Counted from the stretch's first letter, positions 1-64,000 are shown. The stretch: 64,000 bases of DNA from an uncultured Gemmatimonadales bacterium (GCA_963730185.1 CAVSQW010000008.1:160001-224000); one strand, 5' to 3'. Numbers and translations: made by a program. The notes: generated by a model not told the origin, from the sequence alone.

Positions 1-197
1 TGCGGCTTGTCGAGCCAGTCGAGACCCCAGGCGTACAAGCCGACGTAGTCGCCGCGGCGGACCATGGCGGCGGCCACGCTCGCGTAGAGCGTTGGATCGT
101 CGTCCATCAGGGGTAGATCGATGGCGACCAGATTCACCAGGACGGCCAGGGCCAGCGCCAACCAGGTGAGCCGCCGATCGCGAAGGGCCGAATTCAT
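1..197 (-). CDS. ArnT/GT39-like glycosyltransferase, N-terminal part (runs off window)
   Basis: Manual translation from ATG 197: MNSALRDRRLTWLALALAVLVNLVAIDLPLMDDDPTLYASVAAAMVRRGDYVGLYAWGLDWLDKP; TM helix followed by D..LYA..A..M...DKP pattern of ArnT/PMT family. Confidence 0.75.
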   Translation of the reverse strand, partial: MNSALRDRRLTWLALALAVLVNLVAIDLPLMDDDPTLYASVAAAMVRRGDYVGLYAWGLDWLDKP

Positions 198-312
198 CGG
201 GCGGATTGTACAGCGGAAGGTAGGTCCGGACCACTCGCCGGGCTGCTGGACCCGGCCGTGGGGGCGGGGCGGGGTGTTGTCCGACGTCGGTCGGCCGGTC
301 CAGATTCCGGCC

Positions 313-1347
313 ATGCTGAACCACGACGAGGTCGCCGAGTTCCTGGCCGCCGAATTTCCCGCGCTGCGGGTCGTCGCCCGATGGGCCGATCCGGAGCTCC
401 GGCTTCCTCCGGCCCGGGCCCGGATCTTCGTACCCGACCTGCACCTCCTCGCCGAGTCCGATGCGGCCCAGTATCCCACCACCCGCTTCAAGCTCCGGAA
501 CGAGCTCCGCCGGTTCCTGGCCGCCTTGGTCCGTTTCAAGAACGACCACCCGGGTGAGCTCGAGGTGCTCCATCTTGGCGACCTGTTCGACCTCTGGCGC
601 GCGCGAGGCCCCGGCACCGTGAAGGAAAAGGTCGACGCCATCGTCGCCGACTACCGAGACGAGGTGGCCGCGCTCTTCCGGGGTCCGCCGGTCGGCGTCC
701 GAGCCGGGCTGGTGGCGGGCAACCACGACTACGATCTCCACTACCTGGCCGAGTGGAACGCGCTCCGGTTCGCCTTTCTGAACGACAGCCCGGCAGGCCA
801 GCCCGATGCGCTGGCGCTGCACGGTGACCAGTTCGATTTCGTCGAGCGGATCGTCCCGCATCCGCTTCGAGCCGCGATGGTGAGGTTGTTCCGCCAGACG
901 GCGTCGGCCGGACACGAGCTGGACCAGGAGCAGGCGGCCGACGTGCTGGCCTTGAACGACCAGCTTCCCCGCGGCGACCAGGTCGCCGGGACCGGTCTCA
1001 CGGACCTGGCGCCCCCCGATGGCCTGGCGGCGGGCTCCACCAACGTGATCCACTGGAGCCCGCAGGTGGGACGGATCGGCCGGTTCTTCGAGCCGGCCCG
1101 TCAGCTGGCCGTGGCGCTCAAGGGCCGCGGCCGGGACATCCGGCTGGTGATCTGCGGCCACTCACACCACGCCCGGATCGTGGTCGGCGATCGCGGCGAC
1201 GGCGTGACGATGGCGCTGGTGGACTGCGGCGCCTGGCTCGGCCAGTGCCGGTTTGGCCCGGGCTCTCCCTGGCGGCCGAGCGCCCAGCTGGGCGTGTTGG
1301 TCGGGAACGACGCCCGGATCTACCAGTTGGGGGCGGGTAGTGACTAG
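313..1347 (+). CDS. Calcineurin-like metallophosphoesterase (LpxH-like fold)
   Basis: Motifs PDLH, GDLFD, GNHD, HGD, GHSH; start chosen at ATG 313 within ORF 121..1347. Confidence 0.75.
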   Translation: MLNHDEVAEFLAAEFPALRVVARWADPELRLPPARARIFVPDLHLLAESDAAQYPTTRFKLRNELRRFLAALVRFKNDHPGELEVLHLGDLFDLWRARGPGTVKEKVDAIVADYRDEVAALFRGPPVGVRAGLVAGNHDYDLHYLAEWNALRFAFLNDSPAGQPDALALHGDQFDFVERIVPHPLRAAMVRLFRQTASAGHELDQEQAADVLALNDQLPRGDQVAGTGLTDLAPPDGLAAGSTNVIHWSPQVGRIGRFFEPARQLAVALKGRGRDIRLVICGHSHHARIVVGDRGDGVTMALVDCGAWLGQCRFGPGSPWRPSAQLGVLVGNDARIYQLGAGSD

Positions 1348-1459
1348 GGAGTTGTGACTCGTGACTGGGGAGGGAGTGGTGATTGTGACTGGGGAGGGAG
1401 TGGTGGCCCCCACTCACGACTCCCTCCCTAGTCACCATTCACAACTCCCAAGTCACTAC
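1337..1459. repeat. REP-like nested palindrome with internal tandem 21-mers between convergent genes
   Basis: GTAGTGACTAGGGAGTTGTGA (from 1337) and TCACAACTCCCAAGTCACTAC (to 1459) form an inverted repeat with 1 mismatch; GTGACTGGGGAGGGAGTGGTG at 1361 and 1385; inverted copy at about 1415-1435. Confidence 0.8.
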
Positions 1460-2304
1460 TCGTCGCCGTCCCCGCCCACCGGGCGTTCCCGACGATCCCA
1501 AACACGATCCACAGGGCGACGACGGTCAGGATCCCCGACTCTCCGATCCAGAGCGCGGACGAGGCGCCGGTGGTGGCTCGGTCGAACACGTCTTGGATCA
1601 CGACGTTCCAGGCGGCGTGGGCGACGACGCAGGGCCAGACGCTTCCGCTCGCCATTCGCCAGCGGGCCATCAGCAGTCCCACCGGGGTGATCGCGGCGAA
1701 GAAGAGCAGCGCGGAGAGGAGCGGGTAGGGTCCGACCGCGTAGCCGCCCCAGAGGATCAGAGGCACGTGCCAGAAGCACCAGATCCACGAGCTGGTGAGA
1801 TAAGGAGCGGGCGCCCCGGCTTCGACCAGCCGGGGCACCAGGTAGCCGCGCCACCCGAGCTCTTCGCCGAAGGCGGAGATCCCGCTGAAGAGCGTGCCGA
1901 TCGTGAGGGCCAGCGGAATCGACAGGGCCAGTCGGAGCGCCGGACTCGAGACGCCGCGCCAGCCACCCCTCCACCGGGGGACTGAAGCCGGCCAGGCCCG
2001 TGGTCCACGCGACCCCGTAGACGGCCAGGCCGATGGCCACCGGCAGGAGCCACGCGGCCAGCGACGCCTTGGTGCCGGTACGTCCACCCCACCGGAACGA
2101 TACGTCGCCGAACCCTTCCCGCCCCACCAGCCTCGCGACGATCGATGAGAGCGCCGGCACGTACATGAGCGGGAGGACCAGCCGGCCGGCCGGTCCCATG
2201 AGCCCGCCGTGGGTGATGATCCAGCCCTCGAGCGCGGCGGAGAGGATCACCACCAGGCTGAGGTAGATGACGAGGCCGCGTCGGGCTTGGGCTCGCGTTC
2301 GCAT
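1428..2304 (-). CDS. CPBP/Abi family intramembrane metalloprotease (one frameshift near 1955)
   Basis: N-terminal TM half in ORF 1456..2304; EELGWRGY, WH.P and HAAWN motifs in ORF 1428..2087. Confidence 0.8.
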
Positions 2305-2378
2305 GGGCGCGCCGGGGTCGAGGTCGAAGTCGTCAAACGATCCGTTCGAGACTGAAACGATCGACCCCAGCGATCGGC

Positions 2379-2804
2379 CTATCGGCCCGGCTCGACACCC
2401 TTCGAGGTGGCCGGCCGCGGCGAGGGCTTGAGCAGGCGTTCACCCAGGAGGTAGACCAGCCCGTGGTGGACGGCGGAGACGAAAGCCAGACTCCACCCGA
2501 GGGCGGCCTGGCCGGCGGCGTACCAGGCCCAGGCTGCCAGGCCGGAGACGGCCAACTCCTGCCCCAACCGGAGGGGCTCGGCCAGCCGCCCGGCGCTCCG
2601 AAAGTCGACCAGTCCCCAGAAGCCGAAGCCGAACAGCGGCACCCCGATCGCCAGCAGGCCGCGGCTCCACCCCCGCAGCCCGGCGTGCCACCCCCACCAG
2701 CCGAAGGCGATCACGATCCCGAGCTCCATCAGAGCCCGGAGCGCCAGGTTGAATCGCCGCACGGCGCGTCCTTCCCCGGTGGTGAACGAAGCCTGTCGGA
2801 TCAT
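2379..2804 (-). CDS. YrdB/DUF2568 family membrane protein
   Basis: NLALRALMELG..WWG ... WG ... LRL..EL pattern, about 4 TM segments. Confidence 0.7.
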   Translation of the reverse strand: MIRQASFTTGEGRAVRRFNLALRALMELGIVIAFGWWGWHAGLRGWSRGLLAIGVPLFGFGFWGLVDFRSAGRLAEPLRLGQELAVSGLAAWAWYAAGQAALGWSLAFVSAVHHGLVYLLGERLLKPSPRPATSKGVEPGR

Positions 2805-2933
2805 GGACCAGTCGTCGCCGGGCGGCAACCCCGCCGTGGGCCAACGAATCGGCCTTCGCGGTCGTCGAGCAAGGCCCGCTCTCCCGGAGCCGGCAGGCTT
2901 GCGATCCGTGGTAGACCGGCGACACATTGCGAA

Positions 2934-3611
2934 ATGGACGTTCGCTGGTCCCAACCCGGTGTGCTGGTCGTGGCTCTTGTCGCGGGCGCGTGCAGCCACC
3001 GCGGCGCGACGCTCACCCCGCCCACCACCGGCGACGATTTCACGCAGTACGTGATTGGACGGTTCGGCGCCGTCCCGATCGCCGCCTGCCCACCCAGCCC
3101 GCTTCATCTCGGCGCCACCGACTCGGTGCGGACCGAGCACCTCTTCCTGACCCTCAATCTCCCGGTAGGGTTCGAGCAGGGGCCCCGCCGGTTGAACGTC
3201 TCGCGCGTCGCGGCCGCCGGCGGCGTCCTCGAGGGAGAGCAGTGGCTCCCGGGCCTCACCATCGAGGCCGTCTTCTGGAATCGGTGGACCCGCTACGAAG
3301 GCAGGCCGGGCGCGGACGTCGACGCGCCGATGACGCTGGTGCAGCTGGTCAAGCGCCGGGGCTATCCCCGGTTCGCCGCCGCGGCTCCCTGGGAATTCGC
3401 GCAGGGCAAGGAATGCCTGCTTCGGTTCGCGGGCCGGACGGCTCGGGTCTTCCAGTTCGAGCTGGTGCGGCGGGGCATCCGGCCGGTCTGGGGCGTGGAG
3501 GCCTACTGGCTGGGCCGCCCGGCCGACGGCTACCTCGGTTTCTTCGGCCTGGCCCCGAGCGAGGCGGCGGCGGCCGAGCTGATGGCGATCATCGCGGCGA
3601 TCGATCCCTGA
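2934..3611 (+). CDS. Hypothetical lipoprotein
   Basis: Lipobox-like LVAGAC after a hydrophobic stretch; globular composition. Confidence 0.55.
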   Translation: MDVRWSQPGVLVVALVAGACSHRGATLTPPTTGDDFTQYVIGRFGAVPIAACPPSPLHLGATDSVRTEHLFLTLNLPVGFEQGPRRLNVSRVAAAGGVLEGEQWLPGLTIEAVFWNRWTRYEGRPGADVDAPMTLVQLVKRRGYPRFAAAAPWEFAQGKECLLRFAGRTARVFQFELVRRGIRPVWGVEAYWLGRPADGYLGFFGLAPSEAAAAELMAIIAAIDP

Positions 3612-3620
3612 AGCGGCGGG

Positions 3621-5039
3621 TCAGGATCCGCCCCGAAGCCGGGCGGGGAGGAAGGCCGAGGGCCGGGCCGGACGCCCGTCCTGGATGACCCACGCGATCC
3701 GCCGCGTGTTGCGAATGTCGGCCAGCGGATCGGCGTCCAGCGCCACCAGGTCGGCCCGCTTTCCCACCTCGATCGTCCCCAGCTCCGAGATCAGTCCCAG
3801 CGCCATCGCGCCGTTCCGGGTGGCGGCCCGGAGCACCTCCGCGTTGGAGAGACCGGCCCGGGCCAGGAGCTCGAGCTCGCGGTGGTACATCCAGGGATTC
3901 GCGGCGTCGGTGCCGGCGGTCAGGGGCACCCCGGCGTCGTGGAGGCGCCGGGCCAGCTCCAGCATCAGCGGGAACGCCCGCTGGGCCCGGACGTAGTCGC
4001 TGTCGGCCCAGCCCCGGAGCCCGCGGCCGGCATCCCGCGTCTTGGCGAGGATCGCCGGCGGGACGAACCGGTCCGATTCGGCCGGATAGAAGGCCGAGTC
4101 GGCCGACCAGGCCGTGCTCTCGAAGGCCACCAGGGTCGGGTCGATCGAGACGTGGTGCGCCGTCAAGGCGCCGATCATCTCCCGGATCTCGGGGCCGTCG
4201 AAGTCGGCCTCGAGAAACCAGTCGAACATGAACTGGCCCCCGCGAATGCTCTTCACGAACGCGGCCCGGCGCCCGGGGGGCAGCAAGGCCTCGTTGTTGA
4301 CGATGATGTGGGTGATCCCGTCGATCCCGTCGTTGGCCGCGTCCGTCCACGAGGTGCGCCAGAGATGGCCGATCACCCGGAGCCCCAGGCGATGGGCCTC
4401 GTCGATCGCGGCGCGCACCTGAGCGGAATCGAGCCCCGAGTACACCTTGATCAGGTCGACCCCGGCCTCGGCTTGCCGCCGCACCGCCGCGCGGACCTCC
4501 GCCTCCGTCGTGACCGCATCCATCGCGGTGTTGGGGCCGGGCCGATCGAGCGGTGCGCCGGCCGTCACGATCCGGGGCCCGGTCAGCTCGCCCCACCGAA
4601 CCCGGTTCCGGAGCGACACCGTCTTGTCTGTCGGACCGGCCGGATTTCGCACGGTGGTGATTCCGAAGGCCAGCTGGCTCCGGGTCAGCTCCCGGGTCGA
4701 CGCCTCGTCGTAGGGAAAGCGGAGCACCGGCGTGGGGCCGCTCGAGTCCACCTCCCAGGCGGCGATCGCCAGGTGCCCGTGCATCTCGATGAAGCCGGGC
4801 ACGAGGTAGCGGCCGGTGAGGTCCACGACCCGGGCGCCACGGGGCACCACGAGAGCCGAGTCGGGCGTCACGGCCGTGATCCACCCGTTCCGGATCACCA
4901 CCGACGTCCGAGCCGCCGCCGGCCGCTCCGTGCCGTCGATCACGGTGGCGTTCCGGAGCACGGTGATCCGGCTCTGAGCGGAGAGGCCGGCGGCGAGCGT
5001 GCCCGACAGGGCCGCCGCTGCGGCCACACGGGTGAGCAT
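3621..5039 (-). CDS. Secreted amidohydrolase family protein
   Basis: Signal peptide; PGFIEMHGH, GITTVRN, IKVY, GTD, G.IEVGKRADLV motifs. Confidence 0.85.
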   Translation of the reverse strand: MLTRVAAAAALSGTLAAGLSAQSRITVLRNATVIDGTERPAAARTSVVIRNGWITAVTPDSALVVPRGARVVDLTGRYLVPGFIEMHGHLAIAAWEVDSSGPTPVLRFPYDEASTRELTRSQLAFGITTVRNPAGPTDKTVSLRNRVRWGELTGPRIVTAGAPLDRPGPNTAMDAVTTEAEVRAAVRRQAEAGVDLIKVYSGLDSAQVRAAIDEAHRLGLRVIGHLWRTSWTDAANDGIDGITHIIVNNEALLPPGRRAAFVKSIRGGQFMFDWFLEADFDGPEIREMIGALTAHHVSIDPTLVAFESTAWSADSAFYPAESDRFVPPAILAKTRDAGRGLRGWADSDYVRAQRAFPLMLELARRLHDAGVPLTAGTDAANPWMYHRELELLARAGLSNAEVLRAATRNGAMALGLISELGTIEVGKRADLVALDADPLADIRNTRRIAWVIQDGRPARPSAFLPARLRGGS

Positions 5040-5611
5040 GAGGCGATCCGGGGTGAAGGTCGGGAAGGTAGTCCCTCGCACCCTGGGAAACTTACGTCCG
5101 GATGCCGGCTACGGCGCAGGGCCTTGCCGATCATCGCCCGCGCCGCCCCCGCTTCGGGGTCGAACTCGCCGATCCACCGGTGAGCGATCCGTCCCCGCCG
5201 GTCCAGCAGGAAGGTCTCCGGTACCCCCATCGTGCGGAGGGTGCGCTCGATCCGCTTCGACGGATCCCGGAGGATCGTGAAGCCGATGTCGTGTTCGGTA
5301 ACGAACGCCCGGACGGCCTCGTCCCGTCCCGGGTCGTCGACGCTCACCCCGAGCACCGTGAGCCCGCTGTCGGCGTAGTCCCGGGCCACGCGGGCCAGGG
5401 CCGGCATCTCGCGCCGGCAGGGAATGCACCAGGTGGCCCAGACGTTGAGCAGCACTACCCGCCCGGCCAGTCCCGCCAGGCGGACGGAATCGCCGTCGAG
5501 CGCCCGGGCCGAGTAGGCCGGCGCCGGGTCGCCGGTGACGAGGGGCCGGAACGCGTCGGGCCGGCCGCAGGCCGCGGCGCCTGCCAGGGCGAGGAGCGCC
5601 AGCCGTCTCAC
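4940..5611 (-). CDS. TlpA/ResA family thiol-disulfide oxidoreductase lipoprotein (3' end uncertain)
   Basis: GTG start overlapping upstream stop; lipobox AAAC; NVWATWCIPC..EMP and GVPETF; C-terminal tail overlaps the next gene, possibly because of an indel. Confidence 0.85.
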   Translation of the reverse strand: MRRLALLALAGAAACGRPDAFRPLVTGDPAPAYSARALDGDSVRLAGLAGRVVLLNVWATWCIPCRREMPALARVARDYADSGLTVLGVSVDDPGRDEAVRAFVTEHDIGFTILRDPSKRIERTLRTMGVPETFLLDRRGRIAHRWIGEFDPEAGAARAMIGKALRRSRHPDVSFPGCEGLPSRPSPRIASCSPVWPQRRPCRARSPPASPLRAGSPCSGTPP

Positions 5612-6927
5612 GAGCCGCCGTCCGCCGCCAGGGTGGCCCGCCGGACCATGACCCGGGCCTCCCCCACCGCCTGGAGGCCCATCGGCGCGTTCTTGGGCCG
5701 CGCGGCCGCCGCCTCCGCGGCGGCCTTGGCGCTCGCGGCGTTCTCCTCCGACCAGGCCACCGTCACCTCTCGGCCCGCGATCGCCAGCACCGGAAAGCTG
5801 GCCGCGCGGCCGGGGTCGCTCAGAGGCAGGGCGGGGCCAAAGGTCTCGCCGCCGTCGGCGGAGACCCGGAGCACGATCCGGGGCGTCTCGACGGTGCCGT
5901 CGTCCCATGCGACCGCGACGGTGCCGGCCGGGCCGAGCGCCATTTGGACGTGGGCCGGCCGGGAGTATTGGGCCAGGCCGAGCGCCACGGGCGGGCCGAA
6001 GCTGGCGCCGCCGTCGTCGGAGCGGGCGTAGGCCACCCCGGCCCGGCCCTCCTTGCCGGTCCACCACGCCACGTGCAGCCGGTCGGCCGAGTCCACCTGG
6101 ATCGACGGGCCGGCGTGGGGACAGCCGGGGTAGACCCAGTCGTCGGCGTGGACCCGGACCGGCGCCCGCCAGGTGGCGCCGTGGTCGTCGGACCGGGCCA
6201 CCACGATGTCGCGCACGCTGCCGGGAAAGACCATCCGCCAGGCCACGTAGACCGCGCCCCCCGCCGAGGTGGCCAGCGCGGTCCGGCAGCAGGGGCAGGC
6301 CTCGCCGGTGGCGACCGGGCGGTTGGCCTCCCAGGTCTCCCCGCCGTCGGTGGAGCGGGTTATGTACGCGGCCGAGGCCCCGTCGCGGCTGTCCAGCCAG
6401 GCCAGGTAGAGCGAGCCGTCGGCCGCGGCGTGAAGGGCGTGGAAGTTGTGCGTCCCGAACTCGGCGTCGTCGGTGACCGTGGCGGGCGCCGTCCAGGTGG
6501 CGCCCCGGTCGGTCGACCGGGTAAAGCGGAGGGCCGCGAGCGGGAACCGCCGTCCGGGCACCAGCTTGGGCACGACGTAGATGGCGTTGAGGGTGCCGTC
6601 CGGCCCGTAGGCCAGCTTGGGGGGCGACTCGCCGTGAGCCTCGATCGGGCCCAGCGGGTCGCGGAGCTCGGCCGGCGGCCGGTTGCCGACCGAGACGTAG
6701 AGCCGCGCCTCGGTGCCGCTGTCCGGGGCCGAGACCCAGGCCACCGCCCGGGTCAGGTCGGGCGACACCGCGAACATCGGCGCCACCCCGACCGCGGTCG
6801 CGGTGATCGGCTCGGCCTCGCCCAACAGGGTCACCGCGGGGCCGTCGGCGCCCCGCGGGTGGCAGGCGGCGATCGTGCCGATCGCCGCCAGGACGACGAG
6901 AGCCGGAAGACGTCGGAGCCGGCTCAT
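5608..6927 (-). CDS. BNR/Asp-box repeat (sialidase-fold) lipoprotein with CPCC and GCPH motifs
   Basis: Repeated S.D.G.TW/F Asp-boxes; lipobox IAAC; ATGA overlap with TonB receptor stop. Confidence 0.8.
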   Translation of the reverse strand: MSRLRRLPALVVLAAIGTIAACHPRGADGPAVTLLGEAEPITATAVGVAPMFAVSPDLTRAVAWVSAPDSGTEARLYVSVGNRPPAELRDPLGPIEAHGESPPKLAYGPDGTLNAIYVVPKLVPGRRFPLAALRFTRSTDRGATWTAPATVTDDAEFGTHNFHALHAAADGSLYLAWLDSRDGASAAYITRSTDGGETWEANRPVATGEACPCCRTALATSAGGAVYVAWRMVFPGSVRDIVVARSDDHGATWRAPVRVHADDWVYPGCPHAGPSIQVDSADRLHVAWWTGKEGRAGVAYARSDDGGASFGPPVALGLAQYSRPAHVQMALGPAGTVAVAWDDGTVETPRIVLRVSADGGETFGPALPLSDPGRAASFPVLAIAGREVTVAWSEENAASAKAAAEAAAARPKNAPMGLQAVGEARVMVRRATLAADGGS

Positions 6928-9248
6928 CGGAGGTCGTACTGCGCGGTGAGGTAGAACCGCCGCGGCATGCCGGGCGCGAACTCCTCGCCCCGGGCCACCG
7001 TGTAGCTGCTGAGCTCCGAGTACCGTCGATCGGTCAGGTTCATCAGCCGGGCGGAGAGCGCGAACCCGTGGGTGAGCGGCGCGGTCGCCCGGAGGTTGAC
7101 GAGCGTGTGGCCCGGATACTGGTGGGTGTCGGCCTGGTCTTCCCAGTAGCTCCCCAGCCGCTGGAGCTCCGCCGAGAACCGCGAGCCGGCCCACCCGCGC
7201 GGGGTCGCCGTCAGCGCCACGTTGGCGATGTGCCGGGGCGCGCTCGGGATCTCGTTCCCGCTCAGATCCACGCTGGCGTTGGTCTGCCAGTCGGCGAACC
7301 GATGCCGGGCGTAGGAGTAGGCCACGTCGAGGCGGAGGTCGTCCACGAACTGGATGCCGAGGCTGGTCTCGATCCCGCGATGGGTAGTCCGCCCGGCGTT
7401 CATGGCCTCGGTGTGACCGTCGGGGAAGGTGTAGCTGAGGATGTCGTCGGTCTTGATCATGTCGTAGACCGAGACGTCGTAGTCCACCCGGCCCGCGATC
7501 CGGCCCCGGACGCCCGCCTCGTAGCTGTTCACCTTGACCGGCGCCAGGCCTACGGTGTTCACCGCGCTCCCCTGGCGGAAGAGCTGGCTCTGCGACGGGG
7601 CCCGGAAGCCGTTCCGGTAGGAGACGAACAGGTTGAGCTCGGGCGCGGCCTCGTACGTCATCCCGATCTTCGGGCTGAGGTGGCGGTAGGTCACCGTGGT
7701 GTCGCCGGGACGCCGCCAGCGGCCGGTGGCCAGCGGCGCGAGGTTGCTGGTGTAGTCGTACCCGGTCAGATCCAGCCGGGCGCCGGCCTCGAGGTGCCAG
7801 CGCGAGGTCGGGCTCACCTGCACTTGGGCGTAGGGCGAGACCCCGTGGAAGGTCACGTCGTAATCGTAGAGCAGGTCGCCCGCGGTGTAGGACGTGAAGA
7901 TCTTGCCGTCACGGGTCGCCGAGATCTGCCGCTCCACCCGCCCGCCCGGGCTGTAATCGACGTCGGTACCCACGATCAGCTGGGTCCGGGCCGCCGGGAA
8001 GTCGCGCCGGTACTTGAGCAGCACGCCGAGCGACGTGTTCTGGTCGGTGTAGTCGGTCGGATCGTAGGTCAGCGACCAGTTCGGGATCAGCCGCATCCAG
8101 TCGTAGCGGAAGTACGGCGTCGCCTCGAACGACGAGGTGGCGCCGGCCCGCGAGTAGGCCATCGAGTAGCGGAAGGCCCGGACCTGGCGGAGCGAGATCG
8201 GGGTGTAGTTGATGGTCGGGTTGGCGAGGTAGTCGGCCTCGGAGATGGCCGACGTGCCGGCCGTGTTCTGCTCGATCCGCGAGAAGGTGGCCACGCTCTT
8301 CAAGCGGCCGTTCGAGCCGACCCCCTGGTCCCAGCGGACGGTGCCGCTCTGCCGGTTGTAGTCGGTCGCGTCGCGCCACCCGCCGGTGCGGGTCAGGTTG
8401 AGATCGGCCCGGAGACCGGTGGCGCCCCAGGTGTTGCTGGCGGTGGCCAGGACCCGCCCCCACCGGTAGGCGCCCAGGTCGAGCGAGAGCTCCGCGTCGG
8501 GCCGGGCCGAGGGCGCCCGGGTCGAGACGTTCACCACCCCGCCGACCGCGTCGCTCCCGTAGAGCGCGCTGGCCGGTCCCTTGCTCACCTCGATCCGGTC
8601 GGCCTGCGGGATGTTGATCTCGTAGAGCGCGTTGTGATTGAAGAATCCGGTCGACCGGGTGGGAATCCCGTCTTCCAGGTAGAGGTAGACCGGATCGGTC
8701 GTCATCGGCTGGCGGATGGCCATCATGTGACCCTCGCCGCCGGTGACCGGCACGTACACGCCGGCCACCCGGTTCATGATCTCTTGCGGGTGGGCCGGCT
8801 GGGTGGCGCGGAGCAGGGCGCCCGGCACCACCGCGATCGCTGCCGGGATGTCGACCTTCTTCTCCTCCTCCCGGCTCGCGCTCACCACGATGTCGGCCAT
8901 CCGGAGAGCGGCCGCCGACAGCACGACGTCGGCCCGGACGGTGCCGCCCGCGGCCACCGTGACCGTCCAGCGGGCCGGCTGGTACCCGAGGCGCCGGGCC
9001 AACAACGACGCGGGGCCCGCCGGAACGCCGTTCAGGAAGAACTCGCCCTTGGCGTCGGAGAGCGCGGTCCGGCCGGTGCCCTCCACCACGACGGTCGCGC
9101 CGGCCAGCGGCTCGCCGGAACCGCCGACTGTGATCTTCCCTTCGATTCGGCCGGTGGTCTGCGCCGCCGCGGGAACGGTCAGCATCAGGGCCACGAGCCA
9201 GGTACGGACGAGTCGCGCGAGCGACCCGGCCTTCGGTAACGAAGTCAT
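6924..9248 (-). CDS. TonB-dependent outer membrane receptor with N-terminal carboxypeptidase-regulatory-like domain
   Basis: Signal peptide; plug motif IEVSKGPASALYGSDAVGGVVN; C-terminal NLTDRRY...PR.FYLTAQYDL. Confidence 0.92.
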   Translation of the reverse strand: MTSLPKAGSLARLVRTWLVALMLTVPAAAQTTGRIEGKITVGGSGEPLAGATVVVEGTGRTALSDAKGEFFLNGVPAGPASLLARRLGYQPARWTVTVAAGGTVRADVVLSAAALRMADIVVSASREEEKKVDIPAAIAVVPGALLRATQPAHPQEIMNRVAGVYVPVTGGEGHMMAIRQPMTTDPVYLYLEDGIPTRSTGFFNHNALYEINIPQADRIEVSKGPASALYGSDAVGGVVNVSTRAPSARPDAELSLDLGAYRWGRVLATASNTWGATGLRADLNLTRTGGWRDATDYNRQSGTVRWDQGVGSNGRLKSVATFSRIEQNTAGTSAISEADYLANPTINYTPISLRQVRAFRYSMAYSRAGATSSFEATPYFRYDWMRLIPNWSLTYDPTDYTDQNTSLGVLLKYRRDFPAARTQLIVGTDVDYSPGGRVERQISATRDGKIFTSYTAGDLLYDYDVTFHGVSPYAQVQVSPTSRWHLEAGARLDLTGYDYTSNLAPLATGRWRRPGDTTVTYRHLSPKIGMTYEAAPELNLFVSYRNGFRAPSQSQLFRQGSAVNTVGLAPVKVNSYEAGVRGRIAGRVDYDVSVYDMIKTDDILSYTFPDGHTEAMNAGRTTHRGIETSLGIQFVDDLRLDVAYSYARHRFADWQTNASVDLSGNEIPSAPRHIANVALTATPRGWAGSRFSAELQRLGSYWEDQADTHQYPGHTLVNLRATAPLTHGFALSARLMNLTDRRYSELSSYTVARGEEFAPGMPRRFYLTAQYDLR

Positions 9249-9345
9249 CGCCTTCTCTCCCCGGAAGAATGGACGCATGACCCGAGGACCCGACGGCAGG
9301 TCGGGCGCTCAGGGCAGTTGAGGCGAGGGCCGTGGCCCTCGGCCG

Positions 9346-9708
9346 CTACGACTGGAGTGCGGCGGGAGGGGCGGTGGCGAAGGGGAGGCGACGGTCGACC
9401 CGGAGACCGGCCGGTGTGGTGACCGGCTCGACCTGTCGGGATTCGAGGGCCGTCCGGTCGGCGGTGACCGCTCCGATCGGCGGCACGGCCGCCAACGGCA
9501 CGCTGTGGCACGAGCCGAGGCAGTGACAGGAGCAGTCCGGACCGGGTGAGCGGTCCGACGGCACGCCGTGCTCGTGGCCGGCCATGCCATGGGCGGACGC
9601 CGGCATGGCCATGTCGCACCGCTGCAGCACGCCATGGGTGGCGAATGCGAACGGAAGCCACAGCCCCAGCAGGGCCATGAAGACGCGGTGCGACCGGCTC
9701 ACGGGCAT
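9346..9708 (-). CDS. Cys/His/Met-rich upstream ORF, DUF2946/CruR-like
   Basis: Signal/TM segment, Met/His tract, CSCHCLGSC, C-terminal LPFATAPP; directly upstream of the TonB receptor. Confidence 0.65.
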   Translation of the reverse strand: MPVSRSHRVFMALLGLWLPFAFATHGVLQRCDMAMPASAHGMAGHEHGVPSDRSPGPDCSCHCLGSCHSVPLAAVPPIGAVTADRTALESRQVEPVTTPAGLRVDRRLPFATAPPAALQS

Positions 9709-9749
9709 GAACGGCAATTTAAGGACGGTGAGCCTTCTAGGGGACCCCA

Positions 9750-10445
9750 CTAGCCCACCGCGCCGAAGAGCCGGCCCACCAGCGCGGTCGCGCCCATGGC
9801 AACGGCGCCCCAGAAGGTGACTCGGGCGGCGCCGACCATGACCGAAGCCCCACCCAACCGGCCCGCGACGCCGCCCAGGACCGCCAGGAGGACCAGCGAG
9901 CTGCCCATGACGACGGCACTGAGGCTGGCGGCGTGCCACGTGCCGGCGAGGATGAGGGGTGGCGCGGCGCCGAGCGCAAAGGCGGCGGCCGACGAGAGCG
10001 CCGCCTGGAGTGGGCGCGCCCGAGTCGCCGCGTTCTGGCCGAGCTCGTCCCGGGCATGGGCCCCGAGCGCATCGTGGCCGGCGAGCTGGCGGGCGACCTG
10101 GTCCGCCAACTCCGGGCTGAGGCCCCGAGCCACGTAGATGCCGGCCAGCTCCCGGTGCTCCGCCTCGGGCGAGGCGGCGAGCTCCTGCCGCTCCCGGTTC
10201 AGGTCGGCCCGTTCCGTGTCGGACTGCGAGCTGACCGAGACGTATTCGCCGGCGGCCATCGACAGGGCGCCGGCCACCAGCCCGGCCAGGGCGGCCACCA
10301 GCACCGCCCCCGGAGCCGGGTTGGCCGAGGCCACGCCCACCACCAAGCTGCTGGTGGAGATCAACCCGTCGTTGGCGCCGAGCACGGCGGCCCGGAGCCA
10401 GCCGACGTGCTCCGTGTAGTGCCGTTCAGCGGGGGGCATGGCCAC
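9750..10445 (-). CDS. VIT1/CCC1 family Fe/Mn transporter
   Basis: WLRAAVLGANDG, GALSMAAGEYVSVSSQ motifs. Confidence 0.92.
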   Translation of the reverse strand: MAMPPAERHYTEHVGWLRAAVLGANDGLISTSSLVVGVASANPAPGAVLVAALAGLVAGALSMAAGEYVSVSSQSDTERADLNRERQELAASPEAEHRELAGIYVARGLSPELADQVARQLAGHDALGAHARDELGQNAATRARPLQAALSSAAAFALGAAPPLILAGTWHAASLSAVVMGSSLVLLAVLGGVAGRLGGASVMVGAARVTFWGAVAMGATALVGRLFGAVG

Positions 10446-10457
10446 TCGCGTCAGGGG

Positions 10458-12424
<1,967 letters not shown>

Positions 12425-12477
12425 GGGGTCCCTCGTTTCGTGAGGCGCGGGTGGCCGCGGCCGAATGGGCCGGTCGG

Positions 12478-13332
12478 TCAGTCCGCGCGAAAGTGAACCG
12501 GGTCACGCAAACTCTGCAGCTCCCGGTAGAAATACAGGGCCGTCGGTTGCTTCCGCCGGAGGGGAAGCTTCCGGAGAAACTCGAGCTCCTCTTCGGTCGC
12601 GGTGCCGGAGAGGTCCGGATCGGCGAGGAACTGCCGAAACCCGGGCTGGTCGGCCACCGGCTTCGAGGGCCGTTCGACGATCTCGAACCGGCGCACCGGC
12701 TCGTCGGCGGCGCGATGGTCGAGCACGACGTCGAGCGCGAAGGTCGCGAGGTCGACGTCCCAGGACGCGATCAGCGGATCGAGGAACGAGACGCAGCTGT
12801 CCTTGGAGAGGTCGAAGACGTCGGCGTCGAGAAACTCGAGCGCGCTGACCCGGACCTCTTCGTAGCTCCGCCGGGCCACCTTGGCGATGCGGCGGATCCC
12901 GGCCGGATGCTCGAGCTCCCGGTGGGCCACGTCCTTGACCACGTCCACCAGCTTCTGGGTCACCAGCCGTTCCAGCTCGCCGAACGACTGCTGCTCGAAG
13001 ATTGCTCGGATCTCGGGCTCCTTGGCCGGGTTGCACTTTGCCAGCACGAGGGCCCGCACCTCTTCGAACAGCGGCGGGAGGCCGCCTTCGACGTAGCGCT
13101 TCAGGTGCTTGGCGCGCTCGAGCCGGGCCAGCCGGGCCAGCTCCCCCAGCGGCAGCTTCAGGAACCTGTCCATCTTCTCGTAGATGTCGGTCCGTTCCGG
13201 GTCGGGCGGATGCTTCTTGCGGCGGAGGAGTTGGGACACGTACGACTCGGTGACCCGAGCGGCTCGCGCCAGCTCCCGCTGTTCCAAACCCAGGTCGTCG
13301 AGCCGCTGGCGGATCGCGAACGACACATCCAC
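12478..13332 (-). CDS. XRE-family HTH transcriptional regulator with long C-terminal domain
   Basis: N-terminal QRELARAARVTESYVSQL helix-turn-helix; GTG start at 13332 with GGAGG upstream. Confidence 0.8.
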   Translation of the reverse strand: MDVSFAIRQRLDDLGLEQRELARAARVTESYVSQLLRRKKHPPDPERTDIYEKMDRFLKLPLGELARLARLERAKHLKRYVEGGLPPLFEEVRALVLAKCNPAKEPEIRAIFEQQSFGELERLVTQKLVDVVKDVAHRELEHPAGIRRIAKVARRSYEEVRVSALEFLDADVFDLSKDSCVSFLDPLIASWDVDLATFALDVVLDHRAADEPVRRFEIVERPSKPVADQPGFRQFLADPDLSGTATEEELEFLRKLPLRRKQPTALYFYRELQSLRDPVHFRAD

Positions 13333-13451
13333 GGTCCATCGCCTCCCTGGTTGAATACTAAAGGTAAGTACGCACCACATGATCAATCCAACTGAACAAT
13401 AATAGTTAAGTGGAGACGTCCCAACAAGTCCGTCCGTGTCTCATCCCTATT

Positions 13452-13496
13452 TCCATCCGACGATCGATGGCGTCCGGCGCCTGCTGGCGCGACTAT
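13452..13496 (+). promoter_or_regulatory. Regulon box plus -10 upstream of the DUF892 gene
   Basis: TCCATCCGACGATCGA (13452-13467), 23 bp, GACTAT. Confidence 0.6.
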
Positions 13497-13546
13497 TGGT
13501 CATCGGATCGTCGCTAACCCGGGGGAGTACAGTGAGAGTCCATGCC

Positions 13547-14017
13547 ATGCCTCGTCCCCAGCGCGCGAGCCCGCTTCCCGATCCATTGCTGAATCATTTT
13601 CACCGGATCCATGCGTCGGAAGCGCGACTGGCCCTGGAGCTGGACGTTCTGTTCCGGCGGACCCGCTGGCTCCCCTTGCGGCTGGCGCTGTCGGACCAAC
13701 GGAAGGAAACCAAGCGCCACGTCGATCGGATTGCCGCGCTGCTGCCCGCCGGGAGCGATGGGATCGGGCTGGACCGGGTGGTGGCGCCCGTGGTCGGGCC
13801 CGACTCGGACCGGTGGGCGCCGCTGTCGGCTGCGGCGGTCGTCGCCGACCTCCTTCAGGCCGCCCGCGCGGCCCTGAGTCTCTATGGAGCGGCCCTCGCC
13901 GCCGCCACCGAGCGGGGCCTGGAGCACGTGGTCCGTCTTCTGACCAGCTCGTTGACTGAAGAGACCGAGACGGAGCAGCGGTTGGCCGCCCTGGCGGCCG
14001 AGGTCCCGCCCGAATAG
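13547..14017 (+). CDS. Divergent DUF892/YciE-YciF ferritin-like protein
   Basis: I.A.E..L..L ... ET..HV.RI ... YG ... L..SL.EE..T...L..LA pattern. Confidence 0.6.
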   Translation: MPRPQRASPLPDPLLNHFHRIHASEARLALELDVLFRRTRWLPLRLALSDQRKETKRHVDRIAALLPAGSDGIGLDRVVAPVVGPDSDRWAPLSAAAVVADLLQAARAALSLYGAALAAATERGLEHVVRLLTSSLTEETETEQRLAALAAEVPPE

Positions 14018-14134
14018 GCGAACGGCCCGAACGATCCGTTCCTTTCTTTGCGGAGCGTTCGCTCTCCGCCGTCCATCCGACCTCCCCGGTCGGTGGGCGG
14101 CGGGGCCGTCGCCTTGTCGGTGGTCACCGGACCA

Positions 14135-14179
14135 TCCATCCATCGAGCGATACCTGCTCGCCGATGGCGAGGCTACGGT
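14135..14179 (+). promoter_or_regulatory. Regulon box plus -10 upstream of the Dps remnant
   Basis: TCCATCCATCGAGCGA (14135-14150), 23 bp, TACGGT. Confidence 0.65.
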
Positions 14180-14220
14180 TAGGGTCCTTCACCGGCGATA
14201 CCCAGATCGGAGTCCTGACC

Positions 14221-14458
14221 ATGACCAGCACCTCCATCACCCGAGCCTGAACCAGCGCTTGGTGGATACCCTGACGCTGCGCGATCTCTATCAGATGCAC
14301 CACACCCAGGAGTCATCCTGGAGGAGGCCCGGACCATGGCCCGTGACACCGCGGCCTGCAGCGACCTCGTCGCCAACGACCTGATCGTGCCTGATCTCAC
14401 CCGGCTTGACGAGCGGCCGATCTGGTTCCTGATCGAACTCATCCAGGGGGCCGCATGA
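14221..14458 (+). pseudogene. dps: Dps family remnant, internally deleted and frameshifted
   Basis: One frame reads SLNQRLVDTLTLRDLYQMHH (Dps helix A-like); another reads VILEEARTMARDTAACSDLVANDLIVPDLTRLDERPIWFLIELI (Dps helices C/D-like); GGAG RBS before ATG 14221. Confidence 0.6.
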
Positions 14459-14676
14459 GCGCCAAGAAGAGGCTGGACGCCCAGCCGAGCCGGCACGCGG
14501 ACGGGGCGACGACTCGCGCCGAGACCCCGGAGCTCGAGGGTCGAATCCCGCTGCCCGAGGAGATCACCGGACGCGCTAGCGGAAGCGGCGAGGATCTGGT
14601 GGCCCTGTTCGACGACCAATCCGCCGCCCACGTCGCCGACGGCTTCCGGGGCGGTAGCGGGGATGTTCCCCGCTGA
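14455..14676 (+). CDS. Small acidic hypothetical protein
   Basis: ATGA coupling to the Dps remnant stop; 73 aa. Confidence 0.4.
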   Translation: MSAKKRLDAQPSRHADGATTRAETPELEGRIPLPEEITGRASGSGEDLVALFDDQSAAHVADGFRGGSGDVPR

Positions 14677-14722
14677 CGAAGGGTACACCGCGTCATGAAG
14701 GATCCTTCCTGCCGACGTTACG

Positions 14723-14751
14723 TTGGCTTATATAGCGCTGTCGTATATCCT
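14723..14751 (+). promoter_or_regulatory. Putative sigma70 promoter of the first NarL regulator
   Basis: TTGGCT-17 bp-TATCCT in an AT-rich patch. Confidence 0.45.
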
Positions 14752-14849
14752 CATAGTGAGGGGCGACGAAGGCCGGTGTACGGACATCGACCCGAAACGC
14801 AGCCAGGGTTCCGGGCGCCATCGGGCTCCGCAGACGGCCGAGGGCGAGT

Positions 14850-15530
14850 ATGGCGACACCTCGAGCGAAGTCTCCGGCGGATCGGAATCATCCGGTGTCG
14901 ATCGTGCTGATCGAAGACAACCGGCTGGTCAGGGAGGGGCTGGCTCGGTTGCTCCGTGATCAAGGGGATTTCGAGATCCTCGCCTGCGCGGCCGATCCGG
15001 AAGAGGCCTTGCAGAAAACCCGCGAGGCCAAGCCCCAGGTGGTACTGCTGGACGTCGCCCTCGACGACCGCGAGGGTTTCGACGTCCTGGCCGCGATCCA
15101 CCGACAGGCGCCCGAGGCGAAAGTCATCGTCATGGGGCTCTCTTCCTTCGCCGGGCATGTGGCGGACTTGGTGCGGGCCGGCGCGGCCGGCTTTCTGATG
15201 AAGGACGCGTCGCTTGAGGCGTTCCTGAGCACCGTCCGCGCGGTCGTCGACGGCACCGCCGTGTTGCCGTCCGAGCTGACCGGAACGTTGTTCACCGAAA
15301 TCGCCAACCAAGTCGAGCAACGGGACTCGGCGAGCGCGCTCGACGGGGTGCGGCTCACCCCGCGGGAACGCGAGGTCGTCGACATGATCGGCGCCGGTCT
15401 CAGCAACCAGGAAATCGCCAGCCGCCTTGGCATCGCGATCCACACCGTCAAGAGTCACGTCCACAACGTCCTCGAGAAGCTGTCGCTGCGGAGCCGGCTC
15501 GAAGTGGCTGCCTTCACCCGCCGGACGTAG
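14850..15530 (+). CDS. NarL/LuxR family response regulator
   Basis: REC domain (IEDN, LLD, K) plus LTPREREV...G.SNQEIA..L.IAIHTVKSHVHNVLEKL. Confidence 0.93.
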   Translation: MATPRAKSPADRNHPVSIVLIEDNRLVREGLARLLRDQGDFEILACAADPEEALQKTREAKPQVVLLDVALDDREGFDVLAAIHRQAPEAKVIVMGLSSFAGHVADLVRAGAAGFLMKDASLEAFLSTVRAVVDGTAVLPSELTGTLFTEIANQVEQRDSASALDGVRLTPREREVVDMIGAGLSNQEIASRLGIAIHTVKSHVHNVLEKLSLRSRLEVAAFTRRT

Positions 15531-15569
15531 CTCGCCCAGGGCTGAGTCGATTCTCACTGGCTGGCGATC

Positions 15570-15637
15570 CGGCTCGTCCGAGCGAGGTGGCGGTCGCTCG
15601 GAGGAGCGATTGTCGTCGCCCGGGATCGGGATAGACT
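15570..15637 (+). promoter_or_regulatory. Tandem regulon boxes plus -35/-10 upstream of the DUF3185-like gene
   Basis: CGGCTCGTCCGAGCGA (15570-85) and TCGCTCGGAGGAGCGA (15594-609), then TTGTCG-16 bp-TAGACT. Confidence 0.65.
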
Positions 15638-15696
15638 TGGGGCGAGGCCGGGAAAGACCTCGGTCAGCGGAGCCGGACATCCGGCGGGAGACGATT

Positions 15697-15912
15697 ATGC
15701 GTGCTTTGATCATCGGTGGCGTTGCCGTGGCCTGTATCGGAGCCTTCGTGTTCATTCGCGGCGCGAGCTTCACGTCCCACCGCAATGTTCTTCAAGTTGG
15801 AGACGTCAAGGTCACCGCCACCGAGCAACGGGCGATTCCGGCCTGGGCCGGCGTCCTGGGGTTCGTGGTGGGCGCTGGCATGGTGGTGGTTGGCATCCGG
15901 CGTCGGGCCTGA
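15697..15912 (+). CDS. Small two-TM membrane protein (DUF3185-like)
   Basis: TM-loop(VLQVGDVKVTATEQRAIP)-TM-basic tail; GGGAG RBS. Confidence 0.7.
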   Translation: MRALIIGGVAVACIGAFVFIRGASFTSHRNVLQVGDVKVTATEQRAIPAWAGVLGFVVGAGMVVVGIRRRA

Positions 15913-15919
15913 GCCCGCC

Positions 15920-17992
15920 TCATCGCCCGAGGGGCCATCGGCGTTGGACGCCGATGCTGAGCGCCGACCGGCGATCGGTGAGCCCCGTCGCCAGATCGAT
16001 CCGGAGCACGCCCAGCTGCCCGTCGGCGAGCCCAAAGCGAAGACCCGCCCCTCCGTCGAGATAGAACCGGTCGCCGACCGTCTGGTCCGCCGGCCCGATG
16101 ACCTCGGCCCCGTCGAGGAACAGCCCGGCGGCCACCACCAGCGGTCCGAGGCGGGAGACCGGGTGGTCACCGGCGATTCCCCCATGGATGATCGCCCGAC
16201 CGGCGTTCCGGCCCGCGAGGAGTCCGCCGCTGGCGGCCGGATGGGCTCGGAGGGGAATGGCCCAGGCGAGGTTCGAGCCGGCGATCGGCCAGGTCCCGAG
16301 CGGGGCATCGGGACTGGCCCAGTCGGCGCCGAGCCGAGCGGACCAGGCGGGGCGACCCAAGCCGAGTCCGGAGGCCCAGCTTCCACCGGCGGCGGCGCGG
16401 GTATAGGAAGGGTGGCTGTTCAGGGCGACAGCCCGTTCACTCGTCGCGGTCAGCGTGAGGCGATCGCCTCGGGCGTGGAGCTCGGCCCCGAGCGAGATCG
16501 CCAGGTAGCTGCGATCCGCCGACCATCGGTCGAGTCGCAGAGCGGCCGACGGACGGACCCCGGCGGCCACCCAGCCGCCGAAGCCGACCACCGTCGAGCG
16601 CCGGGTCTCTTCGTGGGTCGTGAGGTTCGCGCGATCCAGCGTGAAGCGAAAACGCTCCCAGCCGCTCTCGAGCCGGACGACGCCCGGGAACCCAAGGTCC
16701 GCGGGCATGTCCAGTCGGAAGACCGCCCGCTGCCGGGCCGACTCCCACCGCCAGCTCGCGCTCAAGAGCTCGCCGGCTCCGGTCGGCGTGGCGACGTCGA
16801 GCCCCACCTCGTGCTGTGCTAGGGCCCGGACCACTCCCGTGAGTGCCAGCCGCCACGCCGGCCCGACGGTCGGTCGCTCGTCGACCGCCGCTCGGACCTC
16901 GACGAGGCCGCCCTGAACCGCCCGGTACTCCACTCCCGATCCGCGGAGCGCCGGGATCTCGGCCAGCCGTCGCCGGGCGAGGGCCAGCCGGGAAGGCGAC
17001 AGCACCGTGCCGTGCGGGACCGAGATCGCCGCGGCGAGGGTCCGGAACCGGATCTTCCGCGTGCCGTCGATTCGGAGGAGGTCCACCGTTGGGCGGTCGA
17101 TCCGGTTCCAGGCTTCGAGCGCGCCGTCCAGATCGCCGGTCAGGTACCGGCTGCTGGCCAGAAGCTGCCAGCCGAGTCCGTCTTCCGGCGCGAGCGCGAC
17201 GTACTCGCGGGCCAACTGGATCGCCTCGGCGTAGCGCCGCTGCTTGAACCGGATACCGGCCAGCTCGCGGGTCACCAACGGCTCGGCGGGGCAGGCCCGA
17301 CCGGCTGCTCGGAGCAGCTGCGCGGCCTCGTCCAGCTGACCGGCGGCGGCGGTGTCGAGCGCCTGATCGAGCCAGGGTGGACAGGGTATCACCTCGGCCG
17401 GAGCGGGGTCCGGGCGGGTAACGGGTTGGGTGGCGGCGGCCGCCGGTTCCGGCCGGACCGCCAGCGCCCACCGATGGGCTCCGGTCCACCGGGTGAGGAA
17501 CCTGGCCTCGGTGGTGGTGGTGAACGGGGCGCCGGCCGGGTCATGGAAGACGACGTGGTCGTCGCTCCAACGGACCAGGACGACGTAGTGGTATCGGGCT
17601 CGGCCGACCTGAATCAGGGCGATGACGGGAACGCCGTCCCGGAGGGTGGCTTGCACCACCTCCGACGTGCCGGTGAGCACCCGGGCATCCCAGCCGCGCG
17701 TGCGGGCCGCCGCCGCGAGGTCGGTGGTACGGATGCCGCCCTCGTCCGGCCGGACCAGGGCGGCGAACTCCTGGGCGTACACGCCGCGCCGCCCCCACCA
17801 CCGCTCGACCATCGCCAGGGCGGCGCCCCCGCAGAGCAGGACCGATTGGGGAAGGTACGGCACGTCGAGCACGGCCGGGGTCGAGCCCGGGTGGGGACTT
17901 CCCGACGCCAACGACTGGGCCGGCAGCGAGGTGCTGCCGAGCCCAGCCGCCAGGCACAGACCCGTCGTGAGCAGCCGGCCGATGGGACGCAC
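15920..17992 (-). CDS. C39-like cysteine peptidase fused to TPR, POTRA-like and predicted beta-barrel domains
   Basis: Signal peptide; LDVPYLPQ..LCGGAALAMV, HYVVLV, FHDP (Q-C-H-D); TPR helices; POTRA-like IDG..K.R...ARRRL...VEVRAAVDERP; amphipathic Gly/Trp-rich beta strands to the C terminus. Confidence 0.75.
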   Translation of the reverse strand: MRPIGRLLTTGLCLAAGLGSTSLPAQSLASGSPHPGSTPAVLDVPYLPQSVLLCGGAALAMVERWWGRRGVYAQEFAALVRPDEGGIRTTDLAAAARTRGWDARVLTGTSEVVQATLRDGVPVIALIQVGRARYHYVVLVRWSDDHVVFHDPAGAPFTTTTEARFLTRWTGAHRWALAVRPEPAAAATQPVTRPDPAPAEVIPCPPWLDQALDTAAAGQLDEAAQLLRAAGRACPAEPLVTRELAGIRFKQRRYAEAIQLAREYVALAPEDGLGWQLLASSRYLTGDLDGALEAWNRIDRPTVDLLRIDGTRKIRFRTLAAAISVPHGTVLSPSRLALARRRLAEIPALRGSGVEYRAVQGGLVEVRAAVDERPTVGPAWRLALTGVVRALAQHEVGLDVATPTGAGELLSASWRWESARQRAVFRLDMPADLGFPGVVRLESGWERFRFTLDRANLTTHEETRRSTVVGFGGWVAAGVRPSAALRLDRWSADRSYLAISLGAELHARGDRLTLTATSERAVALNSHPSYTRAAAGGSWASGLGLGRPAWSARLGADWASPDAPLGTWPIAGSNLAWAIPLRAHPAASGGLLAGRNAGRAIIHGGIAGDHPVSRLGPLVVAAGLFLDGAEVIGPADQTVGDRFYLDGGAGLRFGLADGQLGVLRIDLATGLTDRRSALSIGVQRRWPLGR

Positions 17993-18016
17993 CGGTTGGC
18001 CCCGGCGGGGGGCTTG

Positions 18017-18388
18017 CTACTTGACCAGCAGGATGATGATCAGCAGGGCGATGATGAGGGCCGTCGCGCTGATCACGATCTTCTCGTCGCCGCCCGCGAG
18101 GACGGGGTCACCCACGCCGGTCTGTTGGGCCAGCTGGTCGAGCGAGGCCTCGTCGAGGGTGCCGACCCGGGCCGACAGCTCGGCCGGGTTGACCCCCATG
18201 CGGGCGGCCGCGGCCTGGGCCTGATCCGTCGCGAGGAACTGACGAACCGCGTCCCGATTTCCCACAGGACGCGCCGCGACGGCGGCGTCGAGGTCCGCAC
18301 CGGAAACCGCGCTCCTACTCTGGGCGAGCAGGGGAGCGGTGAGGCCGAGCGTGACGACGGCCAGGGACAGCGTGATCTGTTTCAGCAT
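18017..18388 (-). CDS. PA2779-like secreted precursor with double-glycine site and hydrophobic C-terminal peptide
   Basis: Signal peptide, helical core R..VRQFL...MGVNP..LSARV.TL....L.QLA, then LAGG followed by DEKIVISATALIIALLIIILLVK; GAGGAG RBS. Confidence 0.78.
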   Translation of the reverse strand: MLKQITLSLAVVTLGLTAPLLAQSRSAVSGADLDAAVAARPVGNRDAVRQFLATDQAQAAAARMGVNPAELSARVGTLDEASLDQLAQQTGVGDPVLAGGDEKIVISATALIIALLIIILLVK

Positions 18389-18440
18389 GCGGACTCCTCA
18401 AGAGTGCGGGGTGCGAACCCCAGCTACAGTCAGAGTGAGA

Positions 18441-18485
18441 ACTGTACCGGGGATGGGGGGCGTCGCCAATCGATCATTCGGCCGG
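18441..18485 (-). promoter_or_regulatory. Regulon box plus -10 upstream of the PA2779-like gene
   Basis: Minus strand CCGGCCGAATGATCGA (18485-18470), 23 bp, TACAGT. Confidence 0.6.
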
Positions 18486-18549
18486 ATTTCGGTGTAGCTC
18501 GAAAGGACCAGTCCCTGCTGGTCCGGGACCCGCCGGAGCGAGTCGGGAG

Positions 18550-18594
18550 TGGCTCGCATGATCGATGGCGCCGACCCGCGAGCGGCCCTAGGCT
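18550..18594 (+). promoter_or_regulatory. Regulon box plus -10 upstream of the OmpA-family gene
   Basis: TGGCTCGCATGATCGA (18550-65), 23 bp, TAGGCT. Confidence 0.65.
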
Positions 18595-18650
18595 TCCCGG
18601 GGCGGCCACCACGTCGGGGCTCGCCATACCAAACCGGGGTCGGAGGTCGT

Positions 18651-19316
18651 ATGCAAAGGATCCAAAGCTGGGTTCGGGCTGGTCTCGTCGTCACCGTCAT
18701 CGGGGCCGTCGGGCTCGCCGGCTGTGCCACCAAGATGCAGACGGGCGCGGTCGTCGGCACCGCCGGGGGCGCCGTTGTCGGCGGTGTGATCGGCAAGGTG
18801 GCGGGGTCCACGGCGAAGGGCGCCATCATCGGGGCCGTGGTGGGCGGCGCCGCCGGCGCCATCATCGGGTCGCAGATGGACAAGCAGGCCCGGGAGCTCG
18901 AGCAGAACATCGAGGGCGCCACGGTGGAGCGCGTCGGCGAAGGTATCCAGGTGACCTTTGCCTCGGGCTTGCTCTACGATTTCGATTCGGATGCCATTCG
19001 TCCCGAGGCTGGCGTCAACCTGCGCGCGCTGGCCGCCAGTCTGGACCGGTATCCCAACACGGATCTGGTGATCATCGGTCACACCGACCAGCTCGGTTCG
19101 TCGGCCTACAACCAGAGCCTCTCGGAACGGCGGGCCACCTCGGCGGCCAGCTACCTCATGGCCCAGGGGGTCAACGGGGGCCGGATCATCACCCGCGGCC
19201 TCGGTGAATCCGAGCCCAAGGCCAGCAACGAGACCGAGGCCGGGCGGCAGGCGAACCGGCGGGTGGAGGTGGCGATCTATGCCAGCAGGGCCTATCGACA
19301 GAGCCTAACGAAGTGA
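18651..19316 (+). CDS. OmpA family lipoprotein with glycine zipper (YiaD-like)
   Basis: Lipobox LAGC, Gly zipper, GHTD, N..LSERRA, NRRVE. Confidence 0.92.
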   Translation: MQRIQSWVRAGLVVTVIGAVGLAGCATKMQTGAVVGTAGGAVVGGVIGKVAGSTAKGAIIGAVVGGAAGAIIGSQMDKQARELEQNIEGATVERVGEGIQVTFASGLLYDFDSDAIRPEAGVNLRALAASLDRYPNTDLVIIGHTDQLGSSAYNQSLSERRATSAASYLMAQGVNGGRIITRGLGESEPKASNETEAGRQANRRVEVAIYASRAYRQSLTK

Positions 19317-19357
19317 CCTGGCGGGGGACCAACCGGCGGGGCCGGGCCGCTCGAAGG

Positions 19358-19402
19358 TCGCTCGAACGAGCGATTGTGGAGCGCCGTCCGGCAGCCGAGC
19401 TT
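19358..19402 (+). promoter_or_regulatory. Regulon box plus -10 upstream of PEP-CTERM gene 1
   Basis: Near-perfect palindrome TCGCTCGAACGAGCGA (19358-73), 23 bp, GAGCTT. Confidence 0.65.
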
Positions 19403-19463
19403 TGCCTCAGACGCCGACCAGTCTTCGAGGTAGTCCGGCGGTTCCTCTAGTGGGGGGTGCGAC

Positions 19464-19820
19464 ATGAAGATCTCCAATAGCGTGACGTGGCTGATCGCGT
19501 CCGCCGTGATGGCCGGGCCGCTCTCGGCGCAGGGCCGCCCGGGTGAGGCGATCTCCCGGACGACGGACCCCGTCCCGGTGGCGGCCCAGGGTGCCCTCGA
19601 TCGGCCGGCCACGCTCGGTCGAGACCGGCCGGCCCTCCAGTCGGAGCTCGATCGGACGCCCGACCAGCCCGGCTCGGCTGACCGGGAGGGTGAGTTCGAG
19701 CCAGATCCGGGGTGGAGCACGGTCCCCGAGCCCGCCACCATGGTGCTGCTGGCTACGGGCCTCGGCCTTCTCGCCGCCGTCCCGATCGGTCGGCGGCTCC
19801 GGGCCCGCCGGCAGGGCTGA
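19464..19820 (+). CDS. Small PEP-CTERM sorting-domain protein
   Basis: Signal peptide; C-terminal VPEPATMVLLATGL-TM-RRLRARR. Confidence 0.8.
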   Translation: MKISNSVTWLIASAVMAGPLSAQGRPGEAISRTTDPVPVAAQGALDRPATLGRDRPALQSELDRTPDQPGSADREGEFEPDPGWSTVPEPATMVLLATGLGLLAAVPIGRRLRARRQG

Positions 19821-19920
19821 ACGGCGGCCAGCAGGATGACCGGATGCAGGCGGACGCCTGGTCCGGCGAACAGCAGATACGAGCGGGGTTGGCTGACCCG
19901 CCTACGAAGGAGACGGATCA

Positions 19921-20289
19921 ATGTCGGAGAATCGCGGAGTCGCGCAGAGCGAGCCATCCACTGAGGCCGACCAGGGTGGGGTGCCGGACGTCGATGGGCG
20001 CCCGGTGCGGGCGGCGACGATGGGACGCCGGCTGGTCGATGCGGTCGATCGGGGACGGGAAGGGGTGGCGAAGCAGATCGACGGTGCGGCCCTTCGGGCC
20101 GGGCAGGTTTCCGGGGTGGCGGATCGCACCGCCGACCGGCTGGGGTCCGCGGCCAAGTACGTCCGGGACCATGACACGCGCGACCTGATGGATCAGCTGG
20201 TGGGCCTGGTGCGGTCCCATCCCGGCAAATCCCTTCTGGCGGTCGCCGCGCTCGGTTTCGTGACCGGCCGGGTGTTGCGCCGAACCTGA
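19921..20289 (+). CDS. ElaB/YqjD/DUF883-like tail-anchored protein
   Basis: C-terminal VRSHPGKSLLAVAALGFVTGRVLRR. Confidence 0.7.
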   Translation: MSENRGVAQSEPSTEADQGGVPDVDGRPVRAATMGRRLVDAVDRGREGVAKQIDGAALRAGQVSGVADRTADRLGSAAKYVRDHDTRDLMDQLVGLVRSHPGKSLLAVAALGFVTGRVLRRT

Positions 20290-20303
20290 CCGCGGAGTCG
20301 GCG

Positions 20304-20768
20304 ATGCCCCCCGGCGAACGCCCGGTCGCGGAAGTCCTGACCGGCATCGCCGGGAACCTCCAGGCCATCGCGCGGGGGGAAGCTGCGCTGGCCATTGCCC
20401 AGGCCTTCGAGCGGGCCCGGCGGGCATCGCTCGCCCTCGGCTTGCTCGGCGTCGGGGTGGTCTTGGTGGTCGTGGCCTTCGGCGCGGCGCTGGTCGGGGT
20501 CGTGGCCCTGCTCTCCGAGACCATGGCGTTCTGGCAAGCGACGAGCCTGGTCGGCCTGGTCGCCCTCGGCTTCGGCGGAGCGGTCATCATCGGGGGCCTG
20601 GCCCGACTTCGTCGTTCCCGAGAGACGGCCTCCGCCCTCACCACCCTGGAACCGACGGCCGGCCATGGAAACGAACTCCCGCACCATCGAGCAGGCGCTC
20701 TTCGCGGAACGGGAAGCCCTGGGGCACAACGTCGCGGAGCTCGAGCAGCGGACCCAAGCCGCGGTTAG
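20304..20768 (+). CDS. YqjE-like (phage holin superfamily III-like) membrane protein
   Basis: ERPVAEVL..I...LQ.I.RGE..LA followed by two TM segments; position after the DUF883-like gene. Confidence 0.65.
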   Translation: MPPGERPVAEVLTGIAGNLQAIARGEAALAIAQAFERARRASLALGLLGVGVVLVVVAFGAALVGVVALLSETMAFWQATSLVGLVALGFGGAVIIGGLARLRRSRETASALTTLEPTAGHGNELPHHRAGALRGTGSPGAQRRGARAADPSRG

Positions 20769-21111
20769 CTGGCGGGCCCACTTCGACCGATCGCCCGGCC
20801 TGATGCTCGGTCTGGCGTTCGGCGGGGGCGTGTTGGTGGCCCTGCTGGCGCGTGGCAGGGTGCCGCCGCCCGGTCCCGAGGCCGACTCCGGGGCTCCCCG
20901 GCGGAATGGGAAGGCGGCGAGGGCCGCGAGTGGGCTGCTGGGCGCCCTCGTCGCCGCCGGAGCGAGGCGCGCCGTTCGGTATCTGGATGAGCGAGCGGGG
21001 ACCCGGCCGGTCCCGGTCGAGTCACCATCCCCGATCAAGGGCCCGCCTCGCTCGGAAATCGATCGGACGAGCGATACCGCGGGGGACTTCGCCCCGCGAG
21101 CTTTCGACTGA
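20665..21111 (+). CDS. DUF3618/YqjK-like protein
   Basis: IEQ....RE.L..NV.ELE....W..HF...P..MLGLAFGGG. Confidence 0.6.
   Translation: METNSRTIEQALFAEREALGHNVAELEQRTQAAVSWRAHFDRSPGLMLGLAFGGGVLVALLARGRVPPPGPEADSGAPRRNGKAARAASGLLGALVAAGARRAVRYLDERAGTRPVPVESPSPIKGPPRSEIDRTSDTAGDFAPRAFD
21059..21103 (+). promoter_or_regulatory. Regulon box plus -10 upstream of PEP-CTERM gene 2
   Basis: TCGATCGGACGAGCGA (21059-74), 23 bp, GAGCTT. Confidence 0.65.
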
Positions 21112-21169
21112 AGGTGGGTGAATGCCCGCCCGAAGGTTAGGTCGGTCTCTCGTCATCCGGGTGTTGCCA

Positions 21170-21562
21170 ATGAAGATCTCCTCGATCGCAATCTGGCTCA
21201 TGGCCTCCGCCGCGATCATGCTGCCTCCCGCGGCGCACGCCAGCCAGGCCGCCGGCGTGCGGACGCCGGACCGTGTCGCCGACCGTCCGGCCGACGCGGG
21301 CGCTTTGCCGTCGAGCGTGTTCCTCTCGGTGATCCGGGGCCAGCTGGACCGGCCGGTCACCCCGGGCTGGGAGCAATCATCCAACCAGGCGCCGCCCGAT
21401 GAGGCGACCGCCCGGAGCGGCTCGGATCGCGGGACCGGCGAGCTCGAGGCGGGGGCAGGGTGGACGACCGCGCCAGAGCCGGCGACCATGGTGCTCCTGG
21501 CCACGGGGTTGTTGCTGCTCGCGGCGGTCCCGGTCGCGCGACGGCTCCGGGTCAGGATCTGA
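21170..21562 (+). CDS. Small PEP-CTERM sorting-domain protein (paralog of 19464..19820)
   Basis: MKISS signal peptide; APEPATMVLLATGL-TM-RRLRVR. Confidence 0.8.
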   Translation: MKISSIAIWLMASAAIMLPPAAHASQAAGVRTPDRVADRPADAGALPSSVFLSVIRGQLDRPVTPGWEQSSNQAPPDEATARSGSDRGTGELEAGAGWTTAPEPATMVLLATGLLLLAAVPVARRLRVRI

Positions 21563-21826
21563 TCCGGCCTGGCGATGCGGCACCCCGGTGGGTTCGTCCT
21601 CCCCGGGTCGGATCGGCCGGCGACCGGACCCGGCTCATCGTCCGATCCTGGCCCCCGGCGACGAGCAGGGCGGCCAGTCGGCCCGTCAGGGCCGCCCCGG
21701 TGGACCCGGCGCTCCGCGGACGCCAATCGATCTGAGCGGGGATCCGGATGACCCCTGGGGGTCTCGAGGGCCGGCTGTCGGACGATGACGGCGAGACGGT
21801 ATCCGCCGTCGGGTCTAGACCAGGTG

Positions 21827-21871
21827 GCGCCCGTTGGAGCGATGGTGAATAGCCCGAAAATCATCTACGCT
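21827..21871 (+). promoter_or_regulatory. Regulon box plus -10 upstream of the lipoprotein operon
   Basis: GCGCCCGTTGGAGCGA (21827-42), 23 bp, TACGCT. Confidence 0.55.
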
Positions 21872-21920
21872 TGAGCAGAGGACGATGTCCGGGCTGCTCA
21901 ACCATCCGAAGGATGTTCTC

Positions 21921-22316
21921 GTGCCGACGCTACGACCGCTCAACCGTCCGCATCCCGCCCGCCGCAACGTCGGCGCGCTTGGCCTGGCGACGAAGACCCT
22001 GGCTGCCTTGAGCCTGTTCCTGTTGGCCGCGTGTCCTGGGACCAAGCCGATCAAGGAGTTGCTCGACGACCCTTCCCGTTTCAATGGCGAGACGGTTCGG
22101 ATCGCGGGCGAGGTGACCCAGTCGGTCGGGGCGCTGGGAGTCGGGGTCTATCAGGTCAACGACGGGACCGGCACCCTCACGGTCGTGAGTCAGGCCGGGA
22201 AGGGCACCCCACGCACCGGGGCCCAGATCGGGGTAGAGGGCACCTTCCGATCCGCCTTCACCCTCGGGTCGACGACCGTCGCCGTCCTGATGGAACAGAA
22301 GCGGAAGAGTCCATGA
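21921..22316 (+). CDS. OB-fold lipoprotein
   Basis: Lipobox LAAC; IKELLDDP..F.G..V...G.V ... DGTG.L.V ... V.G OB-fold pattern; start could be ATG 21885. Confidence 0.7.
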   Translation: MPTLRPLNRPHPARRNVGALGLATKTLAALSLFLLAACPGTKPIKELLDDPSRFNGETVRIAGEVTQSVGALGVGVYQVNDGTGTLTVVSQAGKGTPRTGAQIGVEGTFRSAFTLGSTTVAVLMEQKRKSP

Positions 22317-22705
22317 ACAGGCGTCGACTGTTACTCGCGGGGCTCGCGACGACCGCCCTCCTCGCCTGCGGCAAAGGCGGGTCACAATCGGCCGCCGACA
22401 GCACTAGGAGTCTCGGGCTGGCCCAGCCCGACAGTACGTACCCTCTCAACGACCGGCCCGCCCCCGCGACGCCAGCCCGATCCCCCGCGACGCCAGCTCC
22501 ATCCCCCGCGACGCCAGCCCGTCCCACCTCGTCCCAGCCGAACTCGGGCTCAGGCTCGATGCTGGCCACGGGTGTCGGGGCCGTGGCCGGTAGTGCCGCC
22601 GGGGCCGTGGTCGCGGCGGTGACCGCGAATCGCGATGTGGTGATCGCGGTCGGCACGCCGATGGTCGTCACCCTGAACGGGCCGCTGACGGTCCAGGCCC
22701 GATAG
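22313..22705 (+). CDS. Pro/Ala-rich lipoprotein with glycine-zipper-like C terminus
   Basis: Lipobox LLAC; PATPA repeats; ATGA coupling to the upstream gene. Confidence 0.6.
   Translation: MNRRRLLLAGLATTALLACGKGGSQSAADSTRSLGLAQPDSTYPLNDRPAPATPARSPATPAPSPATPARPTSSQPNSGSGSMLATGVGAVAGSAAGAVVAAVTANRDVVIAVGTPMVVTLNGPLTVQAR
22461..22521 (+). repeat. 21-bp tandem repeat x3 (PATPARS/PATPAPS linker)
   Basis: CCCCCGCGACGCCAGC recurs at 21-bp period. Confidence 0.8.
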
Positions 22706-22716
22706 GAAGGCACTCC

Positions 22717-22977
22717 ATGGATATCATCACCCTGATCATCGTCGGCCTGGTGGCCGGGCTTCTGGCCAGTCTCGCCGTCGGTGGCGTCGGCTACGGCATC
22801 CTGGGCGACATCGTGATCGGCATCTGCGGCGCCTTTCTGGGCAGCTGGCTGTTCGCCACGTTGGGGGTGCGGGTTCCCTTCGGCGGGATCGGCGGCACGA
22901 TCTTCGTGGCCTTCATCGGCGCCGTCGTGCTGCTCCTGATCCTCGGGCTGTTCCGAAGAGGGCGACGCTCCCAATGA
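22717..22977 (+). CDS. GlsB/YeaQ/YmgE family stress-response membrane protein
   Basis: IIVGLVAG.LA ... GDIVIGICGAFLGSWL ... AFIGAVVLL. Confidence 0.9.
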   Translation: MDIITLIIVGLVAGLLASLAVGGVGYGILGDIVIGICGAFLGSWLFATLGVRVPFGGIGGTIFVAFIGAVVLLLILGLFRRGRRSQ

Positions 22978-23344
22978 TGCCCCCCGAGCCTCGGCGGTCC
23001 CGAGGCGATGCCGGCAGGGCTGTCACGGCCCTAGGAGCGCGCCCGATGTCTGACTCGAACGGCCACCGCCGGTGGCCCGTGATCCTGCAACCACTGAGCG
23101 TGCCCACGGTGCTCAAGGGCACTATGTTCGGTAGGGTCGAGACCGGAGACTTGACCGATGCTGAGCTCAGAGGGTTGGCCCGGGCCTGGGAGGCCGACCT
23201 GCTCGTCTATGCCGCCCAGTGCCGCGCCTTCCGCGCGGCGAGTTCCCGATGAGCGCGCCCCCGTTCGAGCGCGCCGCGTTCAGTCAGGCGGGCCCGCGGA
23301 GGCAACCCTTAGGGGCGCGGCCGCGCCGTGACCCGGAGGGCAAT

Positions 23345-24088
23345 ATGAGGCTCCCCAGGTATGAGCCCGGCAGTGGGGATGACCCCAGTATCCAGGCTGT
23401 GGTCGCCCGGGCGGTCGAGCTGGTTCCCGACGGCGCCAGGATCGGGCTCGGATCGGGGCGGGCCGCCTCCGAGTTCATCGTCAGGTTGGGCGCCCGCCGG
23501 GCCGAGGGACTGCGGGTTTCAGGGGTGCCGACGTCGGAGGCCGCGGCGGAGCTGGCCCGGCGAGTCGGCATTCCTCTGATCCCGCTGGGCGCGGGGTCGC
23601 CGCTGGATCTGACGGTGGATGGCGCGGACGAGGTGGCGCCTAACCTGGACCTCGTGAAGGGCCGCGGCGGCGCGATGGTTCGGGAGCGGATCGTGGCCGC
23701 CGGGTCCGCTCGCCAGGTGATCATCGTCGGGGAGGACAAGTTGGTCCGGACCCTCGGCGAGCGGGTCCCGGTGCCGGTGGCGGTGATCCCCCTGGCCGAA
23801 GCCGTGGCCCTCCTCGAGCTGGTTGCGCTCGGCGTCACGCCCACTACCCGAAGGGGCGCCGGTGGCCGGCGGCCGTTCCTGACTGACGGTGGCAACCTCA
23901 TCATCGACTGCGCCCTCGCGGAGCCGCTCCGGGACGCCGCGGCCGCCCGGGACCTCGAGCGCGCGATGCGGAGGATCGTCGGCGTGGTGGACACCGGACT
24001 CTTTCTCGGCACGGCCGATGAGGTCCTGGTAGGACATCCCGACGGGCGGGTGGACACGCTGGCGCGGGGGGAGTCCGGGCAGCGGTGA
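23345..24088 (+). CDS. rpiA: Ribose-5-phosphate isomerase A
   Basis: [30 protein letters not shown]. Confidence 0.92.
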
Positions 24089-25746
24089 CGATCAGTCCGC
24101 TCGCGGGCCATCCGCCGCCGCCGGCGCTGCTGCTCGATGTCTCGAAGCTGATTACCGCCTACTACACCGAGCAGCCCGACGTCGCCGTCGCGGCGCAACG
24201 GGTGTTCTTCGGCACGTCCGGCCACCGGGGCTCGGCGTTCGAGCGATCCTTCAATGAAGGACACGTGGTCGCCATCACCGAGGCGATCTGCCGCTACCGC
24301 CGGGGGCAGGGCATCGACGGGCCCCTGTTCCTCGGCCTCGATACCCACGCCCTCTCCGTGCCGGCGGGCGCCACCGCCCTCGAGGTGCTGGCGGCGAACG
24401 GGGTCGACGTCATGGTCGCCGACGGCAGCGATTACACCCCGACCCCCGTCGTGTCGCACGCCATCCTCGGCCACAACCAGGGGCGCGCGAGCGGGCTCGC
24501 CGACGGCATCGTGATCACGCCCTCTCACAACCCGCCCGGCCACGGTGGCTTCAAGTACAACCCTCCCCACGGCGGGCCGGCCGATACCGCCGTCACCCGT
24601 TGGATCGAGGCCCAGGCCAACGCGCTCTTGGAGGGCGACCTCCGGGGCGTGAAGCGGGTACCGTACGACCAGGCCCTCCGCGCCGCCACGACCCATCGGC
24701 ACGACTACCTCACCGCCTACGTGAGCGATCTCGGCAACGTGATCGACATGGAGGCGATTCGCAGCGCTGGGATTCGCCTGGGCGTGGACCCTCTCGGTGG
24801 GGCGGGGGTGGACTACTGGGCCCCCATTGCCGAGCGGTACGGGCTCAACCTGACGGTGGTGAGCGAGGTCGTGGACCAGACCTTCCGGTTCATGACGGTG
24901 GATTGGGACGGGCAGATCCGGATGGATCCTTCGTCGGCGTACGCGATGCAGCGCTTGATCGGGCTCAAGGATCGCTATGACGTCGCGTTCGGGTGTGACA
25001 CCGACCACGACCGGCACGGCATCGTCACCCCGAGCGCCGGCTTGTTGCCCTCCAATCACTATCTCGCGGTTGCGATCCAGCATCTCTTCCAGGATCGGGC
25101 CGGTTGGCGCCGCGAGGCTGCCGTGGGCAAGACGGTGGTGAGCACCGCCTTGATCGATCGGGTGAGCGCGCGGCTGGGGCGCCGCCTCTACGAGGTCCCG
25201 GTTGGCTTCAAGTGGTTCGTCGCCGGCCTGGGCGACGGCTCCCTGGGCTTCGGCGGCGAAGAGAGCGCGGGGGCGTCGTTCCTGCGTCGCGACGGGACGG
25301 TGTGGACCACGGACAAGGACGGAATCGTCGCCGCGCTGCTGGCGGCCGAGGTCACGGTGCGTGCCGGCCGGGACCCCGGAGAGCTCTACGGCGAGCTGAC
25401 CCGCGAGCTGGGCGAGCCGGTCGCCGATCGGGTCGAGGCGCCGGCCACGCCGGAACAAAAACGCAGACTCGCGGCGCTCTCGGCCCACGAGGTGCGGTGC
25501 GCCCAGCTGGCCGGCGACCAGGTCGAAAGCATCATCACGGAGGCTCCGGGCAACCGGGCGCCGATCGGTGGGGTGAAGGTCACCACCGCCAACGGCTGGT
25601 TCGCCGCGCGGCCCTCGGGCACCGAGAGCATCTACAAGATCTACGCCGAGAGCTTCCAGGGCCGAGACCACCTGGTTCGGATCGTGGCCGAGGCGCAGGC
25701 GATCGTCGACGCCGCCTTGGGAGCGACCGCCGAGGGGGAGAGATGA
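24085..25746 (+). CDS. pgm: Phosphoglucomutase
   Basis: [30 protein letters not shown]. Confidence 0.96.
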
Positions 25747-27182
25747 GCCCATCGTCGCGGACGGGCGCACGCGGGGTCGAGGTCGCCGGTCGCCGGGCGT
25801 CGGATGCGCTGGTCTTGTTTGGGGTGACGGGTGACCTGGCCCACAAGATGATCTTTCCCGCCCTCTACGCGATGGTTGCCCGGGGCGTCCTCCAGGTTCC
25901 GGTGGTCGGTGTCGCCTCCACGCCGTGGACCGTGGCCCAGCTCCGCCGGCGGGCGACCGACAGCATTCGGGAATCGAGCTCGAAAGTGGACCCCCGCGCT
26001 CTCCGCCGTCTGTTGGGGCTGCTCCGATACGTGCGAGGGGACTACCAGGATGCCGAAACCTACGCGACGCTGAAGACTGTCTTGGGGTCGGCCCGGCGTC
26101 CCGCTCACTATCTCGCCATACCCCCGGCGCTGTTCGCCACGGTCATCCAGGGGCTGGGCGCTGCCGGTCTGGCGGACCAGGCGCGGGTCATCGTCGAAAA
26201 GCCGTTTGGCCGCGATCTCGCCTCGGCGCGACGACTCAATGCCGTCGCTCGGACGGTCTTTCCCGAGGATGCGATCTTCCGGATCGATCACTATCTGGGC
26301 AAGGAGGCGATCCTGAACATTCTGTACTTCCGGTTCGCCAACTCGTTCCTGGAGCCGATCTGGAACCGCAACTACATCGCCAGCGTCCAAGTGACCCTGG
26401 CCGAGCGGTTCGGAGTGAACGGCCGGGGCGCCTTCTACGAGACGGCCGGCTGCCTCCGCGACGTGATCCAGAACCATATCTTCCAGGTGGTCGCCCTCTT
26501 GGCCATGGAGCCGCCGACCTACCGCGGCTTCGGATCGGTGCATCGCGAGAAGGCCAAAGTCTTCGAAGCGATGCGACCGCTGACGGCGGCGGACGTGGTG
26601 CGCGGGCAATACGCGGGGTACCGGAAGGAGCCGCACGTGGCCCCCCGGTCCGATGTCGAGACCTATTGCGCCGTGCGACTCTTCATCGATTCCTGGCGCT
26701 GGGACGGGGTTCCCTGGTATCTGCGATCCGGCAAGTGCCTCCCGGTGACGGCCGCCGAGGTGCTGGTCGAGCTCAAGGCGCCGCCGGCGCGGCTGTTCGC
26801 CGACTCGGTCCCGCACGCGGGCCCGGCCAACTACTTCCGCTTCCGGCTCTCCCCCACGGCGGTGATCGCGCTGGCCGCCCGGGTCAAGCACCCCGGCAAG
26901 GAGTTCGTCGGCGACCAGCGCGAGCTTTCCCTGGTCGAAGAGCTGGCGGGCTCCGAATCGCCCTACGAGCGCCTCCTGGGCGACGCGTTGCTCGGCGACG
27001 GGGCGCTCTTCACCCGAGAAGACGCGGTGGAAGCGGCCTGGGCGGTGGTCGATCCCGTGCTCGGGGCGCATGCCCGGGCGCGTCCCTATCGGCGGGGGAC
27101 GTGGGGACCCCGACCAGCGGACGGGCTGATCGCGGCGCCCGGGCGCTGGTACGATCCCACAGCCGACGGAGCGATCGCGTGA
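25743..27182 (+). CDS. zwf: Glucose-6-phosphate 1-dehydrogenase
   Basis: [36 protein letters not shown]. Confidence 0.95.
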
Positions 27183-27871
27183 GCCGGGCGACCGACGTCG
27201 TGTTTCTCCTCGACTGCGACAATACCCTGCTCGACAACGATCGCGTCCAGGACGATCTGCGGGCCCACCTGGTCCGGGAGTTCGGGTCCGCGAGCGCCGA
27301 CCAGTACTGGATGATCTTCGAAGCGCTGCGACGCGAGCTCGGCTACGCGGACTACCTGGGCGCGCTGCAGCGCTATCGACTTGAGGTCGTGAACGACACC
27401 CGGTTGCTCCAGATGTCGTCCTTCCTGGTCGACTACCCCTTTGCCAGCCGATTGTATCCCGGCGTGCTCGACGTCATCCAGCGGCTTGGGACCCAGGGCC
27501 TCACGGCCATCTTGTCGGACGGCGACGTCGTGTTTCAGCCTCGCAAGATCCAGCGCTCCGGGCTCTGGGCGGCGGTCGATGGTCGGGTCCTGATCTATAT
27601 TCACAAGGAGCGGATGCTCGACGCCGTGGCCGAGCGCTATCCGGCTCGTCACTACGTGATGATCGACGACAAGCTGCGGTTGCTCGCGATGATCAAGCAG
27701 CACTGGGGGAACCGCGTGACGACGGTGTTCCCGCGACAGGGGCACTACGCTCACGATCCCGCCAACCTCCGCGCCTATCCGGCGGCCGATGTCACGATCG
27801 AGCGGATCGGCGACCTGATGACTCGCGACCTTCCCGGCCGGGGTGGCCGGCTCGCCGCCGGCGGCCCCTGA
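27179..27871 (+). CDS. HAD family hydrolase
   Basis: DCDNTL motif I, LSDG, K, IDDK; GTGA coupling to zwf. Confidence 0.85.
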   Translation: MSRATDVVFLLDCDNTLLDNDRVQDDLRAHLVREFGSASADQYWMIFEALRRELGYADYLGALQRYRLEVVNDTRLLQMSSFLVDYPFASRLYPGVLDVIQRLGTQGLTAILSDGDVVFQPRKIQRSGLWAAVDGRVLIYIHKERMLDAVAERYPARHYVMIDDKLRLLAMIKQHWGNRVTTVFPRQGHYAHDPANLRAYPAADVTIERIGDLMTRDLPGRGGRLAAGGP

Positions 27872-27898
27872 CCGACCCGTTCACCCGAGGAGAACACC

Positions 27899-28228
27899 AT
27901 GCTGGTTCAGATCAATACCGACCACACCGTCAAAGGTCGCGAGGCCATGGCCGAAGGGGTCCGGGGCGTCGTGGAGAACGCCCTGAGCCGCTACCATGAT
28001 CGCATCACCCGAGTCGAGGTCCACCTCAGCGACCAGAACGGCGCCAAGAACGGCCAGGACGACCAGCGCTGCTTGATGGAGGCCCGCCTCGAGGGCCGTC
28101 AGCCCATTGCGGTGACGCACGACGCCCCGACCGTGAACCTGGCGGTGGCTGGCGCGGCCGAGAATCTGGCCCGTCGGATCGAGTCGATCCTGGGACGGGC
28201 CGACCAGTCTCGATCCTCGCGAGGCTGA
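27899..28228 (+). CDS. HPF/RaiA family ribosome-associated protein
   Basis: VQINTD...ITRVEVHLSD.NG.K...D.RC..EARL.G. Confidence 0.85.
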   Translation: MLVQINTDHTVKGREAMAEGVRGVVENALSRYHDRITRVEVHLSDQNGAKNGQDDQRCLMEARLEGRQPIAVTHDAPTVNLAVAGAAENLARRIESILGRADQSRSSRG

Positions 28229-28265
28229 CGGCGGCCCCGGCTCCTCGTCGGGCTGGGCGACCACG

Positions 28266-29471
28266 ATGACGCGACCCGAGACGCCGTCCGACCCGGCCCG
28301 TTCGGTCCTGGCGATCAACGGGGGCTCCTCGAGCATCCGGTTCGCGGTGTACTCGGTCGGCCCCCGGCCGCGCCGCCTGCTCGATGGCAAGATCGATCGG
28401 ATCGGCCTCGGTGGCACGACCTTCGAGGTCGGCCCGTCGAGCGTCGTGTCTCGGGCGCCCCCTCGGCTGGGCGTCGGCACCCACCGAAGGGTGGTGGACG
28501 CTCTCCTCGACTGGCTGGAGCGGGAGCCCATCTTCGCCTCGATCGTGGCGGCAGGACACCGGGTGGTCCATGGGATGCACCACGTGAAGCCGGCCCGGGT
28601 GACCCGGCGCCTCCTCGCCGAGCTCCGCCGCATCACGCCCTACGATCCCGAGCACCTCCGCCGCGAAATCCGGATCATCGAGGCACTTGCGAAGCGGCAT
28701 CCCACGCTGCCGCAGGTGGCGTGCTTCGACACCGCCTTTCACCGGACCATGCCCCGAGTGGCCAGAATGCTGCCGATTCCGCGGCGCTATGCGGTCCGGG
28801 GCGTCGAGCGCTACGGCTTCCACGGCCTGTCCTATGCCTATTTGATGGAGGAGCTCGGCCGCCTCGATCCGGCGGCGGCCAAGGGTCGGGTCATTCTCGC
28901 CCATCTGGGCAACGGCGCGAGCCTGGCGGCCGTGCGGCAGGGAGCCAGTATCGACACCAGTATGGGCTTCACCCCAGCCGGTGGCCTGGTGATGAGCACC
29001 CGCACCGGCGACCTGGACCCCGGCGTCGGCTACTACCTGGCCCGCACCGAACGGATGACGGCGGCGGGCTTCCAGCGGATGGCGACCCGTGAGGCCGGCC
29101 TGCTGGGGGTGTCCGGGACCAGCTCCGATCTGCGTGACCTGCTCGACCGGGAAACCCGGGACGCCCGGGCGGCGGACGCCGTCGCCCTGTTCTGCTACCA
29201 GGCAAAGAAGTGGATCGGGGCCTTCGCGGCGGCCCTCGGCGGGGTCGACACTCTCGTTTTCGCGGGCGGCATTGGCGAGAACGCGCCGTCGGTCCGCGCC
29301 CGGATCTGCGAGGGCCTGGCCTTTCTGGGCCTGGGGCTCGACCGGCGGCGCAATGGAGCGAATTCGGCGGTGATCTCCAAGCCGACCAGCCGGGTCGGGG
29401 TGCGGGTGATCCGGACCGACGAAGAGCTGATGATCGCGAGGGCGGTGGGTCAGGCGCTGGGGCTGGGGTAG
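28266..29471 (+). CDS. ackA: Acetate/propionate kinase
   Basis: INGGSSS, GHRVVHG, FDTAFH, RYGFHG, HLGNGAS, GGIGEN, TDEE; HLP motif appears altered to HLR. Confidence 0.93.
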   Translation: MTRPETPSDPARSVLAINGGSSSIRFAVYSVGPRPRRLLDGKIDRIGLGGTTFEVGPSSVVSRAPPRLGVGTHRRVVDALLDWLEREPIFASIVAAGHRVVHGMHHVKPARVTRRLLAELRRITPYDPEHLRREIRIIEALAKRHPTLPQVACFDTAFHRTMPRVARMLPIPRRYAVRGVERYGFHGLSYAYLMEELGRLDPAAAKGRVILAHLGNGASLAAVRQGASIDTSMGFTPAGGLVMSTRTGDLDPGVGYYLARTERMTAAGFQRMATREAGLLGVSGTSSDLRDLLDRETRDARAADAVALFCYQAKKWIGAFAAALGGVDTLVFAGGIGENAPSVRARICEGLAFLGLGLDRRRNGANSAVISKPTSRVGVRVIRTDEELMIARAVGQALGLG

Positions 29472-29479
29472 CTCACTCT

Positions 29480-29524
29480 TCATCCCTTCGAGCGATGGAG
29501 CCCGGCGGTGCGGCCGGGTAACCT
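29480..29524 (+). promoter_or_regulatory. Regulon box plus -10 upstream of PRC remnant-xfp-nhaP
   Basis: TCATCCCTTCGAGCGA (29480-95), 23 bp, TAACCT. Confidence 0.6.
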
Positions 29525-29617
29525 TCCGTGCGGTCCCGCGTCGCCGGTGGCTCCGATGGACGGAGCCCACCGCGACGAGGAGTCACGAACGGCATTCGGC
29601 CGAGGAGGGACGATACC

Positions 29618-29779
29618 ATGCTCGATTCAGTCAGGAGCTTAAAGGGCTACCGGATGGAGGCCCTCGACGGGGTCATCGGAAGCGTCAACGAATTGTTCTC
29701 CGACGACCAGTATCGACACTACGGTCATCACGGCTACTGGGCCGACGAGCCGGCGCCGGTGGCGCCGCCGGTCTGGTGA
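29618..29779 (+). pseudogene. Internally deleted PRC-barrel protein remnant
   Basis: [31 protein letters not shown] (PRC-barrel N terminus) joined directly to [10 protein letters not shown] (typical terminal motif); GAGGAGG RBS. Confidence 0.55.
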
Positions 29780-29810
29780 GGTACCCGGCCCGGCCCGGGG
29801 GATCGTCCCG

Positions 29811-32174
29811 ATGACGGCCGCGACCCTGGCGCCGGACCTGGTCCGGCGGATCGATGCCTACTGGCGCGCCGCAAACTATCTGTCGGTGGGCCAGCTCTAC
29901 CTCTACGCCAATCCGCTCCTCCGGGAGCCGCTCACGCTGGCCCACGTCAAGCCGCTGGTGGTCGGGCATTGGGGGACGACGCCGGGCCAGAACTTCATCT
30001 ACGTCCACCTGAATCGGGTCATTACGCAGCATGACCTGGACATGATCTATGTGGCCGGTCCCGGTCACGGCGGCGCGGCAATCGTCGGCAACGTGTACTT
30101 GGAGGGCACCTGGAGTGAGGTGTATCCCGACATCACCCAGGACGAGGCCGGGCTCAAGAAGCTGTTCCATCAGTTCTCCTTCCCGGGCGGGATTTCCAGC
30201 CATGTGGCGCCCACGACCCCGGGGTCGATCCACGAAGGGGGCGAGCTCGGGTACTCGCTCAGCCATGCCTTCGGAGCGGCGTTCGACAACCCCGATCTGA
30301 TCGTTGCCTGCGTGGTCGGCGATGGGGAGGCGGAAACCGGTCCGCTCGCGACGGCCTGGCATTCCAACAAGTTCCTGAACCCGATCAGCGACGGCGCCGT
30401 GCTGCCGATCCTGCACCTCAACGGATACAAGATCAGCAACCCGACGATTCTGGCTCGGCTGGAGCCCGGGGAGCTGGCGGAGTTCTTCCGCGGCTCCGGC
30501 TGGGAGCCCCTGTTCGTCGACGGCGACGAACCGGAACCGATGCACCAGGGCATGGCCGCGGCTCTGGAGACCGCCATCGCGAGCATTCGACGGATTCAGG
30601 CCAAGGCGCGAACCGAGCACGACACGACCCGGGCCCGCTGGCCGATGATCGTCCTCCGCTCGCCCAAGGGCTGGACCGGGCCGAAAGTCGTGGACGGCCT
30701 GCCGATCGAGGGCACCTTCCGGTCGCACCAGGTCCCGCTCCTGGTGGATGCCGGTCATCCTGATCATGTGGCGCTGCTCGAGCAGTGGATGAAGAGCTAC
30801 CGGCCGGACGAGCTGTTCGACGAGCGCGGCCGGTTGCTGCCGGAGCTGGCCGAGCTGGCGCCGAAGGGCCACCGGCGGATGGGCGCCAACCCCCACGCCA
30901 ATGGCGGTCTCCTCCTCCGCGACCTGCGGATGCCGGACTTCCGGGTTCACGCGGTGGCGGTGCCGTCGCCCGGGGCCGTCGACGCGTCCGATACCCGGGT
31001 GCTGGGGCGATTTCTGCGAGACGTGGATACCCTCAACCAGGACCGGCGCCACTTTCGGATCTTCGGACCCGATGAGACGCTCTCGAATCTGCTTGGGGCG
31101 GTCTTCGAAACCACCAATCGCCAGTGGGACGCTCGCACCGCCCCCAACGACGAGTTTCTCGCCCCGGCCGGCCGGGTGCTCGACTCGATGCTCAGCGAGC
31201 ATCAGTGTCAGGGGTGGCTGGAGGGGTACCTGCTGACCGGGCGGCACGGCATCTTCAACTGCTATGAGGCCTTCGTCCGGATCGTCGATTCGATGTTCAG
31301 CCAGCACGCCAAATGGCTCAAGGTCACGGCGGAGCTCCCCTGGCGGCGGCGGATTGCGTCGCTCAACTACCTGCTCGCCTCCCACGTCTGGCAGCAGGAT
31401 CACAACGGGTTCACGCACCAGGACCCCGGCTTCCTCGACCACGTGGTCAACAAGAAGGCCGATATCGTGCGGGTGTATCTCCCGCCCGACGCCAATTGTC
31501 TGCTTTCGGTCGTGGATCACTGCCTCCGGAGCCGGCACTACGTCAACGTGGTGGTGGCCGGCAAGCATGCGCTTCCCCAATGGCTGACCATGGACGCCGC
31601 CGTGGTACACTGCACGGAAGGCATCGGGATCTGGCCCTGGGCCAGCAACGACCGGGGCGCCGAACCGGACGTGGTGATGGCCTGTTGCGGCGACACGCCC
31701 ACGCTGGAGACGCTCGCCGCCGTGTCGATCCTGCGGCGCCACCTGCCCGACCTGAAGATCCGGGTGATCAACGTGGTCGATCTCATGCGTCTCCAGCCCA
31801 GCACGGAGCACCCCCACGGGCTGACCGATACGGACTACGACGCCCTCTTCACCGTGGACCGGCCGATCGTCTTCGCGTTTCACGGCTACCCCTGGCTGAT
31901 CCACCGGCTCACCTACCAGCGGGCCAACCGCCACCTTCACGTCCGGGGGTACAAGGAAGAGGGCACCATCACCACGCCCTTCGACATGCGGGTGCAGAAC
32001 GACCTCGATCGGTGGCATCTGGTGCAGGACGTGGTCGATCGGCTGCCGCAGCTGGGGGCCAAGAGCGGGTACGTGAAGCAAATGGTGCACGACAAGCTCA
32101 TCGAGCACACCCGGTACATCGCCGCCCACGGCCAGGATATGCCCGAGATCCGGAACTGGAAGTGGCCCGGCTGA
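29811..32174 (+). CDS. xfp: Xylulose-5-phosphate/fructose-6-phosphate phosphoketolase
   Basis: [34 protein letters not shown]. Confidence 0.97.
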
Positions 32175-32187
32175 CCCGGCGCGCCCC

Positions 32188-33483
32188 GTGAGCTTTTTCG
32201 CCCTGGTGAGCCTGCTGATCGCCCTGGCCGCCGTCTCCAGCTACATCAACGACCGGTTCATCAAGCTCCCCACGACAGTCGGCGTCATGCTGGTGTCCCT
32301 GTTGGGGTCGCTCACCCTGGTGCTGGTGGGCCCCTTGGCCGGAGGATTCCGGGAACGGGCGGTGACGCTGGTCGGCAGCATCGACTTCAACCAGGTCGTG
32401 CTGCACGGCATGCTGGCCTTCCTGATCTTTGCCGGCGCCATCCACGTGAAGCTCGAGGCGCTGGGGCGGGAATGGGCGGCCGTCTCCTTGCTTGCCGTGG
32501 TTGGGACGCTCACCTCCACGTTCATCGTTGGTGGGGCGACCTGGGTGGTGCTCGGCTGGCTGGGCCTGGACGTCCCGTTCCTGCAGGCGCTCCTCTTTGG
32601 CGCCCTGATCTCGCCCACCGACCCGATCGCGGTGCTGGCCATCATGAGATCGGTGGGCGTGGCCCGGCAGCTCGAGGTGCAGGCGGCCGGCGAGTCGCTG
32701 TTCAACGATGGTCTGGGCGTCGTGGTGTTCGTGTTGATTCTGGATCTCGCCGGGCTGGGCCAAAGCGCGGGTCACGGCGGCTCGGCGGCGCTCACCCTGA
32801 GCGTCGGGCGGGTGGCGGCGCTGCTCCTTACCGAGCTGGGTGGGGCCCTGCTGCTCGGGTTGGCCGCGGGGGTCCTCGCCTATCAGATGCTCCGACGGGT
32901 CGACAACTATCAGGTCGAGGTGCTGCTGACGCTGGCGCTGGCCATGGGCGTCTACGCCCTCGCGGACGGGTTGGGACTGTCGGCCCCGATTGCCGTCGTG
33001 GTCGCGGGACTGCTGGTGGGCAACCGGGGCCGGCTGTTCGCCATGAGCGACAAGACCCGGGAGCACGTCGACACCTTCTGGGAGCTGGTCGACGAGATCG
33101 TCAACGTGGTCCTCTTCCTCCTGATCGGGCTGGAGTTGCTGGTGCTCCCGATCGAGGGGAGGTGGTTGGTGGCGGGGGGGCTCGCGATCCCGATCGTGGT
33201 CGGGGCGCGGTGGCTCAGCGTCGCGGGCATCATCGGCCCGCTCCGCCGGATCCGCCCCCAGTCGAAGGGAGCCATTCGGATTCTCACCTGGGGCGGGCTG
33301 CGGGGCGGCATCTCGGTGGCCATGGCGCTCTCCGTGCCGCCCAACCCGTCCCGGAGTCTGGTCCTGACCCTCACCTACGTCGTCGTGGTGTTTTCGATCC
33401 TGGTTCAGGGGGTGACCATGCGCCAGGTGATCCGGCTGAGTGGCGGGTCAGAGGCACCCTCTCAGGATCCGTCCACTGCGTGA
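32188..33483 (+). CDS. nhaP: NhaP-type Na+/H+ antiporter (CPA1)
   Basis: PTDPIAV, GESLFNDG, WGGLRG motifs; about 12 TM segments. Confidence 0.92.
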   Translation: MSFFALVSLLIALAAVSSYINDRFIKLPTTVGVMLVSLLGSLTLVLVGPLAGGFRERAVTLVGSIDFNQVVLHGMLAFLIFAGAIHVKLEALGREWAAVSLLAVVGTLTSTFIVGGATWVVLGWLGLDVPFLQALLFGALISPTDPIAVLAIMRSVGVARQLEVQAAGESLFNDGLGVVVFVLILDLAGLGQSAGHGGSAALTLSVGRVAALLLTELGGALLLGLAAGVLAYQMLRRVDNYQVEVLLTLALAMGVYALADGLGLSAPIAVVVAGLLVGNRGRLFAMSDKTREHVDTFWELVDEIVNVVLFLLIGLELLVLPIEGRWLVAGGLAIPIVVGARWLSVAGIIGPLRRIRPQSKGAIRILTWGGLRGGISVAMALSVPPNPSRSLVLTLTYVVVVFSILVQGVTMRQVIRLSGGSEAPSQDPSTA

Positions 33484-33585
33484 TGACCCGGTCCCGCGGG
33501 CGGGCCACCGCCGAACCCGGCGCGCCCGCGGCCGGGGTGTGCCCGCCCAGCCGGGTACAAGGCTCCCTCTCGAGCCGGCTCCGGA

Positions 33586-33735
33586 TCAGCTGACCTGGCG
33601 CCGTTGGAAGAAGTGCCACACGATCGAGATGAGCGCCACCACCAGGAGGAGATGGATGAGCCCTCCCGCCACGTGAAACATGCCGAACCCGAGTACCCAA
33701 CCCACGATGAGAATGACCGCCAAAGCGAGCAACAT
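33586..33735 (-). CDS. lmo0937/DUF5670 family small membrane protein
   Basis: Manual translation MLLALAVILIVGWVLGFGMFHVAGGLIHLLLVVALISIVWHFFQRRQVS; AAGGA RBS. Confidence 0.85.
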   Translation of the reverse strand: MLLALAVILIVGWVLGFGMFHVAGGLIHLLLVVALISIVWHFFQRRQVS

Positions 33736-33762
33736 TGCTAGATCCTTTCGGAGGGAGTCTGA

Positions 33763-34299
33763 TCACCGCGTCGGCGGCGCGAGATTGCCGCAGGCGACGA
33801 TGGTCTCGGGATTGGCCTCCGACGCGCGGATGACGACGAAGAAGTCGCCGGTGCGGGGGGTCTGCATTTCCACCGTGGCCGTCCCGGTGGCGTGACCGTC
33901 GGACTCGACCTGGAGCGGCTGGTAGGCCTCACTCGGTCCAAAGACGCCGCGGTCCATCCCGTCCCCGCACTGGCCATAGTGCGCTTCCCAGGGATGGAGG
34001 CCGCCCGGTGACGCGTTGGCCAGGCTCAGGGCGATGTCGGTGCTGGTGCCATCCGGGCTCGGCGCCATCGATGCCGAGCCGTTCATCTGCACGACGCCCG
34101 CGAGACTCGCGGGGGAGGCCAGATTGGCGTGCCAGCGGCTGTTGAGGGTGAGGTCCTGGGTGCTGACCTCGACAGCCGGGTTATGGTGAAACGGGTTGCA
34201 TCCCGCCAACGCCAGCGTGGCGATGGTCCCGGCCACGGCCCGGCGTATAGAGGTTCCCCGCCGGGCCGGGAGACCGGGGTGTCGATCGGTGGATTGCAT
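33763..34299 (-). CDS. Lipoprotein with CHRD/Cu-Zn SOD-like beta domain
   Basis: Lipobox LAGC; HPW.AH.G.CG ... VACGNL. Confidence 0.6.
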   Translation of the reverse strand: MQSTDRHPGLPARRGTSIRRAVAGTIATLALAGCNPFHHNPAVEVSTQDLTLNSRWHANLASPASLAGVVQMNGSASMAPSPDGTSTDIALSLANASPGGLHPWEAHYGQCGDGMDRGVFGPSEAYQPLQVESDGHATGTATVEMQTPRTGDFFVVIRASEANPETIVACGNLAPPTR

Positions 34300-34383
34300 G
34301 AGAGTCGTCTCTTCCGAAAAGCGCGCCAGTGCGGTTGCCGAGCCTCGACGTCCCACTGGCCGTGAGCGGCGAGCCGAACGTGA

Positions 34384-34451
34384 ATGGTAGCCTGCCGCCC
34401 CATTCGGTTGAATCGCTCGTTGGGCTGGATTGGGCTCGCTCGGAAGGACTA
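34384..34451 (-). promoter_or_regulatory. Regulon box(es) plus -10 upstream of the CHRD-like lipoprotein
   Basis: Minus strand CCAGCCCAACGAGCGA (34428-34413), 23 bp, TACCAT; second half-site at 34436. Confidence 0.65.
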
Positions 34452-34509
34452 CCGGACGGGTCCCCGTCCGCCGGCGGGTGCGACTACGGCGTGCCCCCCA
34501 CGACCCGCT

Positions 34510-34827
34510 TCACCCGCTGACCGGGTCGAACCTGGTCGGTCGGGTCGATCCGTTGATGAGCTCGCCGGCCTCCGCCGGCCGTAGGCGATAGCCTGGAGCT
34601 TTCACGACCAGGTGAGTCGGACGGTCCGGGGCCGGCTCGAACGCCGGATCCGTGCCGGTGAACCAGCGCACGGCCTGCTCGACGATGGGCCGGTCGGCGG
34701 TCGGGATCAGCGCTTGGATCGGCGCCTTCCAGTCCCGAGAGTCTCTGACCCGGTCGAAGGCCGAGGCCAACTGATCCATGCGATACCCGGTCGAGCCTTT
34801 GGGATCATACTCCACCGATGCCCCCAT
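34510..34827 (-). CDS. Hypothetical protein
   Basis: GGAGG RBS, regulon promoter upstream, globular 105 aa. Confidence 0.6.
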   Translation of the reverse strand: MGASVEYDPKGSTGYRMDQLASAFDRVRDSRDWKAPIQALIPTADRPIVEQAVRWFTGTDPAFEPAPDRPTHLVVKAPGYRLRPAEAGELINGSTRPTRFDPVSG

Positions 34828-34874
34828 TGCCGCGCCTCCAGCTCGGACACGATTCTCGCTTCCCCCGACCTGCG

Positions 34875-34919
34875 AAATTAGGGGCGGCGTCGGCGGCAGC
34901 CAATCGATCGATCGAGTGA
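34875..34919 (-). promoter_or_regulatory. Regulon box plus -10
   Basis: Minus strand TCACTCGATCGATCGA (34919-34904), 23 bp, TAATTT. Confidence 0.65.
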
Positions 34920-34971
34920 GTTTGGAGCTAGTTCCGGGAGGAGTGCCGAGAAGGCGGGCCGTCGACGGGGG

Positions 34972-35679
34972 TTAGGATTCCCTCCGCCCATGGGAAAAGG
35001 CGGCCACCTCGAGGCGACTGTGGAGCGCCAGCTTTTCGAGCACGTTGTGGACGTGACTCTTGACGGTGTGGACCGCGATATGCATCCGCTTCGCGATCTC
35101 CTTGTTGCTCAGCCCCTCGGCCAGCAGGTCGACGACCTGCCGTTCCCGAGCGGTCAGCCGGTTGGCCTCGGCTAAGGATGTCTTGAGGGCGGGGAGATTT
35201 CGAGTGATCTGGGCGAAGAGCGAATTGGTGAGCGCCTGGGGCAGGACCTCGCCGCCGGCCGCCACGATCCGGATGGTCTCGATGAAGCCTTCGAAGGATG
35301 CATCCTTCATGACGAACCCGGAGGCCCCCGCCCGGACGTAGTCGGCGACGTCTTCCTGCATGGGCATCAGCCCCATGACGATGATCCTGGCGTCGGGAAC
35401 CTCGCCGTGGATCGTCGCCGTCAGACCCAGGCTGTCATGGTTCTCGAGACCGAAATCCAGGAGCACGACGTCCGGTTTGGACTCCCGGACCTTCTCGAGC
35501 GCTTCGTCGACGTCGGCCGAGGCCGCCAGCACCGTGAAGCCCGGCTGGGTGCGGATCAAGGCCGTGATGCCTTCCCGGAGGAGCCGATTGTCGTCGATCA
35601 GAACCAGCGCAATCGGCCGGACCTGGTCGACCTGCTTCGGCTTGGCCGAAGTCCCCGGACGCTTCGCCTTCCGGGTCAT
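34972..35679 (-). CDS. NarL/LuxR family response regulator (paralog of 14850..15530)
   Basis: REC plus LTARERQV...GLSNKEIA...IAVHTVKSHVHNVLEKL. Confidence 0.93.
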   Translation of the reverse strand: MTRKAKRPGTSAKPKQVDQVRPIALVLIDDNRLLREGITALIRTQPGFTVLAASADVDEALEKVRESKPDVVLLDFGLENHDSLGLTATIHGEVPDARIIVMGLMPMQEDVADYVRAGASGFVMKDASFEGFIETIRIVAAGGEVLPQALTNSLFAQITRNLPALKTSLAEANRLTARERQVVDLLAEGLSNKEIAKRMHIAVHTVKSHVHNVLEKLALHSRLEVAAFSHGRRES

Positions 35680-35931
35680 GCCGCGATGGCCCGAACGCCG
35701 TTGGCGGCGGGGTCGATGGGAGGTGGGAGAGCCGGCGTCGAACGTCGAATCATTGGGCGCATCCTCAAGAGGGCGAGCCGGAGGCGTCCATCGCAACCAC
35801 CGCGTCTAACTCCAGGTCGGTAGGAACTGCTCGATTTTGCAATAGGTTCTTCGACGCTCTGAGCATATATTCCAGGAGTATGTACCGCAAGGCTCGATCC
35901 TAGGGTCACGCGGTCGAGTGAAGGCCTCCCG

Positions 35932-36162
35932 ATGGTACGGCTCCGGATCCACGAGATCATGAAGGCGCGAAGGATCTCCGCCTACGCGCTGAGCCAGGCG
36001 ACGACGCTCAGCTACCCCTCCGCCTACCGCCTGTCGCGCGCCGGTGGTGCGTTTGGCCGGCTGCACGCTGAAACGCTCGACGCCCTCTGTGGCTTCTTCC
36101 GCGCGCAGCCCGGCGAGCTGCTCGAGTGGGTTCCCTCGCCCAACGGCGGACGGTCACGGTGA
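35932..36162 (+). CDS. Cro/C1-type HTH regulator
   Basis: LRIHEIM..R.IS.Y.LS..T.LS ... TLD.LC.FF..QPGELLEW. Confidence 0.85.
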   Translation: MVRLRIHEIMKARRISAYALSQATTLSYPSAYRLSRAGGAFGRLHAETLDALCGFFRAQPGELLEWVPSPNGGRSR

Positions 36163-36197
36163 GCCCCTCCGAGGCGCCGGGCCCGAGGGCGAATCCA

Positions 36198-36458
36198 ATG
36201 CAGCCGCTTCATTGTGGCACCTGCGGCGGGGTCATTGGGGATTCGCCCAACGTCTCGTATCGGCTGCCCCGCTCCGGCGAGGCCGACCCGCCCCCTTCGG
36301 GGAAGCCGTGTCGCTGCGTCACCCCGATCGTCTACGGTCCACCGGCAGGCTTTGCCTCGATTCCGAGCATGCGGAGCCAGCCGCGCCCGTTGGACGGCGC
36401 TCCGCGACCCGGGTCGACCGGACCCCAGCCGACCTGGAGAGATCGGACCGGGCGCTAG
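36198..36458 (+). CDS. Small Cys-containing hypothetical protein
   Basis: CGTC and CRC motifs; fills the gap between the HTH gene and cgs. Confidence 0.4.
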   Translation: MQPLHCGTCGGVIGDSPNVSYRLPRSGEADPPPSGKPCRCVTPIVYGPPAGFASIPSMRSQPRPLDGAPRPGSTGPQPTWRDRTGR

Positions 36459-39400
36459 TTGCGGTTGGGTCTGCTGTCGCGCCTGTTCACGCGGTCGTCC
36501 CACCCTCGCGAGGAAATTGCCGGCCCGATTCGCGGTGAGCTCCTGGGTGCCGAGCATCTCGGCGACCGGGCCCGGGCCCTGGCGAGCACGGAGCGCCTGG
36601 CGCCGCCCGGCGCCTCCCGGCGACGGATCCCGCTGCTCCGACGGCTCGACCAGACCCGCCGCATCCTGGACCGGGCGTACGCCCGGCTGACCGCCAGTGC
36701 CGCGCTCGGCGGTGACGTCAGCCCCGCCGGGGACTGGCTGCTCGACAACTTCCACGTCATCGAAGATCACATCCGCGAGGTGCGCGCCAGCCTTCCGCCG
36801 GGCTACTACCGGGAGTTGCCGGAGCTGAGCCGGGGGCCGCTGGCGGGGTATCCCCGCGTCTACGAGCTGGCGATTACCCTGATCTCCCACACCGAGGGAC
36901 GAATCGACCTCGAGAACGTGACCCGGTTCGTGGGCGAGTTCCAGCGGGTCGCGCCGTTATCGATGGGTGAGCTTTGGGCGGTGCCCGCGATGTTGCGCCT
37001 CGGCTTGATCGAGAGCGTTCGGCGGATGGCGCTCAGGGTGGTGGGGCGGTTGGACGAAGCGGGACTCGCCCAGCTCTGGGCGGCCCGCTTTCGGACCGGC
37101 CGGGCGGCCGACGGGGGTTCTCCCGGGCCGGTCGTCGCCGCGTTCGGCCGGGACCACCCGCCCCTCACCCCGACCTTCGTGAGCCGGCTGCTCCAGCTGC
37201 TCCATGCCGACTCGGGCGACGTGCCCGGCCTCGACTGGCTCGAACAGTGGTTGGCTCTGGAGGGGCTCACCGCCGAGAGCGCGGCGGCCCAGGCGATTCA
37301 GCGCCTGGCGCTCACCCAGCAGATGATGACCAACAGCATCACCAGTCTCCGGGCGGTGGCCCGCATGGACTGGCGCACCTTCGTGGAGGGCCAAAGCCGG
37401 ACCGAGGCCGCCCTCCGGACCGACCCGTCCGGATCCTATGCCCGGATGACGTTTGCGACCCGGGACTGGTATCGACACGTCGTCGAGCGGATCGCCAAGC
37501 GAAGCGGATCGGCCGAGGACGCCGTCGCCCGGGCCGCGGTCGATCTCGCCCGGGCCGCCTTCGCCGCCGCCCCCGATAGCCGTCGGGCCCACGTCGGCTA
37601 CTACCTGGTAGACGAGGGTCTGGCGACGCTGGAAGCCTCGGTCGGGTATCGGTCGACGCCGGGCGAGGCCATTGCCCGGTTGGTCCGCCGTCATCCGAAC
37701 GGGTTGTTCGTGGGCGGCGTGGTGGCCGGGACCGGGCTGGCCGTCGTCGCCCTGTTCGGCCTGGCGGGCGTCGGTGCCCGTCCAGCGGCCCTGCTGGTCG
37801 TCGTCTTCGCGCTCCTCCCGGCCAACGACATTGCGGTCCGGGTGATGAACCAGCTGATCACGGCGATCCTGCCGCCCCGGATGCTGCCGAAGCTCGACCT
37901 GCATGAAGCCGGGGTGCCACCGGAGCTTCGGACCGCCGTCGTCATTCCCACCCTGCTCCCCGACCTCGATGCGGTCCAGGAGGCATTGGAAACGCTCGAA
38001 GTCCGCTTCCTCGCCAACCACGAAGCGCACCTCCACTTCGCGCTCCTGAGCGATTTCACCGACTCGGCGACCGAGACCCGGGCCGACGACGCGGCGATCG
38101 TGGCCGCGGCCCGGGACGGCGTAAGGCCCTGAACGCCCGCTACGCGCCCGAGACCGACGACGCCTTCTACCTGTTCCATCGCCCCCGGCGGTGGAACCCC
38201 AGGGAGGGGGTGTGGATGGGCTGGGAGCGGAAGCGAGGAAAGCTGGCGGAGTTCAACCGCTTCGTCCGCGGGGCCGCCCAGGAGGCATTCTCGGTCGTGG
38301 TCGGCAACGTCGCGGCCCTTCGCGGCCTCCGGTACGTCATCACCCTCGACGCCGACACGGTGCTGCCGCCCGATGCCGCCCCCGACCTGATCGGCGCGAT
38401 CGCCCATCCGCTCAACCGGGCCGAATTCGATCCGGCCCGGGGTCGGGTGGTCCGCGGCTACGGCATTCTGCAGCCCCGGGTCGGGGTCTCGCTGCCGAGC
38501 GCCTCGCGGTCGCGGTTTGCCGCGATCTTTTCGGGACGCCCGGGGGTGGATCCCTACACGACCGCCGTGTCGGACGTGTACCAGGATCTGTACGGCGAGG
38601 GGAGCTTCACCGGCAAAGGGATCTACGACCTCGACGCGTTCGAGGAGGCGACCCACGGTCGCTTCCCGGAGAATCGGCTCCTCTCCCACGATCTGATCGA
38701 AGGCAACTACGCCCGCACCGGACTGGTCACCGACGTCAACCTCTACGACGACTATCCGACCAGCTATGGCACCTATACCAGCCGAAGGCATCGCTGGATC
38801 CGGGGCGATTGGCAGCTCCTCCAGTGGCTGACGCCGACCGTACCGGGGCCGGACGGTCCGGAGCCGAATCGGCTGTCGGTGCTCTCTCGCTGGAAGATCC
38901 TGGACAATCTTCGCCGGAGCACGGTCGAGCTGGCCCAGCTCGCCCTGTTGGTCGCGGGCTGGACACTGCTCCCCGGCTCCCCGCTCCGGTGGACCCTCCT
39001 TGGCCTCGGCGCCATCGCCGCCCCGTGGGTCGTGGCTCAGCTGATCGCGGCGGTCCGGGTGCCGCTCCGCCAGTCGTGGCGAGCCTACCTCGGAGCGGTC
39101 GGGCTCGACGCGGTTCGGAGCGCGGCCCAGCTGGGGCTGGGCGTCGTCTTCCTCCCCCATCAGGCCTGGGTCTCGGCCGACGCGATCATCCGCACGCTCT
39201 GGCGGCTGGCCGTTTCCCGACGACACCTCCTGGAGTGGCAGAGCGCCTCGACGGCAGAGCGGGTTACGGCCTCCCGTCCCCGGGTCGGCTGGCGCTCCCT
39301 GGGACCGTCGCTGGCGATGGTGGCCGGCGTCGGCGCGCTGGTCGCGGTCCGGGGGGCCCGGTCCGCCGACCCCAAGCTCATGTGGGCGTTGGCGGCCTGC

Positions 39401-42400
39401 GCCGGCCCTCTGCTCGTGGCCTGGCTGTCGTCGCCCTTCGTGGCTGCCGCGCTCAGCGCGCCGGCGGTCCGGCCTGACCGCCGCCTGCCCGCGGCCGGCC
39501 GCCGCCAGATCCTCCGGTACGGGCTCCTTCATTGGCGCTTCTTCGAGCGGTTCGTCGGTCCGGAGACCAACTGGCTCGCACCCGACAACTTTCAGGAAGA
39601 CCCCGCGCCGGTCACGGCCATGCGGACCTCGCCCACCAACATCGGCCTGCAGCTGTTGGCGACGGTCAGTGCGCACGACCTCGGCTTCCTGACCCTGGAG
39701 GGCCTGATCGTCCGGCTGGAGCGGATCTTCGGTTCGCTCGAGCGGATGGCGCGGTTCCGAGGCCACTTCTACAACTGGTACGATCTCGCCGATCTCTCGG
39801 TGCTCCAGCCGGCGTACGTGTCGACGGTGGACAGCGGGAATCTCGCCGGTCACTTGATTGCCCTGCGGCAGGCCTGTCTGACCATACCGGACCAGCCGGC
39901 CGGACCGGGTCGAACGGTCCGGGCAGTGGCCGCCGGGCTCGGCCTCGCCGACACCCGTCTCGACGCACTCGCCCCGTCGGCGTCGACCCGGCCGGTGGCG
40001 GTCCGCCGTGCGCTGGCCGCGGCGGGCGCCGAGCTGGGCCGGGCGCGCCGGGCCTTGCGGTCGGCCGGGGATGACGCGGAGGCCCGGGCGCTGCTGGCCG
40101 GCCTGGAGGCCCCGCTCAGAGCGGTGCTGGCGCTGATCGGCGACGCCCGCCTCTCGGTCGAGGAAGCGGAGCCGGCCCGAGAATGGATCGCCTGGAGCCT
40201 CGAGATCGTGGCGGAGGCGGTGCACTCGGGAGAAGCCCCCCCGAGCTCGCTGCGGGACCGGTCAGCGGGGTCGGAGGCCGCGCGGAATCTGGTCGCCCGC
40301 CTCGAGGCGATCGCCCGCCGCGCCTACCGGTACGCGATGGAGATGGAATTTGGATTCCTGCTCGATCCGGAACGCAAGCTCCTCGCGATCGGCTACCAAC
40401 TGGCCAGCCACTCGCTCGACCCGTCGTCCTACGATCTGCTCGCGTCCGAGGCCCGGCTGGCGAGCTTCGTCGCGATCGCGAAGAACGACGTGCCGGTCGA
40501 CCACTGGTTCCGGCTCGGCCGGACGCTCACCTATGCGGCGGGCGGCCCGGCGATGGTGTCGTGGAGCGGAAGCATGTTCGAGTACCTGATGCCCGCGCTG
40601 GTGATGCAGTCCTTCCCGTTTACGCTGCTGGATCAGACCCATCGGGGGGCGGTCCGCCGCCAGATCGCCTACGGCGCGGCCAGGGGCGTGCCGTGGGGCA
40701 TGAGCGAGAGCGCCTACAACGTGCGCGATCGGCACGGCACCTACCAGTACCGGGCCTTCGGTGTTCCCGATCTCGCGCTCAAGCGAGGCCTCGACCGCGA
40801 CCTGGTGGTCGCTCCATACGCTTCGGCGCTGGCGGCGCTGGTCGACCCGGAAAAGGCCCTCCGTAACCTGACCGCGATCGAGCGGCTCTCCACCCTGGGG
40901 CCGTTCGGGTTTCACGACGCCCTCGACTACACCCGCCCCGAACCGGAGTCGGATCGTGCCGTGGTGCGTAACTACATGGCGCATCACATCGGGATGAGCC
41001 TGGTGGCATTCACCAACGTGCTGACCGCGCAGGTCTGGCAACGCCGGTTTCACGCGGATCCCTTGGTCCGGTCGGTGGAGCTCCTTCTCCACGAGCGAAT
41101 TCCCCGGCGGTTGATCCTCCGCCCGGCCCGGGCATCGACGATCGGGGAGGGCCGCGCCGAGATGCCCTTCGACGGCCCCGCGGTGCGGGAGCTGGAGACG
41201 CCCGATTGTGCCGAGCCCCAGGTGGCCCTCCTCGGGCGCCCGCCGTTCACCCTGATGGTGAGTCATTGCGGAGGTGGGTACAGTCGGTACCAGCACCTTG
41301 CCATCGCGCGATGGCGCTCCGACGGAACCCGGGATGACACCGGGCAGTTCTGCTACGTCAAGGATCTGAGCCGGGGCCGGGTCTGGTCGGCGAGCCATCA
41401 GCCGGTCTGCGCGCCCGCCGACTGGTACCGGGCCACCCTGGCGGCCGACCGGGTGACCTTTCATCGCGCCGACGGTGATATCGAAACCCGGACCGAGATC
41501 GCCGTGGTGCCCGACGAGTCGGCCGAGGTGCGGCGGGTGACTCTCACGAACAACGGGACCCGGGCCCGCCAGCTCGAGCTGACCAGCTACGGTGAGATCG
41601 TGCTCGCGCCGCCGGACACGGACCGGGCCCACCCGGCCTTCAGCAACTTGTTCGTCGAGACCGAGTGGCACGCCTGGTGTACGGCGATCACCGCGATCCG
41701 GCGACCCCGGTCGCCGGACGATCCCGTGGTCTGGTGCGTTCACGTCGTCGATACCGGGAAGGGCAGGGTCGGGCCGGTCTCGTTCGAGACGGACCGGGGT
41801 CGGTTTCAGGGGCGGGGCCGGACGGCCCGCGATCCCGTAGCCTTGGAGGTCGACGGCGACCTGGCCGGCGCGACCGGCGCCGTATTGGACCCGATCTTCG
41901 CCCTCCGAACCCGGGTCGGCCTCGGTCCGGGCCAATCGGCGGCCGTGACCTATACTACGCTGATCGCCACCAGCCGCGAGCGGGCCTTCGAGCTGGCCGG
42001 CCGGTACCACGATCCCCACGCGGCGCAGCGGGCGCTCGACCTGGCGGCGACGTCGAGTCAGGTGGAGCTCCGCGAGTTGGGCCTCACCCCGGCCGACGCG
42101 ACGGTGTTCCAGGAGCTGGCCGGCCCGCTCATCTTCGGCAACCCGATGGCGCGGGCGCCCGAAGCCGAGCTCCGGCTGAACCGAGGCTCGCAACCCCAGC
42201 TCTGGGCCCACGGGATCTCGGGCGACTGGCCGATCGTGCTCGCCACCATCAGCGATAGTCAAGGCCTCCCGACCCTTCGCCAGGTCCTCGCCGCCCACCG
42301 GTACTGGCGTCGTCGCGGCATGGTGGTCGACCTGGTCGTGCTCAACGCGCACCCCACGACCTACCAGGCCGAGCTCGAGGCCGAGATCACCGCCACGGTC

Positions 42401-45163
42401 AACGCCCTGGACCAAGCCGATCCCTCGGAGCAGGCCGGCGGCGTGTTCGTGCGCCGCCGCGAGCTGTTCACCCCGGCCGATCTGCTGATGCTCCGGGCCA
42501 CCGCCCGGCTGCTGGTTCCCTGCGACGGCCGGCCGCTGAGGCGGGTCGCCCAGTCGCTCCAGGGACCCAGCGGCGAGCCGATCGACGACGGCGCGGGGCT
42601 CCTGACCCGGCTCCGTCGCTCCGAGCGGAGCAGCGCTCCCGGCCTCGACCCGGCCCGGCGGCTCGGCCTCGGCGGGTTGGCCACCCCGGGGGACCCCTTC
42701 GGCCCGACCTCCGTCGCCGACGCCCCGCTGTCCGGCGAAGTCCCCGCGCCGCCCCTCGACAACGGGTTCGGTGGGCTGACGCCGCAGGGCGATTACGAGA
42801 TCCAGGTCGCGGGCGACCGGGTGCCCCCGGCACCGTGGGTGAACGTGATCGCGAATCCGGCCGGCGGCTTCGTCGTCAGCGAGCGCGGGGCGGGGTTCAC
42901 CTGGGCCAGAAACAGCTACTTCTTCCGGCTCACGCCCTGGCACAACGACCCGGTCGGCGATCCGCCCACCGAGGTGATCTACCTCCGCGACGAGGCGAGC
43001 GGCGAGCTCTGGTGCCCCACCCCCGCCCCGGTCCGCACCACCGAGCCGTACACCGTCCGGCACGCCCCGGGCAAGTCCAGCTTCCGGCACGACCACGCCG
43101 GGATCGTCACCGATCTCCGGCTGGGCCTGGTGGCGGATCAGGCGATCAAGTGCGCGGTGCTCGGAATCACCAACGGGACGGCCGTCCCCCGGCGGCTCTC
43201 GATGACGGCGTACGTGGAATGGACGCTGGGGATCAGCCGGGAGCACACCCGGCATCAGGTCGTCACCGCCTTCGAACCGGACGCCGGAGCGATCTTCGCC
43301 CGGAACTCGTTCGACCCCCTGTACGCCGACTGGACGGCATTTCACGCCATCAGCGAACCGGTTACGAGTCACACCGGCGACCGGCGTGAGTTCCTGGGGC
43401 GGAACGGCGCCTTGAGTCTTCCGGCGGCGTTGGCCGGACTGCCGGCATCCGACCGGACCTTGAGTGGGACGACCGGGGCGGGGCTCGATCCGTGCGCCGC
43501 GCTCCAATGCGAGATCGAGCTCGCTCCGGGCGAGCGCCGCGACATCGTCGTGTTGCTCGGCGCGATGCCCGGGCTGTCCGAGGCCAGACGAGCGGTGGCC
43601 GACTGGATCGACCCGGGTCGCGCCGCCGGAGCGATCGCCGCCGGCTCGGATGCCTGGGATGCCCGGCTGTCCCGGATCGCCGTGCGCACGCCGGAGCCCT
43701 TGTTCGACGCGATGCTGAATCGCTGGACGCTGTACCAGGCCCTGGGGTGCCGGATGTGGGCCCGCTCGGCGCTGTACCAGAGCAGCGGCGCCTACGGCTT
43801 TCGCGATCAGCTCCAAGACGCCCTGGCCCTGGTGTATGCCGAGCCCGGACTGGCGCGAGCGCAGATCGTTCGATCGGCGGCTCGCCAGTTTCTCGAGGGC
43901 GACGTCCAGCACTGGTGGCATCCGGAGACCGGACGAGGGGTCCGGACCCGATTCTCGGACGACCTGGCCTGGCTCCCCTACGTGGTCGACCACTATGTCC
44001 GGGTTACCGGCGATCGGTCGGTACTCGACGAGTCCGTTCCCTTCCTCCGGATGCGGGAGCTGGGGGCGGATCAGCACGAGATCTACGACCTTCCCGAGGT
44101 CACGGCGGAGCCAGCCACGGTGCACGAGCACTGTCTCCGGGCCCTCCGGCGAGCCTCGACGGCCGGAGCCCATGGGCTCCCGCTGATCGGGGGCGGCGAC
44201 TGGAACGACGGCATGAACCGGGTCGGGATCGAGGGGCGGGGAGAGAGCGTGTGGCTGGCCTGGTTCCTGATCGCGACGCTCCGGGGGTACGCGGAGCAGG
44301 CCGACGCCCGGTCCGATACCGCCGCCGCCGAGGGCTGTCGAGCCCGGGCCGACCGGTACCTCGCCGCGGTCGAGGCCCATGGCTGGGACGGCGCCTGGTA
44401 TCGCCGGGCCTACTTCGACGACGGCACGCCTTTGGGCTCCCGCGAGAGCGACGAATGCCGGATCGACTCCATCGCCCAGAGCTGGAGCGTAATCTCCGGC
44501 GCCGGCGAGCCGAGTCGGCAGGCCCAGGCGATGCGCTCGCTCGAGGAACACCTGGTTCGGCCCGACGCCAGGCTGATTCAGCTGCTCGACCCGCCGTTCG
44601 ACCGAACGCCGCGCGATCCGGGGTACATCAAGGGCTATCTCCCCGGGGTCCGGGAGAACGGCGCCCAGTACACCCACGCCGCGCTCTGGGTGGTGCTGGC
44701 GACGGCGCTACGGGGAGACGGGGATCGCGCCTTCGAGCTCTTTCAGATGCTCAATCCGCTGACCCACACCCGCACGCCCGAGGAGGTCGCGACCTACCGG
44801 GTCGAGCCCTACGTGGTCGCCGCCGACGTCTATACCGCACCCGGCCAGCTGGGCCGGGGCGGGTGGACCTGGTATACCGGGTCGGCGAGCTGGATGTACC
44901 GGGTTGGGTTGGAGAACCTGCTCGGGTTCACCAAGCGAGGTGATACGCTCTGGTTCGCGCCCGCGGTTCCCGAGCACTGGTCCGAATTCTCCGTGCTCTA
45001 CCGGCATGGCCGGAGCACCTACGCCATCGTGGTTCGTGACCCGGCCCGGGTCGCGCCGGGGACGGCCACGGTCGTCGTCGACGGGCGGCGGCTGGACGGA
45101 TCGTCGATTCCGCTGGTCGACGATGGCGCGCGGCACGAGGTCCTGGTCGTGGGGATCGGGTGA
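36459..45163 (+). CDS. ndvB: Cyclic beta-1,2-glucan synthase (GT84 plus GH94), one frameshift near 38125
   Basis: WLLDNF, WMGWERKRGKL, VITLDADT, LLSHDLIEG, R.HRWIRGDW, DLLASEARL, GFRDQLQD, GDWNDG, ENG.QYTH, WYTGSA.W across ORFs 36459..38132 and 38210..45163. Confidence 0.93.
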
Positions 45164-45216
45164 CGATGATGGGCCCGGCGAGTCCAGCGTGATCTCCGCC
45201 GGCTGCCGTGACCGGG

Positions 45217-46302
45217 CTAGTCCCCGAGGAGCACCGCCAACGGGCGCAGATGGTCGACATGATCGGCGATGACCTTGAGCATCACGGTCATCGGGACGGC
45301 CAGGATGACGCCCGCCACACCCCAGACCCACCCCCAAAAGAGCAGGCAAACGAAGAGCGCCACCGTGTTGAGCGGGAGCTTCCGACCCAACACCGCCGGG
45401 GTCACCAGGTTCCCGGCCACCAGATGAATCAGCAGGAACCCGCCCACCACGACCAGCGGCCGCTCGATCCCATCGAAGGTCACGAGCGTCGCGGCTCCGA
45501 CCAGCAAGGCCGAGACCAGCGCCCCCACGTAGGGGACAAAGTTCAACCCGCCGGCGAGTGTTCCCCACAACCCGGCGTTGGGAACCGCTGCGACTCGAAG
45601 GAGCACCCAGGTGGCACCGCCCACCCCGATGCTGATCAGCGTCGTGAAGGCAAGATACCGGGAGGTCTGGCGCTCGATCTCCTTCAGGGCGTGTTCCATC
45701 CGGGTCTGGTGTCGGATCTCCGCCGGCAGGCTGACGAGCCGACGCCGCAATCGCTGACCGGTCGCGAGGAGGAAATAGGTCAGGAAGGCCACGCCGAGCG
45801 TCGCCCCGACCGCGGAGATGGTGCTGATGCTGACCCGTTGCACGAGGCCGGGCGTTTGCATCTCGACCCGCTGGGTGCCGCCGTCACGGGCCCCACTCGC
45901 CGCTTGCTCGACCTTGAGCGCCGACTCTTGAATCGCGTGGAGGGGGCGGATCACCTGCCGTACCTTCGCTTCGATTTGCGCCAGGAGGGCAGGGCTCCGC
46001 CGAACCCAGCCGCCGGCCGGCCCCGCCAAGAACGCGGTCCCAACGGCCAGCAGGGTGATGGTTCCGAACACCAACAGTCCGGCCCCGATCGACTCCGGGA
46101 TCCGGTGTTCCCGGAGCCACCGAACCAGGGGGGCGAGGAGCAGACTCAGGAGGATCGAGACGGCGATCGGTACCAGGAGCGCGCTCGCCAGGCGGAGGGC
46201 GGCCACCACGAGGATGGTAAAGACGGCAATCAGCAGCCCCTGCCCACGGTGGCCGCCGAGGGTCGAGCCGGCTGTCGGGCGGGGCGTCGGATCGCTCTTC
46301 AT
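45217..46302 (-). CDS. AI-2E family transporter
   Basis: LNFVPYVG, WGWVWGVAG.ILAVP motifs; multiple TM segments. Confidence 0.9.
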   Translation of the reverse strand: MKSDPTPRPTAGSTLGGHRGQGLLIAVFTILVVAALRLASALLVPIAVSILLSLLLAPLVRWLREHRIPESIGAGLLVFGTITLLAVGTAFLAGPAGGWVRRSPALLAQIEAKVRQVIRPLHAIQESALKVEQAASGARDGGTQRVEMQTPGLVQRVSISTISAVGATLGVAFLTYFLLATGQRLRRRLVSLPAEIRHQTRMEHALKEIERQTSRYLAFTTLISIGVGGATWVLLRVAAVPNAGLWGTLAGGLNFVPYVGALVSALLVGAATLVTFDGIERPLVVVGGFLLIHLVAGNLVTPAVLGRKLPLNTVALFVCLLFWGWVWGVAGVILAVPMTVMLKVIADHVDHLRPLAVLLGD

Positions 46303-46325
46303 GGTGCCAACCCGGGTGGGCCGGA

Positions 46326-46535
46326 CTACTCCTCGGCGCCGGGACCCTCGAACTCGCGGACCTCCCGCTCGATTGCCTCCCGGGCGCGACCATAGCGCTG
46401 CTGAAGAAGGCCCACCAGCTGGTCGCGCTGTCCCGCGATGACGGTCAGGTCGTCGTCGGTGAGCCTGCCCCACTGCTCGGCCGCTCGGCCGCGGATCTGT
46501 TTCCAGTCGCCTTTGAGCTGGTTCGCGTTCATCAC
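46326..46535 (-). CDS. CsbD family stress protein
   Basis: G.WKQ..G...EQWG.LTDDDL..I.G.R.QL.G.LQ.RYG. Confidence 0.92.
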   Translation of the reverse strand: MMNANQLKGDWKQIRGRAAEQWGRLTDDDLTVIAGQRDQLVGLLQQRYGRAREAIEREVREFEGPGAEE

Positions 46536-46647
46536 GTTCCACCCTTATGGTGATCGGCCACCGGTTACCCGCAACGGTACCGGGAATGATCAGGGCCGGC
46601 TGCCGAACCGGTTGGTGCGCCTGAGTCGGTCAAACGAGGTGCGGTGG

Positions 46648-47844
46648 TCAGCGGGCCTGGCGGCGACGCGCCGCTGGTTCGAGCACCCGGCGCCCTTCGT
46701 CCCGTGGGTAGGTGCCGACCAAGGGCTTGTCGGCGGGGATGCCGAGGTGCCGGCCGAGGCGACGAAGCGCCCGGGCGATGCCGGCGCCGAAGGAGGAGGG
46801 GACGGCTCCGCCGGTCGGGTCGAATGAGGGCTGGGCCGTCTCTGGTTCCAGGCGATCGACGTACACACGATTGCCGCCCCCGGCCTTGGCCGCATAGCAC
46901 GCCCGATCGGAGGCCTGCAGCACGGCGGCCATCGTCCCGCGGTTGGCCGTCACCGGGATGATGCCGATGCTGGCGGTGACCGCAAACTGCCGCCCGGCCC
47001 ATCCCAAGCGGTGCCGCTCGACCGCGGCTCGAATCCGGTTGGCAATCCGGTCCGCTTCGCCCAGGGCACAATGCTCCAACAGGAGGCCGAACTCGTCGCC
47101 GCCGAGCCGGGCCAGCGTGTCCCGCTGCCGGAGGTGGCCCGCGAGAATGGGGCCGAGGCTCCGCAGCAGGGCATCGCCGGCATCGTGGCCCCCGGCATCG
47201 TTGACTTCCTTGAAGCGGTCGAGGTCCAGGTAGAGGAGGGCGTGGTGTGAGGACATGCCGGCCGGGGTCATCACCAACCGGGTCAGCCGCCGCTCGAACT
47301 CCCGCCGGTTGATGAGCCCCGTCAGGCTATCGTGCGTTGCGTCGAACGCCAACTGGCGACCCACCAGCCGATTCGCACTCTCGTCCCGGATGACGAGCAC
47401 CACGCCGATGATCGCCCCGGACTCGTCCCGAATCGGTGCGGTCGAGTCGCCGATCGAGATTTCTTGGCCATCCCGGCGGCACAGCACCACGCCGTCCTCC
47501 AGGTCCATGGCCCGCCCGCTCTCGACGCATCGCACCGCGACGTTGGCGATTCGCCGACGCGTGGTTTCGGAGACCAGCGGCAGGACGATTTCGAGGGCCC
47601 TCCCCATGGCCTCGCCGGTCGTCCAGCCGGTCAGCTGTTCGCCGGCGGCGTTCATATACGTGATGCGACCGGCGGCATCCGTCGTGACCACCGCATCGCC
47701 GATCGACGCCAACGTCGCCCGGACCTGCGCCAGGGCCCAGTCGGCGATCGGCGCCCCGGCCAGGCCGGGGACCGCGACCCGGATGCCCCGCGTGGCCGGT
47801 GCGGACGGCCTCGGCTTGTGCGGCGGGTTGGGTGTCAGGCGCAT
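46648..47844 (-). CDS. PAS-GGDEF diguanylate cyclase
   Basis: PAS (SIGDAVVTTD, MN.A.EQLTGW), HDSLTGL.NR, DLDRFK.VND, GGDEF. Confidence 0.9.
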   Translation of the reverse strand: MRLTPNPPHKPRPSAPATRGIRVAVPGLAGAPIADWALAQVRATLASIGDAVVTTDAAGRITYMNAAGEQLTGWTTGEAMGRALEIVLPLVSETTRRRIANVAVRCVESGRAMDLEDGVVLCRRDGQEISIGDSTAPIRDESGAIIGVVLVIRDESANRLVGRQLAFDATHDSLTGLINRREFERRLTRLVMTPAGMSSHHALLYLDLDRFKEVNDAGGHDAGDALLRSLGPILAGHLRQRDTLARLGGDEFGLLLEHCALGEADRIANRIRAAVERHRLGWAGRQFAVTASIGIIPVTANRGTMAAVLQASDRACYAAKAGGGNRVYVDRLEPETAQPSFDPTGGAVPSSFGAGIARALRRLGRHLGIPADKPLVGTYPRDEGRRVLEPAARRRQAR

Positions 47845-47901
47845 TGCACTCGTCGTTCAGGGCCAGGGCGGCGCGGGTCAATCAGAGTCTTCCACCTGTT
47901 G

Positions 47902-47946
47902 ATCATAGTCCGGCCGAGTCAAGGATCACATCGCTCGTTGGGATGG
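47902..47946 (-). promoter_or_regulatory. Regulon box plus -10 upstream of the diguanylate cyclase
   Basis: Minus strand CCATCCCAACGAGCGA (47946-47931), 23 bp, TATGAT. Confidence 0.7.
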
Positions 47947-48073
47947 TCGGAGGACTAGATCGAGCGGTCGGGGTGGCGGGGAAGGCCTGGTCAAAGGGGC
48001 CGGCCTAAGGCAGAAGCGGTGTTAGGCATCTCGAGGTTGGCTGCGGTGCAGTTGACGGCGCCACGGGGTCCGC

Positions 48074-49126
48074 GTGAAACTTGGGGACATGCCCCATCTC
48101 TCCATCCAGCGTCCTCGTCGGCCGGAGGCCAGGGGGCCACAATCCGTTCGGAGCGGGAGCTCAATCGGGCCGGGCGGAACGCCGGCCAGGCGGTCGAGGG
48201 AGTGTCCCCGCGCCGGTGGCTCCAAGATCGCGGCGTCTCGAGGCCGGGTCGGGGTCGGGCTCCTGCTCGCCCTGGTGGCGATGGCCTCCGGGTATGGTCG
48301 GGTTGGCCGCCTCGAGCTGGCCCGGCCCCCGACGGGCCTCGTCAACGAGTGCGCGACGCCGCACCCCGGCTGGATCTGGTGCGACGATTTCGACCAGGAC
48401 CGCATGGCCAGCTACTTCGAGGTAGACCGGGCCCGGGGTAGCTTCGGACGAGTGAGCGGGGTCGGCAACAACGGCTCCTGGGGAATGCGGGCCCGGTTCG
48501 CCGCCGGACAGGTGTCGGCGGGCTCGCTCAAACTGGCGTTCGGCCGGACGCCGGGCCCCTATTTCCGCGCCGTCGATGGGGGCGTGGCGGACTACCGCGA
48601 GCTCTACTGGCGACTGTATCTCCGCAATGCGCCGGGCTGGACCGGAGGTGGGGGGAACAAGCTCTCGCGAATGACTGTCTTCGCGACCTCGGGCTGGTCC
48701 CAGGCCATGATCGCCCCCGTCTGGTCGGGCGGCCCCGGCTCGCGCTCGTTGATGCTCGATCCGGTCTCGGGCACCGACCCCGAGGGGAGAGTCCGGACGA
48801 CCAAGTACAACGACCTCCCCAACCTTCGTTGGCTCGGCCAGCGGGTGAGCAGGACGCCGATCTTCGACCCGGCGCACGTGGGCCAGTGGCGGTGCATCGA
48901 GGCGCACGTTCGCCTGAACGACGCCGGCCGTGCCAACGGGGTCTTCGAGCTCTGGATCGACGGTCGCCCCGAGGCGAGCCGAGCGGGGCTCAACTGGCTC
49001 GGCACCTATTCGGCCTACGGCCTCAACGCCCTGTTCCTGGAGAACTACTGGAACGCGGGGTCGCCGGTGGCGCAGGAGCGCTACTTCGACAATCTCGTCG
49101 TGAGCACCGAGCCGATCGGCTGCTGA
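48074..49126 (+). CDS. Secreted beta-jelly-roll protein (polysaccharide lyase/LamG-like); start uncertain
   Basis: WCDDF, GGGNKL, W.CIE.HV.LN..G..NG.FELWIDG, YFDNLVVST. Confidence 0.55.
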   Translation: MKLGDMPHLSIQRPRRPEARGPQSVRSGSSIGPGGTPARRSRECPRAGGSKIAASRGRVGVGLLLALVAMASGYGRVGRLELARPPTGLVNECATPHPGWIWCDDFDQDRMASYFEVDRARGSFGRVSGVGNNGSWGMRARFAAGQVSAGSLKLAFGRTPGPYFRAVDGGVADYRELYWRLYLRNAPGWTGGGGNKLSRMTVFATSGWSQAMIAPVWSGGPGSRSLMLDPVSGTDPEGRVRTTKYNDLPNLRWLGQRVSRTPIFDPAHVGQWRCIEAHVRLNDAGRANGVFELWIDGRPEASRAGLNWLGTYSAYGLNALFLENYWNAGSPVAQERYFDNLVVSTEPIGC

Positions 49127-49342
49127 TCCGCCCACTCCAGCTGGCTGAGCTCCGACGGTCGGGTTGTCTGGGGGTCGACATGCCCCTATCCTTCAGTCCA
49201 GTCGGGGGCTGGGCTTTCGACCCGGTACCGTCCCCGCGCACGCGGCGGTCTCTGAGAACTCCCTTCATCAATAGACGTGCGCAGCAACCTGCTCGGTCCT
49301 CCGGCATCTCGCCGGTGGCTCGCGCTCGACGACAGGACATTC

Positions 49343-50722
49343 GTGCCCTTCAGTACCCTCAAGCTCGATTCCACCCTCCTCCAGGGCATTCGCGACCTCG
49401 GGTTCGCCCGACCGACCCCCATTCAGACCGAGGCGATTCCGCCCGGCCTCGAGGGGCGGGACCTCATCGCCTGTGCGATGACCGGGAGCGGCAAGACCGC
49501 CGCCTTCCTGCTTCCCATCATGCAGCAGCTCCTGACCCGGCCCGCCCGGGCGACTCGGGCGCTGGTGCTCACCCCGACCCGGGAGCTGGCGGCCCAGATC
49601 CTCGAGGACTTCCGCGACCTGGCCAAGCACACCAGGCTCACCGCCGCCGCCGTGTTCGGCGGGGTGGGGATGCGCCCCCAGGAAGACGCCTTTCGCCGGA
49701 GGGTCGACGTGCTGATCGCGACCCCGGGCCGGCTCCTCGATCATCTCCAGTCGGACTATGCCAACCTGGACTCGATCGAGCACTTCGTCCTCGACGAAGC
49801 CGACCGGATGCTCGACATGGGCTTCCTGCCGGACGTGAAGCGGATCATCCGCCGGTTGCCGGCCAAGCGGCAGACGCTCCTCTTCAGCGCCACCATGCCC
49901 GAGCCGATCGTCGCCCTGACCCGGGATCTGCTCCACGCACCGGTCCGGATCCAGCTCCAGCGAACGGTTGGGCCGGCGGTCGGCATCACCCAGGCGATTT
50001 ACCCGGTGCCGCAGGAGCTCAAGGCGAGTCTCTTGATCCGGCTGCTCGAGCGGGGAGACCTGAAGGAAGCTCTGGTCTTCACCCGGACCAAGCACCGGGC
50101 CGACCGGCTGACCAAGACACTGGTCAAGGCCGGGGTGGTGGCCGAGCGGATCCACGGCAACCGGTCGCAGGGACAGCGAACCGCGGCGCTCGAGGGTTTC
50201 AAGGCCGGCCGGTTCCGGGTGCTGGTGGCAACCGACATCGCCGCCCGGGGCATCGACGTGGAAGCGCTGAGCCACGTGGTCAACTTCGACGTGCCCCACG
50301 TGCCGGAGGACTATGTGCACCGGGTGGGTCGGACGGCGCGGGCGGAGGCTACCGGTGAGGCGTTCACCCTGGTGGCGCCGGACGAGGAGCCGTTGCTTCG
50401 GGACATCGAAAGGGCGGTCGCGCGGCGCTTGCCCCGGGTGACCGTGCCCGACTTCGATTACCAAGCCAGGCCGGATGCCAAACTGGAGGTTCCGATTGCG
50501 GAGCGGATCGCCGCGATCCGAGCCCGGAAGGCCGAGGAGCGGGCCCGGGCCAAGGTCAACGCGGAGCGGAGAGCGGCGGCGCAGCGGCCGACCGCGTCGC
50601 CTGGGCGTCGCGGCCCCGAGGCGGGCCGCCGCGGGACCGGTGCTGGTCGAGGAGGTCCTGAATCGGCCGGCTCGCCGAGCCGGCCCCGTCGGGGCGAGGG
50701 GCGGGGTCGACGACCCCGCTAG
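49343..50722 (+). CDS. DEAD-box RNA helicase (RhlE-like)
   Basis: Q motif, TGSGKT, PTRELA, DEAD, SAT, HRVGRTAR. Confidence 0.95.
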   Translation: MPFSTLKLDSTLLQGIRDLGFARPTPIQTEAIPPGLEGRDLIACAMTGSGKTAAFLLPIMQQLLTRPARATRALVLTPTRELAAQILEDFRDLAKHTRLTAAAVFGGVGMRPQEDAFRRRVDVLIATPGRLLDHLQSDYANLDSIEHFVLDEADRMLDMGFLPDVKRIIRRLPAKRQTLLFSATMPEPIVALTRDLLHAPVRIQLQRTVGPAVGITQAIYPVPQELKASLLIRLLERGDLKEALVFTRTKHRADRLTKTLVKAGVVAERIHGNRSQGQRTAALEGFKAGRFRVLVATDIAARGIDVEALSHVVNFDVPHVPEDYVHRVGRTARAEATGEAFTLVAPDEEPLLRDIERAVARRLPRVTVPDFDYQARPDAKLEVPIAERIAAIRARKAEERARAKVNAERRAAAQRPTASPGRRGPEAGRRGTGAGRGGPESAGSPSRPRRGEGRGRRPR

Positions 50723-50728
50723 CCCGAC

Positions 50729-50926
50729 CTAACGGTCGCGGTTCCGAGCCCGGCGCCGCTTGCGCCGCTGGGCCGCCGCGATCTTGAGCTTCTTGGCGAG
50801 ACTGGGCTTGAGGTAGTGTCGCTTGGCGCGCACTTCCTTGAGGATCCCGGATCGCTGGACCTTGCGCCGAAAGGCCTTGATGGCGTACTCGATGCGATCG
50901 GTTTCGGAGAGAGTGACTTCGATCAT
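50729..50926 (-). CDS. rpsU: 30S ribosomal protein bS21
   Basis: IE.AIK.FRRKV..SGILKE.R..RHY.KPS. Confidence 0.9.
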   Translation of the reverse strand: MIEVTLSETDRIEYAIKAFRRKVQRSGILKEVRAKRHYLKPSLAKKLKIAAAQRRKRRRARNRDR

Positions 50927-50962
50927 CGGGTCTCCTAATGGCCCGGCTCACGCCGGTAGTTG

Positions 50963-51008
50963 AAAAGGGACGAGGCCGGCTCGCCCCGCGGGCGGGCCGG
51001 CCTCGTTC
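50963..51008 (-). terminator. Intrinsic terminator after the csp gene
   Basis: Minus strand GAACGAGGCCGGCCCGCC-CGCG-GGGCGAGCCGGCCTCGTCC followed by CTTTT. Confidence 0.65.
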
Positions 51009-51027
51009 GAAGTCCTGAGCGCGAGGC

Positions 51028-51240
51028 TCAGCCGTCCAGACGAACCACGTTCTCCGCCGCCGGGCCCTTCTGACCCTGCACGATGTCGAACTCGACCCGC
51101 TGGCCCTCGGCCAGGGACTTGAAGCCCTGAGCCTGAATCGCCGAGTGATGGACGAAACAATCCTTCTGGCCGTTCTCCGGGGTGATGAATCCGAAGCCCT
51201 TCGCGTCGTTGAACCACTTCACGGTACCGGTCGTACGCAT
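51028..51240 (-). CDS. cspA: Cold-shock protein (CspA family)
   Basis: [22 protein letters not shown]. Confidence 0.95.
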
Positions 51241-51497
51241 ACTGTCCTGCTCCTTGTTGTTCTGGTAATCGGGAGTTCGGGCGTATGCCGTACGTGCCGA
51301 CTACGTGTTCGTGACCAGAGGGGTCACGGGTCCTTGTTTCCGCGCCCGACCGGCAATCGCCGGGTCGGTCCGCTGCGAGGGCGAAAACGAAAAGGGGCCG
51401 GCGTTTGGCCAGCCCTGACTTCGGTATTCGCTGGAAACCTTGCGCCCGGATGGACGCCTCGCACACTGAAGCTAATGGTCGTCCCCGATTCGCACAA
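51241..51497 (-). promoter_or_regulatory. sigma70 promoter and ~220-nt structured leader with internal terminator
   Basis: TTGTGC-17 bp-TAGCTT (51497-51469); hairpin GGGCTGGC-CAAAC-GCCGGCCC plus CTTTTCGTTTT at 51415-51384. Confidence 0.55.
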
Positions 51498-51678
51498 TAG
51501 GGGAGGGGAGCGGCGGGGGGATGGGGTGGGGTGGGGTGGGGCGGGACGGGCGGACGGAGCCACTTCTCCCCTGCTCTCCGCCCCTTCCCAGGCACGGTCC
51601 GGCCCGGGTCCGCTTGCCCTTGCCTCCCCGCCGCCTTTTGTTTAAGCCGACGAATTCTCACCCACTTGGAGGGCCGAA

Positions 51679-53052
51679 ATGCGCTTTTCCCTCGCCGGCC
51701 TGGCGATCCTTGGCTTTGCGACCACCGCCTGGGCCCAGGACCCCGGCCAGTCGGTCCGGCCGTTCGACCAGAAGCACGGCGGCAGTGAACACCTGCACAT
51801 GATTGCTCACGTCGTCACCCATCCCGGCGCGTGGAAGGCATCCGACATAGAGATGGAGCAGGACCCCGGGCGGCCCTATGTGTACGTCTCGGGCTTCGTC
51901 AACTTCGACGCCCAGATCTACGACGTGAAGGACCCGGCTCACCCCAAGAAGATCTACGACTGGACCATCGAGAACCCGGAGCTCCACCGCGGGATCGGGG
52001 CGATGGACGGCAAGTACTTCAAGATCGGGAACAAGTACTACTACGCCCAGTCGTACCAGTTCATGCAGGGGAGCCCCGACGAGAATCTGGGCGCCGTGAT
52101 CTTCGACGTCACCGGCTTGCCCGATCCGAGCAAAGTCAAAGTGGTGGCCCGGATCAACTACCCCGCCGCCCCGGGCGGGTTCCACAACACCTTCGCCTAC
52201 AAGCACTCGGATGGCCGGGTGCTCTATTTCGCCACCGCCAACGAGCCCAACGCTCTGGTCTTCGATCTCGCCAAAGTGGTGAGCGGCGCGCCCGAGAGCG
52301 AGTCGCTGATCGGCAAGGTCCCGAACCCGACCCCGTTCCGGCAGACGGGGACCGGCGGCTACCACGACTTCTACGTCGCCTACGATCCGGGCACCCACCA
52401 GGACAAATTCTATGGCGCCGGCCTGGGCGGCTATTCGACCTGGGACGTCACCAACCCGGAGAGCCCCAAGCAGCTCTTCACCATCACCGGTCTGGGCCTC
52501 GACATCGCCCACACCTTCACGCCCTCGCCCGACGGCCACTACGCCGTGACCGAGACGGAGTATCAGTACACCCCGCTCCGGGTCTGGGACCTCTCGCGGG
52601 CCCAGAAGGGTGAGGTCCACAACCTCGACGTGCCGATCGCGGGTTGGGCGGCCGACTGGCGCGACCTCTCGCACAACCACGAGGTCCGCTGGCCCTACGT
52701 GTTCGTCTCGGCCTACGAGGACGGCATGCAGGTGTTCGACCTCAAGGATCCGACCAATCCCAAGACCGACGGCTACTACTTCACCTGCGAGTGCACCCAC
52801 ATGCACGGCTTCGGCGGCGGGCCGAACGCCGGGTATGAGAGCACCATCAGCGTGGAGCAGGGGGCCTTCGGCGTCGACGTCCGCAATTCCGATGGGCTGA
52901 TCGTTCTGTCGGACATGCGGAGCGGGCTCTGGCTCTTCAAGCTCGACGGCTTCAACGGGTGGAACGGTCACGACGTCGGGATGCCCAACATCTCCAGCGT
53001 CCAGGACTACGATCACGGGCCGGAGGGCGCGCCGCACCGCACCGGTCCATGA
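51679..53052 (+). CDS. Secreted LVIVD-repeat beta-propeller protein
   Basis: Signal peptide; repeated (I/V/W)(Y/F)DV.DP..PK strands; several conserved His (HNTF, HDFY, HTF, HNHE). Confidence 0.8.
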   Translation: MRFSLAGLAILGFATTAWAQDPGQSVRPFDQKHGGSEHLHMIAHVVTHPGAWKASDIEMEQDPGRPYVYVSGFVNFDAQIYDVKDPAHPKKIYDWTIENPELHRGIGAMDGKYFKIGNKYYYAQSYQFMQGSPDENLGAVIFDVTGLPDPSKVKVVARINYPAAPGGFHNTFAYKHSDGRVLYFATANEPNALVFDLAKVVSGAPESESLIGKVPNPTPFRQTGTGGYHDFYVAYDPGTHQDKFYGAGLGGYSTWDVTNPESPKQLFTITGLGLDIAHTFTPSPDGHYAVTETEYQYTPLRVWDLSRAQKGEVHNLDVPIAGWAADWRDLSHNHEVRWPYVFVSAYEDGMQVFDLKDPTNPKTDGYYFTCECTHMHGFGGGPNAGYESTISVEQGAFGVDVRNSDGLIVLSDMRSGLWLFKLDGFNGWNGHDVGMPNISSVQDYDHGPEGAPHRTGP

Positions 53053-53510
53053 ACCCGGCGGCCCTTGCCCTCCTTCTCCTCACGATGGGGAACGGGCCGT
53101 TCGACATCATGATGTTCGCCACCTCCACGGCTCCGGCGGTGGAGGGGGCGGCCCGTCTGGTGTACGCCCCGTCACCATTCGGGATCGCGGTAACGGCCGA
53201 CGGCCGGGCCAGCTACGAGGCCCAGATCACCGTCTCCCACCTGCCGCCGCCCGACAGTCTCGGCGCCTTCACCAGTTACGTGGCCTGGGAAACGACCACC
53301 GATCTGAGCGAATGGCACCGGCTGGGCACCGTTCAAAACGGTCGGAACACGGTCGGCCGGCTCGAGCTCAACAAGTTCCTCCTGGTCGTCACCGCCGAGC
53401 CCGATTCCCTGGCGGCCACCCGGGCGGGACCAACGGTGCTACACGGCAACTCACCCAGCGGATGGCTCCAGTCGTTCATCACCCATCCGCTCTTCCGGGG
53501 GGTCAACTGA
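53049..53510 (+). CDS. Hypothetical exported protein
   Basis: ATGA/TGATG coupling on both sides; YVAW, LVVTAE beta-rich domain. Confidence 0.65.
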   Translation: MNPAALALLLLTMGNGPFDIMMFATSTAPAVEGAARLVYAPSPFGIAVTADGRASYEAQITVSHLPPPDSLGAFTSYVAWETTTDLSEWHRLGTVQNGRNTVGRLELNKFLLVVTAEPDSLAATRAGPTVLHGNSPSGWLQSFITHPLFRGVN

Positions 53511-55212
53511 TGCGGCGCCTTGGCTCGGTCGCCGCCGGGCTGGCGTTCTCCCTGGCCGGGCTCGCGCCCGCGTCGGCGCAGGACCCGCCCCACCAGCACC
53601 AGATGGGCGGCGACACCACCATGGCCATGCCCATTCCGATGCCCAAAGGCATGAAGATGATGCCCGGGCTGGTGGGTCTCACCCCGCCGGTCACGCCGTT
53701 CCTCCCGGGTGGCGGGGTCGACCCGATGACCCTGCCCGCGGTCAAGCCGTCCGAGGTGGCCAAGCTCGCCGACGGCGACACCCTGAACCTGACCGCGATG
53801 CTGGTCCGTCGGACGGTGCGGGGCAAGCCGTTCGCGATGTACGGCTTCAACGGGCAGGTGCCCGGCCCCCTGATCCGGGTGCCCCAGAACGCCACCATCA
53901 CCATCCGCTTCCACAACGCGATCGACCTGCCCACCACGGTCCACTGGCACGGTGTCCGGCTCGACAACCGGTTCGACGGCGTGCCCGGCACCACCCAGGA
54001 TCCGGTCCCCCCCGGCGGCGACTTCGTTTACCGGGTGCACTTTCCCGACGCGGGGATCTACTGGTACCACCCCCACGTCCGGGAGGACATCGAGCAGCCG
54101 ATGGGGCTGTTCGGGAACATGCTGGTCGACTCGCCCGATCCCGGCTACTACTCGCCGGTGAACGAGGAACAGGCGCTGATCCTCGACGACCTGCTGGTCC
54201 ACGGCGACAGCTTGATCCCGTTCGGCAAGGAGGCGACCGACTTCGCCCTGATGGGGCGGCTCGGCAACTGCAGCTGGTCAACGGCGAGCCGAACTACTCG
54301 TTGCACGTCAAGCGGGGCGCGGTGGTGCGGTTCTACTTCACCAACGTGGCCAACTCGCGGACCTACAACGTCTCGTTCAGCGGTGCGCCCATCAAGGTGG
54401 TCGCGTCGGACGTGAGCAAGTTCGAGCGGGAGGAGATGGTGCCCAGCGTGGTCCTCGCCCCCGCCGAGCGGAACGTGGTCGAGGTCCGGTTCGACCGGCC
54501 CGGCCGCTATGCCTTGGTCAATGCCGTCCAGGCCATCAACCACTACAAGGGCGAGTTCGAGCCCGAGGTCGACACCCTGGGTGTCGTCACCGTGGACCCG
54601 GCGCCGGCCGCGCCGGACTATGCCGGCCAGTTCGCCACCCTCCGGACCAACGACGCGGTCACCCGCGACATCGACCACTACCGGCCCTTCTTCGGCAAGG
54701 CCCCTGACAAGACCTTCACCCTCACCGTCCGTCCGTCGGGACTGCCGCTCGCGACGGTCCAGTTCATGACCATCGACACGGCGTACTATGCCCCGGTCGA
54801 ATGGGTCGACGGCATGCCGGCGATGAACTGGCTCTCCACGGCCAAGCAGGTCACCTGGATCATCCGGGACGACGCGACGGGCAAGGAGAACATGGACATC
54901 GACTGGCACGTGAAGCAGGGGTCGGTCGTCAAGCTCCGGATCGTGAACGACCCCAAGTCGTTTCACCCGATGCAGCATCCGATCCACCTGCACGGCCAGC
55001 GGATGCTGGTGGTGTCGCGCGACGGCGTGCCGACCCGTAACCTGGTCTGGAAGGACACGGTGATCGTGCCGGTCGGCTCGACGGTCGACCTGCTGATCGA
55101 CGCCTCCAACCCAGGCGCCTGGATGCTGCATTGCCACATCGCGGAGCACCTGGGGTCCGGGATGATGACGGTGATGCACGTCGACGCCGCGAGCGGAGGC
55201 AGGCGACCGTAG
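53510..55212 (+). CDS. Multicopper oxidase (one frameshift near 54268)
   Basis: HWHG, WYHPH, HPIHLHG, HCHIAEHLGSGM; Met-rich N terminus. Confidence 0.92.
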
Positions 55213-55319
55213 CCGGCGGGTCTCTCGACAGGGGTCCTCCGCCCTACTAGAGTTAGGGACAGATTCCGATCCGTCGGCCTTGGCCGGCCCGAAGTTGCTC
55301 GAGAAAAGGACGAGTCGGC

Positions 55320-57894
55320 GTGTTGGCGCGACGAGTTGCCTTTCTCCTCGTTGCGGTCACCCTCGTGACCGGGCTTGCCGTTGGGCTTCTTACCAGGGCC
55401 CGACTGGTGCAGTTGACTATTCCCCTCGAACTGGGCCGGATGCAGGCGCACGCCGCCGACCTGGCCTCCAAACTCCAAGCCTACGAGTCCGGGGCCCGCG
55501 AGACCGTCGTCGCGCTGGCCGCGGCCCCGGGCACCGTCGATGCCGTCTCGGCCGGCCTCGGTCCGCCCCACTCCGGCGGCGCTGAGGCAGAGGGACCGCC
55601 TGGCCCGGACTTTCGGCGGCCAGCTGCGGGCCCGACCTTGGCTCCTCCAGCTCCGGTTGCTCGGGACCAATGGCCTCGAGCTGGTTCGAGTGGACCGTTC
55701 GACCGATGGGGGCTCTCGGATGACGCCCGCCGGCGATCTCCAGGACAAGAGTCAGCGTCCGTACGTGGCCCAGGGCCTGGCGCTCGGAGCCGGCCAGGCC
55801 GGGCTCTCCCTCCTCGAGCCGAACCAAGAGCGGGGCCGGATCGAGCGTCCGGTCATTCCGGTGTTTCGCGCGGTGTCGCCCGTGGTGGCCGGGGGGCGAA
55901 CGATCGGGCTGATCGTCGCGAACGTCGACGCCCGCTGGGTGCTCGGGAGCCTCCGGTCGTCGCTCTATCCCACCAGTCGGGTCTACATCGTGATGGGAAC
56001 CGGCGACTTCGCCGTCAACCCGGACGATCCGGCCGGCGTTTTCTCCCGGGCCCTCCTGCCACCGGGATCCGCCGCTCCGGCGCCCGCCTGGACCGAGCGG
56101 CTCGGGATCGACCCGAGCGCGGTCGCCGCCGGCCGATCGGCGACCATGCTGGTGAAGGGTCGCCAAGGGGCTCGCGGCGTCGCCCTGGTGCCCACCGACC
56201 TGGCACCGGAGGTTCGGATCGTCGAAACCGCGCCGCGCGACGAGCTGGTGGCCGGAATGGCCGATGCTTACCGGGCGAGCCTCGGGATTCCGGCCCTGGC
56301 CGCGGCCGGGGTGTTGGCCGTTGGCCTCATGATGACCCGGCGACTGGCTCGTCAGGTCGACCAGACGGCGCGGGCCAACGTCGAGCTCGCCACCCAGCGG
56401 GCCAACGAGCGGCGGTACGTCGCGGTCATCGAGTCGTCGGCCGACGCCGTCCTGACCCTGGATCCGGCCGGCCGCATCTCCTCCTTCAATCGGGCGGCGG
56501 AGGAGCTCTACGGCTATCCCTCCGCCGCCGTCCTCGGGCGACCCGTCGACATCCTGGTCCCGCCGGAGCGCCGGGCCGAGCTGGCCGGGCTCCGGCGGCG
56601 AGCGGAAGCGGGCGAGCGGCTCACCGTCGAGAGTCAGCGGCGCCACCGCTCGGGGCGGCTGGTGGACGTGTCCCTCAGCCTGTCCCCCATCCTCGATGCC
56701 GCCGGCCGGCCGGTCGGGATCGCGAAGATTGCCCGCGACATCACCGCCCGGAACGAAGCGGAGGAACGATTCCGGCTGGTGGTCGAGCAGTCGCCGTCAG
56801 GCGTCTGCGTCGTGGACCGGGCTGGGCGGATCGAGCTGGTGAACCGCCAGATGGAGACGATGTTCGGCTATGCTCGCGCCGAGCTGCTGGGAATGGGGGT
56901 CGAGGCGTTGCTCCCGAATCGAGTGCGCGAGCAGCACGCTTCCCTGCGAGACGGTTACTGTGCGGCCCCCACGAGCCGGCCTATGGGCCAGGGACGCGAT
57001 CTCTTCGGCCGGCGGAAGGACGGCTCCGAGCTGGTGGCGGAGATCGGGCTCAGCCCCATTCGGATTCGGGGCGAGCTCAGCACGCTCTGCCTCATCGTCG
57101 ACGTCACCGAAAGGAAGGAGGCGGCCGATCGGCTGGCGGCGTATGCCGACCAGCTCGAACGGAGCAACGCGGACCTGCAGCGATTTGCCCATGTCATCTC
57201 GCACGATCTGAGAGCTCCCCTCCGCGGGATTGCGACGGTGGCGGAGTGGTTGGAGCGGGACTTCGGCCCGGTCGTGGATGCGGACGCCCGCGAGAACCTC
57301 CAGCTGATGCGGGACCGGATCGACCGCCTCGGGCGGTTGATCGTCGGGATCCTCGAGTACAGTCGGGTGGGAAGCGTCGTGGCCGACCGCAGCCTGGTCC
57401 GGGTGGAGGCCGTGGTGGCCGATGTGTTGGCGTCGATCGAGGTGTCGGCGGGCGTCTCGGTCGAGATCGGGGGGCCCCTCCCGGATGTGGTGTATAACGA
57501 GATCCAGCTCCGACAGGTCTTCCAAAATCTCGTGGTCAACGCCCTGACCCACGGCGGTCCGGCGCTCCGCCGGGTGATGATTTCCGGCGATCGGAAGCCG
57601 GATGCGGTTCGCTTCGCCGTTCGGGACGACGGGCAAGGCATTCCGGAGCGACACTTTGAACGGATCTTTGGCTTGTTCCAAACCCTGCGGCCCCAGGGGC
57701 CGGGCGGTAGCACCGGGGCCGGGCTCGCCATCGTCAAGCGGATCGTGGAAGACAACGGAGGAGCCATCGTGGTCGAGTCCCGGGAGGGCGAAGGCGCGAC
57801 CTTCACATTTTCGGTGCCGGGCCAGCCGATGCCGGGCCAGCTCCCCGTCCGGTCGGAATCGCCCGACGAGAAGGACCTGCCCCATGCGACGTGA
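55320..57894 (+). CDS. Membrane sensor histidine kinase with Cache-like and two PAS domains (one frameshift near 55560)
   Basis: TM, periplasmic domain, TM, 2 PAS, SHDLRAPL, N/G boxes. Confidence 0.88.
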
Positions 57895-58324
57895 TGTCCC
57901 CCTCCTGGTGATCGAGGACGACGCCATTGATGTCAAGAACTACATCCGGGCCTTTGCGGCGCTTCGGGTCTCCAATCCCATCCATTACGTGACCGACGGG
58001 GAGGATGCCCTGGCCCTGCTTCGCCGGGAGCCCCCCTTCACGGACGCGAGCCGGTTCCCGAGACCGAGCCTCATGCTCCTCGACCTCAACATGCCGAGGC
58101 TGAGCGGGCTCTCCTTCCTGGCGGCGTGCAAGGCCGATCCGAGCTTGCGGTCGATCCCGGCCGTGGTGATGACCACCTCCGACCAAGTGAGCGACCAACG
58201 GCAGTGTTACGAGCTCGGGGCAGCCGGCTTTCTGGTCAAGCCGATGGCCTTCGACGCCTTCGTCGAATGTCTTCGGCGCTTCGACCAATACTGGACGCTC
58301 TGCGAGGTCCCGACTTATGAATGA
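57884..58324 (+). CDS. Single-domain response regulator (Rcp1-like)
   Basis: IEDD, LLDLNMP, MTTS, KP, YW near the C terminus. Confidence 0.9.
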   Translation: MRRDVPLLVIEDDAIDVKNYIRAFAALRVSNPIHYVTDGEDALALLRREPPFTDASRFPRPSLMLLDLNMPRLSGLSFLAACKADPSLRSIPAVVMTTSDQVSDQRQCYELGAAGFLVKPMAFDAFVECLRRFDQYWTLCEVPTYE

Positions 58325-61300
58325 GCGAGTCCCGCCGTTTCTGGTCTGTCTCGGGGCCTCGGGCGGTGGCCTCGAGGCCCTGGAGCAGTTCTTCGCCCGC
58401 ATGGCACCCGATACCAGTGCCGCCTTCGTGGTGATTGCCCATGCCGCCGCCGAGCTCGAGAGCTCGTTGGGCGAGGTCCTGACCCGGTCCACGGCCATGC
58501 CGGTCCGCCTGGCCGATGAGGAGACGGTGCCCGAAGGCAACACCATTTTTCTCGTCCGCTCGGGAACGGACCTGGTGTATCGCGACGGAGCCCTCCGCGT
58601 CGCGGACCCAGGATCGCCGCGGTGTTCCCCAGCAGCCCTTCGACCGCTTCCTGCACTCGCTGGCTACCGTCGACGCGCCACGGGCGGTCGCGGTGATTCT
58701 GTCGGGCAACGGGAGCGATGGGGCGCGCGGGCTCCGGGCGCTGAAGGAGGCGGGCGGGACCGTGATGGCCCAGGCGCCCGAGACCGCCCGGTATGACGGG
58801 ATGCCGCGCTCGGCGCTCGAGACCGGTCTGGTCGACAGCGCTGGTGCCCCGGAGGTGCTGGCCGAACGGGTGATGCAGGTGCTCCTGAACGACGCGGCGA
58901 TCGCGCGGGCGACCCGGGATCCGGATGAGGGCGTGATGGCGGTGCTCGACGCGTTGCGAACCCGCCACGCGGTGGATCTGAGCTACCTGCGGACCTCGAT
59001 GCTCGGACGACGGACGCAACGGAGGATGATGTTGCTCGGGATCACCGCGATGGCGGACTACGTCGACCGGCTGGTCGCCGATCCGGCCGAGGCCCGGCTA
59101 TTGATCCAGGACACGATGATGAGAGTGAGCGGGTTTTTCCGTGACCCGGACGCCTTTGCGGCGCTCCAGGCGAGCATCGGTCCGAGCCTCCTCCGGTCGC
59201 GCGCCGACGACCAGTTCCGGGTCTGGGTCCCGGCGTGTGCCTCGGGCGAGGAGGCCTACTCGATCGCGATCCTGGTTCTGGAAGCGCTCGAGGTCAACCA
59301 GCTCCGACGGGAGGTCAAGATCCTGGCGACCGACATCGATCTGGACTCGTTGGCGTTCGCCGGTCGTGGGGTCTATCCAGGCACCGCCGCGGTGGACCTC
59401 GGGCCGAGCCGGATGGCCCGTTTCTTCGACCCGACGCCCGCGGGCATCGCGGCGCGGAAGGAGCTGCGGGACCGGATCGTGTTCGCGCGCCACAACCTGG
59501 TGATGGATCCGCCGTACACTCGGATCGATCTGGTGAGCTGCCGGAACCTGCTGATCTACCTCAATCCGGAGGCGCAGCGACAGGTGTTGGGGGCGCTGCA
59601 CTTCGCTCTCCGAAGCAGCGGGCTCCTGTTCCTCGGCTCGGCGGAGAGCCTCGGGGACATGCAGTCGGAGTTCCACGTCCTCGATCCCGCGGCCAAGCTC
59701 TATCGAAAGCGCGGCGACGGGGCCGTGCCGATGGCTCGGCGGTGGAGCGCGGGGCAGCATGGTCCCGGTACGACCGGACCGATCGGAGCCAGGCGGGCCG
59801 ACATCACCGACGAGAATCACCGGGCCATCATCGAGGCGCTCGCCACGAGTGACGAGCGATCGATTGCGCTGCTGAGTACCGAAGGGAGCCTGATCGACAT
59901 CATCGCCGATCCGCTGGCCTTGTTTCGATTGCCGACCGGACGCCCGAGCGCGGACGTCCTCCGGCTGCTGGTCCCCCGGGCGATGGCCGCCGTCACGGCG
60001 GGTCTCCAACGGCTCCGGCGGGGCGAGCCAGAGGGTCGCTTCGACCTGCCGCCCGCGCTTGACGACGACCGCCCTTTGGTGCTCCGGCTCCAACGGCTGG
60101 CGGCCGTGGGATCGACCGGGGAACGGGTGCTGTTGGTGGCCCAACCGGCCCGACGCCCGTCTTCCGGCGCGGCCGCCGATCCGGCTGGCGGGGAGGCCGA
60201 CTCGGTCACCGACCCAGGGACGCTCGCGGCCGAGCTGATGCAGACCCGTGAGAGTCTCCGATGCTCGATCGAGGAGCTCCAGAGTGCCAACGAAGAGCAG
60301 CAGAGCACGAACGAGGAGCTGGTCGCCTCGAACGAAGAGCTCCAGCGCACGAACGACGAGCTCCAATCGGTCAATGAAGAGCTCTTTACCGTCAACGTCG
60401 AGTATCGGAAGAAACACGAGGAGCTCACCGTCCTGGCCGCCGACCTCGAGAACCTCCTGAATAGCATCACCGTCGGGGTGCTGTTCCTCGATGCCAGCCT
60501 CAAGATCCGCAAGTTCACTGCCCGCATGGCGCCGATCGTCGAGCTCCGGGATCTGGACGTGGGCCGCTCGATCGAGCATTTCACGTCGAGCCTCGGTCCC
60601 GACTTCGTCGCCGACGTGAGCCGGGTGCTGGAGACCGGTGAGGTCGTGGAGCGGGAGCGCCGGAGCCTCGATGGGGCCTGGTTGCTGCTCCGGATCCGGC
60701 CCTATCGGACGGAGTTGGATCAGCAACAGGGCGTGGTGGCCACCTTTTTCGACGTCACCCCCCTCAAGAACGCGCACGAAGTCGTCCACGCGGGGAGCGA
60801 TCAGCTCTCGGCCATCAAGCAGGAGCTGGCCCAGCGGCGCGAGGAGGTCGAGGAGATGTTCTCGATCGTGGCCCACGATCTCAAACGCCCGGTGGTGGCG
60901 CTCGACGGCCTGCTTTGGCTCATGGCCGACAAGGACGAGGCCGGCGAGGAGCCCGGCGACCTCCTGGCCCGGGCGCAGCGGGAATGCCATCGCATGCGCC
61001 AGATGCTGCTCGATCTCGAGGGCATTGCCGGCATTCTTCGCCGGGAGATCGCCGTCGAGGACGTCTCGCTCCAGTCGTGGTTGGACGAGCTGGTTGGCCC
61101 CTATCGCGCGGACGCCGAGTCCTTGGGCATCCGAATCAACTGTACCTCCGACATCGGCCACTACGTCTTGGCCACGGGCTTCCTGGCCGAGATCGTCGGC
61201 AACCTGATCGAGAACGCGGTGAAGTACGGTTCTTCGAACCAGAACCCGCGGATCGACGTCTCCTGCCGGGTGAACGAGGGTACCCTCGAGCTCGCGGTCT

Positions 61301-61985
61301 CCGACAACGGGCCCGGCATCGCCGGGGACGACCACCGCCGCGTGTTCGAGCCCTTTCGCCGGCTGGATCCATCCGCCGCCGAGGGCTCCGGAGTCGGGCT
61401 GATGGCCGTGAAGCGACTGGTGCAGCGGTTGGGAGGTACCATCGACTTGGTGTCGGCCCGGGGTCAGGGCGCCAAGTTCACCGCCCGGGTCCCGCTGTCG
61501 CCGGCGCTGGGGCTGAGGGGCAAGGGGCGGAACGGCCCAAGGTGCTGCTGGTGGAGGACGACGACCTCGACGCCAAAGTGGTCGAACGGTTCCTGGGAAC
61601 AGGTATGTCGGTTACCCGAGCCCCGACCATGGCCCAGGCCGAGGTCGAGCTCCGGCGCGGGAAACTGGATCTGGTCCTGCTGGATCTGTCGCTCCCCGAC
61701 GGGCACGGCCTTCAGCTAATTGCCAAGGTCCGGGATCTCTTGGGGCCGTCGGTGCCGATCGTGGTCATCTCGGGGCATGGTGAGGGGGTCGACCGGCGAG
61801 ACACCTATGGGCTCATCGGAGGCTTCGTTTCGAAATCCGAGCTGGATGCCGATACTCTCCTTCGTGAAGTCAACTTCGCCCGCGAGAACCTCCCGCACGC
61901 GGGGCGCCCGACGGTGACCGTCAACATGGGGAACACCAACGATGAGCGGCGCGGCCCGATTGCGGATCCTCCACGCGGACGATGA
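58317..61985 (+). CDS. CheB-CheR-PAS-histidine kinase-REC hybrid (frameshifts near 58603 and 61525)
   Basis: GASGGG/H/SDG (CheB), CASGEEAYS, ATDID, SCRNLLIY (CheR), EELQS coiled coil, AHDLKRP, G boxes, REC LLVEDD..LLDL. Confidence 0.88.
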
Positions 61986-62400
61986 CGACTCGTTTCAGCT
62001 GCTGGTCCGGCGGGCGCTGACCATTCAAGGCCTGACGGACCGGTGCTCGGTCCAATTCGTCAGCGACGGCAAGGACGTGGTGGATTACGTGGCCGGCGTC
62101 GGCGCCTACCAAAATCGGTCGTCATTTCCGCTCCCCCACCTGATCGTCCTCGACCAGCGGATGCAAGCCATGGATGGGATCGACGCCTTGAAACAGATCC
62201 GGTTGGATCGGGAAGGTCGGCGAATTCCCGTCCTGATCTTCAGTACCGCGGCGAGCGACGCCTTGTTGGACGCGTGCTACGCCAACGGAGCCGCTCTGTG
62301 CGTCGAGAAGCCGATGGAGTTCGGTCGGCTCGGACCGATGTTCGAGCACATCGTCAACTTCGCGACCGAGGTGCTCCGGCTACCGGACGCGAGACCCTAG
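61942..62400 (+). CDS. Single-domain response regulator
   Basis: ADDD, VLDQRM, FST, KP. Confidence 0.88.
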   Translation: MSGAARLRILHADDDDSFQLLVRRALTIQGLTDRCSVQFVSDGKDVVDYVAGVGAYQNRSSFPLPHLIVLDQRMQAMDGIDALKQIRLDREGRRIPVLIFSTAASDALLDACYANGAALCVEKPMEFGRLGPMFEHIVNFATEVLRLPDARP

Positions 62401-62545
62401 ACTGGTTCCGCGGCCCGGGTTTCCAGCGGGTCGATTTCAGGTCTCCCAGCCGCTGCCGATACTTGCACATATCGCCGGCACTGGGGGCCTCCCTCCAGAG
62501 CGTCCCCTCGACCTCAGTCAGCCGGCCCGTCGGAGGAGACCGACG

Positions 62546-63280
62546 ATGGCGGAAGCGCTGCTGGAGGCCCAGGAGGAGGAGATCCAGGCCCTGCTTCATG
62601 TCGTGACCCACGACCTGAGGGAGCCCCTCCGGGCGATCGTGGGGTTCTCGCAGATCATCGAATCGCAATACCAGGACCGCCTCGACCCGGCCGGGCGCGA
62701 CTATTTGGCCCGGGTGTCCCGGGCGGCCGTGCGGATGGACCATCTCATCCGAGACCTCGGAACCCTGAGTCGAGCCCGTCGGCTGGTGCCGCCCGCCCGT
62801 CTGGTCCGGCTCTCGGACCTGGTTGGCGCCGCCCTGGTCCGCCTGGGAGACCAGGTCCGAGCCCGCGGGGCCACGGTCCGGGTGCTCGACGGCCTCGGTG
62901 AGGCCGCGGTCGATCCGCCCTGGGGGGTCGAGGCGATCTGCCAGCTTCTGTTGAACGGTCTCACTTTCAGCGGTCCCGACCGCCCGCCCGAGCTCGAGAT
63001 TGGGCCCTGGTCCGAGCCCGACGCGGTGGGGCTGGCCGTCGGAGACCGGGGGCCCGGCGTGCCGACTGGCCAGGCAGAGCGGATCTTTCGCCTCTTCCAG
63101 CGGGCCGTGGGGCGGGAGGTGGCCGGGACGGGGGCTGGGTTGGCGATCGTTCGGCAGGTGGCCCAGCGGCACGGAGGGCGAGCGTGGGTCCGCCCTCGGG
63201 CGGAGGGGGGAGCGGAGTTCGTGTTGACCTTTCGACGACTTGCCTCGCCATTCACGACCAACGGAGACGGACCGGGCTGA
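62546..63280 (+). CDS. Sensor-less histidine kinase (HisKA plus HATPase)
   Basis: THDLREPLR, D.GPG, GTGAGLAIV; GGAG RBS. Confidence 0.85.
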   Translation: MAEALLEAQEEEIQALLHVVTHDLREPLRAIVGFSQIIESQYQDRLDPAGRDYLARVSRAAVRMDHLIRDLGTLSRARRLVPPARLVRLSDLVGAALVRLGDQVRARGATVRVLDGLGEAAVDPPWGVEAICQLLLNGLTFSGPDRPPELEIGPWSEPDAVGLAVGDRGPGVPTGQAERIFRLFQRAVGREVAGTGAGLAIVRQVAQRHGGRAWVRPRAEGGAEFVLTFRRLASPFTTNGDGPG

Positions 63281-63282
63281 CC

Positions 63283-64000
63283 ATGGATAACGGAAACGTG
63301 ATGCTACCGACGGTCCTGCTGGTGGAGGATAGTCCCGACGACGCCTTCCTGCTGCGACTGGCGCTCGAGCAGATTCCCGGCGGGGGTGCCTTCCGGGTTC
63401 GGCACGTCGAAACTCTCGACGCGGCGTTCGCCGTGTTGTGGTCCAAGCAGGTGGACGTGGTCCTGCTTGACCTGGCCCTTCCCGACAGCTTCGGGCTGGG
63501 GACGCTCGAGCTGCTTCTTGGTGAAGCGCCGCACACTCCGGTGGTGGTGCTGACCGGCCTGGCCGACGACGAAGCGGCGGTGCAGGCCGTGGCCATGGGG
63601 GCGCAGGACTACATCGTGAAGGGCGTCGAGTCCGCCTCGATCGCGCGGACGCTCCACCAGGCGATCGTCCGGCACCGGCACGAGACGACCGGCGCCGCCG
63701 GCGAGCTTGCCATGGCCTACCGGACCACGCACGACCCGCTCACCGGCCTGCCCAATCGATTCCTGTTCGTCGATCGTCTCCATCAGAGCGTGGCTCGGGC
63801 TCGGCGCTACCGCGAGCCGGTCGGCCTGCTGACCCTCCGCCTCTGCTCGGCTCCCTGGAACGGGGAGGGGAGGGAGTCGGAAACGAGGGAGGCCGTGCTC
63901 AGAGAGACGGCCCGGCGCCTTCAGGCCAGGACCCGGCGAAGCGACACCGTGGCTCGAATCGAGGACCAGATGTTCGCGGTCCTCCTGGAGCGCGCCCACT
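63283..64000 (+). CDS. REC plus degenerate GGDEF domain protein (runs off window)
   Basis: Manual translation: VLLVEDS..LLDLALPD..LTG..K, then HDPLTGLPNR ... SDTVARIEDQMFAVLL. Confidence 0.8.
   Translation, partial: MDNGNVMLPTVLLVEDSPDDAFLLRLALEQIPGGGAFRVRHVETLDAAFAVLWSKQVDVVLLDLALPDSFGLGTLELLLGEAPHTPVVVLTGLADDEAAVQAVAMGAQDYIVKGVESASIARTLHQAIVRHRHETTGAAGELAMAYRTTHDPLTGLPNRFLFVDRLHQSVARARRYREPVGLLTLRLCSAPWNGEGRESETREAVLRETARRLQARTRRSDTVARIEDQMFAVLLERAH

Follow-up and report, generated by a model that had tools for sequence, protein, structure and literature searches.

The 64,000-nucleotide stretch of an uncultured Gemmatimonadales bacterium analysed here (the window) raises the question of what acts on a 16-bp quasi-palindromic box that recurs ahead of 12 of its promoters. 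All 12 boxes of the original prediction were recovered, each at its position and on its strand, with the listed -10 hexamers 23 bp 3′ (22 bp at 15594) and a downstream half GA(G/T)CGA plus T in every one. The proposed consensus holds for that right half; the left is looser, with an exact TCGCTC in only two of the 12. In form the box is a 6-4-6 inverted repeat, a dyad centered at -43.5 that is degenerate in that 3.4-4.0 of its six outer pairs are complementary (mean 4.0 for the window boxes), and it has the layout of NarL/FixJ operators, which are 16-bp dyads of two half-sites arranged 7-2-7 or 6-4-6. A gene start lies about 70-125 bp beyond each box, as predicted, except at 14135 and 21827.

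When each site was held out in turn and both strands of the 5.27 Mb genome were scanned, 2-19 positions scored at least as high as it. These counts include the held-out site itself and the 11 training sites, and they are low enough to imply that the window boxes are not due to chance. With a matrix derived from other genomes all 12 window sites score at least 18 bits, the rest of the genome (5.2 Mb) has eight such sites, and there is no 13th site of at least 15 bits in the window; the 119 sites of that matrix were picked with one that had seen the window sites. Non-coding matches peak at the 23-bp spacing (10, versus 0-4 at other spacings), but most are the window's own sites and so the peak is not independent evidence. 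A candidate autoregulatory box between the second of the two local regulator genes and a 76-aa XRE gene was rejected, as it scores 3.0 bits and is unconserved in seven related intergenic regions. No box is present in the 260 nt upstream of either regulator gene, the GH94 glucan gene or CsbD.

The leftmost promoter (13452-13496, + strand, 21.8 bits) comprises the box at 13452-13467, the start of the -35 and the -10 GACTAT; it has a direct-repeat half-site at 13441-13446 and precedes a DUF892/ferritin-like gene. The next (14135-14179, +, 26.9 bits, -10 TACGGT) faces an ATG at 14221 that opens only nine codons, followed by short broken frames (14221-14910) that lead into the gene for regulator 1 (14895-15530, +). 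A Dps origin for these frames is unsupported (tblastn E 0.58, Pfam match absent). The promoter at 15594-15637 (+, -10 TAGACT), the one with 22-bp spacing, precedes the gene for a conserved 71-aa membrane protein (15697-15912) that is often the first target in relatives. Two promoters then diverge: that at 18441-18510 (-, box 18470-18485, -10 TACAGT, distal inverted repeat 18495-18510) serves a PA2779-like and PA2778-like C39 peptidase pair (18388-15920), an arrangement shared by another genome, G189, and that at 18550-18594 (+, -10 TAGGCT) a Gly-zipper OmpA lipoprotein (18651-19316). The -10 is GAGCTT in both of the following promoters. The one at 19358-19402 (+, direct-repeat half-site 19347-19352) precedes a weak PEP-CTERM-like gene, a 122-aa ORF and a holin-X family gene (19464-20768), and the one at 21059-21103 (+, direct-repeat half-site 21048-21053) a second weak PEP-CTERM-like gene (21170-21562).

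A five-half-site operator at 21802-21871 (+, box 21827-21842, -10 TACGCT) heads a same-strand run (21885-29471) of two secreted or lipoprotein genes, GlsB/YeaQ, rpiA, pgm, zwf, HAD, HPF-like and ackA, whose spacing suggests a single operon; the first ATG is 43 bp from the box and an in-frame GTG at 21921 is 79 bp away. Further along are the promoter at 29469-29524 (+, 31.9 bits), with a direct-repeat half-site, box at 29480-29495 and -10 TAACCT, ahead of a 53-aa ORF, xfp phosphoketolase and a Na+/H+ exchanger (29618-33483), and that at 34384-34428 (-, box 34413-34428, -10 TACCAT), 114 bp from the start of a lipoprotein gene that is followed by DUF5670 (34299-33586). By eye, a distal repeat shifted by 2 bp can be seen at the latter. 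The best-scoring site (34875-34934, -, 33.8 bits) has auxiliary half-sites, box 34904-34919 and -10 TAATTT; it lies directly behind the gene for regulator 2 (34972-35679, -) and upstream of that for a conserved small protein (34827-34510). A 76-aa Cro/C1-type HTH protein is encoded divergently from regulator 2 (35932-36162, +). The last promoter, a five-half-site operator at 47902-47971 (-, box 47931-47946, -10 TATGAT), precedes PAS-GGDEF, CsbD and an AI-2E transporter (47844-45217), which are probably co-transcribed. Neither a tRNA gene nor a GC shift that would mark an island was found.

A feature new relative to the predicted box is the presence of three further half-sites upstream of it. 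One, at -62, forms a 6-5-6 direct repeat, and a second 6-4-6 inverted repeat is centered at -68.5, so that the operator reaches -76. Among the 119 sites their frequencies are 31%, 36% and 39%, against 0-8% for single offsets from -121 to -78; of 29 held-out sites, 11, 12 and 13 have them, against a mean of 1.3-1.5. In the window only three of the 12 sites pass the cut-off for the -76 half-site and four that at -66. In geometry only, this is the promoter architecture of Bacillus subtilis ComA, for which the available part of the source gives hexamers as an inverted repeat and a direct repeat with optimal spacers of 4 and 5 nt (PMC4797271). Compared with what is given there, the hexamer sequence shares 4.2 of 12 positions, and here one element, the second of the direct repeat, is also part of the promoter-proximal inverted repeat; a peptide-sensing kinase such as ComA has was not seen in the window.

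As to the protein involved, the single activator first proposed, most likely the local NarL-family paralogs, is now backed by gene linkage, de novo rediscovery and co-occurrence. Both regulators match PF00072 and PF00196 above cut-off, a receiver and GerE HTH as in the NarL/FixJ family; they are 55% identical with nearly the same recognition helix, and their top Foldseek matches are LiaR and NarL. In a scan with the window-trained matrix, 43 of 95 genes of their clade had a site of at least 15 bits in the 230 nt downstream, compared with none of 35 canonical NarL-family genes and one of 285 shuffles; 45 of the 95 have no downstream site of even 12 bits. The fully independent check is de novo EM on regions from other genomes, which returned the same motif in 56 of 83 downstream regions with an LLR of 348, versus 99 and 102 for two shuffles. 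Across 300 genomes of the phylum, 20 of 63 with the clade and five of 237 without it have at least three pattern matches, while the strict pattern is absent from 19 of the 63; within one genus the mean is 9.6 matches in eight clade-bearing genomes versus 1.2 in 13 others. Related genomes are not independent and P values for such co-occurrence are therefore overstated. Records titled Krumholzibacteriia, Balneolales, Ignavibacteriae and Kryptoniota likewise have boxes next to clade genes. The two local regulators are thus, judging from sequence comparison, the likely binders, and the box probably serves as the operator for orphan NarL-family activators of one clade, which would recruit the housekeeping polymerase.

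What is known of other members of the family helps to place these proteins. The predicted resemblance to class II activators at lux boxes stands as regards a dyad near -43 abutting a weak -35, but a closer precedent is E. coli NarL at yeaR, which, in the part of the source available, binds a 7-2-7 site at -43.5 and acts via alpha-CTD, not as a canonical class II activator (PMC10853779). The likeness extends to the receiver plus tetrahelical HTH (the best PDB sequence match is 1a04, E 1.4e-34), to the position of the 16-bp dyad just upstream of the -35 and to tandem sites at some promoters. The box shares only 3.5 of 14 positions with the yeaR site as given there, however, and recognition helix residues differ; here no cognate sensor is beside the gene, the Thr is missing and the targets are not nitrate genes. 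With 157 and 146 bits against the NCBIfam NarL cut-off of 250, the regulators are not NarL or NarP proper, nor are they LuxR quorum sensors: the N-terminal domain is a receiver and no autoinducer-binding family is among the Pfam matches. A pairwise alignment, which covered the protein side of a comparison with the DosR/DevR dormancy regulon, shows a different recognition helix.

Streptomyces BldM and BldM-WhiI, as far as the available text describes them, are likewise orphan atypical NarL-family regulators, whose 16-bp box resembles the present one in sequence (8.7 of 14 positions), and the degenerate pocket of WhiI recalls the second paralog, lacking Asp and/or Lys, that many relatives carry (PMC4125116). 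The present genome differs from the BldM-WhiI case in having no degenerate partner. A Streptomyces protein that we take to be BldM, from its helix motif, reaches 86 bits with the clade profile, where the window proteins reach 301-326, and is outside the clade. All 37 Streptomyces paralogs in the tree, among which WhiI itself was not identified, fall outside the clade (101 sequences and two neighbors, support 0.997), and by this tree the regulators are not BldM or WhiI orthologs. The closest Streptomyces paralog by profile (176 bits), which we guess to be OrrA, is also outside the clade, and OrrA was set aside as a model. A consensus for OrrA is given in figures of bioRxiv 10.64898/2026.01.30.702861. 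A box-like site common to three Streptomyces loci is upstream of a topoisomerase-type gene and was treated as unrelated. From sequence, then, the regulon appears to be of NarL/ComA/BldM type.

The likeliest alternative, though still a rather unlikely one, keeps this binder but has it activated by conventional phosphorylation through a kinase whose gene lies elsewhere, such as a KaiC/KaiB-linked PAS kinase. Both window proteins keep the acidic pair, Asp and Lys and have Gly at the Thr position and Leu at T+1. Of the five active-site residues of canonical two-component receivers (DD, D, T, K) one is thus missing from both, which makes them pseudo-receivers, or atypical response regulators, a class defined by the lack of at least one of the five; according to the part of the source available, substitutions of the T need not abolish phosphorylation, and a bulky T+1 residue is a feature shared with other pseudo-receivers (PMC12632262). 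In two loci (L014 and L046) the gene order is kaiC, kaiB, HisKA_3 kinase, canonical regulator and then the clade gene. Against this, the position is G, D or Q in all 99 close relatives (T/S in 36 of 39 distant ones) and Thr/Ser is missing in 138 of 143 cluster representatives. No sensor kinase adjoins either regulator, each of the three HisKA_3-like kinases detected with one query in this 82% complete genome neighbors a canonical regulator, and kaiC/kaiB were not detected there. What distinguishes the present case from other pseudo-receivers is that a whole clade has Gly or Asp at the Thr position together with a predicted regulon, of which no literature description was found. Upstream of the degenerate paralog the left half of the box is of an asymmetric TG type, probably one inherited site.

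It is improbable that a different, unlinked activator binds the box and that the clade genes are mere passengers or targets on the same island. Regulator and boxes are on one island and so linkage could reflect co-transfer, and 14 of 85 first genes near boxes are clade members, which makes the clade partly a target. In two genomes that have boxes no clade gene was detected: G084 (30 contigs, 100% complete by markers), whose nine pattern matches include several good boxes and which was searched with three queries, and G147 (94%, 370 contigs), with six matches. Both, however, are draft assemblies; box counts track clade presence within a single genus, the box adjoins the clade gene even in other-phylum records, and the 4- and 5-nt spacers are those reported, in the part of the source available, for a tetrahelical HTH protein (PMC4797271).

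The original prediction had allowed that the box might belong to an alternative-sigma promoter, with the downstream half plus T as its -35 element. This is now very improbable. Points in its favor are the 31 Sigma70_r2 matches of the genome, a T that is more constant (in all 12 boxes; 0.85 de novo) than that of ordinary promoters (0.40), and the weak match of four hexamers, or of their -35 neighbors, among the 12. Yet in 1866 upstream regions outside the window, TTG is found 23 bp before TANNNT 136 times versus 11-22 times at spacings of 17-21 and 25-29, so that T(TG)-17 bp-TANNNT is the geometry across the genome and the constant T of the box belongs to an ordinary sigma70 -35. That match argues against an alternative sigma factor, for which a -35/-10 pattern unlike the housekeeping one would be expected. 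A strict sigma70 scan of 33500-36500 found no site, as expected for weak promoters. Moreover, conserved bases are upstream of the -35, forming a dyad with further repeats to -76, and a sigma gene is absent from the window. Least credible of all is binding by an XRE/Cro-type protein of the island, since the 76-aa protein, though divergent from regulator 2 and near a clade gene in seven of 77 loci, fails the co-occurrence test (it was found in three of 25 box-rich genomes, the NarL clade in 20 of the 25, and it was missing from G189) and is largely refuted, and a 284-aa one was found in one of five box-rich genomes.

With the NarL-family activators as the preferred binders, a regulator dimer would sit on the 6-4-6 inverted repeat directly upstream of the weak sigma70 -35 and recruit housekeeping RNA polymerase, probably via alpha-CTD like NarL at yeaR. 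At many promoters additional protomers on the direct repeat and second inverted repeat may provide a cooperative switch. Because the receivers lack the conserved Thr and have Leu at T+1, the amount of protein, the choice of partner or a ligand probably governs activity more than phosphorylation does. The predicted targets are small membrane, secreted and ferritin-like proteins and, in this genome, also a sugar-phosphate/phosphoketolase block, a gene content that suggests a stress or stationary-phase program.

Gemmatimonadota are a common soil phylum with few cultured members, and no described transcription-factor regulon for them was found in the literature. Tentatively, they and some neighboring phyla may run a general stress or dormancy program without an alternative sigma factor, through a phosphorylation-independent NarL-family pseudo-receiver that oligomerizes on a five-half-site operator and acts on the housekeeping polymerase; in many species it would also induce a degenerate heterodimer partner that re-tunes or shuts off the response. 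The phylum gains from the analysis a motif with a candidate regulator and a list of targets, all of which can be tested without culturing, and several families of unknown function would join one probable stress program. The clade is, in addition, a large natural collection of pseudo-receivers with a predicted operator, of relevance to how such regulators are switched (PMC12632262).

All 12 boxes of the original prediction, each with its -10 hexamer, were found as described (12/12), and on leave-one-out scoring every window site falls within the genome's top 2-19 positions. The source genome, G000, is 5.27 Mb in 17 contigs and 82% complete. A matrix was built from a non-redundant set of 119 sites in other genomes, themselves picked with a matrix that had seen the window sites. 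It gives at least 18 bits to 12/12 window sites and to 8 sites in the remaining 5.21 Mb, and so the predicted regulon in this assembly is almost limited to the island at 13.4-47.9 kb. At 15 bits the same matrix finds no additional site in the window. The best candidates outside the island are at C11:+53813 and C14:-147882 of G000, the latter a perfect 6-4-6 inverted repeat behind which no clear gene was found.

The proposal that the local NarL paralogs are the binders gains support, at the level of sequence, from downstream linkage, from a motif found blind and from co-occurrence. Regulator 1 (14895..15530, +) and regulator 2 (34972..35679, -), whose best relatives are in records titled Gemmatimonadales, are 55% identical; their recognition helices are almost alike and are conserved across the clade of close relatives (T in 99, K in 98 and H in 98 of 99). 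With a window-trained matrix, 43 of 95 clade genes, some of them from closely related genomes, have a box of at least 15 bits in the 230 nt that follow them, versus 0/35 canonical NarL-family genes and 1/285 shuffles. Blind EM on 83 non-redundant downstream regions returned the consensus TCATCC-N4-GAGCGA-TTG, with an LLR of 348 versus 99 and 102 for two shuffles. In a phylum survey of 300 genomes (clade membership called at E of 1e-38 or below, with scoring of 9 candidates in each genome; the unpublished genomes G056 and G096 are counted in these tallies only), the clade is present in 63. Three or more pattern hits occur in 20 of these versus 5 of the 237 others, and 19 of the 63 have none. 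Within the genus, hits number 8, 20, 1, 12, 15, 14, 5 and 2 in the 8 clade-bearing genomes and 0-3, with one exception at 6, in the 13 that lack the clade; as kin are not independent, these co-occurrence counts are descriptive. In genome G189 the same genes stand in a different order with boxes again in front. Box-flanked clade genes are also present in records titled Krumholzibacteriia, Balneolales, Ignavibacteriae and Kryptoniota. In a Solibacteraceae record (L078) a perfect 6-4-6 palindrome plus TTG lies about 17 nt after a canonical NarL-family gene (4090-4740), perhaps a parallel circuit in Acidobacteriota.

A binder other than the clade regulators is less likely, but two genomes speak for it. 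Genome G084 has 9 scattered broad-pattern hits, several of them convincing; searches by protein, HTH and profile found no clade gene there. G147 has 6 hits, one upstream of a ferritin-like gene, with no clade gene found; both, however, are draft assemblies. As for the XRE genes, the 76-aa one inside the island is present in 3/25 box-rich genomes and the 284-aa one at its left edge in 1/5 tested. The 260 nt upstream of either regulator gene contain no box; feedback on regulator 1 is possible via the 14135 box, about 750 bp away with short broken ORFs between. In those frames (14221-14910, +) one stretch looks like Dps by eye, but the similarity was not significant when tested (E 0.58); an intact ferritin-like homolog is at C8:598022-598570. 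A single box in G084 (C26:50141-50214; L115 10171-10186) serves two divergent promoters, with a -35 T and a -10 on each side. In two genus members lacking the clade (G125 C6:72201 and G196 C50:20674), a common box-like promoter lies about 3 kb from a NarL-family gene that is more distantly related.

Among 1293 TANNNT hexamers in 1866 upstream regions outside the window, T at -35 occurs in 40% versus about 16% elsewhere, and TTG precedes the hexamer by 23 bp in 136 cases, compared with 43 cases at 22 bp, 69 at 24 bp and 11-22 for the remaining distances. The constant T and 23 bp of the box are thus an ordinary -35 start and 17-bp spacer, and the T lies outside the dyad, since its mirror, -52, is A in only 17/119 sites. 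With the -10 taken to start at -12, the box spans -51 to -36, centered at -43.5. The 7-2-7 NarL site of yeaR is also at -43.5, where, according to PMC10853779, NarL activates via alpha-CTD in the minor groove between monomers with no sigma4 contact; this site has 3.5/14 positions in common with the window sites. The two central bases of the box are A or T in 0.75 and 0.86 of the sites found de novo, which by analogy would fit an alpha-CTD contact of this kind.

The operator is larger than originally recognized. A half-site model (>2 bits), applied to the 119 sites chosen by box and -10 alone, gave further half-sites at -76 forward (31%), -66 reverse (36%) and -62 forward (39%), versus 0-8% per offset from -121 to -78. 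In a held-out set of 29 sites, drawn from 9 additional loci, the respective counts are 11, 12 and 13 (background mean 1.3-1.5, maximum 5), and in the window 3/12, 4/12 and 7/12. A second 6-4-6 repeat, centered at -68.5, consists of the -76 and -66 halves; the -62 half, which overlaps the -66 half by 2 bp, pairs with the main box's left half as a 6-5-6 direct repeat. These spacers equal the optima reported for ComA in PMC4797271, 4 for inverted and 5 for direct hexamer repeats; the ComA hexamers have 4.2/12 positions in common with the window sites.

The acidic pair, the Asp and the Lys are intact in both regulators, but the conserved Thr is replaced by Gly, and T+1 is Leu. The Thr position is G in 59, D in 39 and Q in 1 of 99 close relatives, T or S in 36 of 39 distant relatives, and T or S in 5/143 top cluster representatives. 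This loss makes the clade receivers pseudo-receivers as defined in PMC12632262, which also cautions that phosphorylation may survive substitutions of this kind. No kinase gene adjoins either regulator; a single HisKA_3-type query of the 82% complete genome found three kinases, each adjoining a canonical regulator. In the tree the clade forms a monophyletic group (101 sequences plus 2 neighbors, support 0.997), within which 13 paralogs lacking Asp and/or Lys form a subclade (0.997); these usually come immediately after an intact gene, separated from it by a box. This assembly has two intact-type copies and no degenerate partner. BldM-WhiI (PMC4125116) is the parallel for such a pair, its box having 8.7/14 positions in common with the window sites, a figure somewhat inflated by the high GC of both. 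It is a working analogy, not membership, because all 37 Streptomyces paralogs in the tree fall outside the clade. At L004 (5606), L001 (10758), L085, L091, L092 and L093 the box that separates the intact regulator from its degenerate paralog has a TG-type left half, as does the published BldM-WhiI site; in these loci it is probably one inherited site.

Genes were called with a purpose-built hexamer model and named by Pfam and NCBIfam. The island holds a DUF892/ferritin-like gene, small membrane proteins, a PA2779/PA2778-like pair, an OmpA lipoprotein, two weak PEP-CTERM-like genes, holin-X, GlsB/YeaQ, rpiA-pgm-zwf-HAD-HPF-like-ackA, xfp, a Na+/H+ exchanger, DUF5670, a GH94 glucan gene, AI-2E, CsbD, PAS-GGDEF and the two regulators. 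The PEP-CTERM-like genes (19464-19820 and 21170-21562) are paralogs with similar promoters, both with GAGCTT, probably a local duplication, and so their boxes are not independent. The GH94/glucoamylase (cyclic glucan synthase-like) gene (36459-45163, +), which has no box upstream, is in 557-aa and 2315-aa frames, apparently a single frame in relatives (L124, L209, L210). To the right, a chemotaxis-like block (55540-64000; PAS kinase, single receivers, CheB/CheR-kinase) has no box.

Near the 119 sites 85 first genes were called automatically, some wrongly: 14 are clade regulators, 7 match 34510-34827, 5 match 15697-15912, and others match DUF6627-like, DUF5670, CsbD, DUF892, GlsB, OmpA and the GGDEF gene. 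Gly-zipper, DUF4397, PRC-barrel, beta-barrel, YflT-domain, ice-binding-like and PAS-kinase genes are also box-associated. In other bacteria CsbD, YflT, DUF892 and GlsB/YeaQ are members of SigB or RpoS stress regulons. The sugar-phosphate block looks local to this genome, as it was not seen in 77 relative loci. In two relatives (L014, 6258-10669; L046, 6038-10672) kaiC, kaiB, a HisKA_3 PAS kinase and a canonical regulator precede a clade gene, and in L037 (11010-12617) kaiC is directly behind a box; neither kaiC nor kaiB was found in this 82% complete genome.

The literature searched, with most subscription journals outside its coverage, yielded no published Gemmatimonadota regulon or motif and no paper on this gene set. 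The type of circuit is already known; what appears undescribed is the box motif, the arrangement of five half-sites, and a clade of pseudo-receivers with a degenerate partner.
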